From positions 255,920 through 319,919 of the forward strand of contig JBEKYR010000001.1 in the NCBI GenBank assembly GCA_049510745.1: a stretch of DNA of 64,000 nucleotides. The letters are read 5' to 3'. Below the pieces are notes generated by a model. That model ran no database searches. It worked only from the letters and a program-made list of their open reading frames with translations, and had not been told where the DNA came from. The stretch is from Verrucomicrobiota bacterium (GTDB lineage Bacteria; Verrucomicrobiota; Verrucomicrobiia; Limisphaerales; Palsa-1400). Numbering within the stretch: the first letter of the stretch is position 1; each line of letters opens with the position of its first letter. The position numbers and the translations under genes are program-made. Below are positions 1 through 64,000 of this stretch, piece by piece.

Positions 1-1254
1 GACCGGGGTCTGCTGCATCGCGCCAAACAGCGGATGAAACGGCTCGCGCGGCTGAAAATCAATCGGGCCGTTCTTGACCTGCACCGCGACATTTGGGCGA
101 AATTGGCCGTCGAGCCGCATGAACTCGATGTAAGCGCGCTTGGCGCGGTCCGGATCAATCTCCTCGTCGTAAACAAACGCCCGCCAGAAGACGTTGCCTT
201 TGTGCGGGGCGAGGGCGTCGGCCAGCACGTTTGCCCCGTCGGCGTGAGTGCGGCCGTAGGTTTTCGGTCCGGGCTGGCCTTCGGAATTGGCCTTGACCAG
301 AAATCCGCCGAAGTCGGGAATAAGGCTGTAAATCTCGTCGGCCTTGGCCTTCCACCAATCTGAAACACCCTTGTCCAACGGATCGGCGGTGACCAGCCCG
401 CCCAGTCGCACCGGCGCGGCGAAGTTGGCGCACAAATACATTCGCACGCCGTAAGGCCGCCACACGTCCGCCAGCGCGGCGACTTTGCGGAGATACTCCG
501 GCGAGAGAATGCGCACGTCGGCATTGACGTTGTTGATCACCGCGCCGTTGATTCCGATGGAAGCATTGGCACGCGCGTAATCGGCGTAGCGGGGGCTGAG
601 TTGTCCCGGCAGCTCATTCCATTGCCACAACGAGCGTCCGGCATAACCGCGCTCAATCGTGCCGTTGAGATTGTCCCAGTGGTTCATCAACCGAAACTGA
701 AGCGCAGGCCGCTCGGTGAGGTCGATCCGGTCAATCGGCTGGCCGGTTTGCATCAGGCGCAGGAAATGGAACGCACCATACAGCGCGCCGATTTCGCCGT
801 TCGAGGCGATCACAGTCACCGGATGTCTCGCGATGCGGACCGAGCGGAAGATGAAGCCTTCGTCACCGGCAGCGCGCAAGTCGGCGGTCCAATTCAAATC
901 GCGGACCATCGCCGAGTTCTCCGGCGTGCCGACAACCACCGCGCGGGCCTGCAATCCGTTTTCGTTCAGAGGAACGGCGCCGCCCAACAGAGCCGTGGTG
1001 GCTGAACGCAATTCATCCCGGATGATTCCGCAGGTGGCTGAAGCGCCGTCCACGCGAATTTGCCGCACAATGCGGCGATAGCTTTTGGCGGCGTCCCCCG
1101 GCGGCGCGTATCGCAGCCAGAGTTTGCAGCCGTCTTCATCCGGCAACTGCGGTTGCGGTTCGGCTGCGTCAGTCCTGGTGGCGTCACCGCCGACACAGAG
1201 GCCCGCAGCACCTGCCAGCCCCACCGCCACAAATTCCCGCCGGGACAATTTCAT
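1..1254 (-). CDS. aguA: Alpha-glucuronidase (GH67), Tat-type signal, runs off the window edge
   Basis: Not in the ORF track. Manual minus-strand translation from CAT at 1252-1254 gives MKLSRREFV..., LMNHWDNLNGTIERGYAGRSLW, GGFLVKANSEGQPGP and QVKNGPIDFQPREPFHPLFG, typical GH67 motifs. The frame stays open to position 1. Confidence 0.9.
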   Translation of the reverse strand, partial: MKLSRREFVAVGLAGAAGLCVGGDATRTDAAEPQPQLPDEDGCKLWLRYAPPGDAAKSYRRIVRQIRVDGASATCGIIRDELRSATTALLGGAVPLNENGLQARAVVVGTPENSAMVRDLNWTADLRAAGDEGFIFRSVRIARHPVTVIASNGEIGALYGAFHFLRLMQTGQPIDRIDLTERPALQFRLMNHWDNLNGTIERGYAGRSLWQWNELPGQLSPRYADYARANASIGINGAVINNVNADVRILSPEYLRKVAALADVWRPYGVRMYLCANFAAPVRLGGLVTADPLDKGVSDWWKAKADEIYSLIPDFGGFLVKANSEGQPGPKTYGRTHADGANVLADALAPHKGNVFWRAFVYDEEIDPDRAKRAYIEFMRLDGQFRPNVAVQVKNGPIDFQPREPFHPLFGAMQQTPV

Positions 1255-1434
1255 GAGTGAATTCTTGGCAGAAACGCCGGGTGGAAACAATCCCGAAGCG
1301 TTGGCAACATTCGCGGGCGATTTGTCCAATCGAGCGGAGACGTCGGAAGTGCCGGTGGACGTGCTCGAGGCAGCGCCGGCAGGTTGCGAAGAATCGTGTT
1401 GTCATAATGATGCCGGGCAGGGAAGATATGCGAT

Positions 1435-2481
1435 ATGGAAAAGAAACGAATTGTTGAAAAAGACCCGCCGTTGAAAAGGGACGACCTCATCGTCATCACC
1501 GGCGCGGGCGGGTTCATTGCCGGCAACCTCGCGTTGTATTTCAAAAAGAAAGGTTTTGCCAACGTCCGCGCGGTGGACAAAAAGCCGCTGCACGAGTGGT
1601 ATCTGCACGTGCCGGGCGTTCAGAACCTTTGCCGGGACGTCAGCAAGGAAGAGAACTGCAAACGCGTTTGTGAAGGCGCGGTGGAAGTTTACAACCTCGC
1701 CGCGGACATGGGCGGCATGGGTTTCATCGAACGCTTCCGCGTCGAATGCCTGCGCTCGATCCTGATCAACACGAACATGATCGAGGCCGCCTGCAATGCC
1801 GGCGCGCGGCGCTACTTCTTCTCTTCGTCCGCTTGCGCTTACAACACCTTGCTGCAACAGGACCCGAACGTTCGCGCGCTGAAGGAGTCAGACGCCTATC
1901 CAGCAATGGCCGAACGCGGCTACGGCTGGGAAAAACTCATGTCCGAGATGTTTTGCCAGGAATACTGGCACGAGCGCGGCCTGAAGACATTCATGGCGCG
2001 CTTCCACAATGTTTATGGCCCGCACGGCACCTGGGACGGCGGCCGCGAGAAAGCTCCGGCCGCGCTGTGCCGCAAGGTCATCGAGGCGATGGACACCGGC
2101 AGAAAGGAAATCACCATCTGGGGCGACGGCCATCAAACGCGCAGTTTCATGTACATTGATGATTGCGTCAAGGGCATTGACATGATCATGCATTGCGATG
2201 AGTTGATTGCGACGCCGATCAATCTCGGCTCGAGCGAATTGGTTTCGATTAACGAACTGCTGTCGAAGATCGAAAAAATTGCCGGCGTGAAAATGAACCG
2301 CGAATACGATCTCAATGCGCCGAAAGGCGTCGCCGGCCGCAATTCCGACAACACGTTCATCAAAAAAGTTCTTGGCTGGGAGCCGTCCACGCCGCTTGAC
2401 AAGGGCCTGGCTGTGACGTTCAAGTGGATCAAGGAACAATACCGTGCCCGCAAAGCCGGCAAACGCGTCGGCATCGGTTGA
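1435..2481 (+). CDS. NAD-dependent epimerase/dehydratase, GDP-mannose 3,5-epimerase-like
   Basis: GAGGFIA Rossmann motif, NLAADMGGMGFI, YGWEK, WDGGREKAPAALCRK, GRNSDN. Confidence 0.88.
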   Translation: MEKKRIVEKDPPLKRDDLIVITGAGGFIAGNLALYFKKKGFANVRAVDKKPLHEWYLHVPGVQNLCRDVSKEENCKRVCEGAVEVYNLAADMGGMGFIERFRVECLRSILINTNMIEAACNAGARRYFFSSSACAYNTLLQQDPNVRALKESDAYPAMAERGYGWEKLMSEMFCQEYWHERGLKTFMARFHNVYGPHGTWDGGREKAPAALCRKVIEAMDTGRKEITIWGDGHQTRSFMYIDDCVKGIDMIMHCDELIATPINLGSSELVSINELLSKIEKIAGVKMNREYDLNAPKGVAGRNSDNTFIKKVLGWEPSTPLDKGLAVTFKWIKEQYRARKAGKRVGIG

Positions 2482-2544
2482 AATTGCGGAACACCCTGCC
2501 CTGCCGCCGATGGCTTCGTCCGCGGGCGGCGGGGTTGACGTAAA

Positions 2545-4110
2545 ATGAAAAAATCGATTATGAAAACCAGACTGTTTCTCCCCGCCGTTTTATTCACCGT
2601 CCTCATCGGCCTTCAAGCGCAGACGACGAATGTCACATTGGATCTGCCCATCGCGCCCGGTCCCTTTGTCGGCACGATGGATTCGCTCACCAACTATTCC
2701 TATCCGAAGTGGTTCCGGGACGCGAAGTTTGGGATCTGGGCGCATTGGGGCCCGCAGGCGGTGCCGATGGAAGGTGACTGGTACGCGCGCAAGATGTATC
2801 AGCAGGGCCAGCCCGACTACAACGATCACCTCCAACGCTGGGGACATCCGTCCACCAACGGCTGGAAGGACATCATCCCGCTCTGGAAAGCCGAGAATTG
2901 GGATCCGAAGAAATTGATGGAACTCTACAAAAAGGCCGGCGCGCGATATTTCGTCAGCATGGGTTCGCACCACGACAATTTCTTTTTGTGGAACTCGAAG
3001 CTGCACCGCTGGAATGCAGTACAGATGGGACCGCACCGCGATGTCGTCGGCGAATGGCAGAAGGCGGCGAAGAAAAATGGTTTGCCCTTCGGCGTGTCCG
3101 AACATTTGGGGGCGAGCTTCACCTGGTTTCAGGACGCGCACAGATCCGACAGGACCGGGCCGCTGGCCGGCGCGCCGTACGACGGCGCCAGTTCAAATTA
3201 TTGGGACCTTTATCATTTCCCCGCCGAACCGGGCGACCGCGGCTGGTACTCCAAAAATCCCCGCTGGCAGCAGCAGTGGTTCAATGAAATCGAGGAACTG
3301 GTGGACAATTACAAGCCCGACGTGCTTTACACCGACGGCCCCGTGCCGTTCGGCAACGAAGCCGGCTTGAGCCAGATCGCGAATTTTTACAACGTCAACG
3401 CCGCCGCCCACCGCGGCAAATCCCAAGCCGTTTACACCTGCAAGCAACCTTCCAACGGACGCTGGGTGCAGGACTATGAACGCGGCGGGAACGCCGGCAT
3501 CAGTCCCTATCCGTGGCAGACGGACACCTCCATCGGCGATTGGTTCTACAACCGGCACTGGAAGTATCGGCCCTTGAGTTGGACCGTCCACATGCTCGTG
3601 GATATCGTCAGCAAAAACGGGAATCTGCTGCTCAACGTCGTGCTGAAGCCCGACGGCACCCTGGATCCCGAGGTGGAAACGATGCTGCATCAACTCGCCG
3701 ACTGGAGGGCAGTGAACGGTGAGGCCATTTACGGCACGCGCCCGTGGCTGGTTTACGGCGAGGGCGAGGCGAGGGCCAGAGGCGGCGCGTTCAGGGAAGA
3801 CACCCGTTACACGGCCAAGGACATTCGCTTCACGACCAAAGGCAAAACGCTCTACGCCATTGCGCTGGGCTGGCCCGACGGCGGCAAAATGGACATCAAA
3901 TCGCTCGCCAAAACGGAGGATCCGACGCAGAACAAGATCAAAAAAGTCAAGTTGCTCGGCGGCGCCGGCAAGTTGAAATTCAGCCAGACGGCCGACGGCC
4001 TTGTCGTCGAATTGCCCGGTCAAAAATTGAGCGACCTCACCTGCGCGTTGCGCATCACCGGCAGCAATCTCAAGCCTGCCCCGTTGCCGGCGGCGCCTGC
4101 GACACAATAG
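2545..4110 (+). CDS. Alpha-L-fucosidase (GH29), secreted
   Basis: WFRDAKFGIWAHWG, HHDNF, DIVSKNGNLLLNV, NGEAIYGTRPW; signal peptide; start could be 2560. Confidence 0.9.
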   Translation: MKKSIMKTRLFLPAVLFTVLIGLQAQTTNVTLDLPIAPGPFVGTMDSLTNYSYPKWFRDAKFGIWAHWGPQAVPMEGDWYARKMYQQGQPDYNDHLQRWGHPSTNGWKDIIPLWKAENWDPKKLMELYKKAGARYFVSMGSHHDNFFLWNSKLHRWNAVQMGPHRDVVGEWQKAAKKNGLPFGVSEHLGASFTWFQDAHRSDRTGPLAGAPYDGASSNYWDLYHFPAEPGDRGWYSKNPRWQQQWFNEIEELVDNYKPDVLYTDGPVPFGNEAGLSQIANFYNVNAAAHRGKSQAVYTCKQPSNGRWVQDYERGGNAGISPYPWQTDTSIGDWFYNRHWKYRPLSWTVHMLVDIVSKNGNLLLNVVLKPDGTLDPEVETMLHQLADWRAVNGEAIYGTRPWLVYGEGEARARGGAFREDTRYTAKDIRFTTKGKTLYAIALGWPDGGKMDIKSLAKTEDPTQNKIKKVKLLGGAGKLKFSQTADGLVVELPGQKLSDLTCALRITGSNLKPAPLPAAPATQ

Positions 4111-4145
4111 TTTCCCAACCAACCGATCACCGACACGATCTTCTT

Positions 4146-5528
4146 ATGCCATTACTAATCAAAAACGGCGAAATCGTCACGGCGGACCAGCGCTACGTCG
4201 CCGATATTTATTGCGACAACGAGACCATCACGCGCATCGACAAAAACATCCCGGCCCCGAAGGGCGCGGAAGTGATCGACGCCACGGGGAAATATGTGTT
4301 TCCGGGGTTCATCGATCCGCACGTCCACATTTACCTGCCGTTCATGGGCACCTTTGCCAAGGACACCCACGAGACGGCCAGTCAGGCGGCGCTGGTGGGC
4401 GGCACCACCACCTTCATCGAAATGATTTGCCCCGGACGCGCCGAAAAACCGCTGGAGGCCTTTGAGCTTTGGCTGGGCAAAGCCCAGGGCGCAAGCGCCT
4501 GCGATTTCACTTTTCACATGGGCGTCACCCGCTTCGACGCGGAGGCGGAGCGGGATTTCCGCGAAATTGTCAAACGCGGCGTCAGCAGCTTCAAGATATT
4601 CCTGGCTTACAAAGGCGCCCTGGGCGTGACCGACGAGGAATTGTTCCAAACCTTGCGCCTGGCGCGGGAACTGGGCGTCATCACCACCGCCCATTGTGAA
4701 AACGCGGACCTGGTCCTCGAACTGCAAAAGAAGCTGCTGGCGGAGGGCAAAACCGGGCCGGAGTATCACTACTGGAGCCGCCCGCCGAGAGTTGAAGCCG
4801 AAGGGGTGCATCATCTGCTGACGTTTGCCGAGATTCTGGGCGCGCATGTTTATATTGTACACACCAGTTGCGGGGAAAGCCTGGGCGAAGCCGTGCGCGG
4901 CGCAGGCCGCGGCGCGCGGGTCTGGGTCGAGACCCTCATCCAATACCTGCTCTGCGACAAGACGGACGCCGAAAAACCGGATTTTGAAGGGGCCAAATTC
5001 GTCATGTCGCCGCCCTTGCGCGAGAAGCACAACCAGGACGTCCTGTGGAACGGCTTGCGCCAGGGCTTCGTGGCCACGCTGGCCACCGACCACGCGCCGT
5101 TCGATTTCCAGACTCAAAAGCAGATGGGCCGGGGGGATTTCACCAAAATCCCCAACGGCATCCCGTCGCTGGAGGACCGAATAAATTTATACTTTACTTA
5201 TGGGGTCAAGCGCGGGCGGATCGACTTCCATCAATTCGTCAGCACCGCCAGCACCCACGCCGCCAAAATCTTCGGCCTCTTTCCGCGCAAAGGCGCCATC
5301 CAGCCCGGCTCGGACGCCGACCTGGTCGTGTACGATCCGGCTTACACGGGGAAAATCTCCGCCGCCACCCAGCGGATGAACCTCGATTACAACGCCTTTG
5401 AAGGCATGGAAATCCAGGGCCGCCCGCACGTTGTGACTGTCCGCGGGAAGGTGGCGGCGCGCGACGGCAAGTTCGTCGGCGAAGCCGGCCGCGGCCAATT
5501 CCTGCGCCGCGAGCCGAACCATTTCTGA
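4146..5528 (+). CDS. hydA: Dihydropyrimidinase / D-hydantoinase
   Basis: MPLLIKNG start at ATG 4146; PGFIDPHVH, SFKIFLAYKG, TDHAPF, IPNGIP. Confidence 0.9.
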   Translation: MPLLIKNGEIVTADQRYVADIYCDNETITRIDKNIPAPKGAEVIDATGKYVFPGFIDPHVHIYLPFMGTFAKDTHETASQAALVGGTTTFIEMICPGRAEKPLEAFELWLGKAQGASACDFTFHMGVTRFDAEAERDFREIVKRGVSSFKIFLAYKGALGVTDEELFQTLRLARELGVITTAHCENADLVLELQKKLLAEGKTGPEYHYWSRPPRVEAEGVHHLLTFAEILGAHVYIVHTSCGESLGEAVRGAGRGARVWVETLIQYLLCDKTDAEKPDFEGAKFVMSPPLREKHNQDVLWNGLRQGFVATLATDHAPFDFQTQKQMGRGDFTKIPNGIPSLEDRINLYFTYGVKRGRIDFHQFVSTASTHAAKIFGLFPRKGAIQPGSDADLVVYDPAYTGKISAATQRMNLDYNAFEGMEIQGRPHVVTVRGKVAARDGKFVGEAGRGQFLRREPNHF

Positions 5529-5533
5529 CCCGT

Positions 5534-5794
5534 ATGATTCGAATCGTCGAAGCACGGCCCCTGGAAGGCCATCGGCTCAACATCCGGTTCAACGACGGGG
5601 TGGAGGGTGTCTATGCGGTCGATCCGGAACGTCGCGGCGGCGTCTTTTTAAGTCTGCGCGCCCCAGCGGTGTTCAATGCCGTCCGCGTCAATCCGGATTT
5701 CGGTTGTGCGGAATGGCCGGGCGGAGTGGACCTTTGCCCGACAGCAATGCATGAGGAAATGCTGGCGTCGGTGGAAAGCCCTGTCCTGCGGTAG
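5534..5794 (+). CDS. DUF2442-like small protein (antitoxin-like), no partner gene
   Basis: [16 protein letters not shown]...[23 protein letters not shown] resembles the DUF2442 pattern. Confidence 0.75.
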
Positions 5795-5888
5795 GGTGGA
5801 TGTCACGTTTCCGAGCAGCGGCTGCAAAAGGTGGAAACCCCCAGTTTTCCCTTGTCGCTGCCTTGGCCCTTGCCCATCCTCAACGGCG

Positions 5889-6908
5889 ATGCCGGAGCGA
5901 GTGATCTCAGACGTGCTGGCCAAGCCGGACGCCGCGTTGGAAATGACGCTGCGGCCCTCGCTCTTTTCCGAGTTTGTCGGCCAGGCCAATGTGAAGGAAC
6001 GCCTGGAAATCGCCGTACAAGCCGCCAAAAAACGCGGCGAAGCCCTGGACCATTTGCTCTTTAGCGGGCCGCCCGGCCTGGGCAAAACCACCCTTGCCCA
6101 TATTATCGCCAAAAGCATGGGCGTGAGCATCAAATGCACCAGCGGCCCCACCATCGAGAAAGCCGGCGACCTGGCCGGTTTGCTCACCAATCTGGAGGAG
6201 GGGGAGGTTCTTTTTATCGACGAAATCCACCGCCTGCAAAAAACCATCGAGGAATATCTCTACCCGGCGATGGAGGACTTCAAACTGGACATCATCATCG
6301 ACCAGGGGCCTAACGCGCGCAGCGTGCGCCTGACCCTGCCGCGCTTCACCCTCATCGGCGCCACCACCCGCAGCGGGCTGCTCACCGCGCCGTTGCTCAC
6401 CCGCTTTCCCATTCGCGAGCGCCTGGATTATTACCAGGCCGGGCACCTCCAGCAAATCGTCGTTCGCTCGGCCAATTTGCTCGCCATCGCCATCGAGCCG
6501 CAAGGCGCCCACGAGATCGCCCGCCGCAGCCGCGGCACCCCGCGCATCGCCAACAACCTCCTCCGCCGCGTGCGCGATTACGCCCAGGTCCGCGGCGACG
6601 GCCGCATCACCGTCCCGATGGCCGACCAAGCTCTGGCCATGCTCGCCATCGACCAAAATGGTTTGGATGAAATGGACAAGAGGATTCTGGAGACGATTGT
6701 CGTCAAATTCTCCGGCGGTCCCGTCGGCCTCAATTCCCTGGCGGTCGCCGTCGGCGAGGAGCCGGACACGCTGGAGGAGGTCTATGAGCCATTCCTCATC
6801 ATGGAAGGCTTTCTCAACCGCACTGCCCAAGGCCGCGTCGCCACCGAGTTGACCTACAAGAAACTCGGACTCCAATCAGACCCGGCAAAGCAGGCCAGAT
6901 TGCTGTAG
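5889..6908 (+). CDS. ruvB: Holliday junction branch migration helicase RuvB
   Basis: [49 protein letters not shown] at 5889. Confidence 0.97.
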
Positions 6909-6960
6909 TTCCCTTCACCCTTGCATGTTCCCGGCAAAGGCCGCATTGTTGCTTTTGCTT

Positions 6961-8112
6961 ATGAAGACATCCTTGGCCGCAGCCTTCCTTTTTCTACTGG
7001 CGTTGAACATCTTTGCCGAGCCGTTTTCCGATCTGACTTTTGACGCGGCCTCGAAAAAGGCGGGTCAAACAGGCAAGATCGTTTTGGTGGATTTCTACAC
7101 CACCTGGTGCGCTCCGTGCAAATTGCTCGAGAAAAACACCTTGACGGACGCCGAGGTCATCAAGGTGCTCGAACAAAAGACCGTGGCGCTGCGCCTCGAC
7201 GCGGAAAAGGAGACCAACCTTGCCAAACTCTACAAAATCGAAGCCTATCCCAGCGTCCTCCTCATCAAGCCCGATGGCACTGAACTGGACCGCCTGGTCG
7301 GCTACCGCGACGCCAAGACCTTCCTGGCCGATTTCAACGCCTCGCTCAGCGGAAGAGACTCACTCACGCGGGCGAAGGAGGAATTGACGGCCGCCGGAAC
7401 CAACGATCCCATGGCCCGAATGAAGTACGGCCAGGCGCTGGCCCAAAAGGGCAGGGACGCCGAAGCGTTGGCGGAATACTTGTGGTGTTTCGACCACGGC
7501 GACGCCAGTCCGTCCTTTATCGGCGTGCGGCTGAGTTTCTTGTTGAATTACATCAAGAGCCTGGGGACTCGCTATCCCGCCGCGGAGAAGGCGCTGGAAA
7601 GCCGGCGCGACGAGCGCCAGGCCAAAGTGCTGGCCGGCTCCACGGACCTCCAGACCATCCTGGAGCTCATCTCGTTCAACACCGCGCTGGACCAAAAGGA
7701 AAAGAACCTGGCCGTGTTCGACCAACTTCCTGCCGGCGGCCTGGCCCGGGACACGGTTTGCGGCCTGATCATCGATCAGCTTTTGGCGGCCAAACGCTAC
7801 GCCGACATTCTGGGCGGCAAGGACGGGAGGTCCGCCTTTGGGTTGAAAGTCGATCAATTCAATCGGATGTTGGCGACCGTAGCCAAAGACAGCCCCACCA
7901 GAGCCCGAATGGAGGAAAATTTTCGCAAATACACGGTTGCCTCCGGTGCGCACTCCTTCGAAGCCCTGGCCGGCCTGAAACGAAACGCCGAAGGCAGGGA
8001 ACTGGCGCAGCAGATCCTCCAGTTCGATTCCTCGCCGGAGACTCGCACAACGCTGGCCGAAGCCGCCGACCGCGCCGGCAACGCCGAGTTGGCCCAATTC
8101 GTGAAACAGTGA
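6961..8112 (+). CDS. Secreted thioredoxin-domain protein with helical C-terminal region
   Basis: Signal peptide, VDFYTTWCAPCK, YPSVLLI. Confidence 0.8.
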   Translation: MKTSLAAAFLFLLALNIFAEPFSDLTFDAASKKAGQTGKIVLVDFYTTWCAPCKLLEKNTLTDAEVIKVLEQKTVALRLDAEKETNLAKLYKIEAYPSVLLIKPDGTELDRLVGYRDAKTFLADFNASLSGRDSLTRAKEELTAAGTNDPMARMKYGQALAQKGRDAEALAEYLWCFDHGDASPSFIGVRLSFLLNYIKSLGTRYPAAEKALESRRDERQAKVLAGSTDLQTILELISFNTALDQKEKNLAVFDQLPAGGLARDTVCGLIIDQLLAAKRYADILGGKDGRSAFGLKVDQFNRMLATVAKDSPTRARMEENFRKYTVASGAHSFEALAGLKRNAEGRELAQQILQFDSSPETRTTLAEAADRAGNAELAQFVKQ

Positions 8113-9203
8113 TGGGCCTGCTGGTTCTTGACAACGTTTCAAAATGCTTTGCCGGCCCCCGCCGCCAAATTGTCGGGGCCGTCCGCAATCTGAATCTATC
8201 GGCGGCCGATGGCGAGTTTCTGGTCATTGTCGGCCCTTCGGGCTGCGGCAAGACCACCACCTTGCGCTTGATCGCGGGGTTGGAGACGCCCGATGGCGGG
8301 AGCCTTTCGCTGGACGAAAAACCGCTGGCGGGCGTGCCGCCCAAGGACCGCGATGTGGCGATGGTGTTCCAAAACCACGCCCTGCTGCCGCACTTGACGG
8401 TCGTCGAGAACCTGGCCTTCGGACTGATGCTGCGCCGGATGCCCCGCGAACAGATCGCCCAACGGGTGCGTGCCGCGGCGGAGATGCTCGGCCTGACGCC
8501 GTTGCTGGAAAGAAAACCGCCGGCCCTTTCCGGCGGCGAATGCCAGCGCGTGGCGCTGGGCCGCGCCCTGGCGCGCCATCCCCGCGTTTTTCTATTTGAC
8601 GAACCCCTTTCCAACCTGGACGCCCCCCTGCGCCTGCAATTGCGCGGCGAAATCGCCGCCCTGCGCCGCCGCGCGGGCGCGACGATGGTCTATGTCACGC
8701 ACGATCAGGCCGAGGCGATGGCCCTGGCCGACCGCGTGGCGGTGATGAAAGACGGCGCGTTGCAACAAGCCGCCCCGCCCCTGGAACTTTACCGCCGCCC
8801 GGCCAACCGCTTCGTCGCGGGCTTCATCGGCTCGCCGCCGATGAATTTTTTCCAGGGCCTCATTGACCGGCACAACGGCGCGGTCGTCTTCCGTGCCGAC
8901 GCCGGGTTTGCGTTGCCGGTGGAGGCCGACGCGGCAAAATCGCTCGAAGCGCGCATCGGCCAGCCCGTCACGCTGGGCTTGCGCCCGGAGCACATCGCGG
9001 ACGGCGCCGGCGTGGCGGCGCTGGTGGAGCGGGTGGAGGCGACCGGCGCGGAAAATTTTCTTTACTGCGCCAGCAACGGCGTCCGGTTCGTTTCGCGGAT
9101 GCCGGCGGCCCGCGCCGCCCAAGCCGGAGAAAACCTGGCGCTACGCTTCGACATGGACCACGCCCATTTCTTTGACCCGTCCACCGGCCAGGCGCTCAGT
9201 TAG
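8112..9203 (+). CDS. Sugar ABC transporter ATP-binding protein (MalK/UgpC family)
   Basis: GPSGCGKT, LSGGECQR, FLFDEPLSNLD, VTHDQAEAM, GFIGSPPMN; ATG overlaps the upstream TGA. Confidence 0.92.
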   Translation: MGLLVLDNVSKCFAGPRRQIVGAVRNLNLSAADGEFLVIVGPSGCGKTTTLRLIAGLETPDGGSLSLDEKPLAGVPPKDRDVAMVFQNHALLPHLTVVENLAFGLMLRRMPREQIAQRVRAAAEMLGLTPLLERKPPALSGGECQRVALGRALARHPRVFLFDEPLSNLDAPLRLQLRGEIAALRRRAGATMVYVTHDQAEAMALADRVAVMKDGALQQAAPPLELYRRPANRFVAGFIGSPPMNFFQGLIDRHNGAVVFRADAGFALPVEADAAKSLEARIGQPVTLGLRPEHIADGAGVAALVERVEATGAENFLYCASNGVRFVSRMPAARAAQAGENLALRFDMDHAHFFDPSTGQALS

Positions 9204-9326
9204 TTCTTCCTCATTCCCGCAAATCCTCCGCCGCTTTTCCTTGCGTTCGCCATGAAATTCCTCGAATATCGATGAATTAAATGGGCGGAATTTCTAAAGA
9301 AGAATCGATCACGATAACACAGAATT

Positions 9327-10715
9327 ATGTCCTCCATTTTTAAACTTCTTTTTGCTGTTTTCATTTTGTTGTTGCTTCCAGCCAATCCAGGCTATGCGGC
9401 CGTCGTCACCAACGTGGCTGCCGGAGATTACTGGAGTTTCTTTTTAAAATCCGATGGCAGCCTTTGGGCTATGGGCGAAAATTGGTTTGGCCAACTGGGC
9501 GATGGCACGGAGAACACCTCCATTACGCCTGAACAAATTAGAGCATCGGGCGTCACCGAGGTGTCCGGTGGGGGATCTCAGACCCTTGTGCTTGAGTCTG
9601 ACGGAAGTCTATGGGGGATGGGGGACAACTCGGGTGGCGAATTGGGCCTCGGTCCAAACATTTTCTGGGAACTCACTCCGACTCTGGTCATACCGGGGAA
9701 CGTCAACGGGATTTCCGCCGGAGAATATCACAGTCTTTTCTTCAAGACCGATGGAAGCCTGTGGGGCATGGGCGATAACGACGACGGCTCGTTAGGCGAT
9801 GGCACAACCAATACAAGCCCCAATCCTTTCGCCCCGCATGTCACAATTCCCGAGGAAATCGTTTCTAACAATGTCACAGCGGTTGCGTCTGGGTTCGACC
9901 ACAGTCTTTTTCTAAAAGCAGACGGCAGCCTTTGGGCTATGGGCTACGATGAGTCAGGCGAGTTAGGCGACGGTCAAGCCGATATCGGCACCAATACTCC
10001 CATTGAGATCGTTTCAAGCAATGTCACGGCGATTGCCGCTGGAAATAATCACAGCCTTTTTCTCAAATCGGACGGAAGCCTTTGGGCAATGGGCGATAAC
10101 GAGTTCGGCCAGTTGGGCGACGGCACCCCTAATAGCGCTTGCACTATCCCGGAGAAGATTGTTTCCAGCAATGTGACGGCCATCGTCGCAAAAGGTGACT
10201 TCAGCCTCTTTCTCAAATCCGACGGCAGTCTCTGGGGCATGGGCGACGATAGTCACGGCCAACTTGGAACTACAGGCCTGATAAATCCGGTGTTTAATCC
10301 AACGCCGCAGGAAATCATAACTAACGGGGTAATTGCCGTTGCAGCCGGCCAGCAACACGTGATTTTCCTCAAGGTGGATCACAGCGTTTGGACTATGGGC
10401 ATGAATAATTACAGCCAGTTGGGTAACGGCACCAATACAGACAGTTACGTCCCAGTAGAGATCGTATCCGGGATTGCCATTCCTGCCATCTGTAGTATCA
10501 GTTTGTCTGGCCCGAATCTTGTGCTTAACGGCAGCAACGGGCAAGCCGGTGCGACATACTGCGTGTTGATGAGCAGCAACCTGACAAAGCCACTCAGGCA
10601 ATGGACAGCAGTTTCCACCAATGCGCTGAGCGCGCCGGGAGATTTTTCGATCATTGCTACAAACGCGGTGAATCCCGGACGTCCACAACAATTCTACGTT
10701 CTTCAGATGCAGTAA
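9327..10715 (+). CDS. Secreted RCC1-repeat beta-propeller protein with Verrucomicrobia-type C-terminal domain
   Basis: About 7 repeats of HSLFLKSDGSLWAMGxNxxGQLGDG; signal peptide; C-terminus ...SSNL...W...QQFYVLQ; lower GC than flanks. Confidence 0.88.
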   Translation: MSSIFKLLFAVFILLLLPANPGYAAVVTNVAAGDYWSFFLKSDGSLWAMGENWFGQLGDGTENTSITPEQIRASGVTEVSGGGSQTLVLESDGSLWGMGDNSGGELGLGPNIFWELTPTLVIPGNVNGISAGEYHSLFFKTDGSLWGMGDNDDGSLGDGTTNTSPNPFAPHVTIPEEIVSNNVTAVASGFDHSLFLKADGSLWAMGYDESGELGDGQADIGTNTPIEIVSSNVTAIAAGNNHSLFLKSDGSLWAMGDNEFGQLGDGTPNSACTIPEKIVSSNVTAIVAKGDFSLFLKSDGSLWGMGDDSHGQLGTTGLINPVFNPTPQEIITNGVIAVAAGQQHVIFLKVDHSVWTMGMNNYSQLGNGTNTDSYVPVEIVSGIAIPAICSISLSGPNLVLNGSNGQAGATYCVLMSSNLTKPLRQWTAVSTNALSAPGDFSIIATNAVNPGRPQQFYVLQMQ

Positions 10716-10757
10716 GCGGTTCGTTTTCCGCCTGGGGACAGTCAGAATGCCATCAAT

Positions 10758-10804
10758 TCAAAGGGGTTCACCCAAAGTATTTTCCAAATCGCGTTTGCCT
10801 CACA
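10758..10804 (+). repeat. 47-bp intergenic direct repeat, copy 1
   Basis: TCAAAGGGGTTCACCCAAAGTATTTTCCAAATCGCGTTTGCCTCACA; 41/47 identical to 13320-13366 by manual alignment. Confidence 0.85.
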
Positions 10805-10942
10805 AACGCGAAAACGAAAACAGGTCAATCCCGCACAATCACATATCATCGTTTTCTTTCCGCTTCACACCCCAAGTTCGCCACGGAACCGGCGGCACCC
10901 ATGTTTGATGGGAGACCTTAATTTGAAATTTGAGATTCATGT

Positions 10943-11023
10943 TCTGCGTGGTCTGCGTGATCTGCGGGCCTCAAAAACTCCTTAACTCCTTATCTTTGTG
11001 ATCTTTGCGCTCTGTGCGGTAAA
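10943..11023 (+). repeat. Degenerate 9-bp tandem repeats (TCTGCGTGR; TCTTTGYGM)
   Basis: TCTGCGTGG TCTGCGTGA TCTGCGG and TCTTTGTGA TCTTTGCGC TCTGTGCGG. Confidence 0.55.
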
Positions 11024-11094
11024 ATATGTTACGGCCTTTCCCGCGCGGCCTTTTCCTGCTCGACAATGGCGGTTCCGCATGTTATGATTATTTT

Positions 11095-13266
11095 ATGAGG
11101 AGTTTGAGCCCGAGCAACGCGTTTCATTTGCCATCCCTGCGATTTTACGATTTGATAAAATTGAGGTTCAAATTCCTAATCGCTTTTCTCTTCATGGCGT
11201 CGGCCTTCCTGGCTGGCGCGCAGACGTTGCAGACTTTGTTGTCTTTCAACTCCGCCGACGGGGCGAATTCAGTCGCGGCCCTGACGCTGGGCAACGACGG
11301 CAATTTCTATGGCACGACTTACAACGGCGGCAATCTCAGTTTAAATGCCGGCTCTGGCGATGGAACGGTTTTCAAGCTGACGACCAACGGCGCGTTGACC
11401 ACGCTGGTCTCTTTCAGCTCCACCAACGGGGCCAATCCGTATGCCGGGCTGACGCTGGGCAACGACGGCAATTTCTACGGCACGACCTCGGAAACCCTTT
11501 TCAAACTGACGACCAACGGCACGCTGACCACGATGGTTTCATTCAACGTCAGCGGCGGAGCCTATCCGAATGCCCTGACGCTGGGCAACGACGGCGGTTT
11601 CTACGGGACCACGCAGGTGGGCGGCGGGGGTTTTGGAACGGTATTCAGATGGACGACCAACGGCACGCTAACCAACCTGCTTTCATTCAACACCAACAAT
11701 GATCCGTATCCCAATGCCCTGACGCTGGGAAACGACGGAAATCTCTACGGCACGGCGGAGGAAACAATTTTCAAAGTCACGACCAACGGCGCGCTGACCA
11801 CGCTGGCTTCATTCTACTACACCAACGGGGCCAATCTTATTGCTCCGCTGACGCTGGGCAATGATGGCAGTTTTTACGGCACGACAGAGGAAGGCGGTCG
11901 CAATAATTATGGCACGGTTTTCCAAGTCACGACCAATGGCGCGTTGACCGCGCTGGTTTCTTTCAGTTTCACCAACGGGGCCAATCCGTACGCCGGGCTG
12001 ACGCTCGGCAACGATGGCAATTTCTACGGCACGACGGCAAATGGCGGCATCACTAATTCAGCATTTCCACAAGGCATGGGGACACTGTTCCAAGTCACGA
12101 CCAATGGCGCGTTGACTACGCTGGTTTGCTTCTCCGGCAGCAATGGAGCGGTGCCGGAATCGGCGCTGACGCTGGGCAATGACGGCAATTTCTATGGCAC
12201 CACCGCGTACGGCGGAACTGGTGGCTATGGAACGGCGTTCCGTTTGTTGCTCTTGCCAGTTATCGCCGTTCAGCCGCAATGCCAGACGAATTTTGTTGGC
12301 GCGACCGTGACGTTCTCCGTCAGCGCAACCTATCTTCCTCCTGCCGGTTATCAATGGCTGCGGAACGGCACAAATCTCGCCGATGGCGGAAACATTTCGG
12401 GCGCAACCAACAGCACGTTGACCCTCACCGGCATTTCAGACAGTGATGCGGCAACTTACAGTCTGGTCGTGAGTGACGCCTACGGCAGCGTGACCACCTC
12501 CAACGCAGTGCTGACGGTTAATGATTCTCTGTTCATTGCTTCACAGCCGCAAAATCAGACTGTCGGCCTCGGCAGCAATGTCACGCTTAACGTCACCGTT
12601 TTTGGCGCGCCTCCGTTTGTTTTCCAGTGGTATTTCGACGAAACGCCCCTGGGTTCGCCCGGCGCTGGCACAAATGTTTCCTGCACATTGACCAATGTCG
12701 GAACCAACCAGGCGGGCACTTACAGTGTGCTGATCGTCAACGCCTGCGGCGATTTGATGAGTTCCAACGCGGTCCTGACGGTGAAGGTGTTTCCGCCGGC
12801 CATAGCTCTTCAACCGTCGAGTCAAAGAGTGATGATCGGGAGCAGCGTATCCTTCAGCGTATCCGTGAGCGGCACGCCTCCGTTCTATTACCAATGGCAA
12901 TTCAACGGTACCAACCTGATAGACGCGCCCAATGCCTCTTACGCGATTCAGGCGGCTGCCACAAACGACACCGGAAACTATTCCGTGATCGTCACCAACC
13001 TGGCTGGGAGTGTGACCAGTTCCAACGCATTACTGACGGTGATTATCCAGCCGACGTTGGCCTTGGAACTGTCGGCCGGTTATGCCCTGCTCAATCTGAA
13101 TGGCATGTTGAGCAACAGCTTTGTCGTGCAATACAGCACAAATTTGGAGGGGACAAACTGGATAAATCTGCTTTCCCTGCCTGATTTGCCATACAGCCCG
13201 TATCTGTTCCTGGACCCTTCCGGTGTCGGCCAGCCTGCGCGGTTCTATCGGGTCTTTATGCGCTGA
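11095..13266 (+). CDS. Secreted GloVer-type tandem repeat plus Ig-domain protein
   Basis: Repeats LTLGNDGNFYGTT...GTVFxxTTNGALTTLVSF; three Ig domains (QPQ..YQW..GNYSV); C-terminal ARFYRV; start uncertain (11026-11194). Confidence 0.85.
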   Translation: MRSLSPSNAFHLPSLRFYDLIKLRFKFLIAFLFMASAFLAGAQTLQTLLSFNSADGANSVAALTLGNDGNFYGTTYNGGNLSLNAGSGDGTVFKLTTNGALTTLVSFSSTNGANPYAGLTLGNDGNFYGTTSETLFKLTTNGTLTTMVSFNVSGGAYPNALTLGNDGGFYGTTQVGGGGFGTVFRWTTNGTLTNLLSFNTNNDPYPNALTLGNDGNLYGTAEETIFKVTTNGALTTLASFYYTNGANLIAPLTLGNDGSFYGTTEEGGRNNYGTVFQVTTNGALTALVSFSFTNGANPYAGLTLGNDGNFYGTTANGGITNSAFPQGMGTLFQVTTNGALTTLVCFSGSNGAVPESALTLGNDGNFYGTTAYGGTGGYGTAFRLLLLPVIAVQPQCQTNFVGATVTFSVSATYLPPAGYQWLRNGTNLADGGNISGATNSTLTLTGISDSDAATYSLVVSDAYGSVTTSNAVLTVNDSLFIASQPQNQTVGLGSNVTLNVTVFGAPPFVFQWYFDETPLGSPGAGTNVSCTLTNVGTNQAGTYSVLIVNACGDLMSSNAVLTVKVFPPAIALQPSSQRVMIGSSVSFSVSVSGTPPFYYQWQFNGTNLIDAPNASYAIQAAATNDTGNYSVIVTNLAGSVTSSNALLTVIIQPTLALELSAGYALLNLNGMLSNSFVVQYSTNLEGTNWINLLSLPDLPYSPYLFLDPSGVGQPARFYRVFMR

Positions 13267-13319
13267 GCCACGGCTGGGTTCTGTCTTCTGCGTACCGTGC
13301 GGTTTGTTTTGGCCTGAAG

Positions 13320-13366
13320 TCAAAGGGGTTCGCCCATAGCATCGTCCAAATCGCGTTTGCCTTACA
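13320..13366 (+). repeat. 47-bp intergenic direct repeat, copy 2
   Basis: TCAAAGGGGTTCGCCCATAGCATCGTCCAAATCGCGTTTGCCTTACA. Confidence 0.85.
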
Positions 13367-13480
13367 GGCAAAGGAAACGCAAGCCGTTATCTCTTGTCCG
13401 CCATCCTGACCGTCCCTTCAACCAAGACCAAGGACCGCGCGCCCCATTTATTTGAGCTTCTCCAGGGCCAGCAGAAAAAC

Positions 13481-13514
13481 TTGCCAAAATCGCTAAAATG
13501 GGTATTTTGCAGCC
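13481..13514 (+). promoter_or_regulatory. Putative sigma70 leaderless promoter of the TA operon
   Basis: TTGCCA-16nt-TATTTT-6nt-ATG. Confidence 0.55.
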
Positions 13515-13766
13515 ATGATTGTGACGGCGACAGAGCTGGCCAATGAAAGCAAAAGCATCCTGGACCGGGTGGTGCAGGGTGGCGAGATCGTGGAAGTTCA
13601 ACGCCACGGCAAGACCGTTGCGGTTATTCAGCCGCGAGTGGGTGCGACGCGCTCCGAGCTTTTGCGCCTGCTGCGCGGCCGGGGTTTCAACGCCACCGAT
13701 TCTGCGGAATTGAAGGCGGCGATGGAGCGTGCCTCGGAGGTGATTGGCTATGCCGGTCGCGGTTGA
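13515..13766 (+). CDS. Phd/YefM family antitoxin
   Basis: IVTATELANESKSILDRVVQGGEIVEVQRHGKTVA; overlaps the PIN gene. Confidence 0.85.
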   Translation: MIVTATELANESKSILDRVVQGGEIVEVQRHGKTVAVIQPRVGATRSELLRLLRGRGFNATDSAELKAAMERASEVIGYAGRG

Positions 13767-14151
13767 TACCAGTGTTCTGATCTCCGCGGAGAGGCAGGGT
13801 GATTTGGACGGACTGCTTCCTGAAAACGAAGACGGTCCTTATTACATCCCGGCGTTGGCAGCTTCGGAGTTTCTTGTCGGGACACAGCCGCCCGTCAGGC
13901 TCGCTTTACGGCAACGGGCGTTTCAACTTTACCAAAATAGATTCCGGGCTTTGGTTTCAACTTTTACTGAGGCCGATGCCGTTCAGTTGTCCATGCTGAT
14001 TGCCGAGCTGAAGGCCAAAGGACAACAGATGAAGTTTTTTGACGCGGCGATTGCCGCTACAGTGCTCGCGCGCGGCGATAAGCTCCTTGTGCTCGACACC
14101 GATTTCGACCGGCTGAAGGATCGGATTCAGTTGTTGCGGCCAAGATCATAA
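13750..14151 (+). CDS. vapC: PIN-domain toxin (VapC family), intact
   Basis: VDTSVLI, SEFLVG, FDAAIAA, LDTDFDR: acidic PIN residues present. Confidence 0.85.
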   Translation: MPVAVDTSVLISAERQGDLDGLLPENEDGPYYIPALAASEFLVGTQPPVRLALRQRAFQLYQNRFRALVSTFTEADAVQLSMLIAELKAKGQQMKFFDAAIAATVLARGDKLLVLDTDFDRLKDRIQLLRPRS

Positions 14152-14204
14152 CCTCGACTCGCTGCCAATGGGGTCGCCAAAATCCGGGATGCGCCCGCCG
14201 CCGC

Positions 14205-15617
14205 TCACTTCACCTTCGTCACCTTTTGGTCGATGCCGTTTTGATGCAGAATGAGGTGCGTCACCTTGCCGGCCGAGTCCTTTACAAAGGTCATTTGCGC
14301 ATCGACCACCGTGCAAAAAACGTCCGTTTCCGATTCGGGAAAAAACTCGATCTTTTGCTGGCCGGTTATCTGGCCGAAAAGACGGTTGCCCTCCCGCGTC
14401 ATCGTCATCGTCACCGGCGCCGTTGAAAATTGGTATTGACCAACGAAATCGTCAAACACGCGCGGATCGACGTGCGCGACTTTCCGGGCCTTCGGCGCCT
14501 GGAAATCCTTCACGTCGGAGCGGTCGCCCAGGAGATACTGGCCGATGTCATCCATATCGTTGGCGGAATTGGCCAGGACAACGACGCCGCGGCGTTTCTC
14601 CGCCTTGAAACCGATGTAAGACCGGTAGCCGCCGGTCCCGCCGTTGTGCCAGACGGTGTCATTGGCAGAGTCGATCTGCCACATCAGGCCGATTTTTCGG
14701 AAAAGACCGCCGCTGTGGCGGGGTTGATGGGTTTGCCTCATGGCGTTGGACAGGCTGGAGTTGGTCAGGCCGATGTTGGCCGCGACGAACTTCAGCATGT
14801 CGTTGGCCGTGGAACGGAGCGCTCCCGCTCCGGCCAGCGTCGGAATATCCCAGTTCTTGACTGGCATCCCGGAAGAATTGTGGCCGGTGGCGAGGCGCGA
14901 TTTCAGTTCCGGCGGGAGCGTGATGCGGGTGCTGCTCATGCCCAACGGATCGCAAATCCGCCGGACCACCAGCGTTTCGTAGTTTGTCCCCGCCCGCAGC
15001 GCCAGCACGTGCCCCAGCAACCCGCCGCCCAGGTTCGAGTACTCGTATTTCTCGCCAATGTCCCGCTTCAACTCGTAGCGCGACAGAAAATCATACAACT
15101 GCGCGACGGTGTAATCGGCGTAGGGATTGCCGTCGTCCTTGGGCGCGAAATTGTCCGGCATCCGCGGCAGGCCCGAGGTCTGCGTCGCCAGATCGAGCAG
15201 GGTGATTTGGCGGCCGTTGCGGGCCGGCGTTGTGACCGAGGCGGGCAGGAATTTGCCGATCGGGTCGTCGAGCTTCACTTCCCCGCTCTCCACCATTTCC
15301 TCCAGCAGCAACCCGGTGAAGACCTTGGTGATGGAACCAATCTCGAAAACTGTGTCCCCGTTGACTTCCCCGCCTGTGCCGTTTTCCGGCGATGTTTTGC
15401 AAAACAGCCTCGCGCCTTTGTCATCGATAATTCCCACGACAAGGCCGGGCGCGCGGCGTTGCTCGACGACGCATCGGTCAAGCATCGCGTTGATGTCGGC
15501 GTCGGTCCTGGGTTTTTCCTGCGCGCGCAACCGGACCGCCAGGGCGCCCAAAAAGACGGCCGCGGCGGCAAGGAGCAATGTCATCTGCATAATGGATTTA
15601 ATGGGATTTGGTTTCAT
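14205..15617 (-). CDS. Serine hydrolase (beta-lactamase class C-like) with C-terminal DUF3471-like domain
   Basis: FEIGSITK (SxxK), YEYSN, WHNGGTGG. Confidence 0.9.
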   Translation of the reverse strand: MKPNPIKSIMQMTLLLAAAAVFLGALAVRLRAQEKPRTDADINAMLDRCVVEQRRAPGLVVGIIDDKGARLFCKTSPENGTGGEVNGDTVFEIGSITKVFTGLLLEEMVESGEVKLDDPIGKFLPASVTTPARNGRQITLLDLATQTSGLPRMPDNFAPKDDGNPYADYTVAQLYDFLSRYELKRDIGEKYEYSNLGGGLLGHVLALRAGTNYETLVVRRICDPLGMSSTRITLPPELKSRLATGHNSSGMPVKNWDIPTLAGAGALRSTANDMLKFVAANIGLTNSSLSNAMRQTHQPRHSGGLFRKIGLMWQIDSANDTVWHNGGTGGYRSYIGFKAEKRRGVVVLANSANDMDDIGQYLLGDRSDVKDFQAPKARKVAHVDPRVFDDFVGQYQFSTAPVTMTMTREGNRLFGQITGQQKIEFFPESETDVFCTVVDAQMTFVKDSAGKVTHLILHQNGIDQKVTKVK

Positions 15618-15621
15618 AGTT

Positions 15622-16212
15622 TTACGGAGTTGGGGTGGACTTGCCAAGGAGCGATTCCAGTTCTTCTTTCAGCGGCATGAGGTATTTGCGGACGGCATAC
15701 TGGTTCAGCCAGTTTATGGCCAGACCCATCAACACACCCACGCTCACGAAAACCGCCCGGTCCGCCGCATTTCGATTGACGCCGAAAAAGAACGTTTCGT
15801 AGCCGACTGTCAAGGGAAGGATGTACCACCACCAGACCGACCGCAACAGCCGGATTTGGTTTTCCACCTTGCTCAACTCCCCTTGCAGCGCCTCCATGAC
15901 CGGCGCGTTCGGATTGTCCTTCCCCGCCCGCCGTTTGCTCGAAAGCAGCCGCCAGCCGATAAACACCGCGCTCAGAACAGTGATGACGCAGCCGGCCCGG
16001 GCCAGTGCCGTCGGACACATGAAAAAGAAGCAGCCAAACACCCCCGCCACAACCAGGCACGCGGCGACTTCCCGGAAGTCGCGCCACCAAATCGTCCGCT
16101 CGAACCGCCGCATTTTTTGGTTTATCGAGGCGATGGCTTGGGGGCCGGTCAGCGTGGGCGGCAAGGGCAGCGGCTGCTCCCGCCAAAGTTTCTTCAGGGC
16201 GTCGTCGTTCAT
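15622..16212 (-). CDS. Four-TM membrane protein, probable anti-sigma partner
   Basis: MNDDALKKLWREQ start overlaps the ECF stop; hydrophobic segments. Confidence 0.7.
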   Translation of the reverse strand: MNDDALKKLWREQPLPLPPTLTGPQAIASINQKMRRFERTIWWRDFREVAACLVVAGVFGCFFFMCPTALARAGCVITVLSAVFIGWRLLSSKRRAGKDNPNAPVMEALQGELSKVENQIRLLRSVWWWYILPLTVGYETFFFGVNRNAADRAVFVSVGVLMGLAINWLNQYAVRKYLMPLKEELESLLGKSTPTP

Positions 16213-16733
16213 TGCGCTTTCTCCTTTATCATAGCGGACAGTTTTTTCTTGACACGATGCAGCAGCACGCCGACGTGACTGCTGTTGAGTCCCATGACTT
16301 GGGCGATTTGCTCGTAACTCAAATCCTCCAAAAACAAAGTGATGAGCGCCTTTTCCACCCCGTCCAGTTGGGCGATGGCCTCGTAGAGGGCGGCCAACTG
16401 CGCGTCCGGCTCCGGGCTGCCGCCGTCCTGGGTTTCGGCGAGTTGGCGCAAATGCCCGTCCTCGAAGGGCACGGTGCGGGCGTGGCGGGAGGCCCGTTTG
16501 CGCAGGAAACCGATGGCGGTGTTCAGGGCCGTGCGGTAGAGCCAGGTGTCGGCGTAGGAGTCGTCCCTGAGCTGGGGCAGGCCGCGCCAGATCTGAAAGA
16601 GGATTTCCTGGTGGAGATCCTCCTGGTCCTCGCGATTCCAGGCATAGACGCGGCAAATCTTGAGAATCTTCGGCCGGTTCCCGTTGACCAGATCGAGAAA
16701 CTTTCCGTCCGCTGCCTGGAGTTCAGAGTTCAA
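16209..16733 (-). CDS. ECF RNA polymerase sigma factor
   Basis: DQEDLHQEI, TWLYRTALNTAI, LSYEQIAQVMG. Confidence 0.92.
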   Translation of the reverse strand: MNSELQAADGKFLDLVNGNRPKILKICRVYAWNREDQEDLHQEILFQIWRGLPQLRDDSYADTWLYRTALNTAIGFLRKRASRHARTVPFEDGHLRQLAETQDGGSPEPDAQLAALYEAIAQLDGVEKALITLFLEDLSYEQIAQVMGLNSSHVGVLLHRVKKKLSAMIKEKAQ

Positions 16734-16855
16734 TTGTTTATCGTTTCATTATATTAGTCGCGCGAGGAACGGGAAATATTACAGGATGGGACAAAAAGGG
16801 ACGGCAGGGACGGACGCGATGCACGGGCTTCCCAAGCCCGGCGTTCGATCCGAGG

Positions 16856-17335
16856 CTACGGCTGTTTGCGGAAAATCTCGGAAACGTCCAGCACGTTCAT
16901 CGACACCAGATCGACGCTTTGCTCCGGGGCGCGCTGTTGGGCGGCTTGCAGTTGCCGGCCAACCTCCCGGAGGGTCGCGGCGGCGTAATACTTGACGGCG
17001 CCGACGCTCAGTTCCGCCTTGAAAATGACGATCAGCAGCACGTTTTCGTCGATGTTGCAAAAGAGCAGGCTGTAGCGCTCGCCCTGCTGGTAAATGGAGG
17101 CGAAATCCGCCTCGCCCAACAGGCCGGCGATGGCCTGCGTGGCGCAAAACGACCCGGCGGCCAGGGCGGAAATGGTGGTGGTGTCAAATTGGTCCACCGC
17201 CCCGCGCTGGCCGATGAGCGGGCCGCCCTTGTCGATGATCAGGGCCGCGGTCGCCTCGCTCTTGCGCAGCAACTCGTCCAGCGCCCCGTCCAGCAATTGG
17301 ACGTCTTCGGCTATCAGCGGCGGCAGCCCCGGCAT
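16856..17335 (-). CDS. mglB: Roadblock/LC7 protein, MglB-like GAP
   Basis: LIIDKGGPLI, TISALAAGSFCATQAIA, LSVGAVKYY; adjacent to mglA. Confidence 0.85.
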   Translation of the reverse strand: MPGLPPLIAEDVQLLDGALDELLRKSEATAALIIDKGGPLIGQRGAVDQFDTTTISALAAGSFCATQAIAGLLGEADFASIYQQGERYSLLFCNIDENVLLIVIFKAELSVGAVKYYAAATLREVGRQLQAAQQRAPEQSVDLVSMNVLDVSEIFRKQP

Positions 17336-17336
17336 A

Positions 17337-17948
17337 TCAGGTGGTCTTTCGGGCGGCTTCGTTGATGAATTTGTTGAGCAACAGGCGCGTGATCATGTTC
17401 AGGGCCTCGAACACCCCCTCGCACCGGGAGGCGACCGACGGAAACGAGGGCGCCTGCACGTCCCGGTTGTTGAGCAGGAACTCCATGTACTCGATCGGCG
17501 CCGCCGTCGGCAGGTCGCGCTTGTTGTACTGCAGCACGTAGGGAATCTCGGCGAAGTTCAGTCGCAGCGTCTTGAGGTTCTCCTCCAGGTTCTGGAAGCT
17601 CTCCACGTTTTCCGCCATTTTCTCGTATTGCGAGTCGGCCACAAAGACGATCCCGTCCACCCCGCGCAGGACCAGTTGGCGGGTCGTGTTGTAAATGACC
17701 TGACCGGGAACGGTGTAAAGTTGAAATTTCGTCTTGAACCCTTTGATGGCCATGGCTTCGATGGGCAGGAAATCAAAAAACAGGGTGCGGTCCGAGCTGG
17801 TCGCCAGCGAAACCAGTTTGCCCTTCTCCTGCACGTTTTGCACGTTGGCGTGGACCTGTTCGAGATTGGTCGTCTTGCCGCCTTTGCCCGGCCCGTAATA
17901 GACGACTTTGACCTGCAGTTCCTTCGTTGCTTGATTGATGATTGCCAT
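17337..17948 (-). CDS. mglA: MglA-like small GTPase
   Basis: KVVYYGPGKGGKTTNL, DRTLFFDF, TVPGQV, NKRD. Confidence 0.95.
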   Translation of the reverse strand: MAIINQATKELQVKVVYYGPGKGGKTTNLEQVHANVQNVQEKGKLVSLATSSDRTLFFDFLPIEAMAIKGFKTKFQLYTVPGQVIYNTTRQLVLRGVDGIVFVADSQYEKMAENVESFQNLEENLKTLRLNFAEIPYVLQYNKRDLPTAAPIEYMEFLLNNRDVQAPSFPSVASRCEGVFEALNMITRLLLNKFINEAARKTT

Positions 17949-17954
17949 AAATCA

Positions 17955-19694
17955 TTATTGCTTGCGCCGGGCCAGTTCGCCGGCTACCCGTTGCAGCGCC
18001 GCTTCCGGCAGGGCCTGGCCCGCCTTGCCCACCACCGCCAGATAGAGCGGCCCGGCTTTGAAAATGACGTGCGGCGCCCCGCCCACGGTCAGGGTCAGCG
18101 CCTCCAGTGTTCCCAGTCGGGCCTCACCCGCGTAATGGGCCACGCGCCCAAACATCTGCGGCAGGAACGCCGCCAGCGTATCGACGTTCAGCGGCGCCTG
18201 CGCCTGCCCGGCCACGAGCAATCCGTCCGCTGTCGCCAGAAGGCTGCCGGCCACGCCCGGCATCGCGCTGATCCCTTGCGCGATTTCCTCGGGCGACCAT
18301 TCCGTTTTCGACGGCTGCCCGAAAACTTCTCCCAACACATCCGCTTCCGCCGCCGGTTGCGGCGCGGCCACCGGGGCGGCTGCCGGCTCCGGCTGGGCTG
18401 AAGGCGCGGGCGTCGCGGCGGGCGCGGCCGCTCTGCCCAAGCCGCCAAAGAGGTCCGGAATGTTGTCCCCAATCGTGACCTTTTTTTGGGCCGCCGCGCG
18501 ATGCTTCGCCATGAAGAGCGGGGCGATCACTCTGAGCGGCAATTCCACCTGCGTCTCGCCGTGTGGCGAGGGGGTGGCCGGCGGAGCACTGAGCCAGCCG
18601 CTCAATTCGCCCCACGTAAACACGACACGCCCCGCTTTCAGCGCCGCCTCGAGCCGGTTCAGCGGGATGGACACCGGCGCGTTCTTGAAGTTGTTTTTTT
18701 CGATCTCTTGCCGGATGGCCTGGGGCCACGCCTCGCAAAGGGCTCCGATTGTCGTCACCACCGGTTCACCGGCCACAACTGGCGCCGCCGCAGGCCTCGC
18801 GGGAGGAGCGGGCCGCGTTGTCGCGAAGGGCAAAGGCGATGCCGGCTTCGGTCCGGCAAAGGGCAGCGGGGCGGGCGCCGGTGGCCTTGGCGCCGCCGGT
18901 CCGGGCGTCATCGAGGGCGCCGGTCTCGACAGACCCGGCGACGGAATGACGGGCTTGGGCAAGGTCGGCAGCGATGGCGCCGACACGACGGGCCTTGGCA
19001 ACGAAGGCTGCGGCGCGGCGGGCACGACGGGCTTTGGCAAACCAGGCAGCGGCGCGGTGGGAACAACGGGTTTGGGAGCGGGCGTCGGAGGCACGGGCGG
19101 CGGCGGCGCGGGCGCGGCGGGAAGCGGACTTGCGGGAGCAGCGGACTTTGGAGCCGCCGCCACCGCGGCGCGCCAGCCCGGCGTGATGCCCTTGGGGCCG
19201 AACACTCCGGTCACTTCATCCGGCACTTCGACGCGCCTTTGATCCGCCCGCCGCGCGAGCCGGCCGGGGCCAAGCGCGGCCAAGACCAGCGGCAAAGGCA
19301 GATCAATCAGCGAATCGTCCTGACTGGCATCGTCAGCAAAGGTGCCCGGGGGCGAGGCTTGCCGCAATTGGCCGAACGGGACCCTCACCGCCCCAAACCG
19401 CAGTTGCTCGACCGCCTCGCTGGCAGAGACCGAGAACGTCCCACCGGGACGCGATCTCACCAACGGCGCCATGCTGTTCGGGAGCCTCGACAAAATTTCG
19501 TCCATCGGCAACAGAAGCGCATCGCCGACGGCCAAAGGCGCGGGCGGGACGCCCGGCGAAGGCGGCGCGGCGGCGGCGGGCGCGCGGACGGACGGTGGAG
19601 CGGGTGCGGACGGAGCCGCGGGAGCGGCCGCCGGGGCCGCGGCAGGCGGCGAACTCGCCGGCCTCGAAAATAATCTTTTGAGAGCGCCAAACAT
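17955..19694 (-). CDS. Pro-rich protein with two internal repeated domains and a C-terminal roadblock/LC7 domain
   Basis: Likely start MFGALKRLF at 19694; C-terminal GVAGSLLATADGLLVAG...LAAFLPQMFGRV. Confidence 0.8.
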   Translation of the reverse strand: MFGALKRLFSRPASSPPAAAPAAAPAAPSAPAPPSVRAPAAAAPPSPGVPPAPLAVGDALLLPMDEILSRLPNSMAPLVRSRPGGTFSVSASEAVEQLRFGAVRVPFGQLRQASPPGTFADDASQDDSLIDLPLPLVLAALGPGRLARRADQRRVEVPDEVTGVFGPKGITPGWRAAVAAAPKSAAPASPLPAAPAPPPPVPPTPAPKPVVPTAPLPGLPKPVVPAAPQPSLPRPVVSAPSLPTLPKPVIPSPGLSRPAPSMTPGPAAPRPPAPAPLPFAGPKPASPLPFATTRPAPPARPAAAPVVAGEPVVTTIGALCEAWPQAIRQEIEKNNFKNAPVSIPLNRLEAALKAGRVVFTWGELSGWLSAPPATPSPHGETQVELPLRVIAPLFMAKHRAAAQKKVTIGDNIPDLFGGLGRAAAPAATPAPSAQPEPAAAPVAAPQPAAEADVLGEVFGQPSKTEWSPEEIAQGISAMPGVAGSLLATADGLLVAGQAQAPLNVDTLAAFLPQMFGRVAHYAGEARLGTLEALTLTVGGAPHVIFKAGPLYLAVVGKAGQALPEAALQRVAGELARRKQ

Positions 19695-19791
19695 GGATCG
19701 AGCTGGCCCCATACTGCCAGAGTCCGGGCCGGTTCGTCGATAGCAAACTCGCATCGTGAAAAATCCTCCGAATCCTGGCGGCTTTCCGGGA

Positions 19792-19850
19792 GGAATCGAA
19801 GCCTTCCCCGTCGAGGTGGAGGTCAATTCCGGCTGGGGGGATACGGTAAT
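19792..19850 (+). pseudogene. comM: comM 5' fragment 1 (codons ~12-31)
   Basis: GIEAFPVEVEVNSGWGDTVM then diverges to AL*; matches 24965-25024. Confidence 0.9.
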
Positions 19851-19905
19851 GGCGTTATGAAAAGAACTGGTCTTGCGCGGGAAAGCGGATTACAGTTGTT
19901 TCGTT

Positions 19906-20121
19906 ATGCAGACAGTCGCCATTGAAATAGCGCAGGCCACACTCGCGGATCTGCTCAAACAGGTCGCGGACGGCGAGGAGTTCACCATCACACAGCATGG
20001 CCAGCCGAAGGCGAAGCTTTCGGCAGTCTCGTCGCGCAGGCGCCCGCAAGCGCGAGTGGGGAGTTTGCCGGGGGGAATATGGCTCTCGCCGGATTTTGAC
20101 GGGCCGGTGGATGACTTATAG
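19906..20121 (+). CDS. Phd/YefM family antitoxin (last few residues possibly lost)
   Basis: AQATLADLLKQVADGEEFTITQHGQPKAKL...GSLPGGIWLSPDFD. Confidence 0.85.
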   Translation: MQTVAIEIAQATLADLLKQVADGEEFTITQHGQPKAKLSAVSSRRRPQARVGSLPGGIWLSPDFDGPVDDL

Positions 20122-20293
20122 CTTTGAACTGCTGCCTGTTTCCTGTCTGCATTTGAATCAACTGGCGGCACTCCCGTTTCATCACCGTGATCCATTTGAC
20201 CGGTTGTTGATCGCCCAGGCACTTGCTGAAGACATGACCATTGTCAGGCGCGACACGGCATTTTCGCAATACCCGGCGAAAATTATCTGGTAA
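20122..20293 (+). pseudogene. vapC: VapC/PIN toxin, C-terminal remnant only
   Basis: FELLPV...LPFHHRDPFDRLLIAQA...; the N-terminal D-containing motif is absent. Confidence 0.85.
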
Positions 20294-20442
20294 TTGCGTT
20301 GGTTGTCGGGCCTTTCATGGTCAAGTGATCGGGGATGGGGGCGACTTCTTAAATTGATCAGGTTGTCTGAATCGCAGTCAGCCTGATTCGTGCGTTGACG
20401 CATACGCGATCTCTCGTTAGCCTTCGCTCGAACCATGTCGCA

Positions 20443-22002
20443 ATGAACACTCGGACCGCTCGCACCGGCTCAATCGCCGATCTCGTCCGCCCGTTGCTGG
20501 CCTGCCTGCTGCTGATCGGGCCGGCGGCGCGGGCCGGAATCGTCATCACCAATTTCACCGGAACGAATGTGATCCGCATTCTGCCCGCCGGCGATTCGAT
20601 CACCGATGACTGCGAGGTCGTGGGCGCGTGGCGGAAACCGCTCCAGCCGCTGCTCGACAGCAATCACATCCCCTTCATCTTCATCGGCCGCAACGTTTCC
20701 TCCCCGACCCTGCCCTATTTCACCAAGACCAAACACGAAGGCTACTGTGGCGCTGTCGTCGCTCCTCCGGGCGTGTTCGGGGCTTACTCTTACGCGCAAG
20801 CAAACAATTACACCGAGAAGACCCTTTCCGATGCCTTGAAGACCACGGTCGTCACCAACCCAAACATCGTCCTCGTGTTGATCGGCGCCAACGACATCGG
20901 CCGCGGGCGCGATCCCTACCACACGGCCTACATCGACATGACCAACCTGCTCAACATCATCCTCACAAACGTCCCTGCCGCGAATGTCATTTTCACGAAG
21001 ATTACCTCGCTCAGCAATGCCAGCCTCGGCTACGCCACGTATTCGACCAATGTCCCGATCTACAACAACGCCCTCGAACAGATGGTCAACCAGAAGCGGG
21101 CCGAGGGCCTGAATGTCACCCTGGCTGACATGTTTTCGGTCAACCCCTATGGGACCGCTTTCTACCTGAGCGATCATCTCCATGCCAACGCAGCGGGCTT
21201 GACCAATATCGCCAGGGAATGGTTCACGCGCATCCAAACCCTCATCACCGGCACCAACCAGATCACCGCCGCCCTCATCAGCGCAGGCGCGACCTGGTCG
21301 TATTCCGACACCGGGACCGATCTGGGCACCAACTGGACGCAACCTTTCTACGACGACAGCGCTTGGGCCAGCGCGCCGGCGCGATTCGGTTACGGCGAGC
21401 CGGTTCCCGAGACCCCGCTCAGCTTCGGGTCCAGCTCCACCAACGTCAACCCGACGACCTATTTCCGGACGAAGTTTGTCGTGCCGTGGAACGAAAATTT
21501 CACGAACCTCAATTTCCGCCTCTCGCAAACGGGCGGCGCGGTCGTCTGGCTCAACGGCGTCGAAGCCTACCGCACCAACCTCCCGGCCGGGCCAATCACC
21601 TATTCCACCCTCGCCACCGCGAACATCGGCAACGAAAACGAATACATCCTCTTCCCCACCAATCTGGCGCTGACGTTGCCGCCGGGAACCAACGTCATCG
21701 CGGTGGAAGTCCACCAAAGCGCTCTCACCAGACAGAACCTCGGCTTCGATTTCGAGTTGCTCGGGGGCGCCTTCGTGCTTCCCAACCCAACCCTCACGGC
21801 CTCCCTCGCCGGCAACAACATTTCCCTGACCTGGCCGCTGACCAACTGCAGCGCCTTCACTCTTTACTCTTCGGCCACGCTTGTTCCTCCAAACTGGCAG
21901 CCTTTCTCATCCAGTCTCTTCCAGACCAACAACGGCCAGATCACCGCCCCGATCACTCCCGGCCCCGGCTCCGCCTTCTTTCGACTCCAGCTTGGTCAAT
22001 AA
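20443..22002 (+). CDS. Secreted SGNH/GDSL hydrolase with beta-sandwich and Verrucomicrobia-type C-terminal domains
   Basis: GDSIT, IGANDI, DHLHAN; VIAVEVHQ; SAFFRLQ. Confidence 0.85.
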   Translation: MNTRTARTGSIADLVRPLLACLLLIGPAARAGIVITNFTGTNVIRILPAGDSITDDCEVVGAWRKPLQPLLDSNHIPFIFIGRNVSSPTLPYFTKTKHEGYCGAVVAPPGVFGAYSYAQANNYTEKTLSDALKTTVVTNPNIVLVLIGANDIGRGRDPYHTAYIDMTNLLNIILTNVPAANVIFTKITSLSNASLGYATYSTNVPIYNNALEQMVNQKRAEGLNVTLADMFSVNPYGTAFYLSDHLHANAAGLTNIAREWFTRIQTLITGTNQITAALISAGATWSYSDTGTDLGTNWTQPFYDDSAWASAPARFGYGEPVPETPLSFGSSSTNVNPTTYFRTKFVVPWNENFTNLNFRLSQTGGAVVWLNGVEAYRTNLPAGPITYSTLATANIGNENEYILFPTNLALTLPPGTNVIAVEVHQSALTRQNLGFDFELLGGAFVLPNPTLTASLAGNNISLTWPLTNCSAFTLYSSATLVPPNWQPFSSSLFQTNNGQITAPITPGPGSAFFRLQLGQ

Positions 22003-22110
22003 TTGCACCCCTGCGCGGAAATGATTTTTGGCGACCGGCGGCAGGCGCCATCCGTGTCAGTCCTCACTATTTGCTCTGACCGGCCGCGTAATCGTCCTCA
22101 CGGTTAATCC

Positions 22111-22284
22111 GCCTTCTCCAAAGGAGGGCAAAAACCGTATTGCCCTTGCGCCCCCGTTCGCCCAACACCCCCCCATGCTGGCGCGTGTCCTGTCCGCTGC
22201 GGTCAATGGCATCGAAGCCTTCCCCGTCGAGCTGGAGGTCAATTCCGGCTGGGGGATACGGTCATCGTGATTGTCGGCCTGCCC
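22111..22284 (+). pseudogene. comM: comM promoter plus 5' fragment 2 (to ~codon 37, -1 frameshift in G run)
   Basis: TTGCCC 22140, ATG 22175, MLARVLSAAVNGIEAFPVELEVNSGWG..VIVIVGLP. Confidence 0.93.
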
Positions 22285-22304
22285 GCGCTTTCACCAGCCT
22301 TCGT

Positions 22305-22622
22305 TCAAATCACGTCAATCAGATGAGTTGTCATATATATTTCTAGTTGATGGAAGCGAGACTTCAGGCCCTCTTTGAAGTCGCGGGAGAACTCCCGGTG
22401 TTCCACGAGGTCTTCGACATCAATAATGACACGCATTAAATCATCTGAATAGACGTCTTCCTCATGCCGCCAGCGCCCTCGAATGACCTGAGTTTCCCAC
22501 GAAACCGCGCCGAAATGATTCTCCAATTCAAGAAGCGTGTCGGCAATCAGGGCGTCAGGCACCGCTTGGCCGTCATTGAACCGCAGTGGCAGGAGTATCT
22601 CGTAACGACGTGAGGCGCTCAT
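22305..22622 (-). CDS. Small hypothetical protein, downstream gene of a TA-like pair
   Basis: MSASRRYEILLPLRFNDG...; overlaps the upstream partner. Confidence 0.7.
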   Translation of the reverse strand: MSASRRYEILLPLRFNDGQAVPDALIADTLLELENHFGAVSWETQVIRGRWRHEEDVYSDDLMRVIIDVEDLVEHREFSRDFKEGLKSRFHQLEIYMTTHLIDVI

Positions 22623-22794
22623 ACGTGGCAGGACCTTCGACGGTAAAATGGAAACTTTCCCCAGCAAGAGAGGCCAAAGCCGCTTCCGGCACCATCACCT
22701 CGCCCGTGGCCCAACTCTTGCCCGGGAAGCGTCTGGCGATGTAACCGAGCGCCCTTCGTTTGGATTCTTCATCGGCAAATCGTATGATGACCAT
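22573..22794 (-). CDS. Small hypothetical protein, upstream gene of a TA-like pair
   Basis: MVIIRFADEESKRRALGY...; preceded by TTGCCA-17-TATGCT-6-ATG (22801-22829). Confidence 0.7.
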   Translation of the reverse strand: MVIIRFADEESKRRALGYIARRFPGKSWATGEVMVPEAALASLAGESFHFTVEGPATYERLTSLRDTPATAVQ

Positions 22795-22845
22795 GATTGG
22801 AGCATAATGGCCTTTGCGAACTTTGGCAAGCCTGCGTGAACAACC

Positions 22846-23098
22846 CAAAACCGCATTGCCCTTGCGCCCGCCCCACGCGCAAGCGTCATCTTGACAATTT
22901 GTTCACTTGTCGCCCAACATTCCGTCCATGCTGGCGCCTGTCCTGTCCGCTGCCTTGTCCGCCATAGCGCCGGGAAGCGCGACGGCGGATGTCAACGGCA
23001 TCGAAGCCTTCCCCCGTCGAGGTGGAGGCGAGGAAATTGACATGGCGAAGGCCAAGGGGCAGGAATCCGTCAAGCGGGAGTTGGAGATCGCGGCAGGC
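22846..23098 (+). pseudogene. comM: comM promoter plus fragment 3 (5' end joined to codons ~190-212)
   Basis: ATG 22928; 36-bp insert; after VEVE it jumps to EEIDMAKAKGQESVKRELEIAAG, matching 25498-25570 (~500-bp deletion). Confidence 0.93.
22954..22989 (+). repeat. 36-bp REP-like hairpin element
   Basis: CTTG-TCCGCC ATA GCGC CGGGAA GCGC GAC GGCGGA. Confidence 0.8.
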
Positions 23099-23119
23099 AC
23101 AAAAAATGGCTTCTTTTGG

Positions 23120-23157
23120 TTTGCCATTTGGCATGGCAAATGGCATGGTTATTGGAA
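23120..23157 (+). promoter_or_regulatory. Promoter with overlapping palindromic operator
   Basis: TTGCCA-17-CATGGT-8-ATG; inverted repeats TTTGCCAT/ATGGCAAA and TGCCATTTG/CAAATGGCA. Confidence 0.65.
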
Positions 23158-23409
23158 ATGGAAGCCGTTATTACGATGGATAAATTTGGACGCATGGTTC
23201 TTCCCAGGCCAATGCGGAAGGCGCTGCAGATATCCCGGCCCGCCGCATTCAAGGCGGAGGTCATGGGCAACAAAGTGGAGCTTACTTTGGTCGCCCCGGA
23301 GCGAAGCGCGGTATTGAAAAAGCGGCGCGGTCTTCTAGTTGTTTCAACCGGCGGGCGAAAGTTTAACGCGGCTGAGGCGGTAAGCGCCATGCGCGAGGAG
23401 CGCTTCTGA
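23158..23409 (+). CDS. AbrB/MazE-fold antitoxin
   Basis: ITMDKFGRMVLPRPMRKAL, an AbrB-type N-terminus. Confidence 0.82.
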   Translation: MEAVITMDKFGRMVLPRPMRKALQISRPAAFKAEVMGNKVELTLVAPERSAVLKKRRGLLVVSTGGRKFNAAEAVSAMREERF

Positions 23410-23526
23410 TTACTGTTGCATTTACAGGCTGCGCGCCGGGGAGCTGCGAAACGCATTTTCACCATTAACGTCCGGCACTTTCAAATTTTCGCCCCTGACC
23501 TGAGAAGCATCATCTCGCTACCGTAG
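23410..23526 (+). pseudogene. PIN toxin, C-terminal remnant
   Basis: Manual translation LLLHLQAARRGAAKRIFTINVRHFQIFAPDLRSIISLP*; resembles the PIN T-x-N-x-R-H-F end; no N-terminus. Confidence 0.75.
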
Positions 23527-23552
23527 GCTCGGAACATTTTTCCACGCCTTGC

Positions 23553-23846
23553 GCAAAAACCGCATTGCCCTTGCGCCCGCCCCACGCGCGAGCGTCATCT
23601 TGACAATTTGTTCACTTGTCGCCCAACATCCCCTCATGCTGGCGCGTGTTTTGTCCGCTGCCTTGTCTGCCATCTTGTCCGCCAAAGCTCCGCCGGAAGC
23701 GGCGGCGGAAGCGCCGGGAAGCGCGACGGCGGAGGCCAACGGCATCGAAGCCTTCCCCGTCGAGGTGGAGGTCAATTCCGGCTGGGGGATACGACCGTGG
23801 TCATCGTCGGCTTTGCCGGATACGGCGGTAAAGAAATCGCGCGACC
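23553..23846 (+). pseudogene. comM: comM promoter plus 5' fragment 4 (to ~codon 46, compensating -1/+1 frameshifts)
   Basis: ATG 23636; 72-bp nested insert; ends ...LPDTAVKKSRD. Confidence 0.93.
23662..23733 (+). repeat. Nested pair of 36-bp REP-like elements
   Basis: Outer element CTTGTCTGCCAT|AGCGCC...GGCGGA is interrupted by an inner copy at 23674-23709. Confidence 0.8.
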
Positions 23847-23866
23847 AGGGCTTGATACGAAACCCA

Positions 23867-24097
23867 TCACGCCGTTTTCGATGAACGCCCCTTTGCCGGT
23901 TCCACGAGTTTGATTTGCTGCGCGTTGAGGATTTTGAAATGTCCTCCCTCGTCGTACAGCACGACCGTCTGGCGGTCGGGACTGACCATCAAATAATCAG
24001 TGTGGGCGACAACGAAGGATTGTTGGTTGCCCAAGACAATCCGAACCGGCTTAAATGGGTCGGCCTGCATCAATCCTTTGATCTCATCAGCAATCAT
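23867..24097 (-). CDS. Small PVC-type hypothetical protein (PFxPxRIxL motif)
   Basis: MIADEIKGLMQADPFKPVRIVL...; promoter TTGCCT-17-TATGTT-6-ATG (24104-24132). Confidence 0.75.
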   Translation of the reverse strand: MIADEIKGLMQADPFKPVRIVLGNQQSFVVAHTDYLMVSPDRQTVVLYDEGGHFKILNAQQIKLVEPAKGRSSKTA

Positions 24098-24172
24098 TGG
24101 CCGAACATAGTCGAGGATTGCGCGAAAGGCAATCTTCAAACCGCTGGATTTGCGCTGTTATGGGCATGGGCA

Positions 24173-24347
24173 CAAAAACCGCATTGCCCTTGCGCCCGCG
24201 TTGGCCCAACATCCCCCCATGCTGGCGCGTGTCCTGTCCGCTGCCTTGTCCGCCCTAGCGCCGAAAAGCGCGACGGCGGAGGTCAATGGAATCGAAGCCT
24301 TCCCCGTCGAGGTGGAGGTCAATACAGGCTGGGGTGACACAACCGTC
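24173..24347 (+). pseudogene. comM: comM promoter plus 5' fragment 5 (to codon 31)
   Basis: ATG 24219; 36-bp insert; ...NTGWGDTTV then diverges to ALITSISP. Confidence 0.93.
24245..24280 (+). repeat. 36-bp REP-like hairpin element
   Basis: CTTGTCCGCCCTAGCGCCGAAAAGCGCGACGGCGGA; removal restores GCT GCG GTC exactly. Confidence 0.85.
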
Positions 24348-24508
24348 GCACTAATTACGTCGATTTCGCCTATTTCATGTCCGCCGTTTCTCGTTCCGGA
24401 AATTCCCCGGTGTTACCCAGTTCAAAGTGAGGACTCCTGCGGACAGAACTTACTAAAGCTAGGCACCCAAGTCCCCCTCTGATATTTGAAAATACACAAG
24501 CCATCTTA

Positions 24509-24820
24509 ATGAGCCACATCGAACCAAAGCATATCCCGTTTGCTGTATCTCTGTTGCCATTCTTCGGCTTTGGTATTGCTCTCCCAGTCACGGTTCAAGA
24601 TTGGTATCACGGTCGGTTGATGCACGGAGATGGGATGGCCTTTTTGGTTGGATTGGTAATCGTTGCTGCGTGGGAGTGGGCGATTCTTCTGAGCGTCAAA
24701 TCGAAGAAAAGGCGAGGACAGGAGCGGCTCCTAGGACGAGAGCTTAGTTCATGGCATTGGGCGCCACCTGTTACTTTCGTGACAGGAGTCGGATGTGGTC
24801 TGATGTTTTTAGTCAGATGA
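24509..24820 (+). CDS. Small three-TM hypothetical membrane protein, lower GC
   Basis: Three hydrophobic segments; ATG start; fills the cassette. Confidence 0.55.
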   Translation: MSHIEPKHIPFAVSLLPFFGFGIALPVTVQDWYHGRLMHGDGMAFLVGLVIVAAWEWAILLSVKSKKRRGQERLLGRELSSWHWAPPVTFVTGVGCGLMFLVR

Positions 24821-24895
24821 GTCAGGGGTCGCTCCTTTGTCTGAAAAGGGGTCACTTTCCGTTCGGCCTTCCCCAAACGGGAGAAAAAATCCGCA

Positions 24896-24931
24896 TTGCC
24901 CTCGCGCCTTCATTCCCCCAACATCATGCCC
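24896..24931 (+). promoter_or_regulatory. Putative leaderless comM promoter
   Basis: TTGCCC-17-CAACAT-7-ATG; conserved with 17-nt spacing in fragments 2 and 5. Confidence 0.55.
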
Positions 24932-26458
24932 ATGCTCGCGCGTGTTCTGTCCGCTGCGGTCAATGGGATTGAAGCCTTCCCCGTCGAGGTGGAGGTCAAT
25001 TCCGGCTGGGGCGATACCACCGTCGTCATCGTCGGGTTGCCGGATACGGCGGTCAAGGAATCGCGCGACCGCGTCAGCACCGCCCTGACCAATTCCGGGT
25101 TCAAATTTCCCATGGGCCGGACCACCATCAACCTGGCCCCGGCGGATGTGCGCAAGGAGGGGCCGAGTTTCGATCTGCCCATCGCCATCGGGATGCTCGC
25201 AGCCAGCGACCAACTCATGTCCGATCTCACGGACCATTTCGTCATGGTGGGCGAACTGGCGTTGACCGGGCAGGTGCGGCCCGTCAAAGGCGTCCTGCCC
25301 GTCGCCTGGCGGGCGCGCGCGGAGAAAATGACCGGCGTTATCGTGCCGGTGGAAAACGCGGCCGAGGCGGCGGTGGTGGAAGGGTTGCAGGTCATCCCGG
25401 TGGAGAATTTGCGCCAGGCGGCCGGTTTTCTCGAAGGGGAAATCAAAATCGCGCCCACGCAAGTCGATCTGACCAAAGTTTTTGACCAGGCCTACGACGA
25501 AGAGATCGACATGGCGGAGGTCAAGGGCCAGGAATCGGTCAAGCGCGCTTTGGAAATCGCGGCGGCGGGCGGGCACAATTTGCTGCTCATTGGCCCGCCC
25601 GGCACCGGCAAATCCATGCTGGCCAAACGGCTGACCACCATTCTGCCCCCGTTGACGCTGGAGGAGGCTCTGGAGACAACCAAGATTCACAGCATTGTGG
25701 GACTGCTCAAACCCGGACAGGCGCTGGTCACGCGCCGTCCCTTCCGCACCCCGCATCACACCGCCAGCGACGCCGGGTTGCTGGGCGGCAACGTCAACCC
25801 GACTCCCGGCGAAATTTCCCTGGCCCATCACGGCGTGTTGTTCCTGGATGAATTGCCCGAATTCAAACGCGGCGTCCTCGAGACAATGCGCCAGCCGATC
25901 GAGGAAGGCCGCGTGACCATCTCGCGCGCGGCGGGCACCATGACCTTCCCAGCACAATTCATGTTGGTGGCAGCCATGAATCCAACGCCGGACGGAAAAA
26001 TGCCGGGAGAGTCTCGCAGCTCTCCTCGCGAGATTCAGAATTACTTGGGACGCATTTCTGGCCCGTTGCTCGACCGTATTGATTTGCATGTGGAAGTGCC
26101 GCAAGTGAAATTCCGCGAGATCAGCAGCGAACGGACGGGGGAAGATTCTGCCACCATCCGCGAGCGAGTGGTCGCGGCCCGAAGAAGGCAGCAGGCCCGT
26201 TTCGCCAACAAGCGTGCGGTGACCTGCAATGCCCGGATGGGACCGCGGGAATTGAAAAGCTATTGTGCGCTGGATGAGACGACCAAAGAACTGCTCAAGT
26301 TTGCCATGGCCGATCTCAATTTGAGCGCCCGAGCGTACGACCGTATCCTGAAAGTCGCCCGCACTATCGCCGATCTGGCTGGCTCCGAGAACATTGTCGG
26401 CGATCACATTGCCGAAGCGATCCAATATCGGTCCCTTGATCGCCAGTTCTGGACGTGA
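24932..26458 (+). CDS. comM: YifB/ComM Mg-chelatase-like AAA+ ATPase, intact
   Basis: IVGLPDTAVKESRDR, INLAPADVRKEGPSFDLPIA, GPPGTGKS, LFLDELPEF, GPLLDRID, SARAYDRILKVARTIAD. Confidence 0.97.
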   Translation: MLARVLSAAVNGIEAFPVEVEVNSGWGDTTVVIVGLPDTAVKESRDRVSTALTNSGFKFPMGRTTINLAPADVRKEGPSFDLPIAIGMLAASDQLMSDLTDHFVMVGELALTGQVRPVKGVLPVAWRARAEKMTGVIVPVENAAEAAVVEGLQVIPVENLRQAAGFLEGEIKIAPTQVDLTKVFDQAYDEEIDMAEVKGQESVKRALEIAAAGGHNLLLIGPPGTGKSMLAKRLTTILPPLTLEEALETTKIHSIVGLLKPGQALVTRRPFRTPHHTASDAGLLGGNVNPTPGEISLAHHGVLFLDELPEFKRGVLETMRQPIEEGRVTISRAAGTMTFPAQFMLVAAMNPTPDGKMPGESRSSPREIQNYLGRISGPLLDRIDLHVEVPQVKFREISSERTGEDSATIRERVVAARRRQQARFANKRAVTCNARMGPRELKSYCALDETTKELLKFAMADLNLSARAYDRILKVARTIADLAGSENIVGDHIAEAIQYRSLDRQFWT

Positions 26459-26474
26459 ACGACACCAGCCAGCG

Positions 26475-26731
26475 TCAGGCTGGGTTGACCGTGAAACTCT
26501 CCTGAGTCGGATCAAATCCAAGCAAAGCCACAACCCGCTCAAAGTGACTGGGATGTGGCTGGCACCGATTTGTCTCCCAGCCCCAAAGGGTTTTGACGCT
26601 CACCCCCAGTTCTTCGGCGCATTCCTTCCGGTTTTTCCTCAATTCCAGTCGCCGTTTCCTGATTCGTTGCCCCAGGGTGAGGGGAACTGCCGGTGCTAAA
26701 ATGGCAATGAATGGGGGTTCGTTGCCTTTGG
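26475..26731 (-). pseudogene. C-terminal half of a double-HTH (XRE) protein, paralogue of 57123-57662
   Basis: PKGNEPPFIAIL...RRLELRKNRKECAEELGVSVKTLWGWET aligns with 57215-57375. Confidence 0.85.
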
Positions 26732-27013
26732 ATGAAGACTAGGGAGTGTTGCCAGCGCGGCCAGAAGCGGAACAGGCTAACCCAAAGCAGTCGGTCAGCG
26801 GAGTGGAGTTTGGGTTTGAACGTCTGCCGTTTGAGCACGGCGAGTTGATGTGGGAGCGCCAGATTTTGAAGCACGAGCCGGGATTGGGATTGGAGTCCGG
26901 AGAGCAGGGAGCGGAGAAGCGCGAAGAAAATATCAAGCATGACGAGGCCGACTTTGGCCGATCTTATTGAAGAACCAACGTTTTCGAAGGATTATGGAGT
27001 TTTCGCTACCCAC
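26732..27013 (-). mobile_element. Truncated IS (integrase-core/IS481-like): left end plus transposase N-terminus
   Basis: Terminus TGTGGGTAGCGAAAACTCC at 27013; ...VLQNLALPHQLAVLKRQ..PKLHSADRLLWV..W; truncated at 26732. Confidence 0.7.
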
Positions 27014-27151
27014 AGCCTCAAAGGCTTGAGGGTCGAGACTCCCATGCGCGACGCCGACTTGGGAAGAATTTCAGGCGCTGTCCTAGCGTATCACGGCAGC
27101 GTCATCCACGAGGAGAATCCGGGGCGCTGCATGATTGGCGTCAGGATGGCG

Positions 27152-29281
27152 TTAGGACGCTGCATAAGCCCTAGTGCCCGGCGAGCGGCATTGGCAGGGC
27201 CCAACTTCCGGTGGAATTCCATCCTGCTCCGCCGGGGCATCGAGACATTCGCGTACGAATTGTGCCAGTTTGCCAATCGAGTAGGGCTTGGGCAGAAAGT
27301 TTCGTCGTTCCAGCAGTGAAGCATCCTTGCCCGCCATGCCGGGACTGTAACCGCTGGTGTAAATCACCTTGAGGCGGGGACATTGCCTCGAGAGGCGTTC
27401 TGCCAGTTCGGTGCCCATGATGCCTCCCGGCATCACCATGTCAGTCAGCAGCAGGTCAACCGGTCGGTTTGCTTGTTCCCACACCTCGAGCGCATCACGA
27501 CCGGACGCAGCCTCCAACACGGTATAACCCTGGAGCTTCAGAACCGAAACCACCATCTGGCGCAAGGCCTCCTCATCTTCAGCCACGAGCACCGTTTCGC
27601 GACCGCTACGCAGGGCGGTATCAACCACCGGCTCCGTCTTCTCGGCCGCTCGTCGGCTCGCCGGAAAATAGACGCGGAAGGTGGTGCCGTGGTTCGGTTT
27701 GCTCTCCACCTCCAGCCAGCCCTGGTGCTGCCGGACAATACCGAAAACCGTGGACAAGCCCAGGCCGGTGCCCTTCCCGACAGGTTTGGTGGTGAAAAAC
27801 GGCTCGAAAATCCGGGTGAGAATCTGCGTGTCCATCCCGACGCCGGTGTCGCTGAACGTCAGGCAAACATAGTCCCCGTCCCGCTGCTCAGGGTCCATCG
27901 GGGTGGGCGCGCGATGAATGGTCTCCAGCGAGGTGGTGATAGAAACCCATCCGCCATTGGGCATGGCATCCCGGGCGTTGACCGCCAGGTTCATGGCGAT
28001 TTGTTCCACCATGCTTCTGTCGGCGTGGATAGCGGGGATTTGGCTCCGGGGGCGAAAATCGATCTGCACGTGTTCGCCCACCAGCCTTTCGAGCATCTTG
28101 ATCGCGCTGCGCAAGATGTCGTTGAGGTCGAGATGCCGGAATTGCATCACCTGCTTGCGGCTGAACATCAGCAGTTGCCGGATGAGTGTGGCGGCGCGGT
28201 CTGCCGCGCCGGTGATCTGTTCCAGCGATTTCTTTTGCGGACTGCCTGGGTCCAAGGTCTGCTGCATCAGGCCGGCGTGCCCTTGGATCACTGTGAGGAC
28301 GTTGTTGAAATCGTGGGCGACGCCGGCAGCCAATTGACCGATGGCCTCCATCTTCTGGGCATGGCGAAGTTGGCGTTCCAACAAAGCCCGCTCGGACACG
28401 TCCTGGGCCAGCAGCAGCACGTGAGGTCGTCCGCCCAGGGCGACCGGGGACAGGGATACCAGCATTTCGTGCAAGGCGCCTGCCCGGCTGCAGATGTTGG
28501 CCACCTGATCTCGCACCGACTCCTGCTGTAACAAACCTTCATACCACTGATCGACAACCGTGGGTCTTTCCCACAGGAACAACTCAGCCGGGGTGCGGCC
28601 GATCATCTCCTCGCGTTTGTAGCCGCTGACCTCGGCGAGGCGTTGATTCACATCCACGAAGCGTTGATCGGGAAGGCGCTGGATGCCGCTGGGAAGGGGA
28701 CTTTCGTGAAACGCCTTGGAGAAGCGCTCTTCGGACATGGCCAGCGATTCGTTGGCCTGCGCCAGTTCCGCTATCTGCAAACCCGCTTGAAAACTGAGCA
28801 GCCATTTTTTGGTTAGGGCGTGGGCCAGTTGCTGCACTTCGATGTTGTCGAACGGCTTTTTGAGGACGAGCAGGTTGTCGGGTTGGCCGACTCTGGCCCG
28901 CATTTCCTCCCACGAATAATCAGCGTAGGCCGTGCAGACGACGATCTGAACTTCGGGATCCACTTCCCAGATGCGCGCAATGGTTTCAATGCCATCCCAG
29001 CCGGGCGGCATCCGCACGTCCACGAAGGCCAGGGCATACGGCCGGTTGTCCGCCAGCGCCTGCTTCACCATCTCCAACGCCTCCTGGCCTTGGTAAGCGG
29101 AGTCCAACTCAAAACCCATCACATCGAGCTTGGCCTCATCGAAGAGGACCGCTTCCATTTTATTCGCCGCGGCCTCGTCGGAGTTGTCCGGACAGAGAAT
29201 CTCCCGGAAGTCGTTGTGGATGCTCGTATTGTCGTCAACGATCAGGATGCGATGGTTTAGTTTCAGGTCTGAGCTTTTCAG
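27152..29281 (-). CDS. Hybrid sensor kinase REC-PAS-HisKA-HATPase-REC; apparent CTG start
   Basis: Frame extends 41 codons upstream of 29158 (HRILIVDDN) to a CTG overlapping the upstream TGA; AHDFNN, GKGTGLGL. Confidence 0.88.
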   Translation of the reverse strand: MKSSDLKLNHRILIVDDNTSIHNDFREILCPDNSDEAAANKMEAVLFDEAKLDVMGFELDSAYQGQEALEMVKQALADNRPYALAFVDVRMPPGWDGIETIARIWEVDPEVQIVVCTAYADYSWEEMRARVGQPDNLLVLKKPFDNIEVQQLAHALTKKWLLSFQAGLQIAELAQANESLAMSEERFSKAFHESPLPSGIQRLPDQRFVDVNQRLAEVSGYKREEMIGRTPAELFLWERPTVVDQWYEGLLQQESVRDQVANICSRAGALHEMLVSLSPVALGGRPHVLLLAQDVSERALLERQLRHAQKMEAIGQLAAGVAHDFNNVLTVIQGHAGLMQQTLDPGSPQKKSLEQITGAADRAATLIRQLLMFSRKQVMQFRHLDLNDILRSAIKMLERLVGEHVQIDFRPRSQIPAIHADRSMVEQIAMNLAVNARDAMPNGGWVSITTSLETIHRAPTPMDPEQRDGDYVCLTFSDTGVGMDTQILTRIFEPFFTTKPVGKGTGLGLSTVFGIVRQHQGWLEVESKPNHGTTFRVYFPASRRAAEKTEPVVDTALRSGRETVLVAEDEEALRQMVVSVLKLQGYTVLEAASGRDALEVWEQANRPVDLLLTDMVMPGGIMGTELAERLSRQCPRLKVIYTSGYSPGMAGKDASLLERRNFLPKPYSIGKLAQFVRECLDAPAEQDGIPPEVGPCQCRSPGTRAYAAS

Positions 29282-31263
29282 GCGATCCTTCCTGTTGCTG
29301 AATGTTCTTCTTGCCGGACGGATGCCGCGGCGGGTAATTCGAGAGTAAACTCGGCGCCTTTGCCGGGGCCGTCGCTACGGGCCGTGAGGGTGCCACCCAT
29401 TTCTTTGGCGGCGTTGGCCCCACTATGGAGGCCGAAGCCGTGGCCGTCCTTCTTGGTCGTAAAACCGTGGTTGAAAATCCGGGTCAGGTGTTCCGGGGCA
29501 ATCCCGACACCATTGTCCGCGATGGTGATTCTTACCCGGTCGGCAGACACCAGTCCCACCCGGACTACCAAACGCTTGGCATGTCCGCTCTGCGCATCCA
29601 TGGCATACTTCGCGTTGCGGAGCAGGTTGATGAGAATCTGCAACACCTTGTGCCGGTCCACGCGCACCAGCGGTATGTTCGCGGCAAACTCCCGAACCAG
29701 CTCGATGCCATGCCGGTCAAAGGCGGCAGCATTCATCCGCAAGGCATCTTCAACCAATGCCACCACCGCCAGATTTTCATAGAGGCCGGAGACTTTGGCG
29801 TAGGTCTGCTGCATCGCCACAATCTCTTTGATGTGCTCGATATGCTGGCCGACGGAGTCCATTTTCGCGATCAACTTGGTCTGCTCGCTGGCCAACTGGT
29901 CCGCCACCGTGGCAAGATATTCGGGAATCAGTTTGCCCTTCGGGTCGGTGGTCAGGAATTCGGCGAGATGGCCGTTTTGCTCGCGCAAGACGGCCGTGGC
30001 GCGGCGCAAATTCGCCAGCTTGGAGCGCCGCAGCCGCTCGACCACCACAGTGGCGGCCACGCTCACGCTGTTGAGCACATTGCCGACATTGTGCAGCACG
30101 CCCGTGGCCACCTCGGCCATGCCCGCAAGCCGGGAGGTGCCCATCAACTGCCGGTTGAGCTTGTCAAGTTGCTCGGCATCCTGTTTCTGCCGGGTGACGT
30201 CCAGGAAGATGCCGCGCACGGCCACAGGCTGGCCTTTCTCCACCAGCACCGTGCCGCTCTCACGGATCCAGACTATCCGCCCATCGGCGGCAATCATCCG
30301 GTACTCGTAGGTGTAGGGCTGAGCCTGGGCAGCCAGGTCGTGGCCGGCCCGGATGGCTTTGGCCGCATCCTGCGGGTGCAGTTTCTCCTCCCAAAAGTTT
30401 GGCTGGTCCAGCCACATCTGAGGCTGATAACCGAGAATCTCTTCACTCTGGCGGCTGATAAAGGTGAACCGGAATGTCTCCGGCGTGCGTTCCCAGACGA
30501 TGCCATCGATCGAGTGAATCAACGCTTCCATCTTCTGCTGCGAGACGCTGAGCGCGGCATCCTGGCTCTGAATGCGGCTGAGCATCTCGTTGAACGACTC
30601 CGCGAGTCTGCCCAGTTCGTCGCCCCGGTTGCCCACCACCGCGCGTACCGAGTAGTCCTTTTTCTCGCCGACCGTTCGGGCGGTCTGCGCTAACTGCAGG
30701 ATTGGATTGGTAATGGTGCGTCCCAACCGGCTCGAAAGAAACGCCGCCAGACAGATGGACACCCCTACGATGCCCACAACGACCAACGCGTAGAAACCGA
30801 GCAGTTCCAGAAACGTTCGCCGATAGTCCGACCGAAGGTAAAGTGTGCCCACCTGCTCCCCCTTCAACTTGACCGGGCGGGTGACTAGCAGGTGTCCGCT
30901 GACGAAACGGTATTCTCCCGCAGGCGGAAACTGCAACCGCGCCTGTGCGTCCTCACCCTTCCCGAAATGGGCGAACAACGAGCCGTCAGGCAAAACCAGG
31001 CTGGCCGCCAGCACGCTGGGTTTGGCCTGGAGGGCACTCACCACCTCGGTCGCGGCTTGGTCATCTTTGAAGGCCATCGCCGCTGTGCTGTTGTTGGCGA
31101 TAACAGCCGCCAGGGTGGCCGTGTCCCGCTGAAAATTGGAGCGGAAGTTCAGCACCTGGAAGGTGAACAGCGCGGCTATGGCGACGCAGAGGACCGCGCC
31201 GCAGATGAGCAGTGTCATCACCAGCATCTTCCGCTGAATGGGGAGATCTCGGAACAGTTTCAT
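29278..31263 (-). CDS. Membrane sensor histidine kinase (periplasmic sensor, HAMP, PAS)
   Basis: MKLFRDLPIQRK; DELGRLAESFN; VLHNVGN; GHGFGLH. Confidence 0.92.
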   Translation of the reverse strand: MKLFRDLPIQRKMLVMTLLICGAVLCVAIAALFTFQVLNFRSNFQRDTATLAAVIANNSTAAMAFKDDQAATEVVSALQAKPSVLAASLVLPDGSLFAHFGKGEDAQARLQFPPAGEYRFVSGHLLVTRPVKLKGEQVGTLYLRSDYRRTFLELLGFYALVVVGIVGVSICLAAFLSSRLGRTITNPILQLAQTARTVGEKKDYSVRAVVGNRGDELGRLAESFNEMLSRIQSQDAALSVSQQKMEALIHSIDGIVWERTPETFRFTFISRQSEEILGYQPQMWLDQPNFWEEKLHPQDAAKAIRAGHDLAAQAQPYTYEYRMIAADGRIVWIRESGTVLVEKGQPVAVRGIFLDVTRQKQDAEQLDKLNRQLMGTSRLAGMAEVATGVLHNVGNVLNSVSVAATVVVERLRRSKLANLRRATAVLREQNGHLAEFLTTDPKGKLIPEYLATVADQLASEQTKLIAKMDSVGQHIEHIKEIVAMQQTYAKVSGLYENLAVVALVEDALRMNAAAFDRHGIELVREFAANIPLVRVDRHKVLQILINLLRNAKYAMDAQSGHAKRLVVRVGLVSADRVRITIADNGVGIAPEHLTRIFNHGFTTKKDGHGFGLHSGANAAKEMGGTLTARSDGPGKGAEFTLELPAAASVRQEEHSATGRIA

Positions 31264-31573
31264 CGTGTCTCCAGGCGCGCTATCGCTCCCCAACCCATCT
31301 CGAGCAGTTTGACGGGTAATGCCGGGGCGACCCCGGGGCGGGCCGCCGACAACCCGTCCGGCACCCCCCCCCGGCGGAGATGCCAATCCGCGCAACGGCG
31401 AGAATCAAGACAGCAGACTCTGCCGGAAAAGGGCAAGTTTTTCTCATTTTCTGCAAGTTTTATGCGAGCATCCACGCATTCCCAGCCAACAAGCAACTGA
31501 CGTGCCAAGTGCGCTGTGCGCGACTGCAATGGCCTATGTCGCGTCCCGGATTTCTATGAGAGAGATTCCGGCG

Positions 31574-32122
31574 TCAGTCTCCCGGACGCGAGGCGAGGCT
31601 CATCAGCTTGGAACTGATTTTCAACCCCGCGCTCGTGGCCGCGTCCTTGTTGATCTGGAAGCGGATTTTATTCCCTTTGAGGACGAAATTGATCATGCCG
31701 CCGGTTTCGGTGAAACGGTCCGTCTCCCCCACGGTCAGCACACTGGCCCCTTTGAGCCTCTCAAGGATCGCCGGCAGCCGCTCTTTTTCGGAGGCACTGA
31801 TGAAAAGAATGTGGCAGTTGGTTGCTTCTGTCGGCGAACGAAGTTCCTTGATCACCAGGGGGTGGTCATCGACGGTCTTATTCTGAATCATTCGCGCGAG
31901 ATCGTCGTGGAACGGGTTTTCACCCAGAATGCCGATGACAATCGGTGATGCCTTCCCGGCAAAGGCCCTCGGCGGCCATTCAACGAATTTCGCGAAATTG
32001 AAAAGGAACGCGGCCTTGATCTGGTATTCCGTCGGCTGCGATTCTTGCGCGTGGCCATTGCCGCCGACCACCAGCAGCCAGATCAGGCTCAGACTTAAGA
32101 GTAATGTCGCGCCAGAACGCAT
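31574..32122 (-). CDS. YfiR family (DUF4154) periplasmic protein
   Basis: EYQIKAAFLFNFAKFVEWP, CHILFIS, GGMINF, LKISSKLM. Confidence 0.92.
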   Translation of the reverse strand: MRSGATLLLSLSLIWLLVVGGNGHAQESQPTEYQIKAAFLFNFAKFVEWPPRAFAGKASPIVIGILGENPFHDDLARMIQNKTVDDHPLVIKELRSPTEATNCHILFISASEKERLPAILERLKGASVLTVGETDRFTETGGMINFVLKGNKIRFQINKDAATSAGLKISSKLMSLASRPGD

Positions 32123-32385
32123 AAACCAATGAATCGCAGTGACTTGGGTCTAGCCTCGCCGCTGCGGTTCGCTCCGTTTCATTTCCACCCAGTTTGTCTC
32201 AAAACACAAGGCGAGGCTCGCTCCAGCCGCGGGCATCGAGTTGGTTGCGCGGATAATCACGACCTCAAAATGCAAACCCAGATCGCGCAGAACGCCTTTT
32301 CACTTCGCACTCAACGAGCTTTGCTGCAACGCCATGCAGAACGGGCTTGCAGCGACACTGCCATCCTGATTGTATCACGGCAAGC

Positions 32386-34446
32386 ATGAACAAGTTAAGA
32401 TGCGCCCGCCGCCATTCGTTTGCTGGTGTGTTTTTGGACCCCGAGCGCGTGCGCGGCGCGTTCCTAATGCTCGCCCTTTCGTTCGCGCTTGACGCCCTGT
32501 CGGCGGAGAATAACCCGAACCCAAAAGCGAACGATCTCACCGAACTCCCATTGGAGGCGCTGATGAATCTGGAGGTTCCGAAGGTGTACGCCGCGTCCAA
32601 GCTCGAGCAAAAAACTACGGAAGCTCCCGCTTCCACCACAGTCGTCACCTCTGACGAAATCAAGAAGTTTGGCTATCGAACATTGGCCGACGTCTTGCAG
32701 AGTGTGCAAGGATTCAACGTGTCTTATGACCGCAACTACGATTTTCTCGGAGCCAGAGGAATCAGCCTGGGCAATGCCAACAACCGAATATTGCTGCTGG
32801 TTAATGGCCACCGTGTCAATAATGACCTAACGGATGGCGCGGCCGTTGGCACAGATTTTATTCTCGATATTGACTTGGTGGATCGGATCGAAGTCATTCG
32901 CGGCCCCGGCGCTGTGCTTTATGGGAACAACGCCTTCCTCGGCGTGATCAACGTAATCACAAGGCAGGGCGGGCAGATCAACGGCGTCGAGACTTCTTTC
33001 GACTACGGGGCGTTTGGCACCTACAAGGGCCGGGTGACTTATGGAAAGCTCTTTACGAACGGCGTCCAAATGTTGCTTTCCGGAACGTATTACGACAGCG
33101 GCGGCCAAAATCGCTTGTTTTACAGGGAATTCGATACGCCGGCTCAAAATAACGGCGTGGCACAGAACATGGATGCTGATTCGTTCGGCAGTCTTCTTGC
33201 TTCGCTGGGTTACGGGGATTTTACCTTTGAAAGTGCCTTCAACCATCGCGAAAAAGTCAACCCGACAGCGCAATTCGACCTGACGACGTTCAACGATTCG
33301 CGCCTGCGCACGATGGATGAGCGGGGTTATACCGCACTGAAGTTCGCGCACAGCTTTCCGGAGGTGGTCGATGTCACCGCGCAGGTTTATTTCGACCGTT
33401 ACACTCATTACAGTGGCTATCCGCAATCCCTCGTGGTGGGCACCAATGTCCTCTTTAGCGCGTTTACCACCGAGCACGACACAGGCGAATGGTGGGGCAC
33501 GGAACTGCAACTCAACAAAACTTTATGGGACCGGCACGTCATCACCTTGGGCGGCGAATACCGGGATGACTTTCTCCAAGAGCAGCGCATTTCCGGCCAG
33601 GCTCCGGTCATCCGGGACCGGGAAAGTTACGGGGTTTATTTGCAGGGCGATTTCGCCGTGCTGACAAACTTCCATTTCAACGGAGGCGTGCGGTATGACC
33701 AGTACGGCGATTTCAATCCGGCATTGGACCCGCGCGTGGCTTTGATTTACAACCCGGTCAAAAGTTCAACTCTAAAAGCCATTTACGGGACGGCCTTTCG
33801 CGTGCCGGATTTTGAGGAGTTGAGCGATCCCAGGTTTCAAAACATCAGCCCGGAGCGGATCACCAGCTATGAGTTGGATTACGAGCAGGAAATCGGACGG
33901 CGCCTCCGCGCTTCGGTTTCGGGCTTTTACAATCAAATGGACCATTTGATTGTTTTTGACAGCGGGAGCTTCACCAACTTTAACGCCCAAACCAAAGGCA
34001 CCGAGCTTGCGCTCGAAGGGTCCTGGACGGGTGGCATCCGTACTCGGGCCAGCTATTCATTTCAGTACACAAAAAATGACACGGTGAGCTGGCAGATGCC
34101 GGACTCGCCCAACCATATGGGCAAACTCAGTCTCAGTGTGCCGCTGGTAAAGGACAAGCTCTTCGCGGGCGCGGAATTTCAATTCACAAGCGACCGGTTT
34201 TCGCTCCACAATGCCACCGACTCCATGGGCCAGCCAATTACTGTACAAGGCGAGGAGGCCGGAGGTTATGGCGTCATTAACTTGACCTTGTTCAGCCAGA
34301 ACCTTATCCGGAACGTGGAGTTTTCGGCCAGCGTTTACAACCTTTTGAATTACCGGTATTTGGACCCCGCCTCGGTATTCCATGTGCAGGACACGATCCA
34401 GCAAGATGGGCGCAGTTTCCGCGTAAAACTAACGTACCGCTTTTAG
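32386..34446 (+). CDS. TonB-dependent receptor
   Basis: LEALMNLEV..ASK, RIEVIRGPGAVLYG, terminal LTYRF; start uncertain (32347-32467). Confidence 0.93.
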   Translation: MNKLRCARRHSFAGVFLDPERVRGAFLMLALSFALDALSAENNPNPKANDLTELPLEALMNLEVPKVYAASKLEQKTTEAPASTTVVTSDEIKKFGYRTLADVLQSVQGFNVSYDRNYDFLGARGISLGNANNRILLLVNGHRVNNDLTDGAAVGTDFILDIDLVDRIEVIRGPGAVLYGNNAFLGVINVITRQGGQINGVETSFDYGAFGTYKGRVTYGKLFTNGVQMLLSGTYYDSGGQNRLFYREFDTPAQNNGVAQNMDADSFGSLLASLGYGDFTFESAFNHREKVNPTAQFDLTTFNDSRLRTMDERGYTALKFAHSFPEVVDVTAQVYFDRYTHYSGYPQSLVVGTNVLFSAFTTEHDTGEWWGTELQLNKTLWDRHVITLGGEYRDDFLQEQRISGQAPVIRDRESYGVYLQGDFAVLTNFHFNGGVRYDQYGDFNPALDPRVALIYNPVKSSTLKAIYGTAFRVPDFEELSDPRFQNISPERITSYELDYEQEIGRRLRASVSGFYNQMDHLIVFDSGSFTNFNAQTKGTELALEGSWTGGIRTRASYSFQYTKNDTVSWQMPDSPNHMGKLSLSVPLVKDKLFAGAEFQFTSDRFSLHNATDSMGQPITVQGEEAGGYGVINLTLFSQNLIRNVEFSASVYNLLNYRYLDPASVFHVQDTIQQDGRSFRVKLTYRF

Positions 34447-34476
34447 GAATTGGCACAGGATTAGCTGACTGCTCTT

Positions 34477-36828
34477 GTGCTTCCGTGTACGGGAAACAGT
34501 CTGCAAGGATGGTGCCGGCTGCAAAAGGCGGCCGTTTGCCTCCTGTTGTCCGGCCTCCTTCTGGCATGGCCCTGCGCCGCCATCGGGCCGCCTCCGGTCA
34601 TTACTGTCCAACCTTTGAACCAGACTGTCCTGTTTCAAGGCACTGCGACCTTTTCGGTGACTGCCTCCAGCGGAACTACTATGACATATCAGTGGCGCAA
34701 AAATGGCGCCAACGTTGGCGGTGCGACCTCGAGCAGTTACACTATTGCCGATGCCCAGGCAACTGATCAGGCATCTTACTCGGTGAAAATAGTCAACGGC
34801 GGAGGTTCGGTGACCAGCTCCAATGCGACCTTGACCGTCCTTTTTCCGCCGGGGATTACGACGCAGCCGGCCAGCCAGGCGGTGGTGCTTGGCCAGAACG
34901 CCTCCTTTTCAGTCGCGGCGAGCGGCACGGCGCCTATCAGCTATCAGTGGAGCTTGAGCGGCAGCCCCTTGGCCGGGGCCACCAGTTCAGCGCTGACGCT
35001 CACCAGCGTTCAGACCAATCAAGCCGGCATCTATGCCGTGCTGGTTACCAATGCCTACGGCGCCGTGACGAGCATCAACGCGACGCTGACGGTCTATGTT
35101 CCGCCGAGCATCACGACCCAGCCCCTGAGCCAGGGGGTGACACAGGGGCAGCCTGTTTCGTTCTCCGTCGTGGCGGGTGGTTCATCGCCCTTCACCTACC
35201 AGTGGTATTTCAACGGCTCATCGTTGGGCAATAGTGGAGGGGCTCGTACTTCAACGTACACGCTCTACAGCGCGCAGAACGGAGGAAATTACTCGGCGGT
35301 GGTGTCTGGCCCGGGAGGTTCAGTGACCAGCGCGGTGGCGTTGCTGACGGTCTATGTTCCGCCGACCATCCATACGCAGCCGCAGAACCAGACGGTGGTC
35401 CAGGGTCAGACCGCTTCGTTCTCCGTCGAAGCGAACGGCACGGCGCCGTTCAGTTATCAATGGGATTTCAACGGCTCGGCCGTCTCGGGCGCCACCAGTT
35501 CAGCGCTGGCGCTGACCAATGTTCAGGCGACACAAGCCGGCAGCTACACGGTGGTGGTGACGAACAACGGCGGCAGCATTACCAGCCGGGTGGCGACGTT
35601 GACCGTGAATGCGCCCCCCTCGATCACGACTCAACCGCAGAGCCAGTGGGTCACGCAGGGTCGGAACGTTTCGTTCTCCGTCGTGGCGAGCGGCACGGCA
35701 ACGCTCACCTACCAGTGGTTTTTTAACGGCTCATCGTTGGGCTGGACGGCCAGGAGTTCAACGCTCATGGTCAACAACGTTGGGACGAATAACACCGGCA
35801 ACTACACGGTGGTGGTGAATAACAACTGGGGCTCGGCGACGAGCGCAGTGGCGACGTTGACCCTCTTCGTTCCGCCGGGCATTCAGACGCAGCCCAATAA
35901 TCTGACGGTGACGCAGGGTCAGAACGCTTCGTTCTCTGTCGTAGCCAGCGGCACGGCGCCATTAAACTATCAGTGGAATTTCAACGGCACGGCCTTGTCC
36001 GGCGCCACCACTTCAGCGCTGACGCTCACCAACGTTCAGACCACTGGCGCTGGCAACTACAATGTAGTGGTGACCAACAACGCCGGAAGCATCACCAGCC
36101 AGGTGGCGACCTTGACGGTTCTCGTTCCGGCGGGGATCACGACGCAGCCCCAGAGCCAGGCGGTGGTACAGGGTCAGAACGCTTCGTTCTCTGTGGGAGC
36201 CAGCGGCACGGCGCCATTAAGCTATCAGTGGAATTTCAACGGCACGGCCGTGTCCGGCGCCACCACTTCAGCGCTGACGCTCACCAACGTTCTGACGAAC
36301 TCCTGGGGTTCGGTCACGACCGCGGTGGCGATGCTGACGGTCTATGTTCCGCCGGCGATCACGACCCAGCCGCAGAGCCAGGCAGTGGCGCAGGACCAGA
36401 ACGTTTCGTTCTCCGTCGTGGCCAGCGGCACGTCCCCGTTCACCTATCAATGGTATTTCAACGGCACGGCCGTGTCCGACGCCACCACTTCAGCGCTGAC
36501 GTTCACCAACGTTCAGACGACTGGCGCCGGCAGCTACATGGTGGTGGTGACCAACAACGCCGGCTCGATTACCAGTGCGGTGGCGACCTTGACCGTGACG
36601 AACCCCGACGTCACTCTATCGCTTTCCGGTAATGCAGGAATGACTCCCAATGGGTTCACCTTCCAGTTGTCCGTGCCGGTTGGGTGCATGTACGTCATTT
36701 TGGCTTCGACCGATTTCCAGGCTTGGACACCGATTGCCACCAATGTCGCCACAACCGGAAGCATCGTTTTTACGGATACTGCAGCCGCAAACTATCGCAG
36801 TCGGTTTTATCGCGCGATCGTGCAGTAA
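34477..36828 (+). CDS. Secreted tandem immunoglobulin-domain protein (8 repeats) with Verrucomicrobia-type C-terminal domain
   Basis: PPxITTQP...YQWxFNG...GxYxVVV repeats; SRFYRA. Confidence 0.9.
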   Translation: MLPCTGNSLQGWCRLQKAAVCLLLSGLLLAWPCAAIGPPPVITVQPLNQTVLFQGTATFSVTASSGTTMTYQWRKNGANVGGATSSSYTIADAQATDQASYSVKIVNGGGSVTSSNATLTVLFPPGITTQPASQAVVLGQNASFSVAASGTAPISYQWSLSGSPLAGATSSALTLTSVQTNQAGIYAVLVTNAYGAVTSINATLTVYVPPSITTQPLSQGVTQGQPVSFSVVAGGSSPFTYQWYFNGSSLGNSGGARTSTYTLYSAQNGGNYSAVVSGPGGSVTSAVALLTVYVPPTIHTQPQNQTVVQGQTASFSVEANGTAPFSYQWDFNGSAVSGATSSALALTNVQATQAGSYTVVVTNNGGSITSRVATLTVNAPPSITTQPQSQWVTQGRNVSFSVVASGTATLTYQWFFNGSSLGWTARSSTLMVNNVGTNNTGNYTVVVNNNWGSATSAVATLTLFVPPGIQTQPNNLTVTQGQNASFSVVASGTAPLNYQWNFNGTALSGATTSALTLTNVQTTGAGNYNVVVTNNAGSITSQVATLTVLVPAGITTQPQSQAVVQGQNASFSVGASGTAPLSYQWNFNGTAVSGATTSALTLTNVLTNSWGSVTTAVAMLTVYVPPAITTQPQSQAVAQDQNVSFSVVASGTSPFTYQWYFNGTAVSDATTSALTFTNVQTTGAGSYMVVVTNNAGSITSAVATLTVTNPDVTLSLSGNAGMTPNGFTFQLSVPVGCMYVILASTDFQAWTPIATNVATTGSIVFTDTAAANYRSRFYRAIVQ

Positions 36829-37197
36829 ACGCCCCGATTCTTGAATCCTGAAGGAGGTTCTCCCTAACTGCCCGCGTTTGCTATGGGCAGGGAAGAAGCC
36901 CAGAGCGGCAAATCAGTGTCCATCGTCTCCGTCCTGCGCTGCTCGAGTTCGCTATGCGTCTGACCAACGCTGCGCGTGAAGCTGCTGTTTGTTGGGGCCA
37001 GCCTGGAGGATAGCACCGGCATCGGGGAGGACTTGCAGGCGCCCCATCCGCACCTCAGTGGAAAACTCATTTTCTTCCAAAAGCACATGATTCATAGTGG
37101 GGTATGATGCGGGCCGAATCCGAGGAATGACGGATAATCAGAGAATCCTTGCGAAATAAAATTGAAGGTTTTTGACCGGTGGGGCATAAACCTGGCC

Positions 37198-37717
37198 ATG
37201 TTAGCACGGGTCTTGTCTGCCGCTGTCAGCGGCATGAATCCATCACCGGACGGAAAAATGCCCGGGGGAGTCTCGCAACTCGCCGCGGGAAATCCAGAAT
37301 TATTTGGGCCGCATTTCCGGCCCATTGCTGGATCGAATTGACCTTCATATGGAAGTGCCGCAAGTGAAGTTCCGCGAGATCAGCAGCGAACGAACCGGTG
37401 AGAATTCCGCCACCATCCGCAAGCGGGTGGTCGCAGCCCGGATACGTCAACACACTCGATTTGCCAGCAAGCGCGACGTTACCTGCAATGCCCGGATGGG
37501 GCCGCGTGAATTAAAAAGGTATTGTGCGCTGGATGAGGCGACCAAAGAACTGCTCAAGTTTGCCATGGCCGATCTCAATTTGAGCGCCCGAGCCTACGAC
37601 CGCATTTTAAAAGTCGCCCGCACCATCGCCGACCCGGCCGGCGCCGATAACATCACGGGCGACCACATCTCCGAAGCCATCCAGTATCGTTCGCTTGACA
37701 GGCAGTTGTGGACGTGA
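37198..37717 (+). pseudogene. comM: comM copy with internal deletion (codons ~13-348) and +1 frameshift
   Basis: MLARVLSAAVSG joined to MNPSPDGKMPG at 37233/37234, then ...IQYRSLDRQLWT*. Confidence 0.95.
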
Positions 37718-37843
37718 AAACCCAATTGTCATAATTACAGCGAGGACCCCTTTTACACGCGGAATCACAAGAAGATCGCCTGCTCGCCAAACACCCGCTG
37801 AAATAGAGTTGCTTTGAGCCGCCGATGCTGCGAGGATTCGGCC

Positions 37844-40518
37844 ATGAGGCGGAAACCGCAAAGTGTGGTGCTGATCCTCTGCGCGTCCTTGCTCGCCGGG
37901 TTGCCGGTCATGGCGGCCGACAATGCTTACGACAATGCCGCAGACCCTGCCTATAGTCAAGGATGGTTCGACGGCAGCAATGGCGGCCAAGGCTTTGGGC
38001 CCTGGAGCTTTTGGGGAGGCGGGGACGACAGCCAATTCACCATCGCCAGCTCGCCCGGGATTGACGTCAGCAATAAATCGTGGGCGGTTACTGTGCTCAC
38101 AACATCGTACGTAGGCGCATATCGCCCCTTCGCGGGCGGAAACCTCAGCCCTGGACAGGTCCTGCGTTTCTCGTGGACCTTCCCGGGGACCAATGCTTGG
38201 AACTCGTATATCCTGCTGGAGGACTCAGTCAACTACCCGCTCGTTTCCTTAGATTGGAATAGCGGCAACTTCAGCCTTTCAACAATGTCTGGGTCGCCGG
38301 GATCGCCGCTCCCTGGGCAACCAGTGGTTCGAGCGCGGCGGCTTCCTTCAGCCTAACGGACGATGGCAACCTGGTCATCAAGATAGCATCCGGGACCAAT
38401 TCGGTTGTCTTTGGCGGCGTTGCGATTACGAATGGCATCAGCGCGGTGGTGCTTAATACTTCCGGACCAAGTGACACCAACCTTCTTGGAATGGTCGCGT
38501 ATTTTAACGAGCTGTCCGTTGCTGAGCAGGCGAGAATGCCCATGATGAATCCAGCCGGCGGCCCACTCACGAATGGGCAGTTGGTGAGCATCAGCACCGC
38601 GACACCCGGAGCCTCCATTCGCTATACATTGGACGGAAGCGAGCCAAGTCCGACGACCGGCCTGGTTTATAGCGCACCGCTGCTGCTGAACCCGGTCCGG
38701 CCCATACGAGTCAGCGCGATCGCTTACGAGGCGGGCCTGGTGGACAGCCCGGTCGCAAGAACCACCTACAACCCGCCCCTGGGGATGGCGGTGGGGCAAA
38801 ATCTCGATGAAGTGGTAGATTGGTCCGCCTCCTGGCCATTTGTTGATGTGTTCAAGAGAACCCGCACTTGGAGCACGCGTAACGCCGATGGTTCCGGACC
38901 TGGGGATACGGGCTTTGAATCCCTGATCCCGGTGGACACCAACGGCTGGCCCACCCAGGTGCCGTTCGCGGCCAACGGCACACCCCAACTGGTCCTTACC
39001 ATCATCACCGCGCTCAATGAGGCAGGGACCTACGATTTCATTTATGAAGGAACGGGTACTTTGGGTGTCTATGTCTCTCCCGGCCAGGGGGGAGGATACC
39101 TGACCGCCACCGGCGGTGTCCAAAGCATCTCGTTCGACGCCACTTCCACCAATAGCCAGGTTATGGTGGAGATCTACAGCAGCGCCAGCAATGATTACTT
39201 GAGAAATTTCCACATCGTCCTGACCAATTTCCTGGCCACTTACGAAACCCAGCCGTTCCACCCACTGTTCCTACAGCGATTGCAGCCGTTCAGGTGTGTG
39301 CGGTTCGTGTGGTGGAGCGAGGCGCCATACTCGACGCTGGTGTCCTGGACCAATCGCACCACTCCGAGCTACTACACCCAAGCCACCTACGACACCCAAA
39401 CCAAACCAGACGGGGTTGCGCTCGAGTACATGGTTCAACTCTGCAACACCCTCCAGGAAAACGCCTGGATTTGTATTCCGGCGGCGGCGGACGACGACTA
39501 CGTGCAGCGCGCTGCCCAGTTGTTCTACAACAGCTTGAGTCCGAATCTGCGTGTCTATGTGGAATACGCAAATGAAACTTGGAACGGCGGTTACTTTGGA
39601 TGTACTTATGCTCGATCCCAGGGCCTCAGCCTCGGCCTCGCTCCAGACGCAGGCACGGCCGGGACCTTCTATGTGGCGCGGCGATCCGGCCAGATTTGGA
39701 ACATCTTCCAGCAAGTCTTTGGCAGCACGGCGTCCTCCCGCTTGGTCAAGGTGATGGCCACGCAGACGGGCAACTATGGCGTTGACTACGGACGCATCGC
39801 CGGGTTGCTCGACCCCAACATCAACCTCACTGGTGTCCTACCGGATGCGCTAGCTGAGGCGCCATACTTTGGCGGAGCTGTGACCGGTGCCAACACGGTG
39901 GACGATATTCTCACCAACCTGGCGCCCCAGGCGATTGCTGAAGAGCAAGCCGCCCTTGCCGGTGAGAAAAGTATCGCCGATGCCTATGGTTGGTGGCTTG
40001 TCTGTTACGAAGGCGGCCAGGGTTTTTCCCCCGACAATTCCTCCGATACGAACGAGATCGCCATTTGCGAGGCGGCCAACCTCGATCCCCGCATGGGGAC
40101 GCTTTACACCGAGTACCTCGATATGCTCAAGGCCCAGGGTGTCAGCCTATTCAATCACCTCTCCTACTGTGGCAACTGGGGTGGATACGGGGAATGGGGT
40201 TCGCTGGCATACCAGGACCAGCCCACAAATGACGCTCCGAAATACGAGGCGCTGGTTGAATGGATCGCCGCCCATCCTGTTCCCGCATATCCAATTATGT
40301 TAACTCCAGCAATCACCACCAATGGGGCCGCCAGTTTTGTCTTCACCAACAATCATGATGCCTCCTTTACGGTCCTGACCACCACCAACCTGGCGTGTCC
40401 CTTGGCGGCCTGGACGGTGCTGGGCGCTCCCGCTGAAACCGCGCCCGGCACGTATCAACTCACCCCTGCAATCACGACCAATGAAAGTCAGCGATTCTTC
40501 CGGGTTCGATCGCCGTAA
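37844..40518 (+). pseudogene. Large secreted glycan-active/binding-type protein with a single frameshift near 38277
   Basis: Signal peptide ORF 37844-38356 continues in another frame (NNVWVAG...); Fn3-associated motif IRYTLDGSEP; YVEYANETWN; QRFFRV. Confidence 0.75.
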
Positions 40519-40519
40519 T

Positions 40520-40600
40520 GGTCGGGTGACCATCTCCCGCGCCGCCGGCACGATGACTTTTCCGTCGGAGTTTATGCTGGTCGCCGCGAGGAACCCGACG
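40520..40600 (+). pseudogene. comM: comM internal fragment, codons 326-352; attL-like junction
   Basis: GRVTISRAAGTMTFPSEFMLVAARNPT matches 25907-25987 and stops at ACG. Confidence 0.93.
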
Positions 40601-40819
40601 GCGTAAGCACTTCGACGGCATGATCTTGGAATGACATGCTGATTTGGTGAGGCACCACACTCACACATTAACCCAAAGTCTGCTCTGATTTGATCTCAAC
40701 AGATAATCACTGCTGGCATGGTTAACTGGCATCCATTCCTTTGCATGCAATGCCAACGTCGAACGCGTGGAGCCAGCGCGCAAAAGGTGCATGGATGTCT
40801 TGCGTCTGAAGCTCGTCAG

Positions 40820-42460
40820 CTAAAGCAGGTCGAGGCCTTTTAACTTGATGCTGATTTTTTCGCGGCGGAGGTCCTCAGGAAAACGGATTTGCAGCGTAAA
40901 GGGGCCGGAGACGGCGCCTCCGTCGGCATTGAACAACGGGGCGTTGATCGTAATGGAACGGGTTGACTCGGCTCCTTTGGCGGTGAATTTGCGCTCATTG
41001 GCGTTGCCCATCATCTGCTGCGCCGCGCCTGGGATTTTTACCTGGACATCCAAACGGCGCACGGCCGGCGGCCCTTTGAGTTGCCCGTCAATTCGCAGCA
41101 TGTTGTTCTTATTCACGAGCTTCTTGACAATAAATTTCGCCCCTGGGAGAACGGCCCCAAGATCGAATTCGTTGGTGGATGTTTCGGAAACATTGGTCAG
41201 CGTCATTTCCTTCCACGCGCCGGCGGTGAGAGCGACGGCTTCGGCGTTGAGTTCGTCGATGGCCTGCGCGTCCGGTTGCGGGAGGTGGAGTCGCAATTGG
41301 ATTTGCACAGAATTTTTTTCTTGCGCGCCTCCTTGAAAGGCGCTGAATGAAAAGCCGGTCTCCTCGCCTTCAGTTTCCGCGGCTTCGACGGCGCGGCCCT
41401 TGTCATCCATCGCCTTGAGGATGCGCACGCCGCTCAATGATTGAAGCGTGCGGCCTTGGGGTGGAAAAACTTTGACGGTGACCATTGCGCCCGGCGAGGC
41501 TCCAAATGAATTGCCGTCTTTGAAGTAATCCTTGCCTTCGGGAAAAACATGGATCGTCGTCGTCATAATGCCCTCCGCTTGGGCCACAAAGCCCGCGCCG
41601 CCCTCGGTGAGAGGAATGTCGTCGGCCGATTCACCCTGCCGAGCGAAGGCACGCCGGAGTTTTTTGGATTCCAACGGCGCCTTGATGATCAGACCGCCGA
41701 GTTCGGCGGTGATAACAGTCGGGGTGTCCATCAGCTTCATGTAAGCGTCGAGAGATTCGTCTTTCTTGGAATCGACCGTGAGCCAAGTAGCGTTGTTCTG
41801 CATTCCCGTGAATCCGCTGGAAAGGACCTTGCCGGGAAGCACGAGCCTGAAATCGCTGTTCATCCCGCTCAATTTCCAAGCTGAACGCATGGATTTGAAA
41901 TAGCGTCTCATGCCGGTTTGGGGAGTAAAAGTCACGCGCAGGTGGCCGTTGGTGTCCTGCTCAAAGCGGACGTTGCCAAACATCTCCCCTCCGATCGAGC
42001 TGCGGGGACTCTTCAACATCTCCTCAACGGATGAAAAGGAGGATTTTGTCACGACAGTGACGTTGTCCTTGTTCACCTCGACCTGCTCCTGTTTGTCTGT
42101 ATCGGTGGCAAGTTCGCCAAATTGCTCCTCCCTCATTTCAAGGACTTTCTTTTTTAATTCCTCGTCGCTTAACGAGTTGGTGGCCGCGTTGGTTTGAGAC
42201 GCAGCCTTTTGAATCTCTTCCACATCGCCCGATTCCTCCATAGCCTTCATCTGTTCCATTATGCGCAGTTGCTGTTCCATGGTCTTGCGCGGCTGCGTGG
42301 ACTTGGCTTCGATTTGACAACTGCCATCAGCCTGAATCGTGATGACGGTTTGTTGCTGGCCGGCTTCTTCGTCGAAAAACTGGGCCATTAAGCGGGAATT
42401 CAAGTCCGCCGCGCCGCACGCGACGGCGAGGGTCAATGTCCATCGGAGAAATCGCTTCAT
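40820..42460 (-). CDS. Secreted hypothetical protein
   Basis: Signal peptide; architecture resembles 42485-44065. Confidence 0.8.
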   Translation of the reverse strand: MKRFLRWTLTLAVACGAADLNSRLMAQFFDEEAGQQQTVITIQADGSCQIEAKSTQPRKTMEQQLRIMEQMKAMEESGDVEEIQKAASQTNAATNSLSDEELKKKVLEMREEQFGELATDTDKQEQVEVNKDNVTVVTKSSFSSVEEMLKSPRSSIGGEMFGNVRFEQDTNGHLRVTFTPQTGMRRYFKSMRSAWKLSGMNSDFRLVLPGKVLSSGFTGMQNNATWLTVDSKKDESLDAYMKLMDTPTVITAELGGLIIKAPLESKKLRRAFARQGESADDIPLTEGGAGFVAQAEGIMTTTIHVFPEGKDYFKDGNSFGASPGAMVTVKVFPPQGRTLQSLSGVRILKAMDDKGRAVEAAETEGEETGFSFSAFQGGAQEKNSVQIQLRLHLPQPDAQAIDELNAEAVALTAGAWKEMTLTNVSETSTNEFDLGAVLPGAKFIVKKLVNKNNMLRIDGQLKGPPAVRRLDVQVKIPGAAQQMMGNANERKFTAKGAESTRSITINAPLFNADGGAVSGPFTLQIRFPEDLRREKISIKLKGLDLL

Positions 42461-42484
42461 GTTGGGTTTCCTTTATCTCAATGC

Positions 42485-44065
42485 TTATTGTGTCAACGGA
42501 ATATGTTCCACCAGCACCGGCACGTCCACCGAGGAACCGGAACCGCTGGCGACCACCGCCAGGGATAACGGCGCCCCAGGCGAGCCGGGCACCATCAACT
42601 GGCAGCCGTTGCCTTCGCCCATGCCCATGTTTTGTTGTCCGAGAAAAGTCGGCCAGGGTTTGCCTTGGGCGTCAAAGACCTGAGCATCGACCAGCACGCC
42701 TTTTTTGCCGCTGATTTGAAGCATCAGCATCGTCATGCCGCTTTGCGACATGGCCATTTGGAGGGAGAGCGGCATGCCCATTTCCGCCAGCTTCGCGCTG
42801 TTGATCTTCTTCTCTGAACTATCGAATCTTCCCATGCCTTTGGCAGGGTCCACAATCCAATTGGCCGGAATGGCGTTGGTCATTTTCACCACTTCGGCGC
42901 CGCCGAAATAATGGAGAGCGATCGAACCTTTGATTTTCCCGATTTCCTTGATCTTCCAGTCTGGTGGGCGAAAGGAAAATGAAACGGTGTGTCGCAAATC
43001 GGCGGCGGTGTTGGTATGTTCGGCATCGTCCTCTTCGCTCTCGTTCATGTACATTCTACTGTAAAAAAATGAGTCTCTTTGATTGGCTTCGGTCGGCTTG
43101 AGGTCGTTTCCTTTGGCATCCACCGCCTCGTCAAGGGTCGCCTCGCCCCATTTCTGCGGTTCGAATTCCCGCGGCAAAACGACCGCGCCCACCAGGTTGG
43201 CCGAGTTTTGATTCATTCCGCCCTGGCCGCTCAAGTCCACCGAGCGCGTGATGACCACGCCGTAGGGGATGAACTTGGCGGCGGCAGTGACCTTCGCGGG
43301 GTCAGGTCCTGCGCCCTTGGCGGCGCTTGTGCCGGCGGACAGTTCCGGGAACGGGCACAGTCCAAGGCGGGCCGGCGTGACTGGCGAGATTTTCAGGCCG
43401 CTCGCATCGCAACGGGCCTCGTTCACCGCGCTTAACTGTTGCACGAACTCATCGGCGTCCTTGCACTTGGCGCGCTCGGAAATCCAGAGGGCGCTTTTTC
43501 CGTCGCGGACGCCGTTGCCGGCGGTCACGGTGTTGGGCAGTGTCATGCGAAACTCCACGCGCATCTCATTCTTCTTCTTCTGCATGTCGGCCAAACCGGG
43601 CATGGCCATCATGCCCATATCCTTATCGGGCTTGATTTCGGCGATGCGGGCGATCCCTTCCATGCCGCTGACGGCTTTCACTGCCAAACCGTCTTTACCT
43701 ATTTCGACGGTGAGTTGGTGTGCGCGCCCGTAAGGGCTGGCGAGGAGCGAATTGATGTCTTTGTATTCGACATCAATCACTGTGACCGTGTCGCCTTTGT
43801 CCGTTTTGTCCTGTTTGACGGTGATTTTGAAATCCTTTCCCGGGAAGAACTTTTGCGCCTCGGCTTCAGATACAGGCGGATACGCGATGCCGCCACCCAT
43901 CTCGCCCGACATCGCGGCGAGCGACCCGGCGTCGGCGCCGACGCGCGTTTCGATGCGCACCTTGCCGGAGCCGTCGGGGTTGATGGTCAATTCGTCCTTG
44001 GTCTGAATGCAGCCGGTCAGGCAGATCAGAAGCACCCCTGTTGTCAATGATTTCCACATAATCAA
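42485..44065 (-). CDS. Hypothetical lipoprotein
   Basis: Lipobox LTGC followed by ELTINPDGSGKV. Confidence 0.8.
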   Translation of the reverse strand: MIMWKSLTTGVLLICLTGCIQTKDELTINPDGSGKVRIETRVGADAGSLAAMSGEMGGGIAYPPVSEAEAQKFFPGKDFKITVKQDKTDKGDTVTVIDVEYKDINSLLASPYGRAHQLTVEIGKDGLAVKAVSGMEGIARIAEIKPDKDMGMMAMPGLADMQKKKNEMRVEFRMTLPNTVTAGNGVRDGKSALWISERAKCKDADEFVQQLSAVNEARCDASGLKISPVTPARLGLCPFPELSAGTSAAKGAGPDPAKVTAAAKFIPYGVVITRSVDLSGQGGMNQNSANLVGAVVLPREFEPQKWGEATLDEAVDAKGNDLKPTEANQRDSFFYSRMYMNESEEDDAEHTNTAADLRHTVSFSFRPPDWKIKEIGKIKGSIALHYFGGAEVVKMTNAIPANWIVDPAKGMGRFDSSEKKINSAKLAEMGMPLSLQMAMSQSGMTMLMLQISGKKGVLVDAQVFDAQGKPWPTFLGQQNMGMGEGNGCQLMVPGSPGAPLSLAVVASGSGSSVDVPVLVEHIPLTQ

Positions 44066-44074
44066 ATCCTTGCG

Positions 44075-47000
44075 TTATTGGCTACTTGCATTGCGCATTT
44101 TCTTGTTGATGTCAAGGCGTAGTTGCCGGGCCTCCGCGCCCCGAAGCCCCTGCAAAGCCTGCAAAAGCTTGCGCAACTCCGATTCGTCCTTCCGAGCAGT
44201 CATGATTTTCCGAAGCGCCGGCAGATATTTGGCGTCCTGGCTCAAAGCGATGCCTGCCATGATCGCGTCGTCGATTTCGTTCTCCTCTTTTGAGTTTGCC
44301 TCCCCGGCGTCCGCAACCAGGCGATCCAAGCCGTCGAACTGCCCGTATTGCGCCAGGAGCAGCGCAAAGGGGATCCTTTCGGTAGGTTTGGCGGCGGCAA
44401 GCCACTTTCTCGCCGGTTCGAGAAAGGCGGGCTTGCCTTCCAACACCGTCAATGGCCGGCTATCGGCCTGGTTAAACGATGTTTCCAAGCTGCCGCCATG
44501 GTGGCTTTCAAATTCAAATCCACCGGAGGACTTCTCCAAATCGGCCGCTTGGCGGACTTGCGGATCAAGCAAGGCCAGTGCAGCCGCAGTGGCGACCCCC
44601 AGGTTGGTTTCGGAAAGCAGCGGGCCAATCTTTGTTTCGAGCGCCGGCCGCTCTTTCGCCCGCCGTGCCAGCGATTGCACGGCCACTCGACGCACCCATT
44701 CATTGGGGTCGGTGATGGCCTTGTCAAAGATCGCCACGTCTTGTTCCGAATCGGAGCGCAGCCCCAGAGCATAGACTGCCGCCGCGCGCCAGGCCGCGTT
44801 CGTGGATTCCACCAACGCGAGCGAGACCGCCCGGGCGCGGGCATCGGCTGTCCACAAATTCCACCCGCGCGGAACTCGCTGAGGAATGCCGTCAATGATC
44901 TCGAATCCACCCTCAAAATCTCCGCCCGAGACGTAGCCCGCCAAGAAGTCGAGCGATCTGTTCAAAACATCGCCGAAGGCCATTTCGACCGCGGATTTGA
45001 ATCGATCCGGCTCCAACAAGTAATCCGCGGCCGCTGGCGCGGCCCGTCCGCTTTGCCGCGCAGCCATGGAGAAAAGCACCGGCGAGGCGCACAATTTGTC
45101 AAGGACAGGCCGGCCCTCAGGCCACGGAAGTTTTTCGAGAACGAGCCGGAGGGCGAGCGTATCCTGCTGATGCCGGGCCGTTTGAAGTTCGGGCTTTTCC
45201 AAGGCGGCGAGCAATTGGGGCAAGTCCGCTTTGCCGTCGCCAGTGGCGAAAACAGCGGCCGCTACCCGCAGCCGCGGTTTTGGTTCGAGGCGTTGGAGCA
45301 GGCCAGCGTGCCACGAGGCCATTTGGCTGGCGCTGGCCACAGGTTTATTTGTTTTCAGCGTCGGGGATTGCATCCCCGTGGAGACGGGAACTGGCGGATC
45401 GAGAATCTTCAGGACGATATCTGCGGCAGAAGCGCGAGTTTCGCCGTCTTCGTCGGAGAGCAAGGGCGCGACCAGTTCGGCGGCCAGTTTGACCGGCTGC
45501 TGACGCAACGCTTCGGCTGCGCTGCGGCGCAAGCGCGCCTCAGGAGCGGCCAGGGCTTTGACGAGGAGCGGTTTCCAATTGGCATCGCTCTGCTTCTCAG
45601 GATTGATCCCGTGCTTGGCCAGCGCGCTGAGAACGGCCTCTTTCTCGGCCACAGTGCCGGCATTGAAAATCTCGGTAACCGTGTCGGAGGTTTCTTTCGT
45701 TTCTGAAGCGAGCATCATTTGGACGGTGGCGGCCCGAAGGCTGGGCAGGCGCTTGCCCAGCGCGGCCAGTTGCTTGTCGTCCGGCGAATCGTTGAGCTTT
45801 TCCAGCGTGGCCAGCGCGTTTTGCACCACAAAACCATCGGGGTCGCCAAGCAGCTTCGTGACGTCATCGGCGAGTTCATTGGCGCCCAATTTGCCCGCGG
45901 CTTCGGTCGCCGCGGCGCGCACACGCCAGCGCGGGTCGGCCAGGCACCGCTTGAGGCCGGTGGAAACATCATCTGGAACAGAGGAAGCGCGCGCCGAAAA
46001 GCGGCCGTCGCCGGAAAGTCCTTCCTCCAACGCGGCGATGGCCGTGCAAGCGACCACTTCATTGGGATCATCCAGGACAGTGAGCAACTGTTTGAGGGCA
46101 TCGGGGCTTTTGGAGTGGCCCAGGGCCTGAGCCGCAGTCATGCGCAGGTTGCTGTCGGAGGACTGCAACAATGCGGCCATGGCCGGAACAGCATCATGGC
46201 CTCCAATGCTTGACAGCGCATGGACAGCGCTCTCCGCCACGAGTGAATCGGCATCATGGGCCAACTCGCTCAAAGCAGGCAGCGCCTCCGCGCCCGCGCG
46301 GCCTAAATGTTCCGCTGCCGCCTGCCGTTCGAGGCTCTTTCCGCGCGCCAGGGTCTTGCGCACGCCGCCGGTCCGCTGCTCCAGCAAATCGGAAACAAGG
46401 ATTGCCCAACGGACGTCTTCGAGCAGGCCGAGGGCGCGCTGGTCGCCGCTTTTTTCTGCCCGCCGGAGGGCCTCATGCACCACCGGCAACGCGGCCGTTC
46501 CAGCGCCGACCAGTGCCGACATGGCTTCGGTGCGCCGGACAGGATCATCGCCGCGCAATGTTTCCAATTCGGCCTTGATCGAATTCTCAGCCGAAGGATC
46601 CAATCGGGGCCGAGGGATCGCAGTGGGAAGCCGGCCTGTCTCCCTCCACCATTTCCGTAACGCCGCGACGGAATTGGTCAACTCATCCGGCCCCTGCCAC
46701 GGATCAATCGCCATCCCATCCGGCGCCAGGCGTTGCAGCAAATCGGCGGCGGCGACGCGGACGCCCAAATAAGGATGCTGGATCGCGTCGATCAGGACAG
46801 GCACGACGGCTTCCCGCTGGCCCATAAGAATGTTGGCGGCAGCGGCGCGATCCGCGGGGTTGGCCTCGCCCATCATTTCTACCAACTGGCGCAGGTCATT
46901 GGTGGTCAGATCGTCGGCTGAGGCCTTCCTGGCATAGTCGGCATATTTGTCCGCCGGGGCCGTTCCTTCCCACTCGCCGGCTTTGGCCCGGCGGCGGCCT

Positions 47001-47404
47001 TCGGCCAGGAACGCAAGCACTTCGGGAACAGAAACAAATCCGGTGTGGCGCCCGACAATTTTCCCGTCGCCGGTCAACAGCGCCAGCGCGGGAATGGCCT
47101 CCACCGCGAAGCTGGCGGCGAGTTTTTGATTCGAATCGACGTCCACGTCCACCAAGTGCAGGAGGCCGGCTTGCTGAAGGAATTCCGGCGCGGAAAGCGT
47201 ATTGGCTTTGAGTTTCTTGCAGGGGCCGCACCATTCCGCGCTGAAAATCAGCAGGACGAGCGTTTGGTCCGCCGCCGCAGCCTCGGAGGCCGCTCGCAAC
47301 GTGGAATGGGTCACGGGCTGGCTGGCAGGTTCGGCCCCAGCCAGCGCGAAGGCCGCGAGCAGCATGACTGTGCCGGCCTTGAACATGGAACCTTTTGGCG
47401 TCAT
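44075..47404 (-). CDS. Thioredoxin plus HEAT-repeat protein
   Basis: FSAEWCGPCK; multiple D..VR..AA.AL repeats. Confidence 0.87.
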   Translation of the reverse strand: MTPKGSMFKAGTVMLLAAFALAGAEPASQPVTHSTLRAASEAAAADQTLVLLIFSAEWCGPCKKLKANTLSAPEFLQQAGLLHLVDVDVDSNQKLAASFAVEAIPALALLTGDGKIVGRHTGFVSVPEVLAFLAEGRRRAKAGEWEGTAPADKYADYARKASADDLTTNDLRQLVEMMGEANPADRAAAANILMGQREAVVPVLIDAIQHPYLGVRVAAADLLQRLAPDGMAIDPWQGPDELTNSVAALRKWWRETGRLPTAIPRPRLDPSAENSIKAELETLRGDDPVRRTEAMSALVGAGTAALPVVHEALRRAEKSGDQRALGLLEDVRWAILVSDLLEQRTGGVRKTLARGKSLERQAAAEHLGRAGAEALPALSELAHDADSLVAESAVHALSSIGGHDAVPAMAALLQSSDSNLRMTAAQALGHSKSPDALKQLLTVLDDPNEVVACTAIAALEEGLSGDGRFSARASSVPDDVSTGLKRCLADPRWRVRAAATEAAGKLGANELADDVTKLLGDPDGFVVQNALATLEKLNDSPDDKQLAALGKRLPSLRAATVQMMLASETKETSDTVTEIFNAGTVAEKEAVLSALAKHGINPEKQSDANWKPLLVKALAAPEARLRRSAAEALRQQPVKLAAELVAPLLSDEDGETRASAADIVLKILDPPVPVSTGMQSPTLKTNKPVASASQMASWHAGLLQRLEPKPRLRVAAAVFATGDGKADLPQLLAALEKPELQTARHQQDTLALRLVLEKLPWPEGRPVLDKLCASPVLFSMAARQSGRAAPAAADYLLEPDRFKSAVEMAFGDVLNRSLDFLAGYVSGGDFEGGFEIIDGIPQRVPRGWNLWTADARARAVSLALVESTNAAWRAAAVYALGLRSDSEQDVAIFDKAITDPNEWVRRVAVQSLARRAKERPALETKIGPLLSETNLGVATAAALALLDPQVRQAADLEKSSGGFEFESHHGGSLETSFNQADSRPLTVLEGKPAFLEPARKWLAAAKPTERIPFALLLAQYGQFDGLDRLVADAGEANSKEENEIDDAIMAGIALSQDAKYLPALRKIMTARKDESELRKLLQALQGLRGAEARQLRLDINKKMRNASSQ

Positions 47405-47414
47405 CGGCGGTGGA

Positions 47415-48062
47415 TCATTGGAGAAGCGCGTAAGCCAGGATATTGACGTTCACCTTCTGGCTGTTTTTGATTTCGTTGCCGCCGCAACAACAGCAGCCGT
47501 GCATGGTGGCGGTGTCGTTGAGGCCGTCCTGCGAATAGATCAGCACGATTTTCCCAGCAATGGTCAGGCCCAGCAGCTTGGCGTCTCCGCCATGGCTCAT
47601 GTCAAGGCGATCAACGATGAAAACAGTGTGGAAAATCGGGTGGTCCATCGGGACGTCGGCCAATTTGCGGTCCGGGAAAATGGTTTCAATCTCATGCGTG
47701 AACGAATCGCCCCATTCCTTGCTGCTGCATCCGGCGCTGGCCAGCAGGAACCCGCCTTTTTCCAGGTAGAGCTTCAGGTTTTTGCGTTCATCGTCTGTCA
47801 AAGTGAAGGCCCCCTCGCCCGTCATCACGGCGAAAGGAAAGTGGAAGACCTCGCTCTCGCCCAGCTTCACTGGCTTGAACTTGCGGGACGTGTTGATGCT
47901 CGTTTCACCGGCGACGGTGGAGAGGAATTCCTCGCTGAAACAGACCGAACTTTTGGTGCCGGCGTAAATCAGGTTCGCGCATTCGATCTCTTCGCCGGCG
48001 GGGACGCGGAGGCCGGGCCACAGCAGCAGAACTGTCAATAGCATGAATTTTTTCATGGTCAC
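47415..48062 (-). CDS. DUF4159-like protein
   Basis: FPFAVMTGEG, YLEKGGFL, DHPIF, VNILAYAL. Confidence 0.82.
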   Translation of the reverse strand: MTMKKFMLLTVLLLWPGLRVPAGEEIECANLIYAGTKSSVCFSEEFLSTVAGETSINTSRKFKPVKLGESEVFHFPFAVMTGEGAFTLTDDERKNLKLYLEKGGFLLASAGCSSKEWGDSFTHEIETIFPDRKLADVPMDHPIFHTVFIVDRLDMSHGGDAKLLGLTIAGKIVLIYSQDGLNDTATMHGCCCCGGNEIKNSQKVNVNILAYALLQ

Positions 48063-50767
48063 TTTCCTTCCTTCTCAGATTCCGCGATCACGCGGAAGTA
48101 TTCGCCCACAAGATCGCGGTAACGGAGTGGAAATTTGGCTTCAGGTTGAAGGCGAACGCGGCCTGGCGCTTCCGGTGGCGGCAAGCCTGCATCGCTAGCG
48201 TCCCCATCCATGGCAGTGCTGGTTCGGCTGTTGCTCGATCCCGTTTCCCCCTGTCCGCCCGCCTGTTCGCCGGCCAATTGGGCGTTCGGGCCATAAAGGG
48301 CGAGAGATTCGTTGAAAAGGCCGTAGCCGTCACGCCCGTTCTCCCCGTTGCCGGCTCCCAACGCGGAAAGAATCTGCTCGAGCGAATTGCCTAAACCCGG
48401 CTTGCACAATTTGGGTTGAAAGCGCGCGGTCAAACTTTGCCTGCCCGAACCACTCGCGTTACATTCGCCAATCAACTCCCTCATCTTTTCGGCGGCAAGC
48501 TTGGCCAGCGCATGGCCGTTGACCAGGTCAGGGATGTCCAGCGCCTCGGTCGCGCCGGCGAGGTATTTTTCGATTTTTGCGGCCGCGACGTCGGAAAGAA
48601 ATTTATTCACATCTCTGCGCAGCGGATAGTAGTCAGGCTCATTGGGCACTTCGGCCAGCAACTGCGGCAATTGTTCCAGCAAGTCGTGCAGGCCCTCCTG
48701 CACACGCTGCTGCTGGTGCGCCAGTTCCTGCACTTCCATTTGTTCCATGCGCGTCAGGGAATCGGAGGCGTTGTCAAATCGCTCCAACATTTGCGCCAGC
48801 GCGGCTTCTTGCTGGGCCAGCTTGACGAATGCGTCCGCCGCCGCGACCAATCGCGCGACGGCGGCGATTTGCTCGGCGGGCTGGCCGACTTGCTCGCGTT
48901 CGGCTTCGGCCATCGCGTTCAATTGGTCGCTGAGCTTCTTCATCGCTTCCGGGTTGGGCACGCCGCTGCCTAGCGCCTTGGCAAGCTCCGATTTCGCTTC
49001 GGCCAGTTGGGTCAGTTCCGCGGCCAGCGCGGCGTGAAAAGACTCATCCACGTCGAACATCGGCGGTTCCTTCAGCAGCTTCTTGAGCGCCTGTTCATAT
49101 TCGTCAAGCTGTTTGGCCAGCGCGTGGGCCGCGTCGGTGGCGGACGGGTCGGACTGGGCTGCTTTGGAGGCGGCATCACGCGCTCGTTCCGCCAGGCGCC
49201 GGGTCCAGGCGTCGAGTTTGAAGTAGGATTCAAAGAGAGCTTTGCGCGCGGCGGCCTGGCGCAAAATCGCATTGTATTGTTCCTCCGAAATAATTTGCAG
49301 GCGGAACGGACGGCTGAAGACCACGTTCGGACCTTTGGGATAATTGTCGGCTGCCTCAAAATAATAATCGATCACATCGCCGGGCCGCACGCCGAGCCGC
49401 GCAAGGTCGAAGGCAGCGGCGGATTCGACCGATTTGGGACCTCCTTTGAGCGCCAGGCTCATTTTGAAAGGACGCTCGATGGAACGATTCAGCCCGCGCA
49501 GCCACACCACGCGCGTCACGCCGTAATCATCGGTCGCCTGCACGCGCACGGGAACACGGGTGGACGGCGTCGCCACGGCATCCTTGCCCGGCTCCACGAC
49601 AAATAAATGCGGCGGGCGATCGGGCAGAATATTCAAGCGCCCGCGCTTTGGTTCGGCGCAACTGAGGCCGCTGACGTCACGAATCGAAAGATTAAACGCC
49701 ACCGCCTCCGTCAGGTTGAAACCGCCGGCCACAACCGTCGGTTCTTTGTCCGGTTGAAGGTTGACCTCGACCTGTTTTCCACCGAGGACAGGAGTCAGCT
49801 CCAGGACGCCGGATTTCAGGGGCCGATTGCTCGTGACACGGAAATTGACGCGCGTGTCTTCGGGCAGCGCCTGGGCCTCCTCGGCCAGTTTGCCGGTATG
49901 GGCAGGTTTGCCGGTGTAGTCGGGAAAAATCATGGTGGCTTCGACCTGCGTTATCTGAGGAGTGAACTGAATTTGCACTGGGAAGCGCCGGCTGCGCGCC
50001 TGGCCGTCGGTCACATAATACTGGGCCGGTTCGCGGAGACTGGCCAGAGTTTGGAAGAAGGATTTATCCGGCGCAAGAAACATGATGGCGCGCGTTTCGC
50101 CGGCGCTGGTCTTTGTCACGAGCCAAAGTTTGTCCGCCGGACGGCCGCTGGCCGTGGCGTGAATTTCGACTTGGCCTCCGAAGAGCACGGAGGCCGCTCC
50201 AGGAGTCACCGTGATTTTCAAGCGGCTGAAAGGCGGATGATCGCCGCGCGCGTCGAGGAAACGGGGCAGGACGGCTTGAAGCAAATCATTTTCCGCCAGG
50301 AACAAAGCCGCCCAAGCCAGCGCGACGCACGCCAGCAGCAACCCGGCACGCCGGACGCCACCACCCTCCATTGATCCGACCGACACTTTTGCGGCTGATT
50401 GCCGGCCCAATTCAACGGCTTCGCGACGCAGGAATTCCTGCACGGCGCTTGCGCCGGTCTTGTGCGCAAGATCGACCGCGTTGGTCAAACGGTTGCCGAG
50501 GGAAGGGTCGGTGCATTCCAGAAGCCAGGCCAGGAATGGATCTGAGAACCGGCGCCAGAAAAAAATGACAGCGCCCAGCACAGCCAGGGCGGTCACAAGC
50601 AGGAGCCAGGGCGCGGCCACGCGGCATGGTGCCGGCAAATCGAGCGCCGCGTCCGTGATGACCGCCCCAAGCGAGAGCAACGCCAGCGCCGCCAGCAGGA
50701 CAAGCCCCGTGCGCAAAGCCAGCCATCTGGCCAGCCGCGAACGGATATGGCCAAGCACGCTTGTCAC
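48059..50767 (-). CDS. Membrane protein with Ig-like and coiled-coil regions (DUF4175-like)
   Basis: GTG start overlaps the upstream TGA; ATDDYGV; YRDLVGEYFR. Confidence 0.78.
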   Translation of the reverse strand: MTSVLGHIRSRLARWLALRTGLVLLAALALLSLGAVITDAALDLPAPCRVAAPWLLLVTALAVLGAVIFFWRRFSDPFLAWLLECTDPSLGNRLTNAVDLAHKTGASAVQEFLRREAVELGRQSAAKVSVGSMEGGGVRRAGLLLACVALAWAALFLAENDLLQAVLPRFLDARGDHPPFSRLKITVTPGAASVLFGGQVEIHATASGRPADKLWLVTKTSAGETRAIMFLAPDKSFFQTLASLREPAQYYVTDGQARSRRFPVQIQFTPQITQVEATMIFPDYTGKPAHTGKLAEEAQALPEDTRVNFRVTSNRPLKSGVLELTPVLGGKQVEVNLQPDKEPTVVAGGFNLTEAVAFNLSIRDVSGLSCAEPKRGRLNILPDRPPHLFVVEPGKDAVATPSTRVPVRVQATDDYGVTRVVWLRGLNRSIERPFKMSLALKGGPKSVESAAAFDLARLGVRPGDVIDYYFEAADNYPKGPNVVFSRPFRLQIISEEQYNAILRQAAARKALFESYFKLDAWTRRLAERARDAASKAAQSDPSATDAAHALAKQLDEYEQALKKLLKEPPMFDVDESFHAALAAELTQLAEAKSELAKALGSGVPNPEAMKKLSDQLNAMAEAEREQVGQPAEQIAAVARLVAAADAFVKLAQQEAALAQMLERFDNASDSLTRMEQMEVQELAHQQQRVQEGLHDLLEQLPQLLAEVPNEPDYYPLRRDVNKFLSDVAAAKIEKYLAGATEALDIPDLVNGHALAKLAAEKMRELIGECNASGSGRQSLTARFQPKLCKPGLGNSLEQILSALGAGNGENGRDGYGLFNESLALYGPNAQLAGEQAGGQGETGSSNSRTSTAMDGDASDAGLPPPEAPGRVRLQPEAKFPLRYRDLVGEYFRVIAESEKEGK

Positions 50768-52935
50768 AGCAACCCTTCCTGCCGGCGCCACCACCACTCG
50801 GTGCCGAGCAAAACCAACAGGGCTGTGAGCGTCCACCATCGGTCCCACAGAGGCCGCTGGCGATGCAACAATTCACGCCGCGCTTCCCAATGTTTGACAA
50901 CATCGGCCATCCGCGGAACGTCCGAACCTCCGAGGACCGCCCCGCCGGAGACTTCCGCCAGCTTGCGCATCGTTTCAGGGTCGGCGCTCAACTCGCGGTT
51001 TTCGACCGAGGCGCTTACCACTTCGATGCTCTGCGTCAGTTCCGGAGGGTTTCCGACGTTGTTTGTCAGCGACACACGGTAGGTTCCAGGGGGAAATGGA
51101 CCGGCTTGGGCGACGAACGATTCGCCACGCGGGCGGGGTTCGACCTCGGTGGATTTGCCGCCGCCGGAAATGATCAAGCGCGGTTGGTAAACAGCGCGAT
51201 CCAGGTGGCGCGTAGAAATGAGGAATTGCATGGGCTGTTCGCTCGTATAGTAACGGCGCGCGCTGGAAAGAGCCACGTCGGAGCCTGGCAGGAACTGGCT
51301 GCCGCCCAAAAGCCATTGCAGGAGGGAGACCCAAAAGCGCTCATAAGCGGCCTCGCTCTCCTCCTGGCCCGTTTCGCGGAAGGCCCACCGCCAAAGACCG
51401 CCGGCATTGAGGCTCAGGGTCTTGCCCTGGCCGTAACGCTGGTAGGCCAGCAGCACGGGACCATCCTGCTCCGCCGAGCCGGCCAAAACAATGGCCAGCG
51501 GTTTTTCACCGAGCGTGATGGCGGCTTGGTCCAGCGCCGGAAGGCGGTCGAGCAATTCTTCCACGGTGCCCGCCGCGCCCAAGTCAAATATAGGATTATC
51601 CCGTCCCGCCTCGGTCGGGCGGAGCTTGACGGAGGAGGAAACACCGCTGCCCCAGGCGACCGGCTCGAACTTGGCCAGCGCGGGGAAACGCCCGCCATAG
51701 GACTTGCCGCGGGCGAACACCAGGCTGCCTCCTTTTTTGGAGACGAAATCCGTCAACAGGCCCTCGGTGTTATTGTCGAAAAACGCGTCGGCGTCGCGGC
51801 CCAGGACGATGACATCAAAACTGTCCATGTCGTCGGCTGTGCGCGGAAAAAGGTCCGATTCCAGGCGCGCTTCCCCGCCGGGGGCGGAAAGGACGGCGAC
51901 ATAGCGCTGGGCGTTGAGGCGATACACAGCGGTCAGATCGACTTTTGGGTTGCGCTTGAGGCATTGCACCAGAAACTTGGTGTCCCAGGAGGGCTGGCCT
52001 TCGGCCACCAGCACGCGCACCTTCTTGCCGACGGAGCGGAGGAAAATCGCGCGTTCATTATTGGCGGTGTCCGATTCCTCCGGCTGCGGTGGCACTCGAA
52101 AAACGTAGCGTTGTTCGCCCTGTTCCGGCGCAATGACACGCCTGGAGAAACGGGCCGCGCCGTTGGTATCGGGCGTGACTTCTTTGGAATCGATGACTTT
52201 GTCGTCCTTGAGGAGATCCACTTTGAAACTGCGGTTGGGATAGCCAGCCTGGTGCAACGTCGCTGTCAATTCGACTTCCGCGCCGCTAAAGGCGAGCGCT
52301 TCGGCGGAGGCGGTCTCGATCCACAAATCGTGGCGCGAAACCGGCCCGCCAAGTGTCCAGGTCCAGAGCGGAACGGAACGGGCCAAAGCCAGTTCCGCCG
52401 CGTCCAAGGCGCCGGGAGAAGTGGCCTGGCCGTCGGACGCCAGCAGAACACCCGCCTGCGCCTGGGCATCGCCCAATTCAGACACCACACTCATGAGAGC
52501 GCGGCCGAGATCAGTCGCGTCACCGCGCGCCTCCGTGTCCGACAGCCGGGACAACTCGGCCGGTTGCGCTTCCCGGTCGAACCGGCGGACATCCAGCTCG
52601 AAATCCTTGCTCAACGCGGCCAGGGTGGAAGCATTGGTGACGACCCGCAAGGCGGCGCCAAGGCGTGAATCGCCGGCGGCGGCGTCATGGGTGGCCATGC
52701 TGGCGGAAGTGTCAAACAGAATGACGAGTTTGGGCTTGCCTGTCTTTTCGCGCGGGAGCAACGCCTGGGGATTGAGCATGATCCAGAGCAATCCGCCGAG
52801 GATCAGCGCCCGCAACGCCACCGTGCTGCCGCCTTGTTTCTCGCGCCGCCATCGGAACGCCGCCAAAGCGAACAGGCATAACGCGATGACCGCAATCCAG
52901 CGCCCGTTCCATGGAGGCAGGCAAAGCCAGTTCAT
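50764..52935 (-). CDS. vWA plus glutamine-amidotransferase-like membrane protein
   Basis: DTSASM MIDAS, LASDG, YGQGK, EWWWRR. Confidence 0.85.
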   Translation of the reverse strand: MNWLCLPPWNGRWIAVIALCLFALAAFRWRREKQGGSTVALRALILGGLLWIMLNPQALLPREKTGKPKLVILFDTSASMATHDAAAGDSRLGAALRVVTNASTLAALSKDFELDVRRFDREAQPAELSRLSDTEARGDATDLGRALMSVVSELGDAQAQAGVLLASDGQATSPGALDAAELALARSVPLWTWTLGGPVSRHDLWIETASAEALAFSGAEVELTATLHQAGYPNRSFKVDLLKDDKVIDSKEVTPDTNGAARFSRRVIAPEQGEQRYVFRVPPQPEESDTANNERAIFLRSVGKKVRVLVAEGQPSWDTKFLVQCLKRNPKVDLTAVYRLNAQRYVAVLSAPGGEARLESDLFPRTADDMDSFDVIVLGRDADAFFDNNTEGLLTDFVSKKGGSLVFARGKSYGGRFPALAKFEPVAWGSGVSSSVKLRPTEAGRDNPIFDLGAAGTVEELLDRLPALDQAAITLGEKPLAIVLAGSAEQDGPVLLAYQRYGQGKTLSLNAGGLWRWAFRETGQEESEAAYERFWVSLLQWLLGGSQFLPGSDVALSSARRYYTSEQPMQFLISTRHLDRAVYQPRLIISGGGKSTEVEPRPRGESFVAQAGPFPPGTYRVSLTNNVGNPPELTQSIEVVSASVENRELSADPETMRKLAEVSGGAVLGGSDVPRMADVVKHWEARRELLHRQRPLWDRWWTLTALLVLLGTEWWWRRQEGLL

Positions 52936-55025
52936 CGCACGGCCTCCAGATTTCTTTCCCGCGCGGCCATTTTACCCGGAAGGCTCCCGCGCGAAGTTCG
53001 AAGCGGCCGACGCCAAAACGCCAGCAAGAGCATCTCCAAACCCAGCAACGCCGCCGCCGCGCCGGCCAGCAGAGGCCAGAGTTGGCGCGTTTTGCCGGCG
53101 AGCAATAAATCCTCCTCGTCCTGCGCGACCGTGACGGTGGAGCGGCCGCCCGCCTTGAGGCTTTCCAAGGCAATCGGCCGGGTGTCGCTCTCGCGCGGGT
53201 CAACGTTGACGATGCCGTAAGAAACAATCGTTTCGCCTTGTTTGATCGGATAAGCGCCTGGTAGTTGCGCACTGGGCAACGCCAGACGCGTCGTGCGGCC
53301 GCTGGCCATGACCTGGGCCGCAAAAGGATGGCCTTGCGGATCGGTTACGGTCACAGCGGTTTCGCCTGCGGACGCGACATTGAGCACCCAGGCCGAACCG
53401 GGAGTGACAGCCTGTTCATCCGAGGCGCGTCGGAGTTTGCGCAGCAATTCATGAATCATGGCCGGGAACATCGGACTGCCAATGAAATCACTGCCGTCCG
53501 GCGTAAATGGAAGATTGGCGAAGACGGCGGATCCCTGTCCCATGGCGCCAAGCGTCAACGCGGGAGAGCCGTCGGGATAGGAAAGCAGCACTTCGTCGCG
53601 ACGGCTCTCCACCAGTTCAACCTGATAATGCCGGCGAAAACGCAACGCGCCGAGGTCCTCAGCCTCGGTGTCGGCAAAGAGTTTCGCGTGGCCGGCCGCC
53701 ACAGCATCGCCCGTCTCTGAATTAACCGTGTGCCGTAGATGAAACGGCGGATCAAGCGCGGGCGAGGCCAGATCCGGCGCGGTCGGCCCGTCCAGAAACA
53801 CCATCAGATGCGCGCCTTCCTTGACTCGACGGGCCATAATGTCGAGGGCTTCCTGGCTTGGAAGAGCGGGGGCCACCAGCACAAACACGTCCGATGTTTC
53901 CAAAACGCCGCGATCCGCGTCCTGAGTGCGTCGCCGGATCAGCGTGAGACCCGGCGCGGCTTCGGGCGATGGAACCAAGGCGCGGCTGATGTAAAAAGCG
54001 GCGCTTTGCGGGTCGGATTCATCGGCGTCGCTGACCAAAAGAATGCGCAGGGCCTGGCTGACGTGAACCAGCAGCCAACGGGTGTTGTCCTCGATCAGAT
54101 CGTCCGGTTCGAGCGAAAGCTTGGCGGCGAAGGAGCCTGGATGCGGGACGGAGATGTTGAAAGCGGCCTCGGTGGTGCCAAAGGCCGGGACCTTCACGCG
54201 GGTTTCGCGGGTGAATTCCCCCAATTCGAGCCGGACGGTTTCTTCGCGGGGGCGCGGCGTGCAATTGAGAATGGCGCCTGTGATTTCAAGCGGTTCGCCC
54301 ATGACCGGTTCGGATGGCGAGAGATGGGCGGCGGTGATGGCCACGTTGTCAACCGCTTGTTGCGTCACGGGACGGAGGCGGCAAACCACACCGCCCGGCA
54401 ATTCGGGGACGCCCTGCCAGTTGGACTTTTGGAAATCGCTGAAAACGTAAATCGTGCCCGCGCCGCCAAGCATTTTGGCGGCCAAAGCCAGCGCGGCGCC
54501 GGGATCGCCGTTTTCATAAGTCGCCTGTGTTTTGACCAATTCTTCGTGCAGCGCGGGGATGTTGCGCGAAAGGGCCGGCAGAAGCGGACGCGGCGTGGCG
54601 CCTTCGAGAATAACAGCGGCCTCGGAACCGGAATCCAGCCCGCGCAAAATGTCAGCCGCTTCGGCCTGAGCGCGGGCGAAAAGAGGCACACCTTGCTGAA
54701 CCGCGCGCATTGACAGGGAAGCGTCAATGATAAGCACGACGCGTTTGGCGGCCTCGGCACCGAGCGCCGCCCCCGCGGGCTTGAGAAAGGGACGGGAAAA
54801 CAGGAGCACCAATGCCAGAACGGCCAGACAGCGAATAGCCAGCAACAGGATGGTGCGCAGGCGATGAACAGACTGCTGGCCAGCGCAGGCCTCCAGCAGG
54901 AACTGAAAGGGCGGGAAGGCAATGCGGCGAGGCCGGGCGCGCGTCAGGAAGTGGATCAGCACCGGCAACCCAACCGCCGCCAGCCCGGCCAGCATCCAGG
55001 GATTTGCAAAAGCAGGCCAGTTCAT
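52932..55025 (-). CDS. BatA-domain/vWA protein
   Basis: FANPWML...PVLIHFL, IIDASLSM, FSDFQ. Confidence 0.88.
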   Translation of the reverse strand: MNWPAFANPWMLAGLAAVGLPVLIHFLTRARPRRIAFPPFQFLLEACAGQQSVHRLRTILLLAIRCLAVLALVLLFSRPFLKPAGAALGAEAAKRVVLIIDASLSMRAVQQGVPLFARAQAEAADILRGLDSGSEAAVILEGATPRPLLPALSRNIPALHEELVKTQATYENGDPGAALALAAKMLGGAGTIYVFSDFQKSNWQGVPELPGGVVCRLRPVTQQAVDNVAITAAHLSPSEPVMGEPLEITGAILNCTPRPREETVRLELGEFTRETRVKVPAFGTTEAAFNISVPHPGSFAAKLSLEPDDLIEDNTRWLLVHVSQALRILLVSDADESDPQSAAFYISRALVPSPEAAPGLTLIRRRTQDADRGVLETSDVFVLVAPALPSQEALDIMARRVKEGAHLMVFLDGPTAPDLASPALDPPFHLRHTVNSETGDAVAAGHAKLFADTEAEDLGALRFRRHYQVELVESRRDEVLLSYPDGSPALTLGAMGQGSAVFANLPFTPDGSDFIGSPMFPAMIHELLRKLRRASDEQAVTPGSAWVLNVASAGETAVTVTDPQGHPFAAQVMASGRTTRLALPSAQLPGAYPIKQGETIVSYGIVNVDPRESDTRPIALESLKAGGRSTVTVAQDEEDLLLAGKTRQLWPLLAGAAAALLGLEMLLLAFWRRPLRTSRGSLPGKMAARERNLEAVR

Positions 55026-55927
55026 CGTGTATTCTCGCGGGCCAAAAAGCAGTTCCGCAGAAAGCGGCAGGGATTATCGGACGTTCTCGCCAGATACCAA
55101 TCACTGCCGCGCGCCTGACAGTTGGACTTCATTTCGGTCAGAAAGCGGTCGAAACGACGTCGATAAAGCGACCGGACGACGTCAGGTTCGGCATTGAACC
55201 AGCCCGATCCCTCCGTCTCGAGAAACCGCGCCGAAACCACCTCCGGCAATTCCAGTTCCTCCGGATGCACAATTTGAAACAGCATCACGTCAAAGCGGGA
55301 GCGCCGGAAAAGATCGACGGCTTTCCAGAAGGCAGCGTCGGCGTCCAGGAAATCGCTAAAAACCGCCAGCACACCACGGCGTTTGATGCGGGCAAACACC
55401 TGCTGGAGGCAGGCCCCCAAATCCGTTCGGCCCTGGGCACGGGCGCGCTCCAGGTTGTCCAATACGCGATTCATCTGCGCCCAGGAAGCGGCGGCCGGCA
55501 GATGGCTGTGCAATTGGTCGTCAGCCAGAGAAAGCCCCACTTCATCCCCCTCGCGCAGGACGAGGTAGCCCATGGCGGCGGCCAGGCGTGCGGCGTGTTC
55601 AAGTTTGGAATGAGTGGTAATGGTGGCTCCGGAGAATTCCATCGAACCGCTTTTGTCCACGACCAGATAAGTGAGCAAATTGCGCTCGGCGTCATAGAGG
55701 CGCACATAGTGGCGATCGGTGCGGGCGAAGACTTTCCAGTCCACCAGCCGGATGTCATCACCCGGAGAATACTCGCGGTAATCAGCAAATTCAACCGCCG
55801 TTCCTCGGAAGTGGGATTTGTGGGGGCCGGCGAAAGTGCCCTCGGCCGCCCCCCGGGGTGTCAAACGAACCTGGCCCAGCGCTTCCATCGCCGCGATGTC
55901 CAGGAAGCGATGTCGCAAAGTCGGCAC
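55022..55927 (-). CDS. DUF58 protein
   Basis: EFADYREYSPGDDIRLVDWK, DKSGSM, SDF. Confidence 0.93.
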   Translation of the reverse strand: MPTLRHRFLDIAAMEALGQVRLTPRGAAEGTFAGPHKSHFRGTAVEFADYREYSPGDDIRLVDWKVFARTDRHYVRLYDAERNLLTYLVVDKSGSMEFSGATITTHSKLEHAARLAAAMGYLVLREGDEVGLSLADDQLHSHLPAAASWAQMNRVLDNLERARAQGRTDLGACLQQVFARIKRRGVLAVFSDFLDADAAFWKAVDLFRRSRFDVMLFQIVHPEELELPEVVSARFLETEGSGWFNAEPDVVRSLYRRRFDRFLTEMKSNCQARGSDWYLARTSDNPCRFLRNCFLARENTR

Positions 55928-55932
55928 AAGCT

Positions 55933-56949
55933 TCAGCGCGCGGCGGCGGGTTCGCGGACGGTTTCGAGCAAATGTCTGACAATCGCGTCGGACTCGATGC
56001 CTTCTCCCAGCGCGTTGTAGTTGGGGATAATCCGGTGGCGCAGGACGGGGCCGGCCATGCGCTGCAGGTCGCTGTTCTCCGGTGAGGGACGCCCATCAAG
56101 AAGCGCGCTGGCCTTGGCGGCGGTGACCAGGTGTTGCGTCGCGCGCGGCCCCGCCCCCCAGGCCACGTAGCGCCGCACGTAATCATCCGCCTCACCGGTC
56201 TTGGGCCGGCTCGCGGTGGTGAGCGCGACGGCGTGTTCGAGCACTGGGCGCGAAACGGGCATTTGGTCCACAATCTCAATGAACTTGCGAAAGTCCTCCT
56301 TTTTTGCCAGCGGCGCCAGGCCGCTGGATTGCGCCCGAATCGAACGACCGGCAATTTCCACTTCGTCGGCGCGCGCGGGATAATCAACGTGGATGCTGAA
56401 CATGAAGCGATCCAATTGCGCTTCCGGGAGCGGATAAGTGCCCTCCTGCTCAATCGGGTTTTGCGTCGCCACGACGATGAACGGCGGTTCCAAGCGGTAA
56501 GTCTTGCCGTTGACGGTGACGGCCAATTCCTGCATCGCCTCCAGCAGCGCGGCTTGGGTTTTGGGCGGCGTCCGGTTGATTTCGTCTGCCAGAATCAGAT
56601 TGGCGAAAACCGGCCCGCGATGGAACACAAGATCGCGGCGGCGTCCCGATTCGTCGCTCTGCAAGATCTCGGTGCCGGTGATATCGGCGGGCATGAGGTC
56701 CGGGGTGAATTGTATGCGGCGGAAATCCCATCCGAGCAAATCGGCCAGCGCCTTAACCATCATGGTCTTGGCCAATCCGGGGACGCCAATGACCAGCATG
56801 TGGCCGCCGGAGAGAAGGCCAGTCAGAAGCAGGCGGACGACTTCCTGTTGGCCGATGAGCACACCGGCCATTTGTTTTTGGAGGGCTTGGCAACATTCAC
56901 GCAGGCGGGCCACGTCCGCTCCAGCGTCTTTGATTTCGTTCGGGTTCAT
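55933..56949 (-). CDS. moxR: MoxR family AAA+ ATPase
   Basis: GVPGLAKT, RIQFTPDLMPADI, DEINRTPPKTQ, TQNPIEQEGTYPLPEAQLDRF. Confidence 0.95.
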   Translation of the reverse strand: MNPNEIKDAGADVARLRECCQALQKQMAGVLIGQQEVVRLLLTGLLSGGHMLVIGVPGLAKTMMVKALADLLGWDFRRIQFTPDLMPADITGTEILQSDESGRRRDLVFHRGPVFANLILADEINRTPPKTQAALLEAMQELAVTVNGKTYRLEPPFIVVATQNPIEQEGTYPLPEAQLDRFMFSIHVDYPARADEVEIAGRSIRAQSSGLAPLAKKEDFRKFIEIVDQMPVSRPVLEHAVALTTASRPKTGEADDYVRRYVAWGAGPRATQHLVTAAKASALLDGRPSPENSDLQRMAGPVLRHRIIPNYNALGEGIESDAIVRHLLETVREPAAAR

Positions 56950-57122
56950 ACCTCGTCTTGGGATACAGTTCTAACAAACCTTGTAGTCCCTTTGTCGGCC
57001 ACTGTCAATGATAGTCCGCGCGTGCGAATAGGGAAATTCAGATTCCCAGAACTATGCAGGCAATGCCGACATGATCGTTCCATCGCTCAATCAACGGGCG
57101 CCTCAGCAGGACCAGAAGGCCG

Positions 57123-57662
57123 TTAAAAGTCGCCCATCCGCTTGACGTTTGCCGGGCCAACTTCGAGGAACTTTTCAATTCCCTTCCGAAAAAGGGCAGT
57201 GGGCTGACGCTGACCGGTCTCCCAGCCCCAAAGGGTTTTGACGCTGACCCCCAGTTCTCTGGCGCATTCCTTCCGGTTTTTCCTCAATTCAATGCGTCGT
57301 TTTGTGATTCCTTGCCCAAGCGTCAACGGGCCTATCCGTGCTAAAATGGCAACGAATGGGGTTTCGTTGCCTTTGGGGCCTCCGAGCGTCGGATTGGTGA
57401 ACGGATCGCACCCTAAAAACTTCACCAAACGGGGTTGATTGGCCCACGTCGGATAGACCTTGTCCCTCTCCCACAAGCTTAGGGTCAGTTGGCTAACTCT
57501 CAGCCGCCGAGCAGCTTCCGACTGGCGGATTCCTAAACTGAAACGTTGCTTTCTCAGGTGTTCTCCGATAGTCTTGGGCTGCTTTGAAACAGGAAAACTG
57601 CGAGTCCAGACGGGGGAAATGTCCTGCCTTTCCACGTTCACAGTCCTTTCACAAAAAGGCAA
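57123..57662 (-). CDS. Double XRE-HTH protein abutting the attR-like junction
   Basis: Two HTH motifs (QSEAARRLRVSQLTLSLWE; ECARELGVSVKTLWGWE); nearest start inside the island is TTG 57662. Confidence 0.75.
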   Translation of the reverse strand: MPFCERTVNVERQDISPVWTRSFPVSKQPKTIGEHLRKQRFSLGIRQSEAARRLRVSQLTLSLWERDKVYPTWANQPRLVKFLGCDPFTNPTLGGPKGNETPFVAILARIGPLTLGQGITKRRIELRKNRKECARELGVSVKTLWGWETGQRQPTALFRKGIEKFLEVGPANVKRMGDF

Positions 57663-57670
57663 CGTCGCGC

Positions 57671-57745
57671 ACGCCGGACGGCAAAATTCCTGGCGAATCG
57701 CGCAGTTCGCCGCGCGAAATCCAGTACCGCCAGTTGTGGACGTGA
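57671..57745 (+). pseudogene. comM: comM 3' remnant from codon 352; attR-like junction; two internal deletions
   Basis: TPDGKIPGESRSSPREIQ|YR|QLWT* matches 25985-26038 and the comM C-terminus. Confidence 0.9.
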
Positions 57746-57778
57746 TGGGCGACGACGTGATATGGTGTCGAAAATTAG

Positions 57779-58858
57779 GTGAATTCAACTGTGGACGGAA
57801 AATCACCCGCACCGCCTCCTCCTCCGCCGCCCGTTTCGAACAAAGGCCGGCGGCGGCTGGCGCTTCTGATGAGCGCGGCGCTTCTCATTGTCGCCGCGGG
57901 AGGCGTCGTTTATTACAATGACTTCATTGCCCCTTTTGAATCCACCGACGATGCCTTTATCGAAGGTCATGTCACGATTATCAGCCCGCGGGTCTCGGGC
58001 CCTGTGGTCCGCTTGCTGGTTCAGGACAACCAGGAGGTCAAGACCGGAGACGCGCTTTTGGAGATTGATCCTCACGACTACGAGACGAAACTGGCGCAGG
58101 CGCGCGCCGATCTGGCCGCCGCCCGCAGCCAACGGGAACAAGCCAAAGCGCAAACGACGGTGGACGAGGCCAAGGCCGCCCAGCAACAGGCCGCCGTGCT
58201 GGCCGCCGAAGCGGAAGCGCGCCGGGCGGAGACGGATTTGAAACGCTACCAGTCGGTGGAGAGTCGCGCCGTGTCGCGCAGCCAGTTGGATTTAGCGCAG
58301 GCCCAGGCCGAGTCCACCGCGGCCGCCTTGGAGGTGGCCCGCCAGCAGGCCAAGGCCGCCGCGGCGCAGGTCGAGTTGAGCCGCGTCAACACCGAGACCG
58401 CGGCGGCGGAAGTGCAACGGGCCGAGGCCAGGCTGCGGCAGGCCGAACTGGACCTTTCTTACACGAAAATCACCGCGCCGCTGGAGGGTCGCGTGACCCG
58501 GCGCATCGTTGAGCAGGGAGCTTATGTCACGACGGGTCAGGCGCTGCTGGCCCTGGTGCCGGCTCAAGTGTGGGTCGTGGCCAATTTCAAGGAAACCCAG
58601 TTGGAGCGCATGCGTCCCGGTCAGCCCGTTCGCATTCGCGTCGATGCCTATCCCGGCCGGCAATTCACGGGCAAGGTGGAGAGCCTGCAGGCCGGCACCG
58701 GCGCGCGGTTCAGTCTGTTGCCGCCCGAGAATGCCGTGGGCAACTACGTCAAGGTCGTGCAGCGCGTGCCGGTCAAGATCGTCTTCGATCAACCCCTGCC
58801 TCCCCAACTGGACATTTCGCCGGGCATGTCGGCCACGCCGGAGGTGAGAGTCAAATGA
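57779..58858 (+). CDS. emrA: HlyD/EmrA membrane fusion protein
   Basis: STDDAFI, ANFKETQL, LLPPENAVGNYVKVVQRVPV. Confidence 0.93.
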   Translation: MNSTVDGKSPAPPPPPPPVSNKGRRRLALLMSAALLIVAAGGVVYYNDFIAPFESTDDAFIEGHVTIISPRVSGPVVRLLVQDNQEVKTGDALLEIDPHDYETKLAQARADLAAARSQREQAKAQTTVDEAKAAQQQAAVLAAEAEARRAETDLKRYQSVESRAVSRSQLDLAQAQAESTAAALEVARQQAKAAAAQVELSRVNTETAAAEVQRAEARLRQAELDLSYTKITAPLEGRVTRRIVEQGAYVTTGQALLALVPAQVWVVANFKETQLERMRPGQPVRIRVDAYPGRQFTGKVESLQAGTGARFSLLPPENAVGNYVKVVQRVPVKIVFDQPLPPQLDISPGMSATPEVRVK

Positions 58859-58913
58859 ACCCGGGCTGCTCCAATGGCTCCAACTTCCTGAACCGGCATT
58901 GCAGCGAACCCGC

Positions 58914-60503
58914 ATGAGCGCCGCCGCCACGCTGGAAGCCTTGCCCGCCGCCGAGGCGCCCTGGCGGCCGCGCGTCAATCTCTGGCTGATCGCCTTCTCC
59001 GTCATGCTGGCCACCTTCATGGAAGTGCTCGATACCTCCATCGCCTCGGTCGCTTTGCCGCACATTGCCGGCAACCTCGGCGCCTCCAGTGATGAGGCGA
59101 CCTGGGTGTTAACCAGTTACCTGGTCTCCAACGCCATCGTCCTGCCCACCAGCGCGTGGTTCGGCAGTTTCTTCGGCCGAAAAAGATTCTTGATCGGTTG
59201 CATCATCGTCTTTACCGCCTCGTCCTTTTTGTGCGGCGCGGCTACCAGCCTCGGCATGCTCATTGTCGCCCGCGTTCTGCAAGGCGCGGGAGGCGGCGCC
59301 TTGCAGCCTCTGGCCCAGGCGATCCTGCTGGAAAGCTTTCCGCCCGCCCGCCGGGGTGTGGCCATGGCCGTCTATGGCGTGGGCGTGATCGTCGCTCCCA
59401 TCATCGGCCCCACGCTGGGCGGCTGGCTGACGGATAGTTACTCCTGGCGCTGGGCCTTTTACATCAACCTTCCCGTGGGCGTTCTGGCCACGTTTTTGAT
59501 CTTCCTTTTCGTGGATGACCCCCCTTACATAAAGGGGACAAAACGAGGCCGCTTTGACGCCATCGGATTTGGTCTCCTGACCTTGTGGCTCGCCACGCTT
59601 CAGATCACCCTCGACAAGGGCCAGGAGGCGGATTGGTTCGGGGCGGTCTGGCTGCGTTGGTTTGCGGGGATTTCCGCTGTCTCATTTGTCTGCTTCATCA
59701 TCCGCGAACTGCGCGCCCCCTTTCCCATCGTCAACCTGCGCACCCTCAAGGACCGCAACTTTGCCGCCGGCTGCGCTGTCTTCTTCATGTTCGGCGCCGC
59801 CCTCTACGCCTTGGTCGCGATGCTGCCCCTATTCCTCCAGCTTCTCATGGGTTATACGGCGCTGGACGCCGGGCTGACCGTCAGCCCGCGCGGTTTTGGG
59901 GTCTTGTTCGCTCTCGCTTTTGTCGGCGCGCTGGTGCAGAAGGTCAACCTGCGTTTGCTGCTGCTCTTCGGGTTCACCATGCTGGGAGTGTCCTGCATCC
60001 TCTTGAGCCGGCTCAATCTGCAAGTGGCCATGAGCAACATCATCCCGGCCAACCTCCTGACGGGCTTTGGCATGGGATTCATCTTTGTCCCGCTGACCAC
60101 CCTGAGCGTGAGCACCTTGCGCAACGATCAAATCGGCAGCGCCACCGGCATTCAGAACCTCATGCGCAACGTGGGCGGCAGCGTCGGCATCTCCTGGCTC
60201 TCGACCATGCTGGCGCGCTACGCCCAAGCCCATCAAGTATTTCTGGCGGGCCACCTGTCCCCCTTGGACCCCGCCTATCAGGCGCGGCTGGCCGCGATGC
60301 AAAAGGTGTTCGCCTCAAACTTCAGTCCGGTCGATGCCTTGCAACGAGCGCAGGCCTCCCTTTACAACCTGGTGCTCCAGCAGGCGGACTACTGGGCTTA
60401 TGTGGATGCTTTTTATCTGGTGATGTGGGCCTGCGTGCTGTGCCTTTTGGGAGTGGGCTTGTTTCATAACGTCAAATCCGCCCGCCCCGCGCCGTTGCAT
60501 TGA
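58914..60503 (+). CDS. emrB: DHA2 MFS efflux transporter (EmrB-like)
   Basis: FMEVLDTSI, WVLTSYL, GPTLGGWLTD, RNVGGSVG. Confidence 0.93.
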   Translation: MSAAATLEALPAAEAPWRPRVNLWLIAFSVMLATFMEVLDTSIASVALPHIAGNLGASSDEATWVLTSYLVSNAIVLPTSAWFGSFFGRKRFLIGCIIVFTASSFLCGAATSLGMLIVARVLQGAGGGALQPLAQAILLESFPPARRGVAMAVYGVGVIVAPIIGPTLGGWLTDSYSWRWAFYINLPVGVLATFLIFLFVDDPPYIKGTKRGRFDAIGFGLLTLWLATLQITLDKGQEADWFGAVWLRWFAGISAVSFVCFIIRELRAPFPIVNLRTLKDRNFAAGCAVFFMFGAALYALVAMLPLFLQLLMGYTALDAGLTVSPRGFGVLFALAFVGALVQKVNLRLLLLFGFTMLGVSCILLSRLNLQVAMSNIIPANLLTGFGMGFIFVPLTTLSVSTLRNDQIGSATGIQNLMRNVGGSVGISWLSTMLARYAQAHQVFLAGHLSPLDPAYQARLAAMQKVFASNFSPVDALQRAQASLYNLVLQQADYWAYVDAFYLVMWACVLCLLGVGLFHNVKSARPAPLH

Positions 60504-60506
60504 ACC

Positions 60507-61937
60507 ATGAAACAAATCCTTTTTTTTATTGTTGTCATCCTTGGGCTGGCCGCCGGTTGCGCGGTGGGTCCCGCCTACCATCCGCCTGCCGCCCCGGCCG
60601 CAGCCGCATGGTCCGCGCCGCTGGCCGGCGGCGAAACCAATTCGCCGGCCTCCCTGGCCGCATGGTGGAAGACCTTTCACGATGACGAACTGGATTCGCT
60701 GATCACACGCGCCGCGCAATCCAACCTCGACCTCCGTCTGGCCCAGGCCCGGGTCTGGGAAGCCCGCGCCGCCGGCGAAATCGCCTCGGCGGACTTGCGT
60801 CCCCGTTTGAACGCTTCCACCTCGTATGCGCGGGAACGGGTCAGCAAGAACGGTTTCCCGCCTTTCCCGCCCGGCACGCCCCTGGAGGCCGATGTCTATC
60901 AGGCCGGGTTCGATGCCGCCTGGGAGTTGGATGTCTTTGGCGGCGCCCGCCGCGCGGTCGAGGCGGCCCGGGCCGGCATCGCCTCCGCTGAATATGGCCG
61001 GCGCACCGCGCTCGTTTCCCTGCTGGGCGAAGTGGCGCGCAATTACGTCGAGGCCCGCGCCTTTCAACGCCGCCTGGCTATCGCCCGCCAGAACATCCGG
61101 GCCGCCCAAGAGGTCCTCGCCCTGGCCCGCGATCGCTTCAAATGGGGCCTGACCGGCGAGCTGGACGTGCAGCAAGCCACCGCCTTTCTCGAAACAACCG
61201 AAGCCCAAGTGCCGGCGCTCGAAACCGGCTTCAAGACCGGCGCGCATCGCCTGGCCGTGCTGCTCAGCCAGCCTCCGGGCGCGCTCCTGGCCGAACTGTC
61301 CGCAGACACGCCCATCCCGGTCGCCCCGCCGGAAGTGCCCGTCGGATTGCCCTCCGATTTGCTCCGGCGCCGGCCCGACATCCAACAGGCCGAACGCGAA
61401 CTGGCCGCCGCCACCGCCCGCATCGGCGTCGCCGCCGCCGACCTGTATCCTAAATTCTCATTGACAGGCGACGTCGGCTTGCAGGGCATCAGCGCGGGCG
61501 ATTGGTTTTCCGCCGGCAGCCGTTTCTGGTCAGTCGGGCCGACCGTGAAGTGGAAAATCTTCGATGCCGGACGCATCCGGGCCAACATCAAGGTGCAAAA
61601 CGCCCGTCAGGAACAGGCCCTGGCGCAATACGAACGCACCGTCCTGGCGTCGTTCGAGGACGTGGAGAACGCGCTGACCGCCTACGCCAAGGAACAGACT
61701 CGCGGCAGATCATTGGCGGGCGCCGTGCAAGCCAACCAGCAAGCCCTGGAGATCGCCAGCCAGCTCTACCAGAAGGGCCTGGCGGATTTCCTGCGCGTCT
61801 TGGAGGCGCAGCGTTCCCTGTACGAAAGCCAGGACGCGTTCGCGCAAAGCCAGCGCGCAGTCGCCCTGAATCTGATCGCGCTCTACAAAGCCCTGGGCGG
61901 CGGCTGGGACCTGCCGCAGGCATCATCGCACTACTGA
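60507..61937 (+). CDS. Outer membrane efflux lipoprotein (NodT/TolC family)
   Basis: LAAGCAVGP, LLRRRPDI, LYKALGGGW. Confidence 0.93.
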   Translation: MKQILFFIVVILGLAAGCAVGPAYHPPAAPAAAAWSAPLAGGETNSPASLAAWWKTFHDDELDSLITRAAQSNLDLRLAQARVWEARAAGEIASADLRPRLNASTSYARERVSKNGFPPFPPGTPLEADVYQAGFDAAWELDVFGGARRAVEAARAGIASAEYGRRTALVSLLGEVARNYVEARAFQRRLAIARQNIRAAQEVLALARDRFKWGLTGELDVQQATAFLETTEAQVPALETGFKTGAHRLAVLLSQPPGALLAELSADTPIPVAPPEVPVGLPSDLLRRRPDIQQAERELAAATARIGVAAADLYPKFSLTGDVGLQGISAGDWFSAGSRFWSVGPTVKWKIFDAGRIRANIKVQNARQEQALAQYERTVLASFEDVENALTAYAKEQTRGRSLAGAVQANQQALEIASQLYQKGLADFLRVLEAQRSLYESQDAFAQSQRAVALNLIALYKALGGGWDLPQASSHY

Positions 61938-62023
61938 ACTGTCATAATTCTAGGACTGATCCGAATGTCGCTCAGGACCCGTTCACGACTTTCAGGTGTC
62001 GAATGCAGGAACAGTCAGTGGTT

Positions 62024-63262
62024 TTATAACATGCGAGGCTCCACTGCTGGAGTCGTAGCTAATTTCTTGAGAAACCGTGGTTCGAGCCACTCGTCAACAG
62101 GTGAACGTTGATAATGTATTCCAAGTAGCTTCCTTAGTTTAAGCGGTGGTTCAATTCGACTCATGTATGCAATTAACTCATCAATCGCCGGAAGAAATTC
62201 AGTATGCAGAATAAATCCCTTTCCATCTGGGGATTGCTTATAAACCAGGCTTCCTTGTCCGTGAAGAGAAGGTAACCGAGAAATCGCGACTCTGTAAGCA
62301 ATCGCCGTCGGAGATGTATTCGTAAGTGTGGCAAGATGTTCGTACTCCCTGTTTATATTCCGTAAAAATAAACTCACATTATCAGGATTCGAGAAAAGTA
62401 ACTTAAGGTCTTTCAATATGTCTATGTTTCCTTGTGTACGGATAAACAATCGTCTTAAATATTCTCGTTCTATTTGATCTTTGCCAACTAAGAGCGGTTC
62501 TAGAAATCTATTTACGCGGCGTCTAAAGCTTTGATTTTTGTAATATCTCTCCACCGTTGACCCAGCGATGATTAATAAGACCACAATAGCTATTAGAATA
62601 ATGGTCCCGACTATGAAAACAACGAGCCTTACCAGTTGAACGGATAAAGTCCCATAAAAAACGCTCGTCCATAAGCCTGGAACGGCATTTTCCTTACGGT
62701 TATTATTAATAATGGGATTCTCAATACCCGCAATTTTGCCGACAATGTGTAATTCCGGTTCTTCTTCTACCCGATTAAGAAGCTGGATTTCGATCGTAAA
62801 GTATTTATTCCTCTCAAGAATAATCTTTTGAAATATTATTAAGTTATTTGAGGCAACTTGAGGATTGATGTTGTTCCGGATGTAATCCGAATTGAATGAA
62901 ACCACCTTTGGCACATCTACAATCTGTCCTCCTTTGATGCTTATGCCCCAAGGCATTGTTTGATCAAAATCTGCCTGTTTAATGTGAACTTCACCGTCAT
63001 TCCGGACAGTTAAGGTCAAAACTCGGAGATTTTTCTTCAGCGCATATATGTCTTCGCCCCTATATCGAATTTCCAACTCCTTGACAGGCTGGTGGACGTC
63101 CAAAACCTTGGAATCACCGACTAATTCATAAGAAATATGTGGTTGCTTTTCGTGAATTGCATAATAGATGCCAGGAACACCGATAAGCACGGTCGCCAAA
63201 ACTCCTATAAGTGCCCAAATTGTCGCTTTTTCTAACGTTCTCTTTTCCGACTGTTCACTCAT
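62024..63262 (-). CDS. AT-rich hypothetical membrane protein
   Basis: 412-aa ORF, two TM segments, markedly AT-rich versus flanks. Confidence 0.8.
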   Translation of the reverse strand: MSEQSEKRTLEKATIWALIGVLATVLIGVPGIYYAIHEKQPHISYELVGDSKVLDVHQPVKELEIRYRGEDIYALKKNLRVLTLTVRNDGEVHIKQADFDQTMPWGISIKGGQIVDVPKVVSFNSDYIRNNINPQVASNNLIIFQKIILERNKYFTIEIQLLNRVEEEPELHIVGKIAGIENPIINNNRKENAVPGLWTSVFYGTLSVQLVRLVVFIVGTIILIAIVVLLIIAGSTVERYYKNQSFRRRVNRFLEPLLVGKDQIEREYLRRLFIRTQGNIDILKDLKLLFSNPDNVSLFLRNINREYEHLATLTNTSPTAIAYRVAISRLPSLHGQGSLVYKQSPDGKGFILHTEFLPAIDELIAYMSRIEPPLKLRKLLGIHYQRSPVDEWLEPRFLKKLATTPAVEPRML

Positions 63263-63299
63263 ATTCCCGTAAACGGGTTAGTCCCGCATAATCGCATAT

Positions 63300-63745
63300 C
63301 ATCGTTTCCCTTTTGAATCTCCGCAGGAGGTCCGGCAAAGAACCTGTAGGTCCCGGGTTCAATCATCCGGCAATCCATTTCAAGGTCATGGTCGTTTCCT
63401 GGTTGGAGGAGCCATGCCAGCAGGATGCCTCGCCTCGCCCGCTCTGTCCAGCGAGAAATACAATGGCTGAGAGAGGGTCAGTCCTAGGTTGTTGGTATTG
63501 AATCATTTTGTTTCCTTGTTTTCCAGAAGCGCCAGTTTCGCTCTGGCTTGTTGGAACTGGCGCAGACCGCCGGGGCTTATTTTCCTGGGGCCGCGCCCGC
63601 CATTGGTGTAATGGCCCATTGCCAGGCGCGCGCTGAGCCAGCGGAGCGACACGGTGCTGCGCTCGCGCAACCAACCCGCCAAGGCTGCTTTCTTCGCCGA
63701 AACCTTGCGCGGCAGGGCCAATGACTTCCGCCTTGTTCATGTTCA
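63300..63745 (-). pseudogene. Two tandem C-terminal relics of Y1/RAYT-like transposases
   Basis: KAALAGWLRERSTVSLRWLSARLAMG and QETTMTLKWIAG; each followed by GGACT(G/A)ACCC; no HUH catalytic part visible. Confidence 0.5.
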
Positions 63746-63820
63746 AAGCCTCTCACTCTCTGCCATCGCCGTCAAGGCCCCGTCCCAATCCCAAGTCCTA
63801 AGACGGGCGCGAAACATTCA

Positions 63821-63943
63821 GGGGAGTACACGCGCCCCCGCGTGTCGTGGCCGGCGTCCTCGCCGGCCAAATCTTTGCATCTTATACACTTCCTATGGAA
63901 TTTGGGGATGCCATCGGCGAGGGCGCCGATGGCGACACGCGAG
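63821..63943. repeat. REP-doublet-like inverted repeat
   Basis: CGCGTGTCG-TGGCCGGCGTCCTCGCCGGCCA ... CCATCGGCGAGGGCGCCGATGG-CGACACGCG; each arm is itself a hairpin. Confidence 0.7.
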
Positions 63944-64000
63944 AGCTCTGAGGTCGTCCGTCAAGGATTTTTGTTGGGAGTTATTCACCATCGGGTCTTC

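Follow-up and report, generated by a model that had tools for sequence, protein, structure and literature searches.

The stretch of DNA analysed here (the window; 64,000 nt of a Verrucomicrobiota genome) probably preserves traces of mobile elements that repeatedly struck comM, a DNA-uptake helicase gene, which nevertheless stayed intact or was restored. In relatives, a large serine recombinase element splits comM at residue 364, and the window retains only the attR arm and the terminal HTH gene of this element. By tblastn of intact ComM, ten comM-derived pieces lie in the window, all on the + strand, and the same units were delimited by repeat search and MAFFT alignment. The single intact comM (24932-26458) has 5' pieces only upstream of it and 3' pieces only downstream.

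Pieces of comM and the cargo between them

The intact gene with its conserved 46-nt leader (24886..26458, +; tblastn 24896-26455) matched the Pfam families ChlI (1e-43), Mg_chelatase (6e-90) and Mg_chelatase_C (2e-34). Residue numbers follow P0001, the ORF from TTG 24896, in which the likely true start, ATG 24932, is residue 13. An earlier note on this sequence had listed comM pieces on one strand; tblastn recovered a match at every coordinate and one further piece that the note lacked (23030-23095, aa 202-223, E 2e-5).

Farthest upstream, relic A (residues 24-45; 19792..19857, +; tblastn E 7e-7) adjoins the start of a Pro-rich/mglA/mglB operon. It is nearest to the intact comM of the same-genus genome G001 (96.6% of 59 nt), with which synteny of the window stops at 19749. 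Then come a Phd-type antitoxin gene with a truncated PIN toxin gene (19873..20293, +; PF02604 3e-7, NCBIfam phd_fam 5e-9; PF01850 1e-5, only profile positions 46-118 being covered) and a GDSL/SGNH hydrolase with a C-terminal beta domain (20395..22002, +; PF00657 8e-11, PF13472). Relic B (22130..22285, +; repeats, tblastn, MAFFT) consists of the 46-nt leader and residues 13 to ~52, frameshifted (tblastn 22172-22284, aa 12-49, E 2e-12), and is 87% identical to comM of G001, G006 and G011 versus 84% to the resident gene. Its cargo on the minus strand (22305..22797), translated as two small genes, B2 (74 aa) and B1 (105 aa), is likely a two-gene module with a promoter-like site at 22829-22801. These genes gave no Pfam or NCBIfam match; a paralogous adjacent pair lies on own contig C59 (24443-24672), and the cargo also stands beside comM pieces in L024, L027 and L031 at 83-88%.

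In relic C (22846..23095, +), a leader with a 36-nt insert and residues 7-29 with a hairpin insert (first tblastn segment 22910-23014, aa 7-29) are fused to residues 202-223. The junction between residue ~223 and the vapB promoter is also found in G016 (L006 6945-7010). The adjoining vapB (AbrB-like) and 3' stump of vapC (23102..23554, +; nucleotide comparison, Pfam) are 91.6% identical to L007 5935-6242, a segment with an intact PIN gene behind it (Pfam 7e-6), and 89% to L023 and L026. Relic D (23555..23850, +; tblastn 23726-23848, aa 19-59, E 6e-11; MAFFT) has a leader with insert and residues 13-59 with an expanded hairpin insert, and is 90% identical to resident comM across 114 nt. Its cargo is a translated 77-aa ORF of unknown family (23867..24100, -), and the junction type recurs in L088, L090, L082 and L162. 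Relic E (24174..24374, +; tblastn 24216-24356, aa 12-46, E 1e-11) comprises the leader, residues 13 to ~49 with a hairpin insert, and then a 23-nt 'class-1' junction motif (24352-24374). The E cargo (24375..24885), with a translated 103-aa membrane-like ORF (24509-24820, +), matched no Pfam or NCBIfam family. The hairpin insert is REP-like (22958..22989, +; also 24249-24280, and in expanded form at ~23677-23732), its inner stem covaries among copies, and five more clear copies lie elsewhere in the genome.

Downstream of the intact gene lies a 175-nt piece from the interior of the 2xHTH gene of the element (26557..26731, -; repeat D7), 84% identical to 57202-57376 and 86% to G002 (L022 3690-3849). 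It is followed by a module of two sensor kinases (-), YfiR (-), a TonB-dependent receptor (+) and a protein with eight Ig repeats (+) (27152..36828; Pfam). This module is 86-87% identical to G008:C38, G014:C10 and G044:C27, where it lies away from comM, and gives only paralog-level matches (65-69%) in the same-genus G001 and G002. The mini-comM relic (37198..37717, +) has its own ATG at 37198, 11 codons and then residues ~361-520, frameshifted (tblastn 37256-37714, aa 368-520, 88% over 153 aa, E 6e-81); its identity is 85% with comM of G014 and 84% with the 3' part of the resident gene. It is an internally deleted comM. A 180-aa ORF and a 690-aa secreted protein (CHB_HEX_C_1 / Fn3_assoc by Pfam; 37814..40518, +) separate it from an 84-nt scrap of residues 338-365 (40520..40603, +; repeat D13; tblastn 40520-40600, aa 338-364, E 2e-9), which stops 3-6 nt beyond the serine-recombinase crossover without any element arm. 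The MoxR / DUF58 / BatA-VWA / DUF4159 / thioredoxin-HEAT operon (40820..56949, -; Pfam) has a 929-aa member with 65% orthologues only in G014 and G044 and a 74% fragment in G011; any match to it occurs in 9 of 31 family genomes, none of them G001 or G002. The large blocks (TCS module and MoxR operon) are horizontally acquired modules, not one common cassette type.

Cargo genes in the window are oriented both ways. The cargo types that had been named from the sequence alone (toxin-antitoxin, SGNH, TCS/YfiR/TonB/Ig, secreted protein, MoxR operon) agree with the Pfam results, and the view of an accessory region around comM pieces, with one intact copy and others eroding, is supported.

The 5' array is not an assembly artefact. 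Two other metagenome assemblies contain 22243-25006 at 99.95-100% identity: L099 (2007 nt, 100%) covers 22243-24249 and L089 (2042 nt, 99.95%) covers 22965-25006; the region of 26.5-57.7 kb lies outside these independent contigs.

The element at residue 364 and a mosaic gene

In G012, comM is split into residues 8-364 and 364-520, which are now 59 kb apart; a 501-aa Resolvase+Recombinase protein adjoins the 5' half and an HTH gene the 3' half. Metagenome locus L083 has the same layout, and its recombinase carries Resolvase, Recombinase and, weakly, zinc-ribbon domains. The attL arm, as carried by G012, is the attR arm in inverted form, and the attR arm is near-identical (0-3 differences per 21 nt) in G012, G017, G002 and the window. 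The attR scar of the window (57650..57724, +; repeat family D11) consists of the 21-nt arm (57650-57670) and comM residues 364-381 (57671-57724), and is cut off before emrA; the element arm and HTH gene end at 57670. The terminal gene of the element encodes a 2xHTH (Xre/DicA-like) protein (57123..57716, -; HTH_31 5e-12; NCBIfam DicA 2e-14) and starts within comM-derived DNA; G012, G017 and G002 also have this gene at the same junction.

Core alignment places the crossover core in the intact comM at 25985-25990. Upstream of 25985 the gene is 84-85.5% identical to G017, G001 and G022, and downstream 75-78%; after this point it is nearest to G014 (84.7%) and the 37-kb relic (84.1%). On these identities the intact comM is a mosaic at residue 364, whose 3' third, like the downstream cargo, resembles another genus. 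G017 has an intact comM and an HTH|364-520 scar 4 kb downstream; this relic is 97.2% identical to the intact 3' part, which would also suit local duplication.

Break points, unit edges and recombinase searches

The breaks in comM concentrate at residues ~49, ~230 (immediately ahead of the Walker A motif) and 364, and a further hot spot probably lies at the 3' end. Among 133 distinct sequences found behind a conserved anchor, 54 continue in native form over 100 nt or more, and the remainder include 22 with the 23-nt motif directly after the break and 8 with a second motif. In a separate count, the class-1 motif followed the break in 25 distinct cassettes; the second motif, of 24 nt, was found in 8. 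Five relics break at residue ~231, adjoining a related motif, and 3' relics begin at residues 221-228. Two break sites share a similar target, TCAT then CG..GG..GCC. Most units have a sharp left edge, which lies 46 nt ahead of the ATG and beside at least 10 unrelated cargo ends.

Profile search found no match to PF00589 or PF00239 on the contig of the window, which confirms the earlier impression that the window holds no integrase gene. Tyr or Ser recombinases were also absent from 17 arrays of relatives (0/126 ORFs; three ORFs were IS transposases), and the G012-type recombinase had no tblastn match in the own genome. For an integron integrase, the best TIGR02249 score in the genome was 83 bits, below the cut-off of 265. 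The sole integrase trace on the 5' side is a 47-residue C-terminal stump, which adjoins one class-1 relic in L041 and in three metagenome contigs; full-length relatives of the stump are not adjacent to comM pieces.

Occurrence in the family

Arrays of comM relics are a trait of this Verrucomicrobiota family, not a single case. The 155-nt 5' unit is present in at least two copies in 19 of 31 family genomes, in one copy in 9 and in none in 3, and ComM matches were found in 94 of 112 stored metagenome loci, 32 of these 94 with at least two pieces. The earlier note had asked whether relatives vary in relic number and cargo, and they do. The genomes compared are draft MAGs, and binning is imperfect: a 7.3-kb stretch is 99.99% identical in G022:C26 and G024:C127, which are filed in different genera.

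Small cassettes stand beside comM pieces in other genera and are more similar than comM itself. The vapBC cassette is 91.6% identical to that of G014, with comM only 82.7% identical in the same pair; a G011 cassette is 92.7% identical to contig C5 of the window's own genome, where comM is 80.7%; and G014 and G011 share a DUF433 cassette at 93.6% identity. The neighbours differ for every one of these cassettes. The congeneric G011 and G016 (comM ~95% identical) differ throughout the stretch from an MFS gene to comM.

Discussion

We consider it moderately probable that site-specific insertions into comM occurred repeatedly, that the gene was kept or restored each time, and that the relics with their decayed cargo later spread by homologous recombination. 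Several site-specific element families would have struck comM at residues ~49, ~230, 364 and probably the 3' end, and a lineage with intact comM would survive every strike. Each cycle would push a truncated comM outward with remnants of the element or of donor flanking DNA, so that 5' pieces accumulate upstream and 3' pieces downstream; any gene-preserving integration predicts this polarity. At residue 364, an intact allele was recombined back in, rather than the element being excised, as the foreign 3' third joined there shows. On the 5' side, elements or cassettes may insert after TCAT in the coding sequence, and either bring a replacement leader and 5' end or leave the gene to be repaired from incoming DNA. 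The recombinase genes may have been lost subsequently, and relic-flanked cassettes (toxin-antitoxin pairs, hydrolases) may persist and spread mainly via homologous recombination at comM pieces. The order of events is read from short segments (59 nt for relic A, 54 nt for the attR relic). Some results count against repeated insertion: none of the genomes and metagenome loci examined had an element with an intact recombinase at a 5' hot spot, and neither the 37-kb nor the 40.5-kb piece has element arms, although the break of each lies within 4 codons of the recombinase crossover. The sharp edge at -46 does so too; repair via illegitimate joining leaves it unexplained, and it suggests a dedicated cassette end.

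Such an end would suit an active integron-like platform, which we regard as rather unlikely. Mobile cargo carrying the comM leader and 5' fragment would be inserted after TCAT at residue ~49 by a recombinase of tyrosine or HUH type encoded elsewhere in the genome, each insertion renewing a working comM and its target. The sharp edge beside unrelated cargo ends, the 23-nt and 24-nt motifs conserved in 25 and 8 distinct cassettes, the similar target of both break sites, and small cassettes, often toxin-antitoxin pairs, recurring in different arrays are all consistent with this, and 14 PF00589 and 7 Y1_Tnp matches in the genome could act in trans. However, the left edge is not unique, since in some units the shared homology reaches to about -70 or -95. 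Relic ends are scattered between residues 29 and 234, and a few relics come from the interior of the gene. Degenerate comM-like sequence comes after the class-1 motif, which may therefore mark one propagated relic lineage, not an element end. In addition, 17/17 arrays had no linked recombinase. The single integron-like mechanism of the earlier note does not hold: the integron integrase was not found (83 versus 265 bits), the repeated units are gene fragments with a leader and not attC sites, and cargo orientation is mixed. The downstream relics (the attR scar, the deleted mini-comM and the 84-nt scrap) differ in origin, and the TCS module and MoxR operon occur away from comM in other genera.

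Accretion by homology only, in which RecA integrates DNA acquired by natural transformation, or small circles released from other arrays, through comM fragments without any site-specific enzyme on the 5' side, is in our view quite improbable. The mode would be Campbell-type or homology-facilitated illegitimate recombination, with comM fragments as portable homology arms. Integration spares comM only if the fragment includes an end of the gene, and the polarity would therefore follow; arrays without recombinase, variable length of comM homology, microhomology (GCCGCC and CGAGG) at internal deletions of relics, and the G011/G016 difference over the whole stretch from the MFS gene to comM point the same way. 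This leaves unexplained, however, the clustering of breaks after TCAT with conserved adjoining motifs and the sharp -46 edge beside many unrelated cargos. It needs site-specific elements as the source of comM-linked DNA to account for the choice of comM over other conserved genes, and competence, which is putative in these bacteria.

Local segmental duplication or rearrangement of comM followed by decay, or a chimeric assembly of strain variants, is very improbable: the G017 relic and the imperfect binning of MAGs speak for it, but the 5' array is found again on two independent contigs, the relics differ from resident comM by 6-16%, some being nearer to comM of other genomes, cargo differs per unit and recurs in other genera, and G012 and L083 have a recombinase-bearing element at the same site. 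A putative function of the relics as decoy attachment sites that spare comM, or as extra promoters for cassette genes, is equally improbable: relic leaders and first ~40 codons are 80-94% identical to the working gene while adjoining sequence decays, one class-1 lineage is kept across 25 cassettes and three successive G014 cargos are co-oriented with the relic leader, but a complete recombinase target is absent from the relics at 37.2 kb and 57.67 kb (central triplet changed in one, left arm replaced in the other), many 5' relics end before or at the break site, and opposite-strand cargo (B, D) has its own promoter-like site.

Comparison with known systems

SXT/R391 elements in prfC, dusA-specific integrases and tRNA islands in reversed orientation replace the 5' end of their target. 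The arrays resemble them in that the displaced 5' fragment lies upstream and a new leader and 5' coding end keep the gene working, although those elements are large and encode an integrase, whereas units in the window are 0.6-2.4 kb and encode none. As in chromosomal integrons, small cassettes rich in toxin-antitoxin genes lie head to tail with a recurring site between them and are shared across taxa. Unlike there, no IntI was found, attC is absent, a gene fragment with a promoter serves as the recurring site, and orientation is mixed.

Tandem integrative elements with integrase-less derivatives at one target are known from ICESt/CIME at fda and from tRNA/tmRNA islands. Here too, units are parted by direct repeats of a target-gene fragment and integrase-less units persist. 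In those systems the crossover is single and precise, with an integrase in residence or close by, whereas relics in the window vary in length and lie upstream as well as downstream of the gene, and the 5' arrays yielded no integrase. The ssrA islands of Dehalococcoides (PMC3146451) are one example of such tRNA/tmRNA islands.

The sr1WO phages of Wolbachia are large-serine-recombinase prophages inside a Mg-chelatase-like/comM gene (PMC9203015). The likeness is one of layout and domains: a target inside a comM-family coding sequence, gene halves flanking the element, XRE-type HTH regulators and, in G012 and L083, a recombinase with Resolvase and Recombinase domains and an attP inverted repeat. 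Unlike sr1WO, the window lacks the recombinase and most of the element, comM is whole with a foreign 3' third, and further relics lie around it.

Mobile elements also inactivate comM in Acinetobacter, Aggregatibacter, Pseudomonas, Vibrio and others, and a conflict between such elements and transformation has been proposed (excerpts of PMC4774983, PMC11472951, PMC12378983); recovery of the inactivated gene through recombination was raised as an idea (PMC11472951). The shared feature is that unrelated elements repeatedly target comM. Those elements leave the gene broken, and the excerpts make no mention of relic arrays around an intact comM. In contrast to what they describe, at least three insertion sites were found here within one family, and restoration has left a mosaic gene with scars.

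Intact comM and its fragments

A single full-length comM is present in the window (ORF 24896-26458, likely start ATG 24932). Its product carries the ChlI domain (1e-43), the AAA+ Mg_chelatase domain (6e-90) and the C-terminal domain (2e-34) in one uninterrupted frame according to Pfam. Single-copy orthologues, present in 40 of 41 genomes, are 73-93% identical to it. Pieces of the gene were located by tblastn of the intact ComM against the window, by a repeat finder and by DNA alignment, with residues numbered after the ORF translation P0001. The intact gene is preceded by five 5′ pieces (19792, 22130, 22846, 23555 and 24174; relics A to E) and followed by three 3′ pieces (37198, 40520 and 57671), all of them on the + strand and with E-values from 7e-7 to 6e-81. 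The pieces that an earlier note had picked out from the sequence alone were each recovered in this way, the cargo identities it named agree with Pfam, and one more piece on the + strand, covering residues 202-223 (23030-23095), was added by tblastn. By the same three methods, the cassette units in the window are bounded by direct repeats of the comM fragment, and the 46 nt preceding the ATG, hereafter the leader, are present in four of the five upstream units. Relic A is nearest to the comM orthologue of the same genus, and relic B resembles comM of other genomes more than the resident one.

The tandem 5′ array is not an assembly artefact, a possibility that the earlier note had held against its own reading, because two metagenome contigs from other assemblies match it, one at 100% over 2007 nt (22243-24249) and the other at 99.95% over 2042 nt (22965-25006). 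This evidence covers the 5′ array and not 26.5-57.7 kb.

A recombinase-bearing element at residue 364

The three pieces downstream of the intact gene all have their break at, or a few codons away from, nucleotides 25985-25990. An integrase-bearing member is found at this site, residue 364, in the relative G012 and in the metagenome locus L083. In G012 (five contigs), comM residues 8-364 and 364-520 are separated by 59 kb; the gene of a 501-aa Resolvase and Recombinase domain protein terminates at the comM 5′ half (L004:2573-4075), and a two-HTH gene begins inside the 3′ half. The layout of L083 is the same, and its recombinase (L083:2446-3948) has Resolvase and Recombinase matches plus a zinc-ribbon match below the Pfam cut-off. 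The non-comM arms of attL and attR in G012 are mutual inverted copies, fitting the inverted-repeat attP of serine recombinases.

The right-junction arm and the HTH gene are common to G012, to G017, to the same-genus G002 and to the window at 57123-57724, where the 21-nt arm (57650-57670) joins comM at the same nucleotide as in G012. Because this arm and the HTH gene recur there, the rightmost piece is most probably the attR scar of a large-serine-recombinase element. Its comM portion stops after residue 381, before emrA, and no match to the G012-type recombinase was found in the window or elsewhere in the source genome. The other two downstream pieces differ in nature: the 37.2-kb piece is an ATG of its own with 11 codons, fused to comM residues ~361-520 and frameshifted, and the 40.5-kb piece is an 84-nt scrap with residue 365 as its last one and without the element arm.

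The start of the HTH gene of the element (57650-57716) lies inside comM-derived DNA past the junction, so that integration alters the 5′ end of this gene. In a circular form of the element, the recombinase gene would read through attP into the HTH gene. Contig C50 of the source genome, which carries two tyrosine-recombinase matches, has a 21-nt sequence with three differences from the element arm (C50:9930). The arm itself had no match among viral contigs.

Edges, break points and inserts of the 5′ units

The units have a sharp left edge at -46 from the ATG, both in the window and in the majority of relics and intact genes from relatives, and a subset of units shares an additional motif up to about -70 or -95. 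In some units and intact genes, CCCGCYTTTCCC and a short hairpin-like stretch precede the leader (window 24866-24885), and this motif may be a regulatory site of comM. Units C and D contain a 36-nt leader insert with a perfect TTGACA (22871-22906 and 23580-23615), and the leader of G011 has a different insert at this position. A consensus promoter scan did not call the leader a sigma-70 promoter, and the assignment of -35 and -10 elements in it is only our reading of the sequence. The Rfam scan of 19500-27000 returned a single sub-threshold chance match, so the units are not a known RNA, and the leader motif gave no match among viral contigs.

Among 133 distinct sequences following a conserved anchor, 54 are native for at least 100 nt, and most of the others break around residues 45-52, right after TCAT. 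One 23-nt motif (class 1) follows this break in 22 sequences and a second motif in eight. By direct search, the class-1 motif was found in 25 distinct cassettes and is followed by degenerate comM-like sequence, so that it may mark a propagated relic lineage. No conserved reading frame was seen in the motif, either as an antisense or as a sense ORF. A second cluster of breaks lies at residues 225-234, immediately ahead of the Walker A motif; at this junction, a related motif is common to five relics, and 3′ relics start at residues 221-228. Single relics end anywhere between residues 29 and 234, and the breaks as a whole cluster at ~49, ~230 and 364. The vapBC unit in the window was once joined to comM at residue ~223, a junction that survives in G016. 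Deletions at the microhomologies GCCGCC and CGAGG explain why the relics of the window and of G014 are shorter. Several genomes have relics confined to the last ~40 residues (e.g. L006 13991-14107 of G016); with the tyrosine integrase of L102 and the ORF of L112 described below, they suggest a fourth comM hot spot at the 3′ end.

Three of the five upstream units, all bearing the leader, contain a REP-like hairpin of 32-36 nt (22958-22989, ~23677-23732 and 24249-24280), inserted in frame after codon ~10 of the relic. The outer stem is conserved, the internal loop is 3x3, and the inner stem is variable yet always paired. Relic A has neither leader nor hairpin, and in relics of other genomes the insert occurs with different inner stems. 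The source genome has seven Y1_Tnp matches. A role of the hairpin as a cassette site was ruled out by five further clear loci outside comM relics (C1:69718, on the contig of the window, and C3:252965, C3:64815, C17:83309 and C20:75309).

Recombinases around comM

As the earlier note had stated, no integrase is present at the locus: contig C1, which holds the window, has no tyrosine or serine recombinase match, including PF00589, and the 14 PF00589 matches and one PF00239 match of the source genome are all on other contigs. An integron integrase was not found in this genome (best TIGR02249 score 83 bits vs the cut-off of 265, on another contig). In 17 arrays of relatives, none of 126 ORFs was a tyrosine or serine recombinase, and three were IS transposases.

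A search of all stored loci with 19 recombinase seeds gave three kinds of match beside comM ends: an integrase stump of 47 residues next to a class-1 relic (in L041 and three metagenome contigs), the sole integrase trace at the 5′ sites, a 454-aa tyrosine integrase 120 nt beyond the stop of an intact comM (L102, 1973-3334, - strand), and a 100-aa ORF past a comM stop (L112, 5273-5572), which matches a tyrosine-recombinase seed by phmmer and has no Pfam match. Six full-length relatives of the stump had no comM pieces or motifs nearby. An ORF of L088 suggested as a Y1 transposase by phmmer was discarded, having no Pfam match.

A mosaic gene and foreign flanking DNA

Up to 25984, the intact comM is 84-85.5% identical to that of G017, G001 and G022, and after 25985 only 75-78%; the latter part is nearest to G014 (84.7%), followed by the 37-kb relic (84.1%) and G019 (82.6%). 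By this pattern, the intact comM is a mosaic. The 54-nt attR relic is of the sequence type common in the family, whereas the working gene has derived positions in common with the 37-kb relic. G017 is a miniature of the window, with an intact comM, 4 kb, the HTH gene and then residues 360-520, and its two 3′ copies are 97.2% identical.

The DNA downstream of comM is accessory, with its nearest relatives in another genus. The kinase-YfiR-TonB-Ig module has counterparts at 86-87% identity in G008, G014 and G044, where it does not lie beside comM, and has only paralog-level matches of 65-69% in the same-genus G001 and G002. The 929-aa protein of the MoxR operon has orthologues (65%) in G014 and G044 only. 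Probably, an intact allele with donor flanking DNA recombined into a split comM; such a replacement would remove the recombinase end of the element and keep its far end.

Relics and cassettes in relatives

Relic arrays around comM are a real, family-wide feature. In this Verrucomicrobiota family, 28 of 31 genomes carry the 155-nt 5′ unit (at least two copies in 19, one in nine) and three lack it, in keeping with the variable relic numbers foreseen in the earlier note. The gene itself was detected in 40 of 41 relatives by whole-protein search, and extra pieces occur mainly within this family; among 16 genomes of other families, a clear relic was seen in G029 only. A pattern scan across metagenome contigs yielded 115 loci, 112 of them stored; ComM matches were found in 94 of the stored loci, 32 of those with at least two pieces. 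The source genome has three stray comM pieces on other contigs (C5, C6 and C21), two of which lie in cassettes that adjoin comM in G011 and G014.

The gene order around comM is variable, even inside the genus. The conserved mglAB-comM-emrAB neighbourhood that the earlier note had assumed was not found, mglA and comM being on separate contigs in G001, G014 and G017. Homology to G001 on the mglAB side ends at window 19749; in G001, the emrA-MFS pair is on a second contig, 3.7 kb away from a B-type relic, and the intact comM on a third one. On the mglAB side, a single operon (16856-19712, - strand) comprises mglB, mglA and an upstream gene for a ~570-aa Pro/Ala-rich protein whose C-terminus is roadblock-like; this operon is kept in G001, G002 and G006 up to 19749. 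Two contigs assigned to different genera, G022:C26 and G024:C127, share 7.3 kb including comM at 99.99% (L012 6191-13530 vs L013 1-7340), which points to a binning error or a very recent transfer.

Cassettes adjoin comM pieces in other genera with different neighbours, and their identity is above that of comM itself. The vapBC cassette is 91.6% identical vs 82.7% for comM, a G011 cassette is 92.7% identical to contig C5 of the source genome (comM, 80.7%), the DUF433 pair is 93.6% identical, and a cassette common to G014, G019 and contig C6 of the source genome is 85-90% identical. The cargo of units B and D is on the opposite strand, that of B with a promoter-like site of its own.

Discussion

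Taken together, the relic polarity, the clustering of the breaks and an element that carries a recombinase at one of the sites argue for repeated site-specific insertions into comM, each followed by retention or restoration of the gene; the mosaic structure of comM, the foreign origin of the cargo and the lack of recombinases agree with this. The chain of events has largely been shown for residue 364, and we infer it for the 5′ side. There, the comM leader and first ~50 codons could be a recurring site of a family gene-cassette system without a resident integrase, though we regard this as somewhat unlikely. Cassettes would be captured, stacked and swapped across genera by a putative trans-acting recombinase, or by the transformation machinery using the fragments as portable homology arms, so that comM would be both the target and a part of the engine. 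A dedicated cassette mechanism with a trans-acting recombinase, for which the sharp edge at -46 and the junction motifs speak, is unlikely. Accretion at the 5′ side by homology alone is quite unlikely.

ComM is a helicase that enables integration of heterologous DNA in naturally transformable bacteria, and its gene is inactivated by mobile elements in many pathogens, supposedly to escape deletion by transformation. To our knowledge, what evolution does after a comM knock-out has so far been addressed by models. Our text searches of the literature returned no account of an intact comM flanked by relic arrays on both sides. Published work documents that mobile elements often target comM and considers that the gene may be recovered by recombination (PMC4774983, PMC11472951, PMC12378983), and serine-recombinase phages are documented in the Mg-chelatase gene of Wolbachia (PMC9203015). 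The conflict between elements and transformation appears to be recorded legibly in the comM locus and its relatives, in the form of several unrelated insertion sites in one gene, a gene rebuilt from foreign DNA and stacks of scars with decayed cargo on both sides. If so, these loci offer concrete testable sites (attB/attP pairs, the 46-nt leader and the junction motifs) and a natural system for the repair frequency of disrupted competence genes, and for asking whether gene fragments act as portable recombination sites for small cassettes.

With regard to known systems, the earlier note had likened the locus to an integron-like platform. An integron has an IntI-type tyrosine recombinase next to the array, attC hairpins between cassettes, and cassettes that are co-oriented and mostly promoterless; the comM locus, on the other hand, has no such recombinase and no attC sites, its units are gene fragments, and its cargo orientation is mixed. 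Because the integron integrase is absent and the orientation mixed, the locus is not an integron. As in ICE/CIME-type tandem accretion, its units are bounded by direct repeats of a target-gene fragment. Of the features of large-serine-recombinase elements, the att arms that form an inverted-repeat attP with a short common core are seen in G012, and the scar at 57.1-57.7 kb keeps the attR arm; the recombinase is missing from the source genome. Tandem islands separated by target-gene fragments exist, some elements replace the 5′ end of their target gene (SXT in prfC, dusA integrases), and homology-facilitated illegitimate recombination is known. Arrays of target-gene fragments left by integrative elements are the known part, and the comM locus is a variant of that kind. 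What is notable here is the occurrence of several hot spots in one competence gene with evidence for its restoration, together with scars on both sides and integrase-less cassettes common to several genera.

Follow-up and report, generated by a model that had tools for sequence, protein, structure and literature searches.

Stacked copies of the comM gene start, with small cargo genes between them, upstream of an intact comM in a Verrucomicrobiota genome

How does the start of a host gene come to be repeated several times upstream of the gene itself, with unrelated small genes between the copies? The question is raised by a 64,000-nucleotide stretch of a Verrucomicrobiota genome (assembly GCA_049510745.1, contig JBEKYR010000001.1), hereafter the window, in which five decayed gene-start copies and their small cargo genes precede an intact comM. 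According to a published survey, serine integrases target no gene more often than comM-like ones, and 12.4% of predicted site-specific large serine recombinases (LSRs) are directed at Mg-chelatase-like genes (PMC10083194). The fate of comM-like target genes after such an insertion has rarely been followed. The peat bacterial family studied here appears to show this aftermath: comM intact again, its own relics on both sides, and small cargo genes shared between genomes.

A repeat-family search of the window places five direct copies of the comM start at 22130, 22846, 23555, 24174 and 24886, with start-to-start distances of 716, 709, 619 and 712 bp. The TTGCCC motif of the repeat thus falls at 22140, 22856, 23565, 24184 and 24896, exactly as the preliminary description had it. 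In BLAST, the upstream copies match the comM start at E-values between 1e-20 and 6e-44, far beyond chance. A sixth, outermost relic, behind which stands a unit of 2.3 kb, carries the array further left than 22130:

19792 to 19844, plus strand: outermost comM 5' relic, with no promoter part (matches comM 24965-25017, 94% identity).
22130 to 22283, plus strand: copy 1, promoter-like region followed by comM up to codon ~37, where it is cut (identity to the intact copy 82.7%).
22846 to 23094, plus strand: copy 2, with an insert in the promoter region, a hairpin insert and an internal deletion (repeat search, alignment).
23555 to 23846, plus strand: copy 3, with the promoter insert of copy 2 and an expanded hairpin insert, cut ~215 nt into the repeat (repeat search, alignment).
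24174 to 24348, plus strand: copy 4, with the hairpin insert and without the promoter insert, truncated (repeat search, alignment).
24886 to 26458, plus strand: copy 5, promoter-like region and intact comM/YifB (Pfam, NCBIfam, cross-genus conservation).

The gene in copy 5 (24926-26458) has the Pfam domains ChlI, Mg_chelatase and Mg_chelatase_C and scores 630 bits against the NCBIfam YifB family, whose cut-off is 362; the earlier view of the repeats as displaced starts of a host gene, the fifth copy being the intact one, is upheld. In copy 5 the start comprises TTGCCC, 17 nt, CAACAT and, ~9 nt further on, the ATG. We call the region promoter-like from its position and its conservation across genera; a promoter consensus scan did not flag the TTGCCC/CAACAT pair. 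The scan returned four sites over 5.4 kb, where shuffled sequence gave 2.0 +/- 1.8, and only two of the four lay within the four spacers; it does not bear out the idea of an own promoter in three of four spacers.

The copies are unequal (~150-290 nt). The promoter region of copy 2 holds a ~40-nt insert of a genome-wide repeat, and a 36-nt hairpin follows its codon 9; this hairpin lies inside the repeat in only three of the five copies. The spacers measure 320-560 nt and each contains one or two small ORFs on either strand, in agreement with the preliminary description. From the head-to-tail arrangement of direct repeats one might suppose that the comM start was duplicated locally in tandem, multiplied by replication slippage or misassembled. 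Such an origin is very improbable: it is already contradicted by indels of 36-82 nt that set the copies apart, by markers that they have in common with copies of other genomes, by spacers unrelated to each other in sequence, and by the occurrence of the same structure in independent assemblies.

The cargo consists of the following units:

19873 to 20293, plus strand: unit 0, part 1, a Phd/YefM antitoxin (19873-20121) and a PIN-domain ORF (19997-20293) (PF02604 3e-7, PF01850 1.3e-5, NCBIfam phd_fam).
20395 to 22002, plus strand: unit 0, part 2, a 535-aa GDSL-lipase-like protein (PF00657, PF13472).
22305 to 22848, minus strand: unit 1, two overlapping small ORFs (~73 and ~105 aa), flank type B (ORF list).
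23158 to 23536, plus strand: unit 2, an AbrB/MazE-like antitoxin ORF (to 23409) and the 3'-end relic of a PIN toxin (23414-23536), flank type C (weak MazE match, E = 0.022).
23867 to 24139, minus strand: unit 3, a 90-aa ORF divergent from the next copy, flank type A (ORF list).
24509 to 24820, plus strand: unit 4, a 103-aa hydrophobic ORF (ORF list).

Type II toxin-antitoxin genes are thus present in unit 0 (Phd/YefM with PIN) and, with a weak AbrB/MazE-like match and a deleted PIN gene, in unit 2. For units 1, 3 and 4 neither Pfam (E <= 1) nor NCBIfam gives a family match; Atlas leads were hypothetical proteins for unit 1 and Verrucomicrobiota hypothetical proteins for unit 3, with nothing usable for any of these three units. 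In two relatives (G014 and G016) the homologous unit 2 is ~300 bp longer and encodes a PIN ORF, the PIN gene being intact in G014; unit 2 is short in the window only because this toxin gene was deleted.

Fragments of comM are found throughout the family. Matches occur in 24 of 31 genomes, and 21 of the 31 have at least two fragment places, counting matches under 400 nt apart as one; among 82 fragment-holding metagenome loci, 34 have at least two. Adjacent copies in relatives and metagenomes lie 462 to 4140 bp apart (39 pairs), which removes the ~700-bp period seen earlier: the similar unit sizes in the window are a coincidence.

Further sites and relics of comM lie within the intact gene and downstream of it:

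25551 to 25616, plus strand: putative attachment site of a G007-type large serine recombinase (inverted repeat; breakpoints in G007, in L125 versus L031, and in nine metagenome loci).
25975 to 25990, plus strand: second recombinase breakpoint in comM, at codon ~352, used by a G012-type element (junction comparison).
37150 to 37717, plus strand: degenerate comM copy, the second in the window, in which a promoter-like region of its own and codons 1-12 run straight into the final ~480 nt of the gene (PF13335, sequence match).
40520 to 40603, plus strand: comM piece ending at the codon-352 breakpoint (sequence match).
57636 to 57740, plus strand: relic junction, an element arm followed by comM from the codon-352 breakpoint and the gene end (sequence match).

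In the relative G007, comM is split at codon ~217 by an element whose terminal inverted repeats are perfect over 17 nt and which is accompanied by a 2-bp repeat; a 605-aa Resolvase+Recombinase protein adjoins the right junction; the layout in G029 is the same. Metagenome locus L125 equals L031 at 98.9% identity, save for a recombinase-type insert in intact comM at codon ~217, and G012 has a 59-kb insert at codon ~352 with an LSR and a TrwB-like protein. A gene with Resolvase and Recombinase domains was found inside the element near the junction in G007, L143, G012 and G029. In the window, the dyad arms of the first site flank the breakpoint (~25578-25590, comM codon ~217), and the arm at 57636-57670 resembles both the right-junction arm of G012 and the arm of G017.

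Fuller copies of the repeat in nine metagenome loci (L079, L096, L124, L125, L128, L137, L139, L140 and L143, of which L096 and L128 are the same sequence) end ~693 nt from its left edge, at comM codon ~217. There they share an arm with ATGTTGTATCCAAT or a near variant, beyond which the cargo is unrelated. The last piece of copy 2 (23029-23094, equal to comM 25498-25563) has the same comM end as these recombinase junctions, and the sequence that follows it differs from that at the junctions of G007 and the metagenome loci. Judging from these alignments, the segment originally duplicated was apparently ~693 nt long and ended at a serine-recombinase attachment site, the ~150-nt copies of the window being deletion products.

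The corresponding enzyme is missing from the array. Pfam detects no recombinase anywhere in the window, in or near the array; in the window genome (94% complete), the only PF00239 match lies on contig C49, off the array contig, none of 14 PF00589 matches lies on the array contig (C1), and no relative of the G007 recombinase appears at E <= 1e-10. Among 103 ORFs from 34 related loci, Pfam identifies none inside the 5' arrays, the sole serine recombinase being that of G012, in the 59-kb element at codon ~352. For PF00589, five relatives yield only a truncated C-terminal piece (G045:C140, 9925-10071), which may belong to an unrelated element. The element-arm motif, searched with two mismatches allowed in 201 genomes of the order, gave noise only: every match listed had 1-2 mismatches, a reversed control also matched, and the sample included only three family genomes besides the window's own. 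No inverted copy of the arm adjoins intact comM in the loci compared.

Could the units nonetheless be integron-like mini-cassettes, that is, non-autonomous units of ~0.7 kb with a replacement comM promoter and 5' end, inserted site-specifically by a recombinase encoded elsewhere? The sharp left edge of the repeat, common to ~140 distinct copies and six flank types, would suit such units, as would the right end that recurs ~693 nt in with a conserved arm and the limited set of cargo types that recurs in many genomes; small circles would bear a single hybrid site. We nevertheless find them unlikely. The codon-217 site is absent from four of the five upstream copies in the window and from most copies overall, and the site of a cassette would join a host-type half to an element-type half. 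In serine-integrase systems, hybrid sites of this kind are not known to recombine with an empty host site. The lack of a tyrosine recombinase on the window contig and the recombinase searches above also weigh against cassettes, and the short copies provide no integrase, attC-type site or fixed crossover point, so that the likeness to integron or CRISPR arrays drawn earlier fails on inspection.

Comparison of close strains points to homologous exchange. Of four near-identical pairs compared, three show a difference at or beside intact comM. L107 differs from L104 by a toxin-antitoxin cassette of the unit-2 type between a short promoter relic and intact comM. In L034, the left part of a fragment is 96.8% identical to the intact comM of L126 and only 79% to the L126 fragment, whereas its right part is 97.2% identical to the L126 fragment. 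The switch lies inside the fragment, between ~135 and 236 nt, and not at a fixed end, which counts further against site-specific cassettes. The resident 5' allele now stands upstream as the left half of the hybrid, as predicted if an arriving unit repairs the gene while displacing its former start upstream. This part of the preliminary model is supported by one pair. Locus L078 shows a separate arrangement and fits no single model cleanly: behind its intact comM come an arm, then cargo, then an old 3' part that overlaps the upstream fragment by ~33 nt.

On our best reading, the array is a stack of displaced and decaying comM promoter/5' copies together with leftover cargo of integrated DNA. 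We consider it probable, by a modest margin, that the relics were seeded by LSR insertions into comM, and that homologous recombination between the repeated 5' segments later spread and reshuffled them. In a first step, seen in relatives, comM of this family offers LSR elements attachment sites at codons ~217 and ~352, and an insertion at codon ~217 leaves a 5' piece of ~693 nt ending at the element arm. As the window genome holds no relative of the G007 recombinase, we infer this step for the window lineage from one relic junction, that of copy 2. In a second step, intact comM may have been regained on the recombinase side of the insert, either patched with incoming DNA during repair or supplied by an element with its own copy of the gene; the distal cargo and the old 5' piece would remain upstream and the recombinase gene would be lost. 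No locus presented an intermediate of this step, and no element combined a recombinase with a replacement 5' end.

In a third step, which the mosaics and the differences between near-identical strains support, the repeated 5' segments would become homology arms: incoming DNA of the form fragment, cargo, comM start would recombine with resident comM, so that a unit is gained beside the intact gene with a new promoter and 5' end and the former 5' end is left upstream as a hybrid fragment. Recombination between copies would also remove and reshuffle units. Finally, as the copies themselves show, displaced starts are pseudogenes: deletions shorten them and small repeats insert into them, which accounts for the ~150-290-nt copies of the window. 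One feature sits poorly with homologous recombination alone: six recurrent upstream flank types all meet the repeat within ~2 nt of one A-run, which looks site-specific. Selection to keep the promoter intact is offered as a mere suggestion for this shared junction.

A bolder version is possible, although we regard it as rather doubtful: the comM start would be a portable homology arm in an integrase-free cassette system, seeded by serine-recombinase insertions, in which RecA alone inserts any DNA of the form fragment, cargo, comM start that a family member takes up, upstream of comM and without harming the gene, and small toxin-antitoxin and unknown genes circulate among genera like integron cassettes. 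If gene starts do act as homology arms, they offer a simple route of cassette exchange without an integrase, and short ORFs that begin like ComM should be annotated with caution, as pseudogene starts; if the arm is portable, the gene at the centre of the system is one with a part of its own in natural transformation.

The staphylococcal SCC composite islands are a known case of tandem accretion at a serine-recombinase site. The array is a form of tandem accretion: its tandem units are bounded by direct repeats of a target-gene end. Accretion is known; the stacked comM-start form appears new, no description of it having been found in the open literature on comM with serine recombinase/attB or prophage/serine integrase. 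The repeats do not look like functional att sites, given the absence of the codon-217 site from four of five upstream copies and the failure to find a cognate recombinase in the genome. Integron arrays likewise present a row of small, often toxin-antitoxin-type cargo with a recurring element between, shared among genomes; the window differs in having no intI, attI or attC, cargo in both orientations, and a host gene start as the recurring element. The 36-nt hairpin presumably lacks attC core motifs. CRISPR arrays have short equal repeats and short unique spacers, unlike the long unequal repeats and ORF-bearing spacers seen here. The AbaR/Tn6022-type islands of Acinetobacter, which share the comM hotspot, are transposons: they bring their own transposition genes, interrupt comM a single time and leave no array of gene starts.

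Closest in target are the LSR elements in Mg-chelatase-like (comM/YifB) genes, such as sr1WO of phage WO (PMC9203015) and those of the survey cited above (PMC10083194), to which the elements of G007, G029, G012, L125 and L143, at two fixed comM sites and with palindromic arms, are alike. As described there, the elements split the gene, with pieces flanking the prophage, whereas the window has an intact gene beside 5' copies of up to 693 nt and no recombinase. Dehalococcoides ssrA islands also form tandem units by one conserved gene, bounded by direct repeats of the gene end, and, as in the window, some units have no integration genes; ICESt1 cis-mobilizable elements, another case of tandem accretion, are cited there (PMC3146451). 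The ssrA-type repeats are ~20 bp of the 3' end, whereas those at comM take in the promoter and as much as 693 nt of 5' sequence; most units here are also below 1 kb, and hybrid repeats in the strain differences fit homologous exchange. The dusA-associated islands are described as integrating within the 5' end of a conserved gene, as at comM, at a single site and with their own integrase, whereas the window has many stacked copies and no integrase was found (PMC4482086).

Does anything in the array still move? In agreement with the expectation that the same cargo would stand beside comM fragments elsewhere, three of the four cargo units of 22111-24931 are also found between comM fragments of other genera, with nucleotide identities of 83-92%. 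For units 1-3 there are four such genera, or five for unit 1 if a 61-nt match in G045 is included. Unit 1 DNA lies beside comM fragments in G006, G019 and G045. Unit 3 DNA is 83-86% identical in G046 and G044, and G019 holds a partial match to it. Flank type A, that of unit 3, is the commonest and recurs in at least ten other loci. Truncation points travel with the cargo: in three loci the fragment ahead of a type A unit is cut at 185/186, and in two the cut is at 215.

A fossil array, laid down once in the family ancestor, then vertically inherited and decaying with nothing moving now, would explain part of this. The divergence of unit 3 is close to that of comM itself across genera (81-83% identity), so that much of the cargo sharing could be vertical, and the window genome has no matching recombinase. 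We judge this explanation improbable, since unit 2 (89-92%) and part of unit 1 (92%) are more alike across genera than comM is, shared units vary in order and place (in G016, ~450 kb separate unit 2 from comM; in G019:C42, unit 3 comes before unit 1), and pairs with 97-99% identical flanks differ in their units. Near-identical strains do differ beside intact comM, as anticipated, but the array of the window does not vary: it is 100% identical in two metagenome contigs (L095 and L103) and unchanged in content in contigs of four peat-metagenome runs, which hide circles and rare variants. This invariance favours a fossil and counts against our best reading. A single joint, from 19847 to 24351, was also seen; its shorter side is only 21 letters, and it may stem from another organism.

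One sequence is present in five direct copies in the window according to a repeat search (starts 22130, 22846, 23555, 24174 and 24886, hence copies 1 to 5), with start-to-start spacings of 716, 709, 619 and 712 bp, and the fifth copy continues into an intact comM/YifB gene of 510 codons (24926-26458) identified by family-profile matches. The array of displaced comM starts in the preliminary description is thus as first reported, and it can be extended: at 19792-19844 there is another relic, the sixth, which lacks the promoter part (94% identity to the comM start) and, with the Phd/PIN pair and GDSL-lipase-like gene standing behind it, places the beginning of the array 2.3 kb to the left of the span then reported. 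The stretches between copies carry the following cargo.

Cargo units of the window array
Unit 0: Phd/PIN pair and lipase-like gene (Pfam)
Unit 1: two small overlapping ORFs, minus strand (ORF calling)
Unit 2: AbrB/MazE-like ORF and relic of a PIN gene (family matches, comparison with the related genomes G014 and G016)
Unit 3: 90-aa ORF, minus strand (ORF calling)
Unit 4: 103-aa hydrophobic ORF (ORF calling)

Units 1, 3 and 4 have no family match in Pfam or NCBIfam; the Atlas offers 'hypothetical' only, commonest in Verrucomicrobiota, and is used as a lead only.

The aligned copies share a sharp left edge, formed by an A-run and then CCGCATTGCCC, from which repeat positions are numbered (starting at window 24886, so that window 25578, in comM codon ~217, has position 693 and window ~25985, in codon ~352, has position ~1100). 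To the right of this edge they are unequal in length and content: a ~40-nt insert separates the hexamers TTGCCC and CAACAT in copies 2 and 3, an insert of at least 36 nt directly follows codon 9 in copies 2, 3 and 4, and upstream copies 1-4 end at ~22283, 23094, 23846 and 24348. Such differing inserts, lengths and end points indicate that the copies are not fresh local duplications. Copy 2, internally deleted, stops at the same comM position as the ~693-nt fragments found elsewhere. The window array recurs letter-identical in two metagenome contigs and in contigs from four peat runs. Contigs of two runs, X2 and X4, also hold a joint, 19847-24351, in which only 7 other letters separate the end of the outermost relic from that of copy 4; its depth is 6.9 vs ~28 in X2 and 5.2 vs ~15 in X4, its shorter side is only 21 letters, and it might be a variant without four units or the array of a relative.

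In the conserved stretch, TTGCCC is followed by 17 nt, CAACAT and, ~9 nt on, the ATG, which could plausibly be the promoter of an almost leaderless mRNA; this reading stays at the level of inference, as a promoter consensus scan did not flag the two hexamers. Homology between the window and intact comM loci of other genera starts at the identical left edge.

Displaced comM starts are family-wide. A 167-nt copy-4 probe matches 24 of 31 family genomes, at two or more places in 21 and at 7-11 in some (listed matches less than 400 nt apart were merged by hand into one place). An exact 20-mer of the repeat retrieved 92 metagenome contig stretches; among the 90 loci analysed, 82 have a comM 5' fragment and 34 at least two. 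Cargo DNA also lies beside comM fragments in genomes of other genera: that of unit 1 in G006 (92% over 172 nt), G019 (83%) and G045, that of unit 2 in G014 (92%), G016 (89%) and partly G019, and that of unit 3 in G046 (86%), G044 (83%) and G019, for comparison with a comM identity of 81-83% among these genomes. The left flanks of ~140 distinct copies sort into a few recurrent types: units 3, 1 and 2 end in types A, B and C respectively, and type D, ~50-60 nt long, is likewise found ahead of many intact comM genes, that of the window among them. Every type joins the repeat within ~2 nt of the A-run, a shared edge that homologous recombination alone does not explain. Where type A cargo follows, the fragment to its left is cut at position 185/186 in three loci and at 215 in two; this cut point, common to several genomes, indicates that fragment and cargo travel together.

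Near-identical pairs of metagenome loci shed light on gain and loss, and three of four differences sit at or adjoin the intact comM. L034 and L126 have 98.6% identical flanks; the left ~135 nt of the L034 fragment is 96.8% identical to the intact comM of L126 and only 79% to its fragment, the remainder being 97.2% identical to the L126 fragment. Directly left of the intact gene are 260 nt in L034 vs 3.3 kb encoding an FHA-AAA ATPase in L126. A double crossover in which the comM in place exchanges with DNA taken up as 'fragment - cargo - comM start' produces a hybrid of just this kind. L104 and L107, whose flanks are 97-98.6% identical, differ by a toxin-antitoxin cassette of the unit 2 type, which in L107 stands between the intact comM and a short promoter relic; L033 and L079 differ by one unit with the conserved element arm and a 320-aa ORF, and L031 and L125 by a recombinase-type insert in the intact copy. 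The preliminary description held that each unit brings a new gene start and pushes the old one upstream, which the hybrid and three of the four pairs support; its periodic, integron-like and site-specific aspects found no support. We file the array as tandem accretion at a serine-recombinase hotspot, in a new form, with signs that small cassettes are exchanged without an integrase.

Periodicity, proposed as ~620-720 bp, was assessed on all adjacent copies retaining the promoter region and gene start in the window, 40 relative loci and the 90 metagenome loci: 39 distinct pairs range from 462 to 4140 bp, with 18 at or below 1000 bp. Unit 2 measures 709 bp only because ~300 bp encoding a PIN toxin, kept in G014 and G016, have been deleted. 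We conclude that 709, 712 and 716 agree by coincidence, small units being a class of widely varying length.

Nor did an integron-like enzyme emerge from the arrays. The 5' arrays hold no recombinase (Pfam, 103 ORFs of 34 related loci), the sole serine recombinase among those ORFs being that of G012, within a 59-kb element at codon ~352. In genome-wide searches neither PF00589 nor PF00239 was found on the window's contig, and near the arrays of five relatives there was a single truncated tyrosine-recombinase piece (G045:C140). The codon-217 site is absent from four of the five upstream window copies, so an enzyme acting specifically on it cannot be what moves these four. On one short contig, G045:C393:928-3501, three neighbouring tyrosine-recombinase matches presumably resemble a recombinase-in-trio element.

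Serine recombinases do appear to use comM itself. Longer fragments elsewhere stop repeatedly ~693 nt from the left edge, immediately 5' of the Walker A codons; in nine metagenome loci (L096 and L128 being one sequence) the next ~30 nt form a conserved arm that includes ATGTTGTATCCAAT or a close variant, and unrelated cargo lies beyond. An element in G007 splits comM exactly there; its termini are perfect inverted repeats of 17 nt, a repeat of 2 bp is also present, and its right junction adjoins the gene for a protein of 605 aa that has Resolvase and Recombinase domains; the gene-to-junction layout is the same in G029. L125 and L031 are 98.9% identical up to ~693, beyond which comM stays intact in L031 and gives way to the arm and foreign DNA in L125. 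Together with the dyad arms (inverted repeat I2) flanking the position in the window comM, these cases point to codon ~217 as a recombinase site. A second site, at codon ~352, serves a different serine recombinase, that of the G012 insert there, which also carries a TrwB-like protein; in L143 a 58%-identical recombinase adjoins a truncated fragment. The window holds two relics of this site.

Relics of the codon-352 site
40520-40603: comM piece ending at the breakpoint
57636-57740: junction with an element arm that matches the G012 right junction and G017

In published work, Mg-chelatase-like genes are the target of 12.4% of predicted site-specific large serine recombinases (PMC10083194), and sr1WO of phage WO is another printed case of such an enzyme favouring a Mg-chelatase-like gene (PMC9203015).

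On both sides of comM the recombinase-proximal junction is lost and distal cargo kept. Two routes from an interrupted comM to the order 'old 5' piece - cargo - intact comM' would agree with this: patching by an incoming intact comM, anchored in the adjacent gene half and illegitimate at its far end, or elements that would bring a whole comM. A degenerate second comM with its own promoter-like region occupies 37150-37717. G024 has two full-length comM genes (C127:6642-8165 and C109:9703-11226; 93% and 90% identical to the window protein); a true paralogue, a copy carried by an element or mixed strains in the assembly could account for this. With the degenerate gene, the comM piece and the junction relic, the 3' side (26459-57740) mirrors the 5' side, and these ~31 kb may be accreted or rearranged DNA; they hold two sensor kinases, a TonB receptor and a Bat/MoxR operon. 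Directly past comM (26475-26940) lie a 55-aa ORF with an HTH_31 match, on the minus strand, and one of 133 aa without Pfam match, whose N-terminus we take to be like an IS transposase leader. In L078 the order is a fragment to ~707 nt, 340 nt, intact comM, 130 nt, arm, 1.3-kb cargo (resembling DUF4062, on reading only) and the old comM 3' part, which begins ~674 nt in and overlaps the old 5' piece by ~33 nt; no simple model explains this overlap.

Two small repeats have entered the copies. The ~40-nt promoter-region inserts of copies 2 and 3 (22872-22911, 23581-23620) are each one copy of a dispersed repeat, CCCACGCGCCAG... GACAATTTGTTCACTTGTC, which may serve as a binding site for a regulator or be a multi-site transposon end. 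Elsewhere in the genome (C1:128961, C1:143889, C9:96704, C55:409, C64:11401, C20, C26, C29, C46) it forms tandem 24-nt units, of which the contig ends C42:15-135 and C62:24334-24447 consist. Past codon 9 stands a two-stem hairpin of 36-39 nt (window 22951-22996, 23659-23740, 24242-24287). Among 111 distinct copies scanned, 17 have at least 34 nt of extra sequence there, and the hairpin was found in displaced fragments only, never in an intact comM; inserts of 46-50 nt disrupt the reading frame. Its inner stem varies between copies by paired changes (GCGC/GCGC, GCTCC/GGAGC, GTCTC/GAGAC, GTCTCC/GGAGAC), and similar hairpins at five unrelated genomic locations (C1:69753, C34:24085, C6:100109, C6:182794, C17:52174) suggest a REP-like element. 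Near the right end of the window, a 412-aa ORF without Pfam match (62024-63262, minus strand) has a GC3 of 0.39 vs 0.6-0.8 in its neighbours and is possibly foreign.

Follow-up and report, generated by a model that had tools for sequence, protein, structure and literature searches.

A probable recombinase-less island of large serine recombinase type in a decayed extra comM copy of a peat Verrucomicrobiota bacterium

Introduction

SCC and pseudo-SCC composite islands are found at rlmH (orfX) in staphylococci, where they are moved by the Ccr large serine recombinases (LSRs). They stack in tandem inside this conserved gene, some of their units carry no recombinase and rely on a trans-supplied one, and their cargo is unrelated to mobility. 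The comM gene of Acinetobacter baumannii harbors the AbaR-type resistance islands, which are Tn7-like transposons with a target-site duplication. LSR elements whose integration target is the "magnesium chelatase/ATP-dependent protease" gene family, which is of the ComM/YifB type, have already been published; in the accessible portion of that work, 12.4% of the predicted site-specific LSRs target this gene, and competence genes are enriched among LSR targets (Durrant et al. 2022, PMC10083194). The available text of a study of Dehalococcoides describes ssrA-specific genomic islands with a serine recombinase (PMC3146451). Our literature searches for serine-recombinase or integrase elements at comM in Verrucomicrobiota found none, with "comM" as a search word mostly matching unrelated words.

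Here we analyze a 64,000-nt stretch of DNA (the window; GCA_049510745.1 JBEKYR010000001.1:255920-319919) of an uncultured Verrucomicrobiota bacterium from peat, whose genome, G000, is 5.6 Mb in an assembly that is 94% complete. The window was compared with relatives, among them other Limisphaerales, using a set of 44 genome loci and 57 metagenome P arms. B and B′ denote the comM sides of the att site, P and P′ the element sides, and X1 an alternative cassette left end; J3 is the left junction (AC at 40598-40599) and J4 the right junction (AC at 57671-57672).

The elements at this comM site resemble SCC in their tandem stacking, recombinase-less units and mobility-unrelated cargo, and differ from it in target gene, phylum, the conserved terminal HTH gene on every unit and the replacement comM 3′ end with which some units start. 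As with AbaR, comM is a hotspot for large islands, but here the apparent event is a serine-recombinase crossover at a 2-bp core. Compared with the elements in the portion of PMC10083194 accessible to us, the likeness lies in the target gene family, the 2-bp core, the quasi-palindromic attP and the LSR at one element end (in relatives G012 and G033), whereas the window element is devoid of an LSR, has a degenerate left arm of a different type and splits a gene that is a decayed extra copy. The Dehalococcoides islands, as the available text of PMC3146451 presents them, are likewise serine-recombinase islands with metabolic operons at one conserved single-copy gene, but that target is the tmRNA gene.

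Results

Two comM relics meet at one codon

Two comM relics on the same strand flank a 17-kb segment of the window:

40520..40600, + strand: left comM relic (B arm), ComM residues ~326-352, the last codon being Thr352 ACG
40598..40599, + strand: AC crossover dinucleotide at left junction J3, from the attB/attL/attR alignment of G000, G012, G017, G031 and G033
57671..57745, + strand: right comM relic (B′ arm), with AC core at 57671-57672, residues 352-369, YRQLWT and a stop codon

The left relic, directly preceded by the stop codon of a 690-aa ORF (38446-40518), translates as GRVTISRAAGTMTFPSEFMLVAARNPT, followed by A and a stop codon. It is 83% identical over 29 aa to the window's own intact ComM (tblastn E 1.2e-9) and scores 22.7 bits against positions 132-162 of Pfam Mg_chelatase (cut-off 20.3). 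The right relic translates as TPDGKIPGESRSSPREIQYRQLWT* and matches ComM within the window with an E value of 1.5e-6. Its residues 352-369 are encoded by DNA that is 80% identical to intact comM (blastn, 25985-26038 versus 57671-57724), and its YRQLWT* tail consists of the last six residues of ComM plus the stop codon. Since this stop codon is kept, the whole 3′ end would once have followed attR; the right relic, with one internal deletion at an ATCCAG microhomology and a further 12-nt deletion, thus reads as a formerly full comM 3′ end that was later internally deleted. The few sites in this relic that are informative about its allele comprise three that are native-like and four that resemble G014, a near-even split that favors neither origin.

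Both relics are collinear and in frame with ComM/YifB (Mg_chelatase PF01078 plus Mg_chelatase_C) and with the host comM, and they abut at a single ACG codon (40598-40600 and 57671-57673). This codon corresponds to 25985-25987 of the intact gene and specifies Thr352 if numbering starts at the second Met (24932) or Thr354 if it starts at 24926. The target is interrupted at 2 bp with no other duplication. The relics are fragments and form no functional gene, and their contiguity at this codon bears out the proposal, made in a preliminary description of this DNA, that a comM copy is split at Thr352 around a 17-kb island.

Relatives are cut at the same dinucleotide

Alignments of attB, attL and attR from G012, G017, G031 and G033 have AC alone in common. 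In G012 and G033, comM is cut at this same AC, with an LSR gene directly beside attL. The encoded LSRs (430-500 aa, with Resolvase and Recombinase domains) are 89.5% identical to each other, and the best NCBIfam similarities of the G012 protein, below cut-off, are to CcrB/CcrC. G012 shows comM 2-354, then 59 kb, then comM 354-510, and its element also encodes TraG/TrwB, a relaxase, a primase and ArdC. P and P′ form inverted repeats around the AC in both genomes, as expected for an LSR attP, and P-AC-P′ junctions occur in 5 of the 57 metagenome arms. By these alignments the AC of the Thr352 codon is the crossover dinucleotide of an LSR element family in the relatives. The preliminary description had taken the break for a serine-recombinase crossover site and had looked to relatives with the same breakpoint and a neighboring large serine recombinase; G012 and G033 agree with it on both counts. 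Its shared core of ACG is reduced to the 2 bp AC that the element has in common with comM, as the G is confined to the comM side.

The family has a conserved right end, consisting of a DicA-like HTH gene and the arm CAAAAAGGCAACRTSGCGC-AC. In 17 of the 44 genome loci and about 36 of the 57 metagenome arms, this end joins comM at one and the same base. Cassettes with this right end and no LSR are common and are arranged in arrays. Recombinase-less cassettes of the form X1...HTH-P, which stack at this site in related Limisphaerales, are present in G031, where three lie in tandem and the first adjoins comM-AC, and in G033; they carry metabolic and signaling genes.

The island has a canonical right end and a degenerate left end

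The segment between the relics (40600-57670) is made up as follows:

40600..40819, + strand: non-coding left end of the island, with a diverged X1-type cassette end at 40618-40645
40820..56949, - strand: nine-gene operon (MoxR/DUF58/BatA-VWA/DUF4159/thioredoxin-HEAT), presumed cargo
57123..57641, - strand: gene for a 172-aa double-HTH (XRE/DicA-like) protein, conserved as the terminal gene across the element family
57650..57670, + strand: P arm of the att site (CACAAAAAGGCAACGTCGCGC), sole copy in the window

The right junction has the same design as attR in G017, G002 and G012. Its HTH gene is intact, reads inward and shares 50-74% identity with its attR counterparts in G002, G017, G012 and G015, and the P arm agrees with the family consensus at every conserved position. 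The window thus displays the right end of a recombinase-less cassette, namely, an inward XRE-type HTH gene, a P arm and AC.

At the left junction, by contrast, the P′ arm (the GTTGCCTTTTTGTGA type, an inverted repeat of P) is absent from 40600 onward, and 40600..40819 has no DNA homologue in 30 relatives. X1 arms, as derived from G031, G033 and MAG loci, consist of AC, ~12 variable nt and then GGTCAGTTGCATGAACTTGTGATTGCAT. The block at 40618-40645 matches the X1 core consensus at 22 of 28 positions and is the sole site with at least 21 of 28 among 11.2 million genome positions; it is correctly oriented and lies 19 nt from the AC versus 21 nt in real X1 arms. The GGTCAGTT part of the X1 arm and the core-proximal bases have no match here, and the first 18 nt after the AC match neither P′ nor X1 nor any other known arm. 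Because of these unmatched 18 nt, attL is not expected to work; a later event may have affected the left core. An apparent resemblance of the inner side of this junction to the G012 inner junction (AAGCTGTAAGACC...) was rejected, as its alignment score of 26 compares with 23.2 ± 3.2 for shuffles. Hence, of the attL/attR pair originally proposed, the right member stands as a canonical attR, while the left lacks a P′ arm and retains only a diverged X1 remnant.

The whole window contains one P arm and one X1-like block, which together flank the island. The element-specific DNA amounts to 220 nt on the left and 640 nt on the right. Island GC is 0.55-0.64, the same as in the flanks, and neither junction shows a GC or skew step. 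A second exact CAAAAAGGCAAC in G000 (C1:58909) proved to be a chance match inside a coding region, the pattern giving 33 hits versus 52 for the reversed control. The idea that the X1 block serves as promoter of the HTH gene across an attP junction was likewise dropped, as a sigma-70 consensus scan found nothing at that junction (L079); the same kind of scan found nothing in window 40400-41000, with a consensus that may not suit this phylum.

An intact comM and further debris lie upstream

Three further features of the window bear on the history of the split copy:

24932..26458 (or from 24926), + strand: intact comM gene, whose att codon spans 25985-25987 and which lies 14.6 kb upstream of the relics
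26539..26940, - strand: truncated paralogue of the terminal HTH gene, 86% nt identity to 57217-57376
37198..37718, + strand: third comM remnant, in which N-terminal MLARVLSAAV is joined to residues ~346-510

As the split copy is a decayed extra comM, the host is not comM-deficient. The 3′ third of the intact gene and its 5′ part differ in ancestry. A sliding-window mosaic places the shift near columns 945-1035, around the att codon, and is too blurred to assign it to Thr352; columns 630-800 form another G014-like patch, which indicates general mosaicism. The truncated HTH paralogue lies 114 nt past the intact comM stop codon and is a remnant of an older element end. The third comM remnant is 84% identical at the nucleotide level to the intact 3′ end. 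In all, at least four comM remnants that bear microhomology deletions are present in the window.

The MoxR operon has a patchy distribution

The nine ORFs of the operon are tightly packed and encode MoxR AAA_3, DUF58, BatA/VWA, 723-aa, 929-aa, DUF4159, thioredoxin+HEAT (1109 aa), 526-aa and 546-aa proteins. AAA_3 (1.9e-62), DUF58 (3.2e-45) and BatA (6.9e-17) plus VWA_2 identify a MoxR-vWA (Bat-like) operon.

The same nine genes occur in the same order in G014, where their neighbors are ordinary chromosomal genes (PEPCK and others) and the flanks examined contain no P arm, X1, HTH gene or comM piece. The operon was described at the outset as cargo that arrived with the element, which, given this ordinary setting in G014, is not established. 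Instead, the att scars could be genuine and the operon resident chromosomal DNA, onto which deletions or recombinase-mediated rearrangements in a larger comM array fused a scar and an HTH-P end. Besides the G014 arrangement, the short stretches of element-specific DNA, the non-canonical core-proximal left arm and the deletion-bearing comM remnants speak for this explanation, as does the spacing of HK1-HK2, which lies 3.6 kb from the operon in G011 and 27 kb off, just past comM, in G000, indicating that the region has been reshuffled. However, residence would demand a coincidental breakpoint exactly at AC together with an X1-like block at the right distance. The operon is also patchy: among 300 other genomes of the order, 3 have homologues of its 546-aa protein and 297 do not, and at the DNA level it is absent from both same-genus genomes. 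Its holders are G000, G011, G014, G081, G118 and G244, together with hits in metagenomes. Moreover, the operon is syntenic in G011 with 88.3% nt identity over 6.75 kb, above the G000-G011 baseline of 74-85% in five other matched stretches. We therefore consider a resident operon unlikely and the nine genes probably the cargo of a cassette. Against this, no MoxR gene lies beside the terminal HTH gene at any of the 44 genome loci.

Farther left, the ORFs of 180 aa and 690 aa that precede the relic lack DNA homologues in G001, G002, G006, G017 and G011. HlyD-MFS(-OEP) is ~80% identical in G011:C37 and G001:C10, and upstream homology ends at the HlyD start. Together these findings mean that the empty site cannot be reconstructed.

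The island lacks a recombinase and is joined identically across samples

The window contains no LSR gene, either by Pfam or by tblastn with four LSRs, and the 94%-complete assembly contains no cognate LSR with the G012 or G033 protein as query. The island thus has no recombinase of its own, as first described. The attP junction predicted at the same time was found neither beside the 44 + 57 P arms nor in contigs of four metagenomes. In contigs of the four peat metagenomes (X2, X5, X6, X7), in which rare forms are invisible, there was no excision joint (skipping 40601-57670) and no back-joint. Among the pieces listed, some from X5, X6 and X7 span J3 with flanks of at least 31 nt in both directions, and J4 is unbridged by this standard; J4 is bridged by metagenome contig L094, which is 100% identical across the right relic. 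The junctions are identical in contigs of three independent samples, with no alternative joint.

A still mobilizable cassette, excising and integrating with a G012/G033-type LSR from a co-resident or incoming ICE, would fit the consensus P arm, the intact HTH gene, the common arrays of LSR-less cassettes with the same right end, and the two distant, unrelated LSR-like ORFs that G000 carries on C10 and C49. We regard it as improbable in view of the missing cognate LSR, the degenerate inner left arm, the uniform junctions in three samples and the absence of the predicted attP junction beside 101 P arms. Given the left arm and the lack of a cognate LSR, the island would most likely be immobile at present. 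Finally, that two short ComM-like stretches (27 and 18+6 residues) flank the operon by chance can be dismissed, given their E values and the Pfam score above cut-off, their exact contiguity at the codon that serves as the family-wide att core, and the canonical P arm and HTH gene adjoining one of them.

Discussion

Our data favor, with a probability of roughly 0.65, the reading that the 17-kb segment is a fixed, recombinase-less island of LSR type in a decayed extra comM copy. On this reading, an LSR-type element (40600-57670) would have entered comM at the AC of the Thr352 codon. Its right end is intact, running from HTH gene through P arm and AC to the comM 3′ part; at its left end, the 5′ part of comM and the AC are followed by a degenerate version of the X1 end. 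As the island has no recombinase, one would have been needed in trans, for example an ICE-borne LSR like those of G012 and G033. After integration the element would have become fixed and the split comM would have decayed, its 5′ part being removed up to residue ~325 and its 3′ part internally deleted, while the cell retained the working comM 14.6 kb upstream. LSR chemistry alone does not explain the second copy of comM residues ~326-352.

It is possible, and we suggest it only tentatively, that comM Thr352 of Limisphaerales is an integron-like accretion site, at which one ICE-borne LSR captures, stacks and perhaps reshuffles recombinase-less cassettes in trans. Each such cassette opens with either an X1 arm or a comM 3′ end that serves as a replacement, and closes with a small HTH gene followed by a P arm; the 17-kb MoxR island would be one of them. 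If so, the comM 3′ ends of the window (intact, 37.2 kb and 57.7 kb) would be traces of successive captures by which comM was kept or restored.

Taken alone, the window represents ordinary biology, an intact comM accompanied by pseudogene debris and a fixed island. The island illustrates how a large, housekeeping-looking operon can become bracketed by serine-recombinase scars, and the comparison yields a defined att site (comM Thr352, AC core, and P, P′ and X1 arms) that can be tested at the bench with the LSRs of G012 and G033. If borne out, the stacked, recombinase-less, HTH-ended cassettes would provide a parallel to SCC-type composite islands among environmental Gram-negative bacteria, and this pattern would help account for LSRs targeting ComM-type genes more often than any others.

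A split comM copy and its junctions

The preliminary description had a comM copy split at Thr352 by the MoxR/vWA island (40600–57670), and tblastn, Pfam and DNA matches uphold this. Two comM relics, both real and in the same orientation, are contiguous at one ACG codon.

Relics and intact comM
40520–40600, plus strand: left comM relic, translation GRVTISRAAGTMTFPSEFMLVAARNPT, then stop
From 57671, plus strand: right comM relic, translation TPDGKIPGESRSSPREIQYRQLWT, then stop
24926/24932–26458: intact comM, 510 or 508 aa, with ChlI, Mg_chelatase and Mg_chelatase_C domains

When the intact protein (...FMLVAAMNPTPDGKMPGESRSSPREIQNY... around the split site) was searched against the window by tblastn, it matched the left relic with 83% identity over 29 aa (E 1.2e-9) and the right relic with an E of 1.5e-6. 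Pfam Mg_chelatase positions 132–162 match the left relic with a score above the family cut-off. At the DNA level, 25907–25990 of intact comM is 74% identical to 40520–40603 (left relic) and 25985–26038 is 80% identical to 57671–57724 (right relic). The split codon is 25985–25987 of intact comM, Thr352 when numbering begins at the second Met, the comM start kept in relatives. The right relic also runs on, in a part absent from the preliminary description, into the ComM C-terminal residues and natural stop codon, lacking residues ~370–497 by a deletion at an ATCCAG microhomology, plus another 12 nt. Because it carries the C terminus and stop, it was once a complete 3′ end, later internally deleted.

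comM is present in all 31 related genomes searched (counting G000, which holds the window), with extra pieces in many. In one relative, G012, it consists of residues 2–354 and 354–510, 59 kb apart. A 500-aa Resolvase+Recombinase ORF, a large serine recombinase (LSR), adjoins the 5′ piece and is followed by TraG/TrwB-like, Replic_Relax, primase and ArdC genes, making the insert an ICE. The layout is the same in G033, whose LSR is 89.5% identical to that of G012.

Attachment sites at the Thr352 codon
attB: ...ATGAAYCCR-AC-GCCNGAYGG...
attL (G012): ...AACCCG-AC-ACGTTGCGTTGCCTTTTTGTGAG
attL (G033): ...AATCCG-AC-AGGTTTCGTTGCCTTTTTGTGAG
attR: ...TCACAAAAAGGCAACRTSGCGC-AC-GCC...

AC is the sole sequence common to attB, attL and attR. 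The element-side arms, P and P′, form inverted repeats flanking it, the arrangement of an LSR attP, and a small XRE/DicA-like HTH gene lies inside the P arm, reading inward. These alignments show the comM Thr352 codon to be a family-wide serine-recombinase att site; the ComM/YifB-type gene family is already published as an LSR target (PMC10083194).

The P arm was searched in one genome per species, which gave 44 loci, mostly in Limisphaerales/Verrucomicrobiota MAGs. Metagenomes, queried with the 24-nt arm of the window itself, yielded 57 arms, with classes assigned by row-by-row reading (automatic classes for the same arms: 31 comM, 4 P′-like, 1 X1, 21 other).

Sequence after P-AC in the two surveys
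Genomes, long comM 3′ part: 17
Genomes, short comM relic: 4
Genomes, conserved non-comM arm, named X1: 8
Genomes, P′-like arm, (A/G)TTGCC at +8: 6
Genomes, other verrucomicrobial: 4
Genomes, other phyla, probably chance: 5
Metagenomes, comM: about 36
Metagenomes, P′-type (attP-like): 5
Metagenomes, X1-class: 9
Metagenomes, other: 7

The comM parts are internally deleted, as in the window, in several metagenome arms (L088/L099, L117, L122/L127 and L132). The serine-recombinase reading of the preliminary description is essentially right. None of the 101 P arms in the two surveys is followed by the attP junction that it predicted. Metagenome contig L086 holds two P arms 548 nt apart, with a comM 3′ start after each, which implies that the repeated HTH-P units are very small.

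At the right end of the island, positions 57650–57672 form a perfect P arm plus AC, preceded by an HTH gene.

57123–57641, minus strand: intact HTH gene, 172 aa, preceding the P arm at 57650

This gene is 50–74% identical to the attR HTH genes of G002, G017, G012 and G015, and the junction is a canonical attR. In another relative, G011, similarity to the operon region ends at 57028, which leaves 57029–57670 as the right end specific to the element. Each terminal HTH gene region contains a hairpin, AAAAAGGCAACG-(8–12 nt)-CGTTGCCTTT, about 310 nt from the P arm (window ~57340–57375; L009 ~9729, L010 ~3817, L011 ~5126, L012 ~1489, L019 ~6051, L079 7852–7881). The hairpin arms carry the P/P′ motif again, more closely spaced; it may act as an accessory site for the recombinase or be no more than a terminator.

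At the left junction ...AACCCG-AC is followed by GGCGTAAGCACTTCGACGGCATGATCTTGGAATGACATGCTGATTT, and the P′ arm is lacking. X1, an alternative left-end arm, directly follows comM-AC in G031, where three consecutive X1...HTH-P units (6.1, 9.1 and 4.7 kb), all without LSR, encode a SIS/mannitol-dehydrogenase protein, a subtilase and a hybrid histidine kinase. In G033 a type I restriction-modification system sits in an LSR unit, after which comes an X1 unit encoding a kinase and a hemerythrin. Aligned to eight X1 arms, the island's left end matches at 22 of 28 nt over an ungapped block (40618–40645), the only site with at least 21 matches to the 28-mer consensus in the whole G000 genome (both strands, 11.2 million positions) and among four with at least 24 matches in a 38-mer scan. 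The block starts 19 nt past AC, versus 21 nt in true X1 arms. The whole window has one P arm and one X1-like block, flanking the island in the relatives' orientation. No match was seen for the 18 core-adjacent nt or for the GGTCAGTT part of X1; this makes the left site either degenerate or changed at the core. The distal 16 kb of the G012 insert (L011/L012, G012:C1 about 1514800–1531200), which parallel the window island, start with non-canonical sequence after P-AC, end in their own HTH-P arm without LSR, and carry kinases, ECF sigma factors and a 1998-aa fn3 protein.

Mobility and probable cargo

Neither an LSR nor an LSR remnant was found in the window, nor a homologue of the G012/G033 LSR in the 94%-complete G000 assembly; two LSR-like ORFs on its contigs C10 and C49 are distant. 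The left junction (AC at 40598–40599) is bridged in contigs of three peat metagenomes (X5, X6 and X7) with zero differences in the pieces listed. Among the peat metagenome pieces listed for the right junction (AC at 57671–57672), none bridges it with 31 nt on both sides; metagenome contig L094 spans it, 824/824 identical. No joint skipping or circularising the island was found in the peat metagenome contigs, which cannot reveal rare forms. The recombinase-less island, most likely fixed by now, is an element of known kind and lies in pseudogene debris beside an intact comM.

The nine-gene, minus-strand MoxR operon (40820–56949) is likely, but unproven, cassette cargo. Apart from G014, just 3 of 300 other genomes in a sample of the order have a homologue of its 546-aa ORF, and the operon is missing at the DNA level from both same-genus genomes. 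It matches G011 over 6.75 kb at 88.3% (five other matched stretches between these genomes: 74–85%, RuvB at 85%), and other cassettes of its family carry non-mobility cargo. Against this, G014 has all nine genes (54–90% aa identity) between ordinary genes without an att feature, and the G011 operon (L017/L018, G011:C42 230000–257384) is cut inside its 929-aa gene, beside a TrwC relaxase region and small unknown ORFs. MoxR lies beside a terminal HTH gene at no other locus, and composition is flat, with no step across the island junctions. The G011 operon is 3.6 kb (multihaem cytochrome) from homologues of HK1-HK2, the histidine kinase pair located after comM in G000.

comM debris and ancestry

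Broken pieces of comM are scattered through the window.

19795–19857, 22119–22284, 22835–23098, 23636–23848, 24216–24356: five comM N-terminal fragments, just upstream of intact comM
26539–26940, minus strand: truncated terminal-HTH paralogue, 133-aa ORF, 114 nt past the intact comM stop
37198–37718: comM remnant, first ten residues MLARVLSAAV fused to residues ~346–510

The N-terminal fragments cover about residues 2–70, with residues ~190–212 in one; relatives also hold such scattered fragments. In G031 an LSR gene abuts comM near residue 27, suggesting a second serine-recombinase att site near the comM 5′ end. The HTH paralogue is 86% identical (nt) to 57217–57376, and L039 holds the whole unit: comM stop, ~110 nt, HTH, P arm and comM 3′ part. 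In its 3′ part the 37198–37718 remnant shares 84% identity with the intact gene and 85% with G014; it arose from a longer copy by internal deletion. Over 62000–64000, GC falls to 0.47–0.53, and 412-aa and 127-aa ORFs there have no Pfam match; the window's right end is the end of contig C1.

The nearest sequences differ along intact comM. Its 5′ part best matches G017 (84.9% nt) and G001 (84.5%); for its 3′ part the best match is G014 (84.8%), and identity to G017 and G001 drops to about 76%. Of the 15 sites compared in the left relic, chosen because they distinguish the G001/G017/G006 consensus from G014, the relic agrees with the consensus at 11, with G014 at 3 and with neither at 1, versus 5 consensus-like and 9 G014-like in intact comM. 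These small numbers are compatible with a two-step history, in which the island would have split a resident comM and a working comM, its 3′ third of other ancestry, would later have been re-formed upstream, perhaps by homology-facilitated repair or by capture of units that open with comM 3′ ends, of the sort present in G017 and L039.

The curated families nearest to the G012 LSR are CcrB/CcrC of SCC elements, below the cut-off. SCC/pseudo-SCC composite islands are the closest known functional analogue for stacked units partly without recombinase. A literature search for such comM elements in Verrucomicrobiota found no paper. The cassette-array pattern in the relatives is a more interesting lead than the window island itself.

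Follow-up and report, generated by a model that had tools for sequence, protein, structure and literature searches.

A double helix-turn-helix frame beside a split comM gene, probably the severed tail of a comM-targeting large serine integrase

Background

The double XRE-type helix-turn-helix (HTH) frame P0001, which adjoins the 3' half of a split comM gene in a stretch of 64,000 nucleotides of Verrucomicrobiota DNA (the window), is most probably the severed C-terminal tail of a large serine integrase (LSR), lying at the orphaned attR of a comM-targeting element whose attP would have been inside its own LSR gene. Comparison of sequences shows that, in the unintegrated state, a single open reading frame (ORF) encodes integrase, linker and double XRE HTH. 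Integration cuts this ORF at the core: the recombinase of ~490 residues, extended by a few residues from the host, remains at attL, whereas the HTH module is left behind at attR, where annotators name a separate regulator. The original prediction had placed attP at the 5' end of the HTH gene and let the recombination state decide which sequence lies upstream of it. That part was upheld, whereas its mechanism, a 13-codon leader gained on excision, was not, since intact relatives gain a whole integrase of ~490 residues in frame.

Results and discussion

The right junction and the HTH family

P0001 occupies 57123..57671 on the minus strand; it matches Pfam HTH_3/HTH_31, and a structural model has two four-helix domains of the HTH_3 type, which makes it a member of the XRE/Cro-C1 group. 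Its 5' end includes the element arm (P arm) of attR (57644..57670), which also encodes the conserved LPFC codons, and beyond this arm lies the crossover core ACG (57671..57673), with AC as the probable dinucleotide, as judged from the bases common to attL and attR cores. The core is the Thr codon of the comM motif AMNP-T-PDG (T364), as in the relatives' intact comM genes, and sequence comparison places a decayed comM 3' half on the plus strand (57671..57745), in which EIQ jumps to the last codons and stop. The HTH frame has a TTG 9 nt from this core and in-frame GTGs at residues 9 and 11.

A total of 222 relatives of P0001 were found, and HTH loci were gathered from GTDB genomes and metagenomes. 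Leaving aside the own copies L010 and L038, 110 loci include the N-terminus of the HTH; 6 of them were unplaceable and 3 were duplicates, which left 101 non-redundant loci; 68 of these adjoin the comM 3' half at the window's codon offset, the class being defined by the comM frame at that offset. An independent tblastn search found comM 3' halves at the 68 loci, and at the other 33 it found no abutting comM at a different offset. The codon preceding the TTG is ATG in 47 of the 68 comM-type loci, ACG in 12 (as in the window) and TCG in 7. With this ATG only 6 nt in from the core, the HTH could also, or even chiefly, be produced by itself, and independent translation at attR is possible from the frequency of the codon there; gene callers put the start at the codon before the TTG in 66 of 121 cases.

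With synonymous sites near saturation, which makes the values rough, dN/dS across 85 sequences was about 0.16-0.20 in both HTH domains, 0.18 in the N-terminal linker and 0.52 between the domains. By this measure the HTH is under purifying selection well past the att arm. Intact copies made up 27/28 of those without the ATG and 59/65 of those with it, among loci chosen by similarity, which favours intact copies.

On one contig (L215, L217; G224:C13) three tandem cassettes of HTH plus comM 3' half form an integron-like accretion at comM, with no LSR match in the 46 kb fetched. In L047, L058, L065, L072, L075, L085, L096 and L115 the core adjoins a recurring partner sequence that is not comM and may be a conserved secondary target; in L072 and L075 it sits where a second HTH-like gene ends. 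The relative P0124 (254 aa) has an extra internal repeat in its HTH region.

True left ends in related genomes

In four genomes (G317, G038, G047 and G022) the comM 5' half ends at the same core and meets an outward-reading LSR of about 500 aa. The LSR family was found in 63 of 401 genomes of the order and not in the window's genome; the protein that the relatives carry at one end combines Resolvase, Recombinase and zinc ribbon/coiled-coil regions, and no cognate LSR was found in the window itself. Thirty LSR loci were fetched, eight of them at comM T364. At all eight left ends the LSR frame crosses the core and ends 8 codons into antisense comM; codon position 1 falls on the final base of the core, the same register as in the HTH frame. 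The core domains of the integrated-form LSR are kept together (PF00239, PF07508 and a weak zinc-ribbon match).

The arms on the LSR side and on the HTH side form an inverted repeat; the former has 17-18/27 identities to the window's right arm and, in most of the true attL ends, an unbroken identical run of about 15 nt; the corresponding inner arm at the window's left junction (40600) has 5/27. From these counts the LPFC motif is also an att arm, and 40600 is not the attL of this element. The layout expected of an attP, with inverted arms flanking a core of 2-3 bp and a collinear split of the host gene, was found from arms compared separately and from the repeat in phage Harrison described below, and an ORF crosses the att site with a C-terminus that differs between states.

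Both ends occur on a single contig in G317 (59 kb apart, at about 1514806 and 1574050 of C1) and G038 (43 kb apart, at about 56879 and 100130 of C1). In a scan of 73 of 99 called ORFs, coupling-protein and primase genes in both elements and a relaxase in G317 suggest that these elements are mobilisable. The island in G038 also holds, beside LexA, an ORF of 1406 aa in which an ImuB/IMS domain is fused to a DnaE-type polymerase (L211:12473-16690). A partly conserved promoter-like stretch, judged by eye, lies just upstream of the LSR genes.

The family also includes LSRs that end inside different targets, namely the 3' ends of tRNA genes, a yjbQ-like gene, a short palindromic repeat and two additional comM sites. 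At the yjbQ-like site of the G053 pair, whose target gene we take to be yjbQ, the frames of the two ends agree too. At L165 (G053:C17) the stop codon of the LSR at the junction is created by integration itself. The related LSRs of L168, L169, L170, L173, L174, L176, L177, L179, L180 and L147 end in GGGTGAGGG-type sequence followed by unrelated flanks, which suggests, on the sequence, that they target a dispersed intergenic repeat. In G120, G358, G074 and G044, open frames that extend far beyond the end of the LSR were considered as fusions and excluded, having no HTH match and looking like read-through into flanking DNA.

Natural single-ORF fusions of LSR and HTH

The predicted unintegrated form has natural counterparts. 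In P0122 one ORF runs from an LSR (68% identical to that of G317) through RQRNLCATLPFC into a double HTH that is 59% identical to P0001; it is N-terminally incomplete and the sole natural fusion found of the window's own subfamily. P0125, P0126, P0128 and P0158 are full fusions of 644-656 aa, and P0175, which is 90% identical to P0125, is its integrated twin, which has a short tail of another sequence and stops 8 residues beyond the same point. L191 carries a tRNA-type LSR fused to one HTH, and the viral contig L204 encodes an LSR with two HTH. Serine integrase structures match the model that AlphaFold gives for P0125, in which two HTH domains lie beyond a low-confidence stretch (residues 457-516).

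Among the 150 best representatives, 66 had at least 470 aa, and 14 of these 66 bear an HTH tail. Fused and unfused forms are intermixed in a tree built from 33 hand-picked rows, but one supported clade is all fused, so some tails may be permanent. Viral contigs included two loci with P0125 and none with P0122, and no plasmid record covered 80% of a fusion. A phylum-wide sample gave matches in 7 of 401 genomes, the window's own included, none of which spans both LSR and HTH parts.

Phages Harrison and Paisley

The cultured phages Harrison and Paisley encode a recombinase of 695 aa with C-terminal HTH domains. In host (Paenibacillus) genomes the same protein cluster holds recombinases of 560 aa, the commonest of them on 232 contigs, which are identical to the 695-aa form to residue 542 and then differ for 18 residues; separate HTH proteins of 111-156 aa in host genomes match the Harrison/Paisley tail. 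Codon 541 of the recombinase gene in Harrison is the centre of an imperfect inverted repeat of 19 bp. With the split read from protein sequences, Harrison and Paisley are the clearest case of a virion-encoded fusion against a split in host genomes. The relevant passages of the phage paper call gp44 a possible integrase and do not contain the word attP (PMC5056774).

The left junction of the window

Direct reading of the letters gives ACG at 40598-40600 as well as at 57671-57673, and the comM pieces flanking the two junctions are collinear with intact comM (nt 1012-1095 on the left, nt 1090-1143 on the right). On the left, a comM piece of about 80 bp on the plus strand (40520..40600), a host arm only by sequence comparison, is joined exactly at the core to foreign sequence. 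This inner sequence (40601..40670) is not an integrase arm and is weakly like the recurring non-comM partner arm; it is the best match in the genome to a profile of eight such arms, but with E=1 genome-wide and 0.012 in the window. It contains, on the minus strand, ATG(40637), which shares the frame of the HTH and is separated from the left core by 13 codons and one base, none of them a stop. A profile of LSR 3' ends had no match at 40600, and protein and DNA profiles revealed no LSR remnant at this junction; in the window's comM region a search with the att-arm motif (2 mismatches) matched the right end only, so that an attL and an attR were not found together. Promoter scans of both ends found no sigma-70-like site.

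Excision of 40601-57670 had been proposed to supply this ATG with a 13-residue leader and so switch on the regulator. The bases and frame given for the ACG junction, ATG(40637) and the TTG were confirmed by direct reading, and the open frame, the collinearity of the comM pieces at ACG and the lack of the family's ATG in this copy all fit such a switch. However, the accompanying caution that chance in-frame joining is plausible proved well placed: an in-frame ATG precedes any stop within 13 codons or fewer at 13% of 20,000 random genome positions, and within 30 codons or fewer at 23%. Because of the former rate, and with a left junction that lacks the element's att arm, ATG(40637) is probably due to chance. 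Moreover, no cognate integrase was found in the genome, and four peat contig sets covering 39500-58800 list no joint of 40600 to 57671, although contigs drop rare variants and cannot show absence. The designation of 40600 as attL fails on the arm identities and the LSR profile, and the two checks proposed with it went the other way: the leader peptide is not conserved, being seen in no true left end, where the C-terminus of the LSR is encoded instead, and a start on the attR side is present in most relatives (47/68). The remark that the gene reads inward with only a TTG was accurate as to the TTG 9 nt from the core; it overlooked the ATG before the TTG in those relatives and the two GTGs of P0001. 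We consider the leader switch highly improbable and reject it on the chance rate, the poor left arm and the LSR C-terminus at true left ends.

A cognate LSR or left arm was sought throughout the window's genome (94% complete, 85 contigs) and none was found, and for this reason the window is regarded as an orphan attR; at that completeness and contig number a cognate LSR may have been missed by the assembly. Two PF07508 genes do occur in the genome but were rejected as candidates, being on other contigs and not of the comM-type subfamily. The end bearing the LSR would have been deleted, probably when the recombinase paired this core with a secondary site, and this deletion would have left the host-arm scar at 40600, where the ATG would be incidental. 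From the sequence we infer, tentatively, that 40600 may be such a recombinase-made scar, as would result from a deletion between a true attL and a secondary site. The window's own copy is a dead remnant, of value because it points to the family.

Between the junctions lies a cargo operon on the minus strand (40820..56949) for MoxR AAA, DUF58, VWA/BatA, DUF4159 and thioredoxin-HEAT proteins, with no recombinase according to domain search; relatives carry this operon too, and the flanks fetched there had no HTH, LSR or comM match. The region around the window's comM is a comM accretion site. The intact, Mg-chelatase-like comM identified by domain search, the target gene, lies at 24896..26458 on the plus strand, and sequence comparison located a second HTH remnant of the same kind, 5'-truncated, beside its stop (26502..26738, minus strand) and, elsewhere in the region, a comM copy with a large internal deletion that joins the first 12 codons to about codon 361 (37198..37717, plus strand). 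Several short decayed comM 5' starts are present upstream of intact comM (19756-24334). Just outside attR (57779-61937) are genes for an HlyD adaptor, an MFS-like transporter and an outer-membrane-factor-like protein, presumably an EmrAB-TolC-like set. Elsewhere in the genome, two further decayed HTH/att-arm remnants (G000:C50:9892-9966 and G000:C6:117114-117341) each lie near a tRNA-like 3' fragment, and the second is similar to the junction in L191, where the fusion is of the tRNA type.

Stand-alone regulator or passenger sequence

Alternatively, the HTH might act in its own right as a regulator or directionality factor, translated from an ATG or GTG of its own at attR, with the fusion on the circle a tolerated by-product of operon-like coupling. 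The ATG of the 47 comM-type loci and the preference of gene callers for that codon agree with this, as do the length and low confidence of the linker predicted for P0125 and the separate HTH proteins annotated in Paenibacillus genomes. Against it, the frame is kept in all eight comM left ends and at the second target, natural unintegrated forms have no stop, copies without the ATG are intact and under selection, and no promoter-like site was found near the right end; we therefore regard a stand-alone role as unlikely. Far less credible still is conservation of the junction solely as a DNA site with the HTH as a decaying passenger. The LPFC codons are indeed an att arm and truncated remnants are common in the window's genome, but purifying selection extends well beyond the arm and fused tails occur in a cultured phage and across distant LSRs. 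A severed integrase tail is the reading that we retain.

Relation to known systems

In mycobacteriophage BPs, attP lies inside a regulatory ORF and integration, by a tyrosine recombinase, changes the protein by removing a C-terminal tag from the repressor. The arrangement described here differs from a switch of the BPs type, which has attP in a stand-alone repressor gene: the HTH is the integrase's own tail, and in unintegrated forms the frame upstream is the integrase. The attP inside a repressor gene, cited as precedent in the original prediction, is accordingly a more distant parallel than the splitting of integrase genes of the Mx8 and SSV1 type.

Att sites inside serine-integrase genes have been published for streptococcal rumA ICEs (PMC4701971) and Dehalococcoides DsiB (PMC3146451), and inside tyrosine-integrase genes for Mx8 (PMC6070905, PMC4383910) and archaeal SSV-type elements (PMC8371274). 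In the rumA ICEs (Ambroset et al. 2016, PMC4701971), as here, the gene of the serine integrase contains att, the enzyme changes in length and C-terminus between the integrated and the excised state, and the authors expect a functional difference; unlike here, the 3' parts are exchanged with the host gene and no folded double HTH is stranded at the other end, and target and hosts are others. In the Dehalococcoides ssrA islands (McMurdie et al. 2011, PMC3146451) the serine integrase DsiB always overlaps attL with no stop inside the island, and the authors suggest, in a similar way, that it may be fully functional on the circle only; this system differs in its tmRNA target and its second small recombinase DsiA, and the relevant passages name no HTH tail.

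Among tyrosine recombinases, IntP of Mx8 has attP inside int, and integration swaps a C-terminus of 112 residues for 13 residues and lowers or alters activity (PMC6070905, PMC4701971); the lost part is not described there as a separate HTH module. The archaeal 'suicidal' integrases of SSV1, pTN3 and pT26-2 (PMC8371274) share with the present case a gene split by its own integration and a gene state that acts as directionality control, but they belong to the tyrosine family and are split into inactive halves. Here the catalytic part is not separated from the N-terminal part: the enzyme is of the serine family, its core domains stay intact and the tail alone is cut.

LSRs that target comM/Mg-chelatase genes make up 12.4% of the predicted site-specific integrases of Durrant et al. 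(2022, PMC10083194), the same target class as here; the words HTH, helix-turn-helix and C-terminal are absent from the main text of that paper. The literature searched, with subscription papers and supplements outside its scope, yielded no report of a folded HTH tail severed from a serine integrase, and a prior description is possible. An att site inside a serine-integrase gene is thus known, and the severed, folded HTH tail appears to be undescribed in that literature.

Possible roles of the tail

The tail is inferred to make the two states biochemically different. By analogy with Mx8, the tailed enzyme encoded on the circle could well be the integration-proficient one, the tail-less form being less active or needing another factor, and we put this forward tentatively, at somewhat under even chances. 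Since integration is a requirement for a temperate virion, attP x attB should be possible with the tailed form, which favours a tailed, integration-proficient enzyme. The same consideration, together with the inhibition of integration by RDFs (10.1101/2024.08.21.608926), argues against the tail as a fused excision factor. The other roles are predictions of lower standing: repression of the integrase promoter by the tethered HTH after excision is rather doubtful, action of the freed HTH in trans as a directionality factor is unlikely, and a tail without any role is slightly less likely again.

Conclusions

Extended to a wide group of serine integrases, with hosts from Verrucomicrobia-like peat bacteria to Firmicutes phage, directionality control might consist in a domain switched by recombination, in place of a separate RDF: the integrase-HTH form, encoded on the free circle or in the virion, would favour integration, and the tail-less enzyme, with or without the freed HTH, would excise. 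We hold this generalisation to be improbable as a whole, if a real possibility. The layout bears on the open question of what sets the direction of serine integrases that have no known RDF, since one enzyme exists here naturally in a tailed and a tail-less version. For genome engineering, an LSR taken from an integrated element would be truncated and would end in residues derived from the host. Many of the 'XRE regulators' annotated at the edges of islands may be integrase tails that have been severed.
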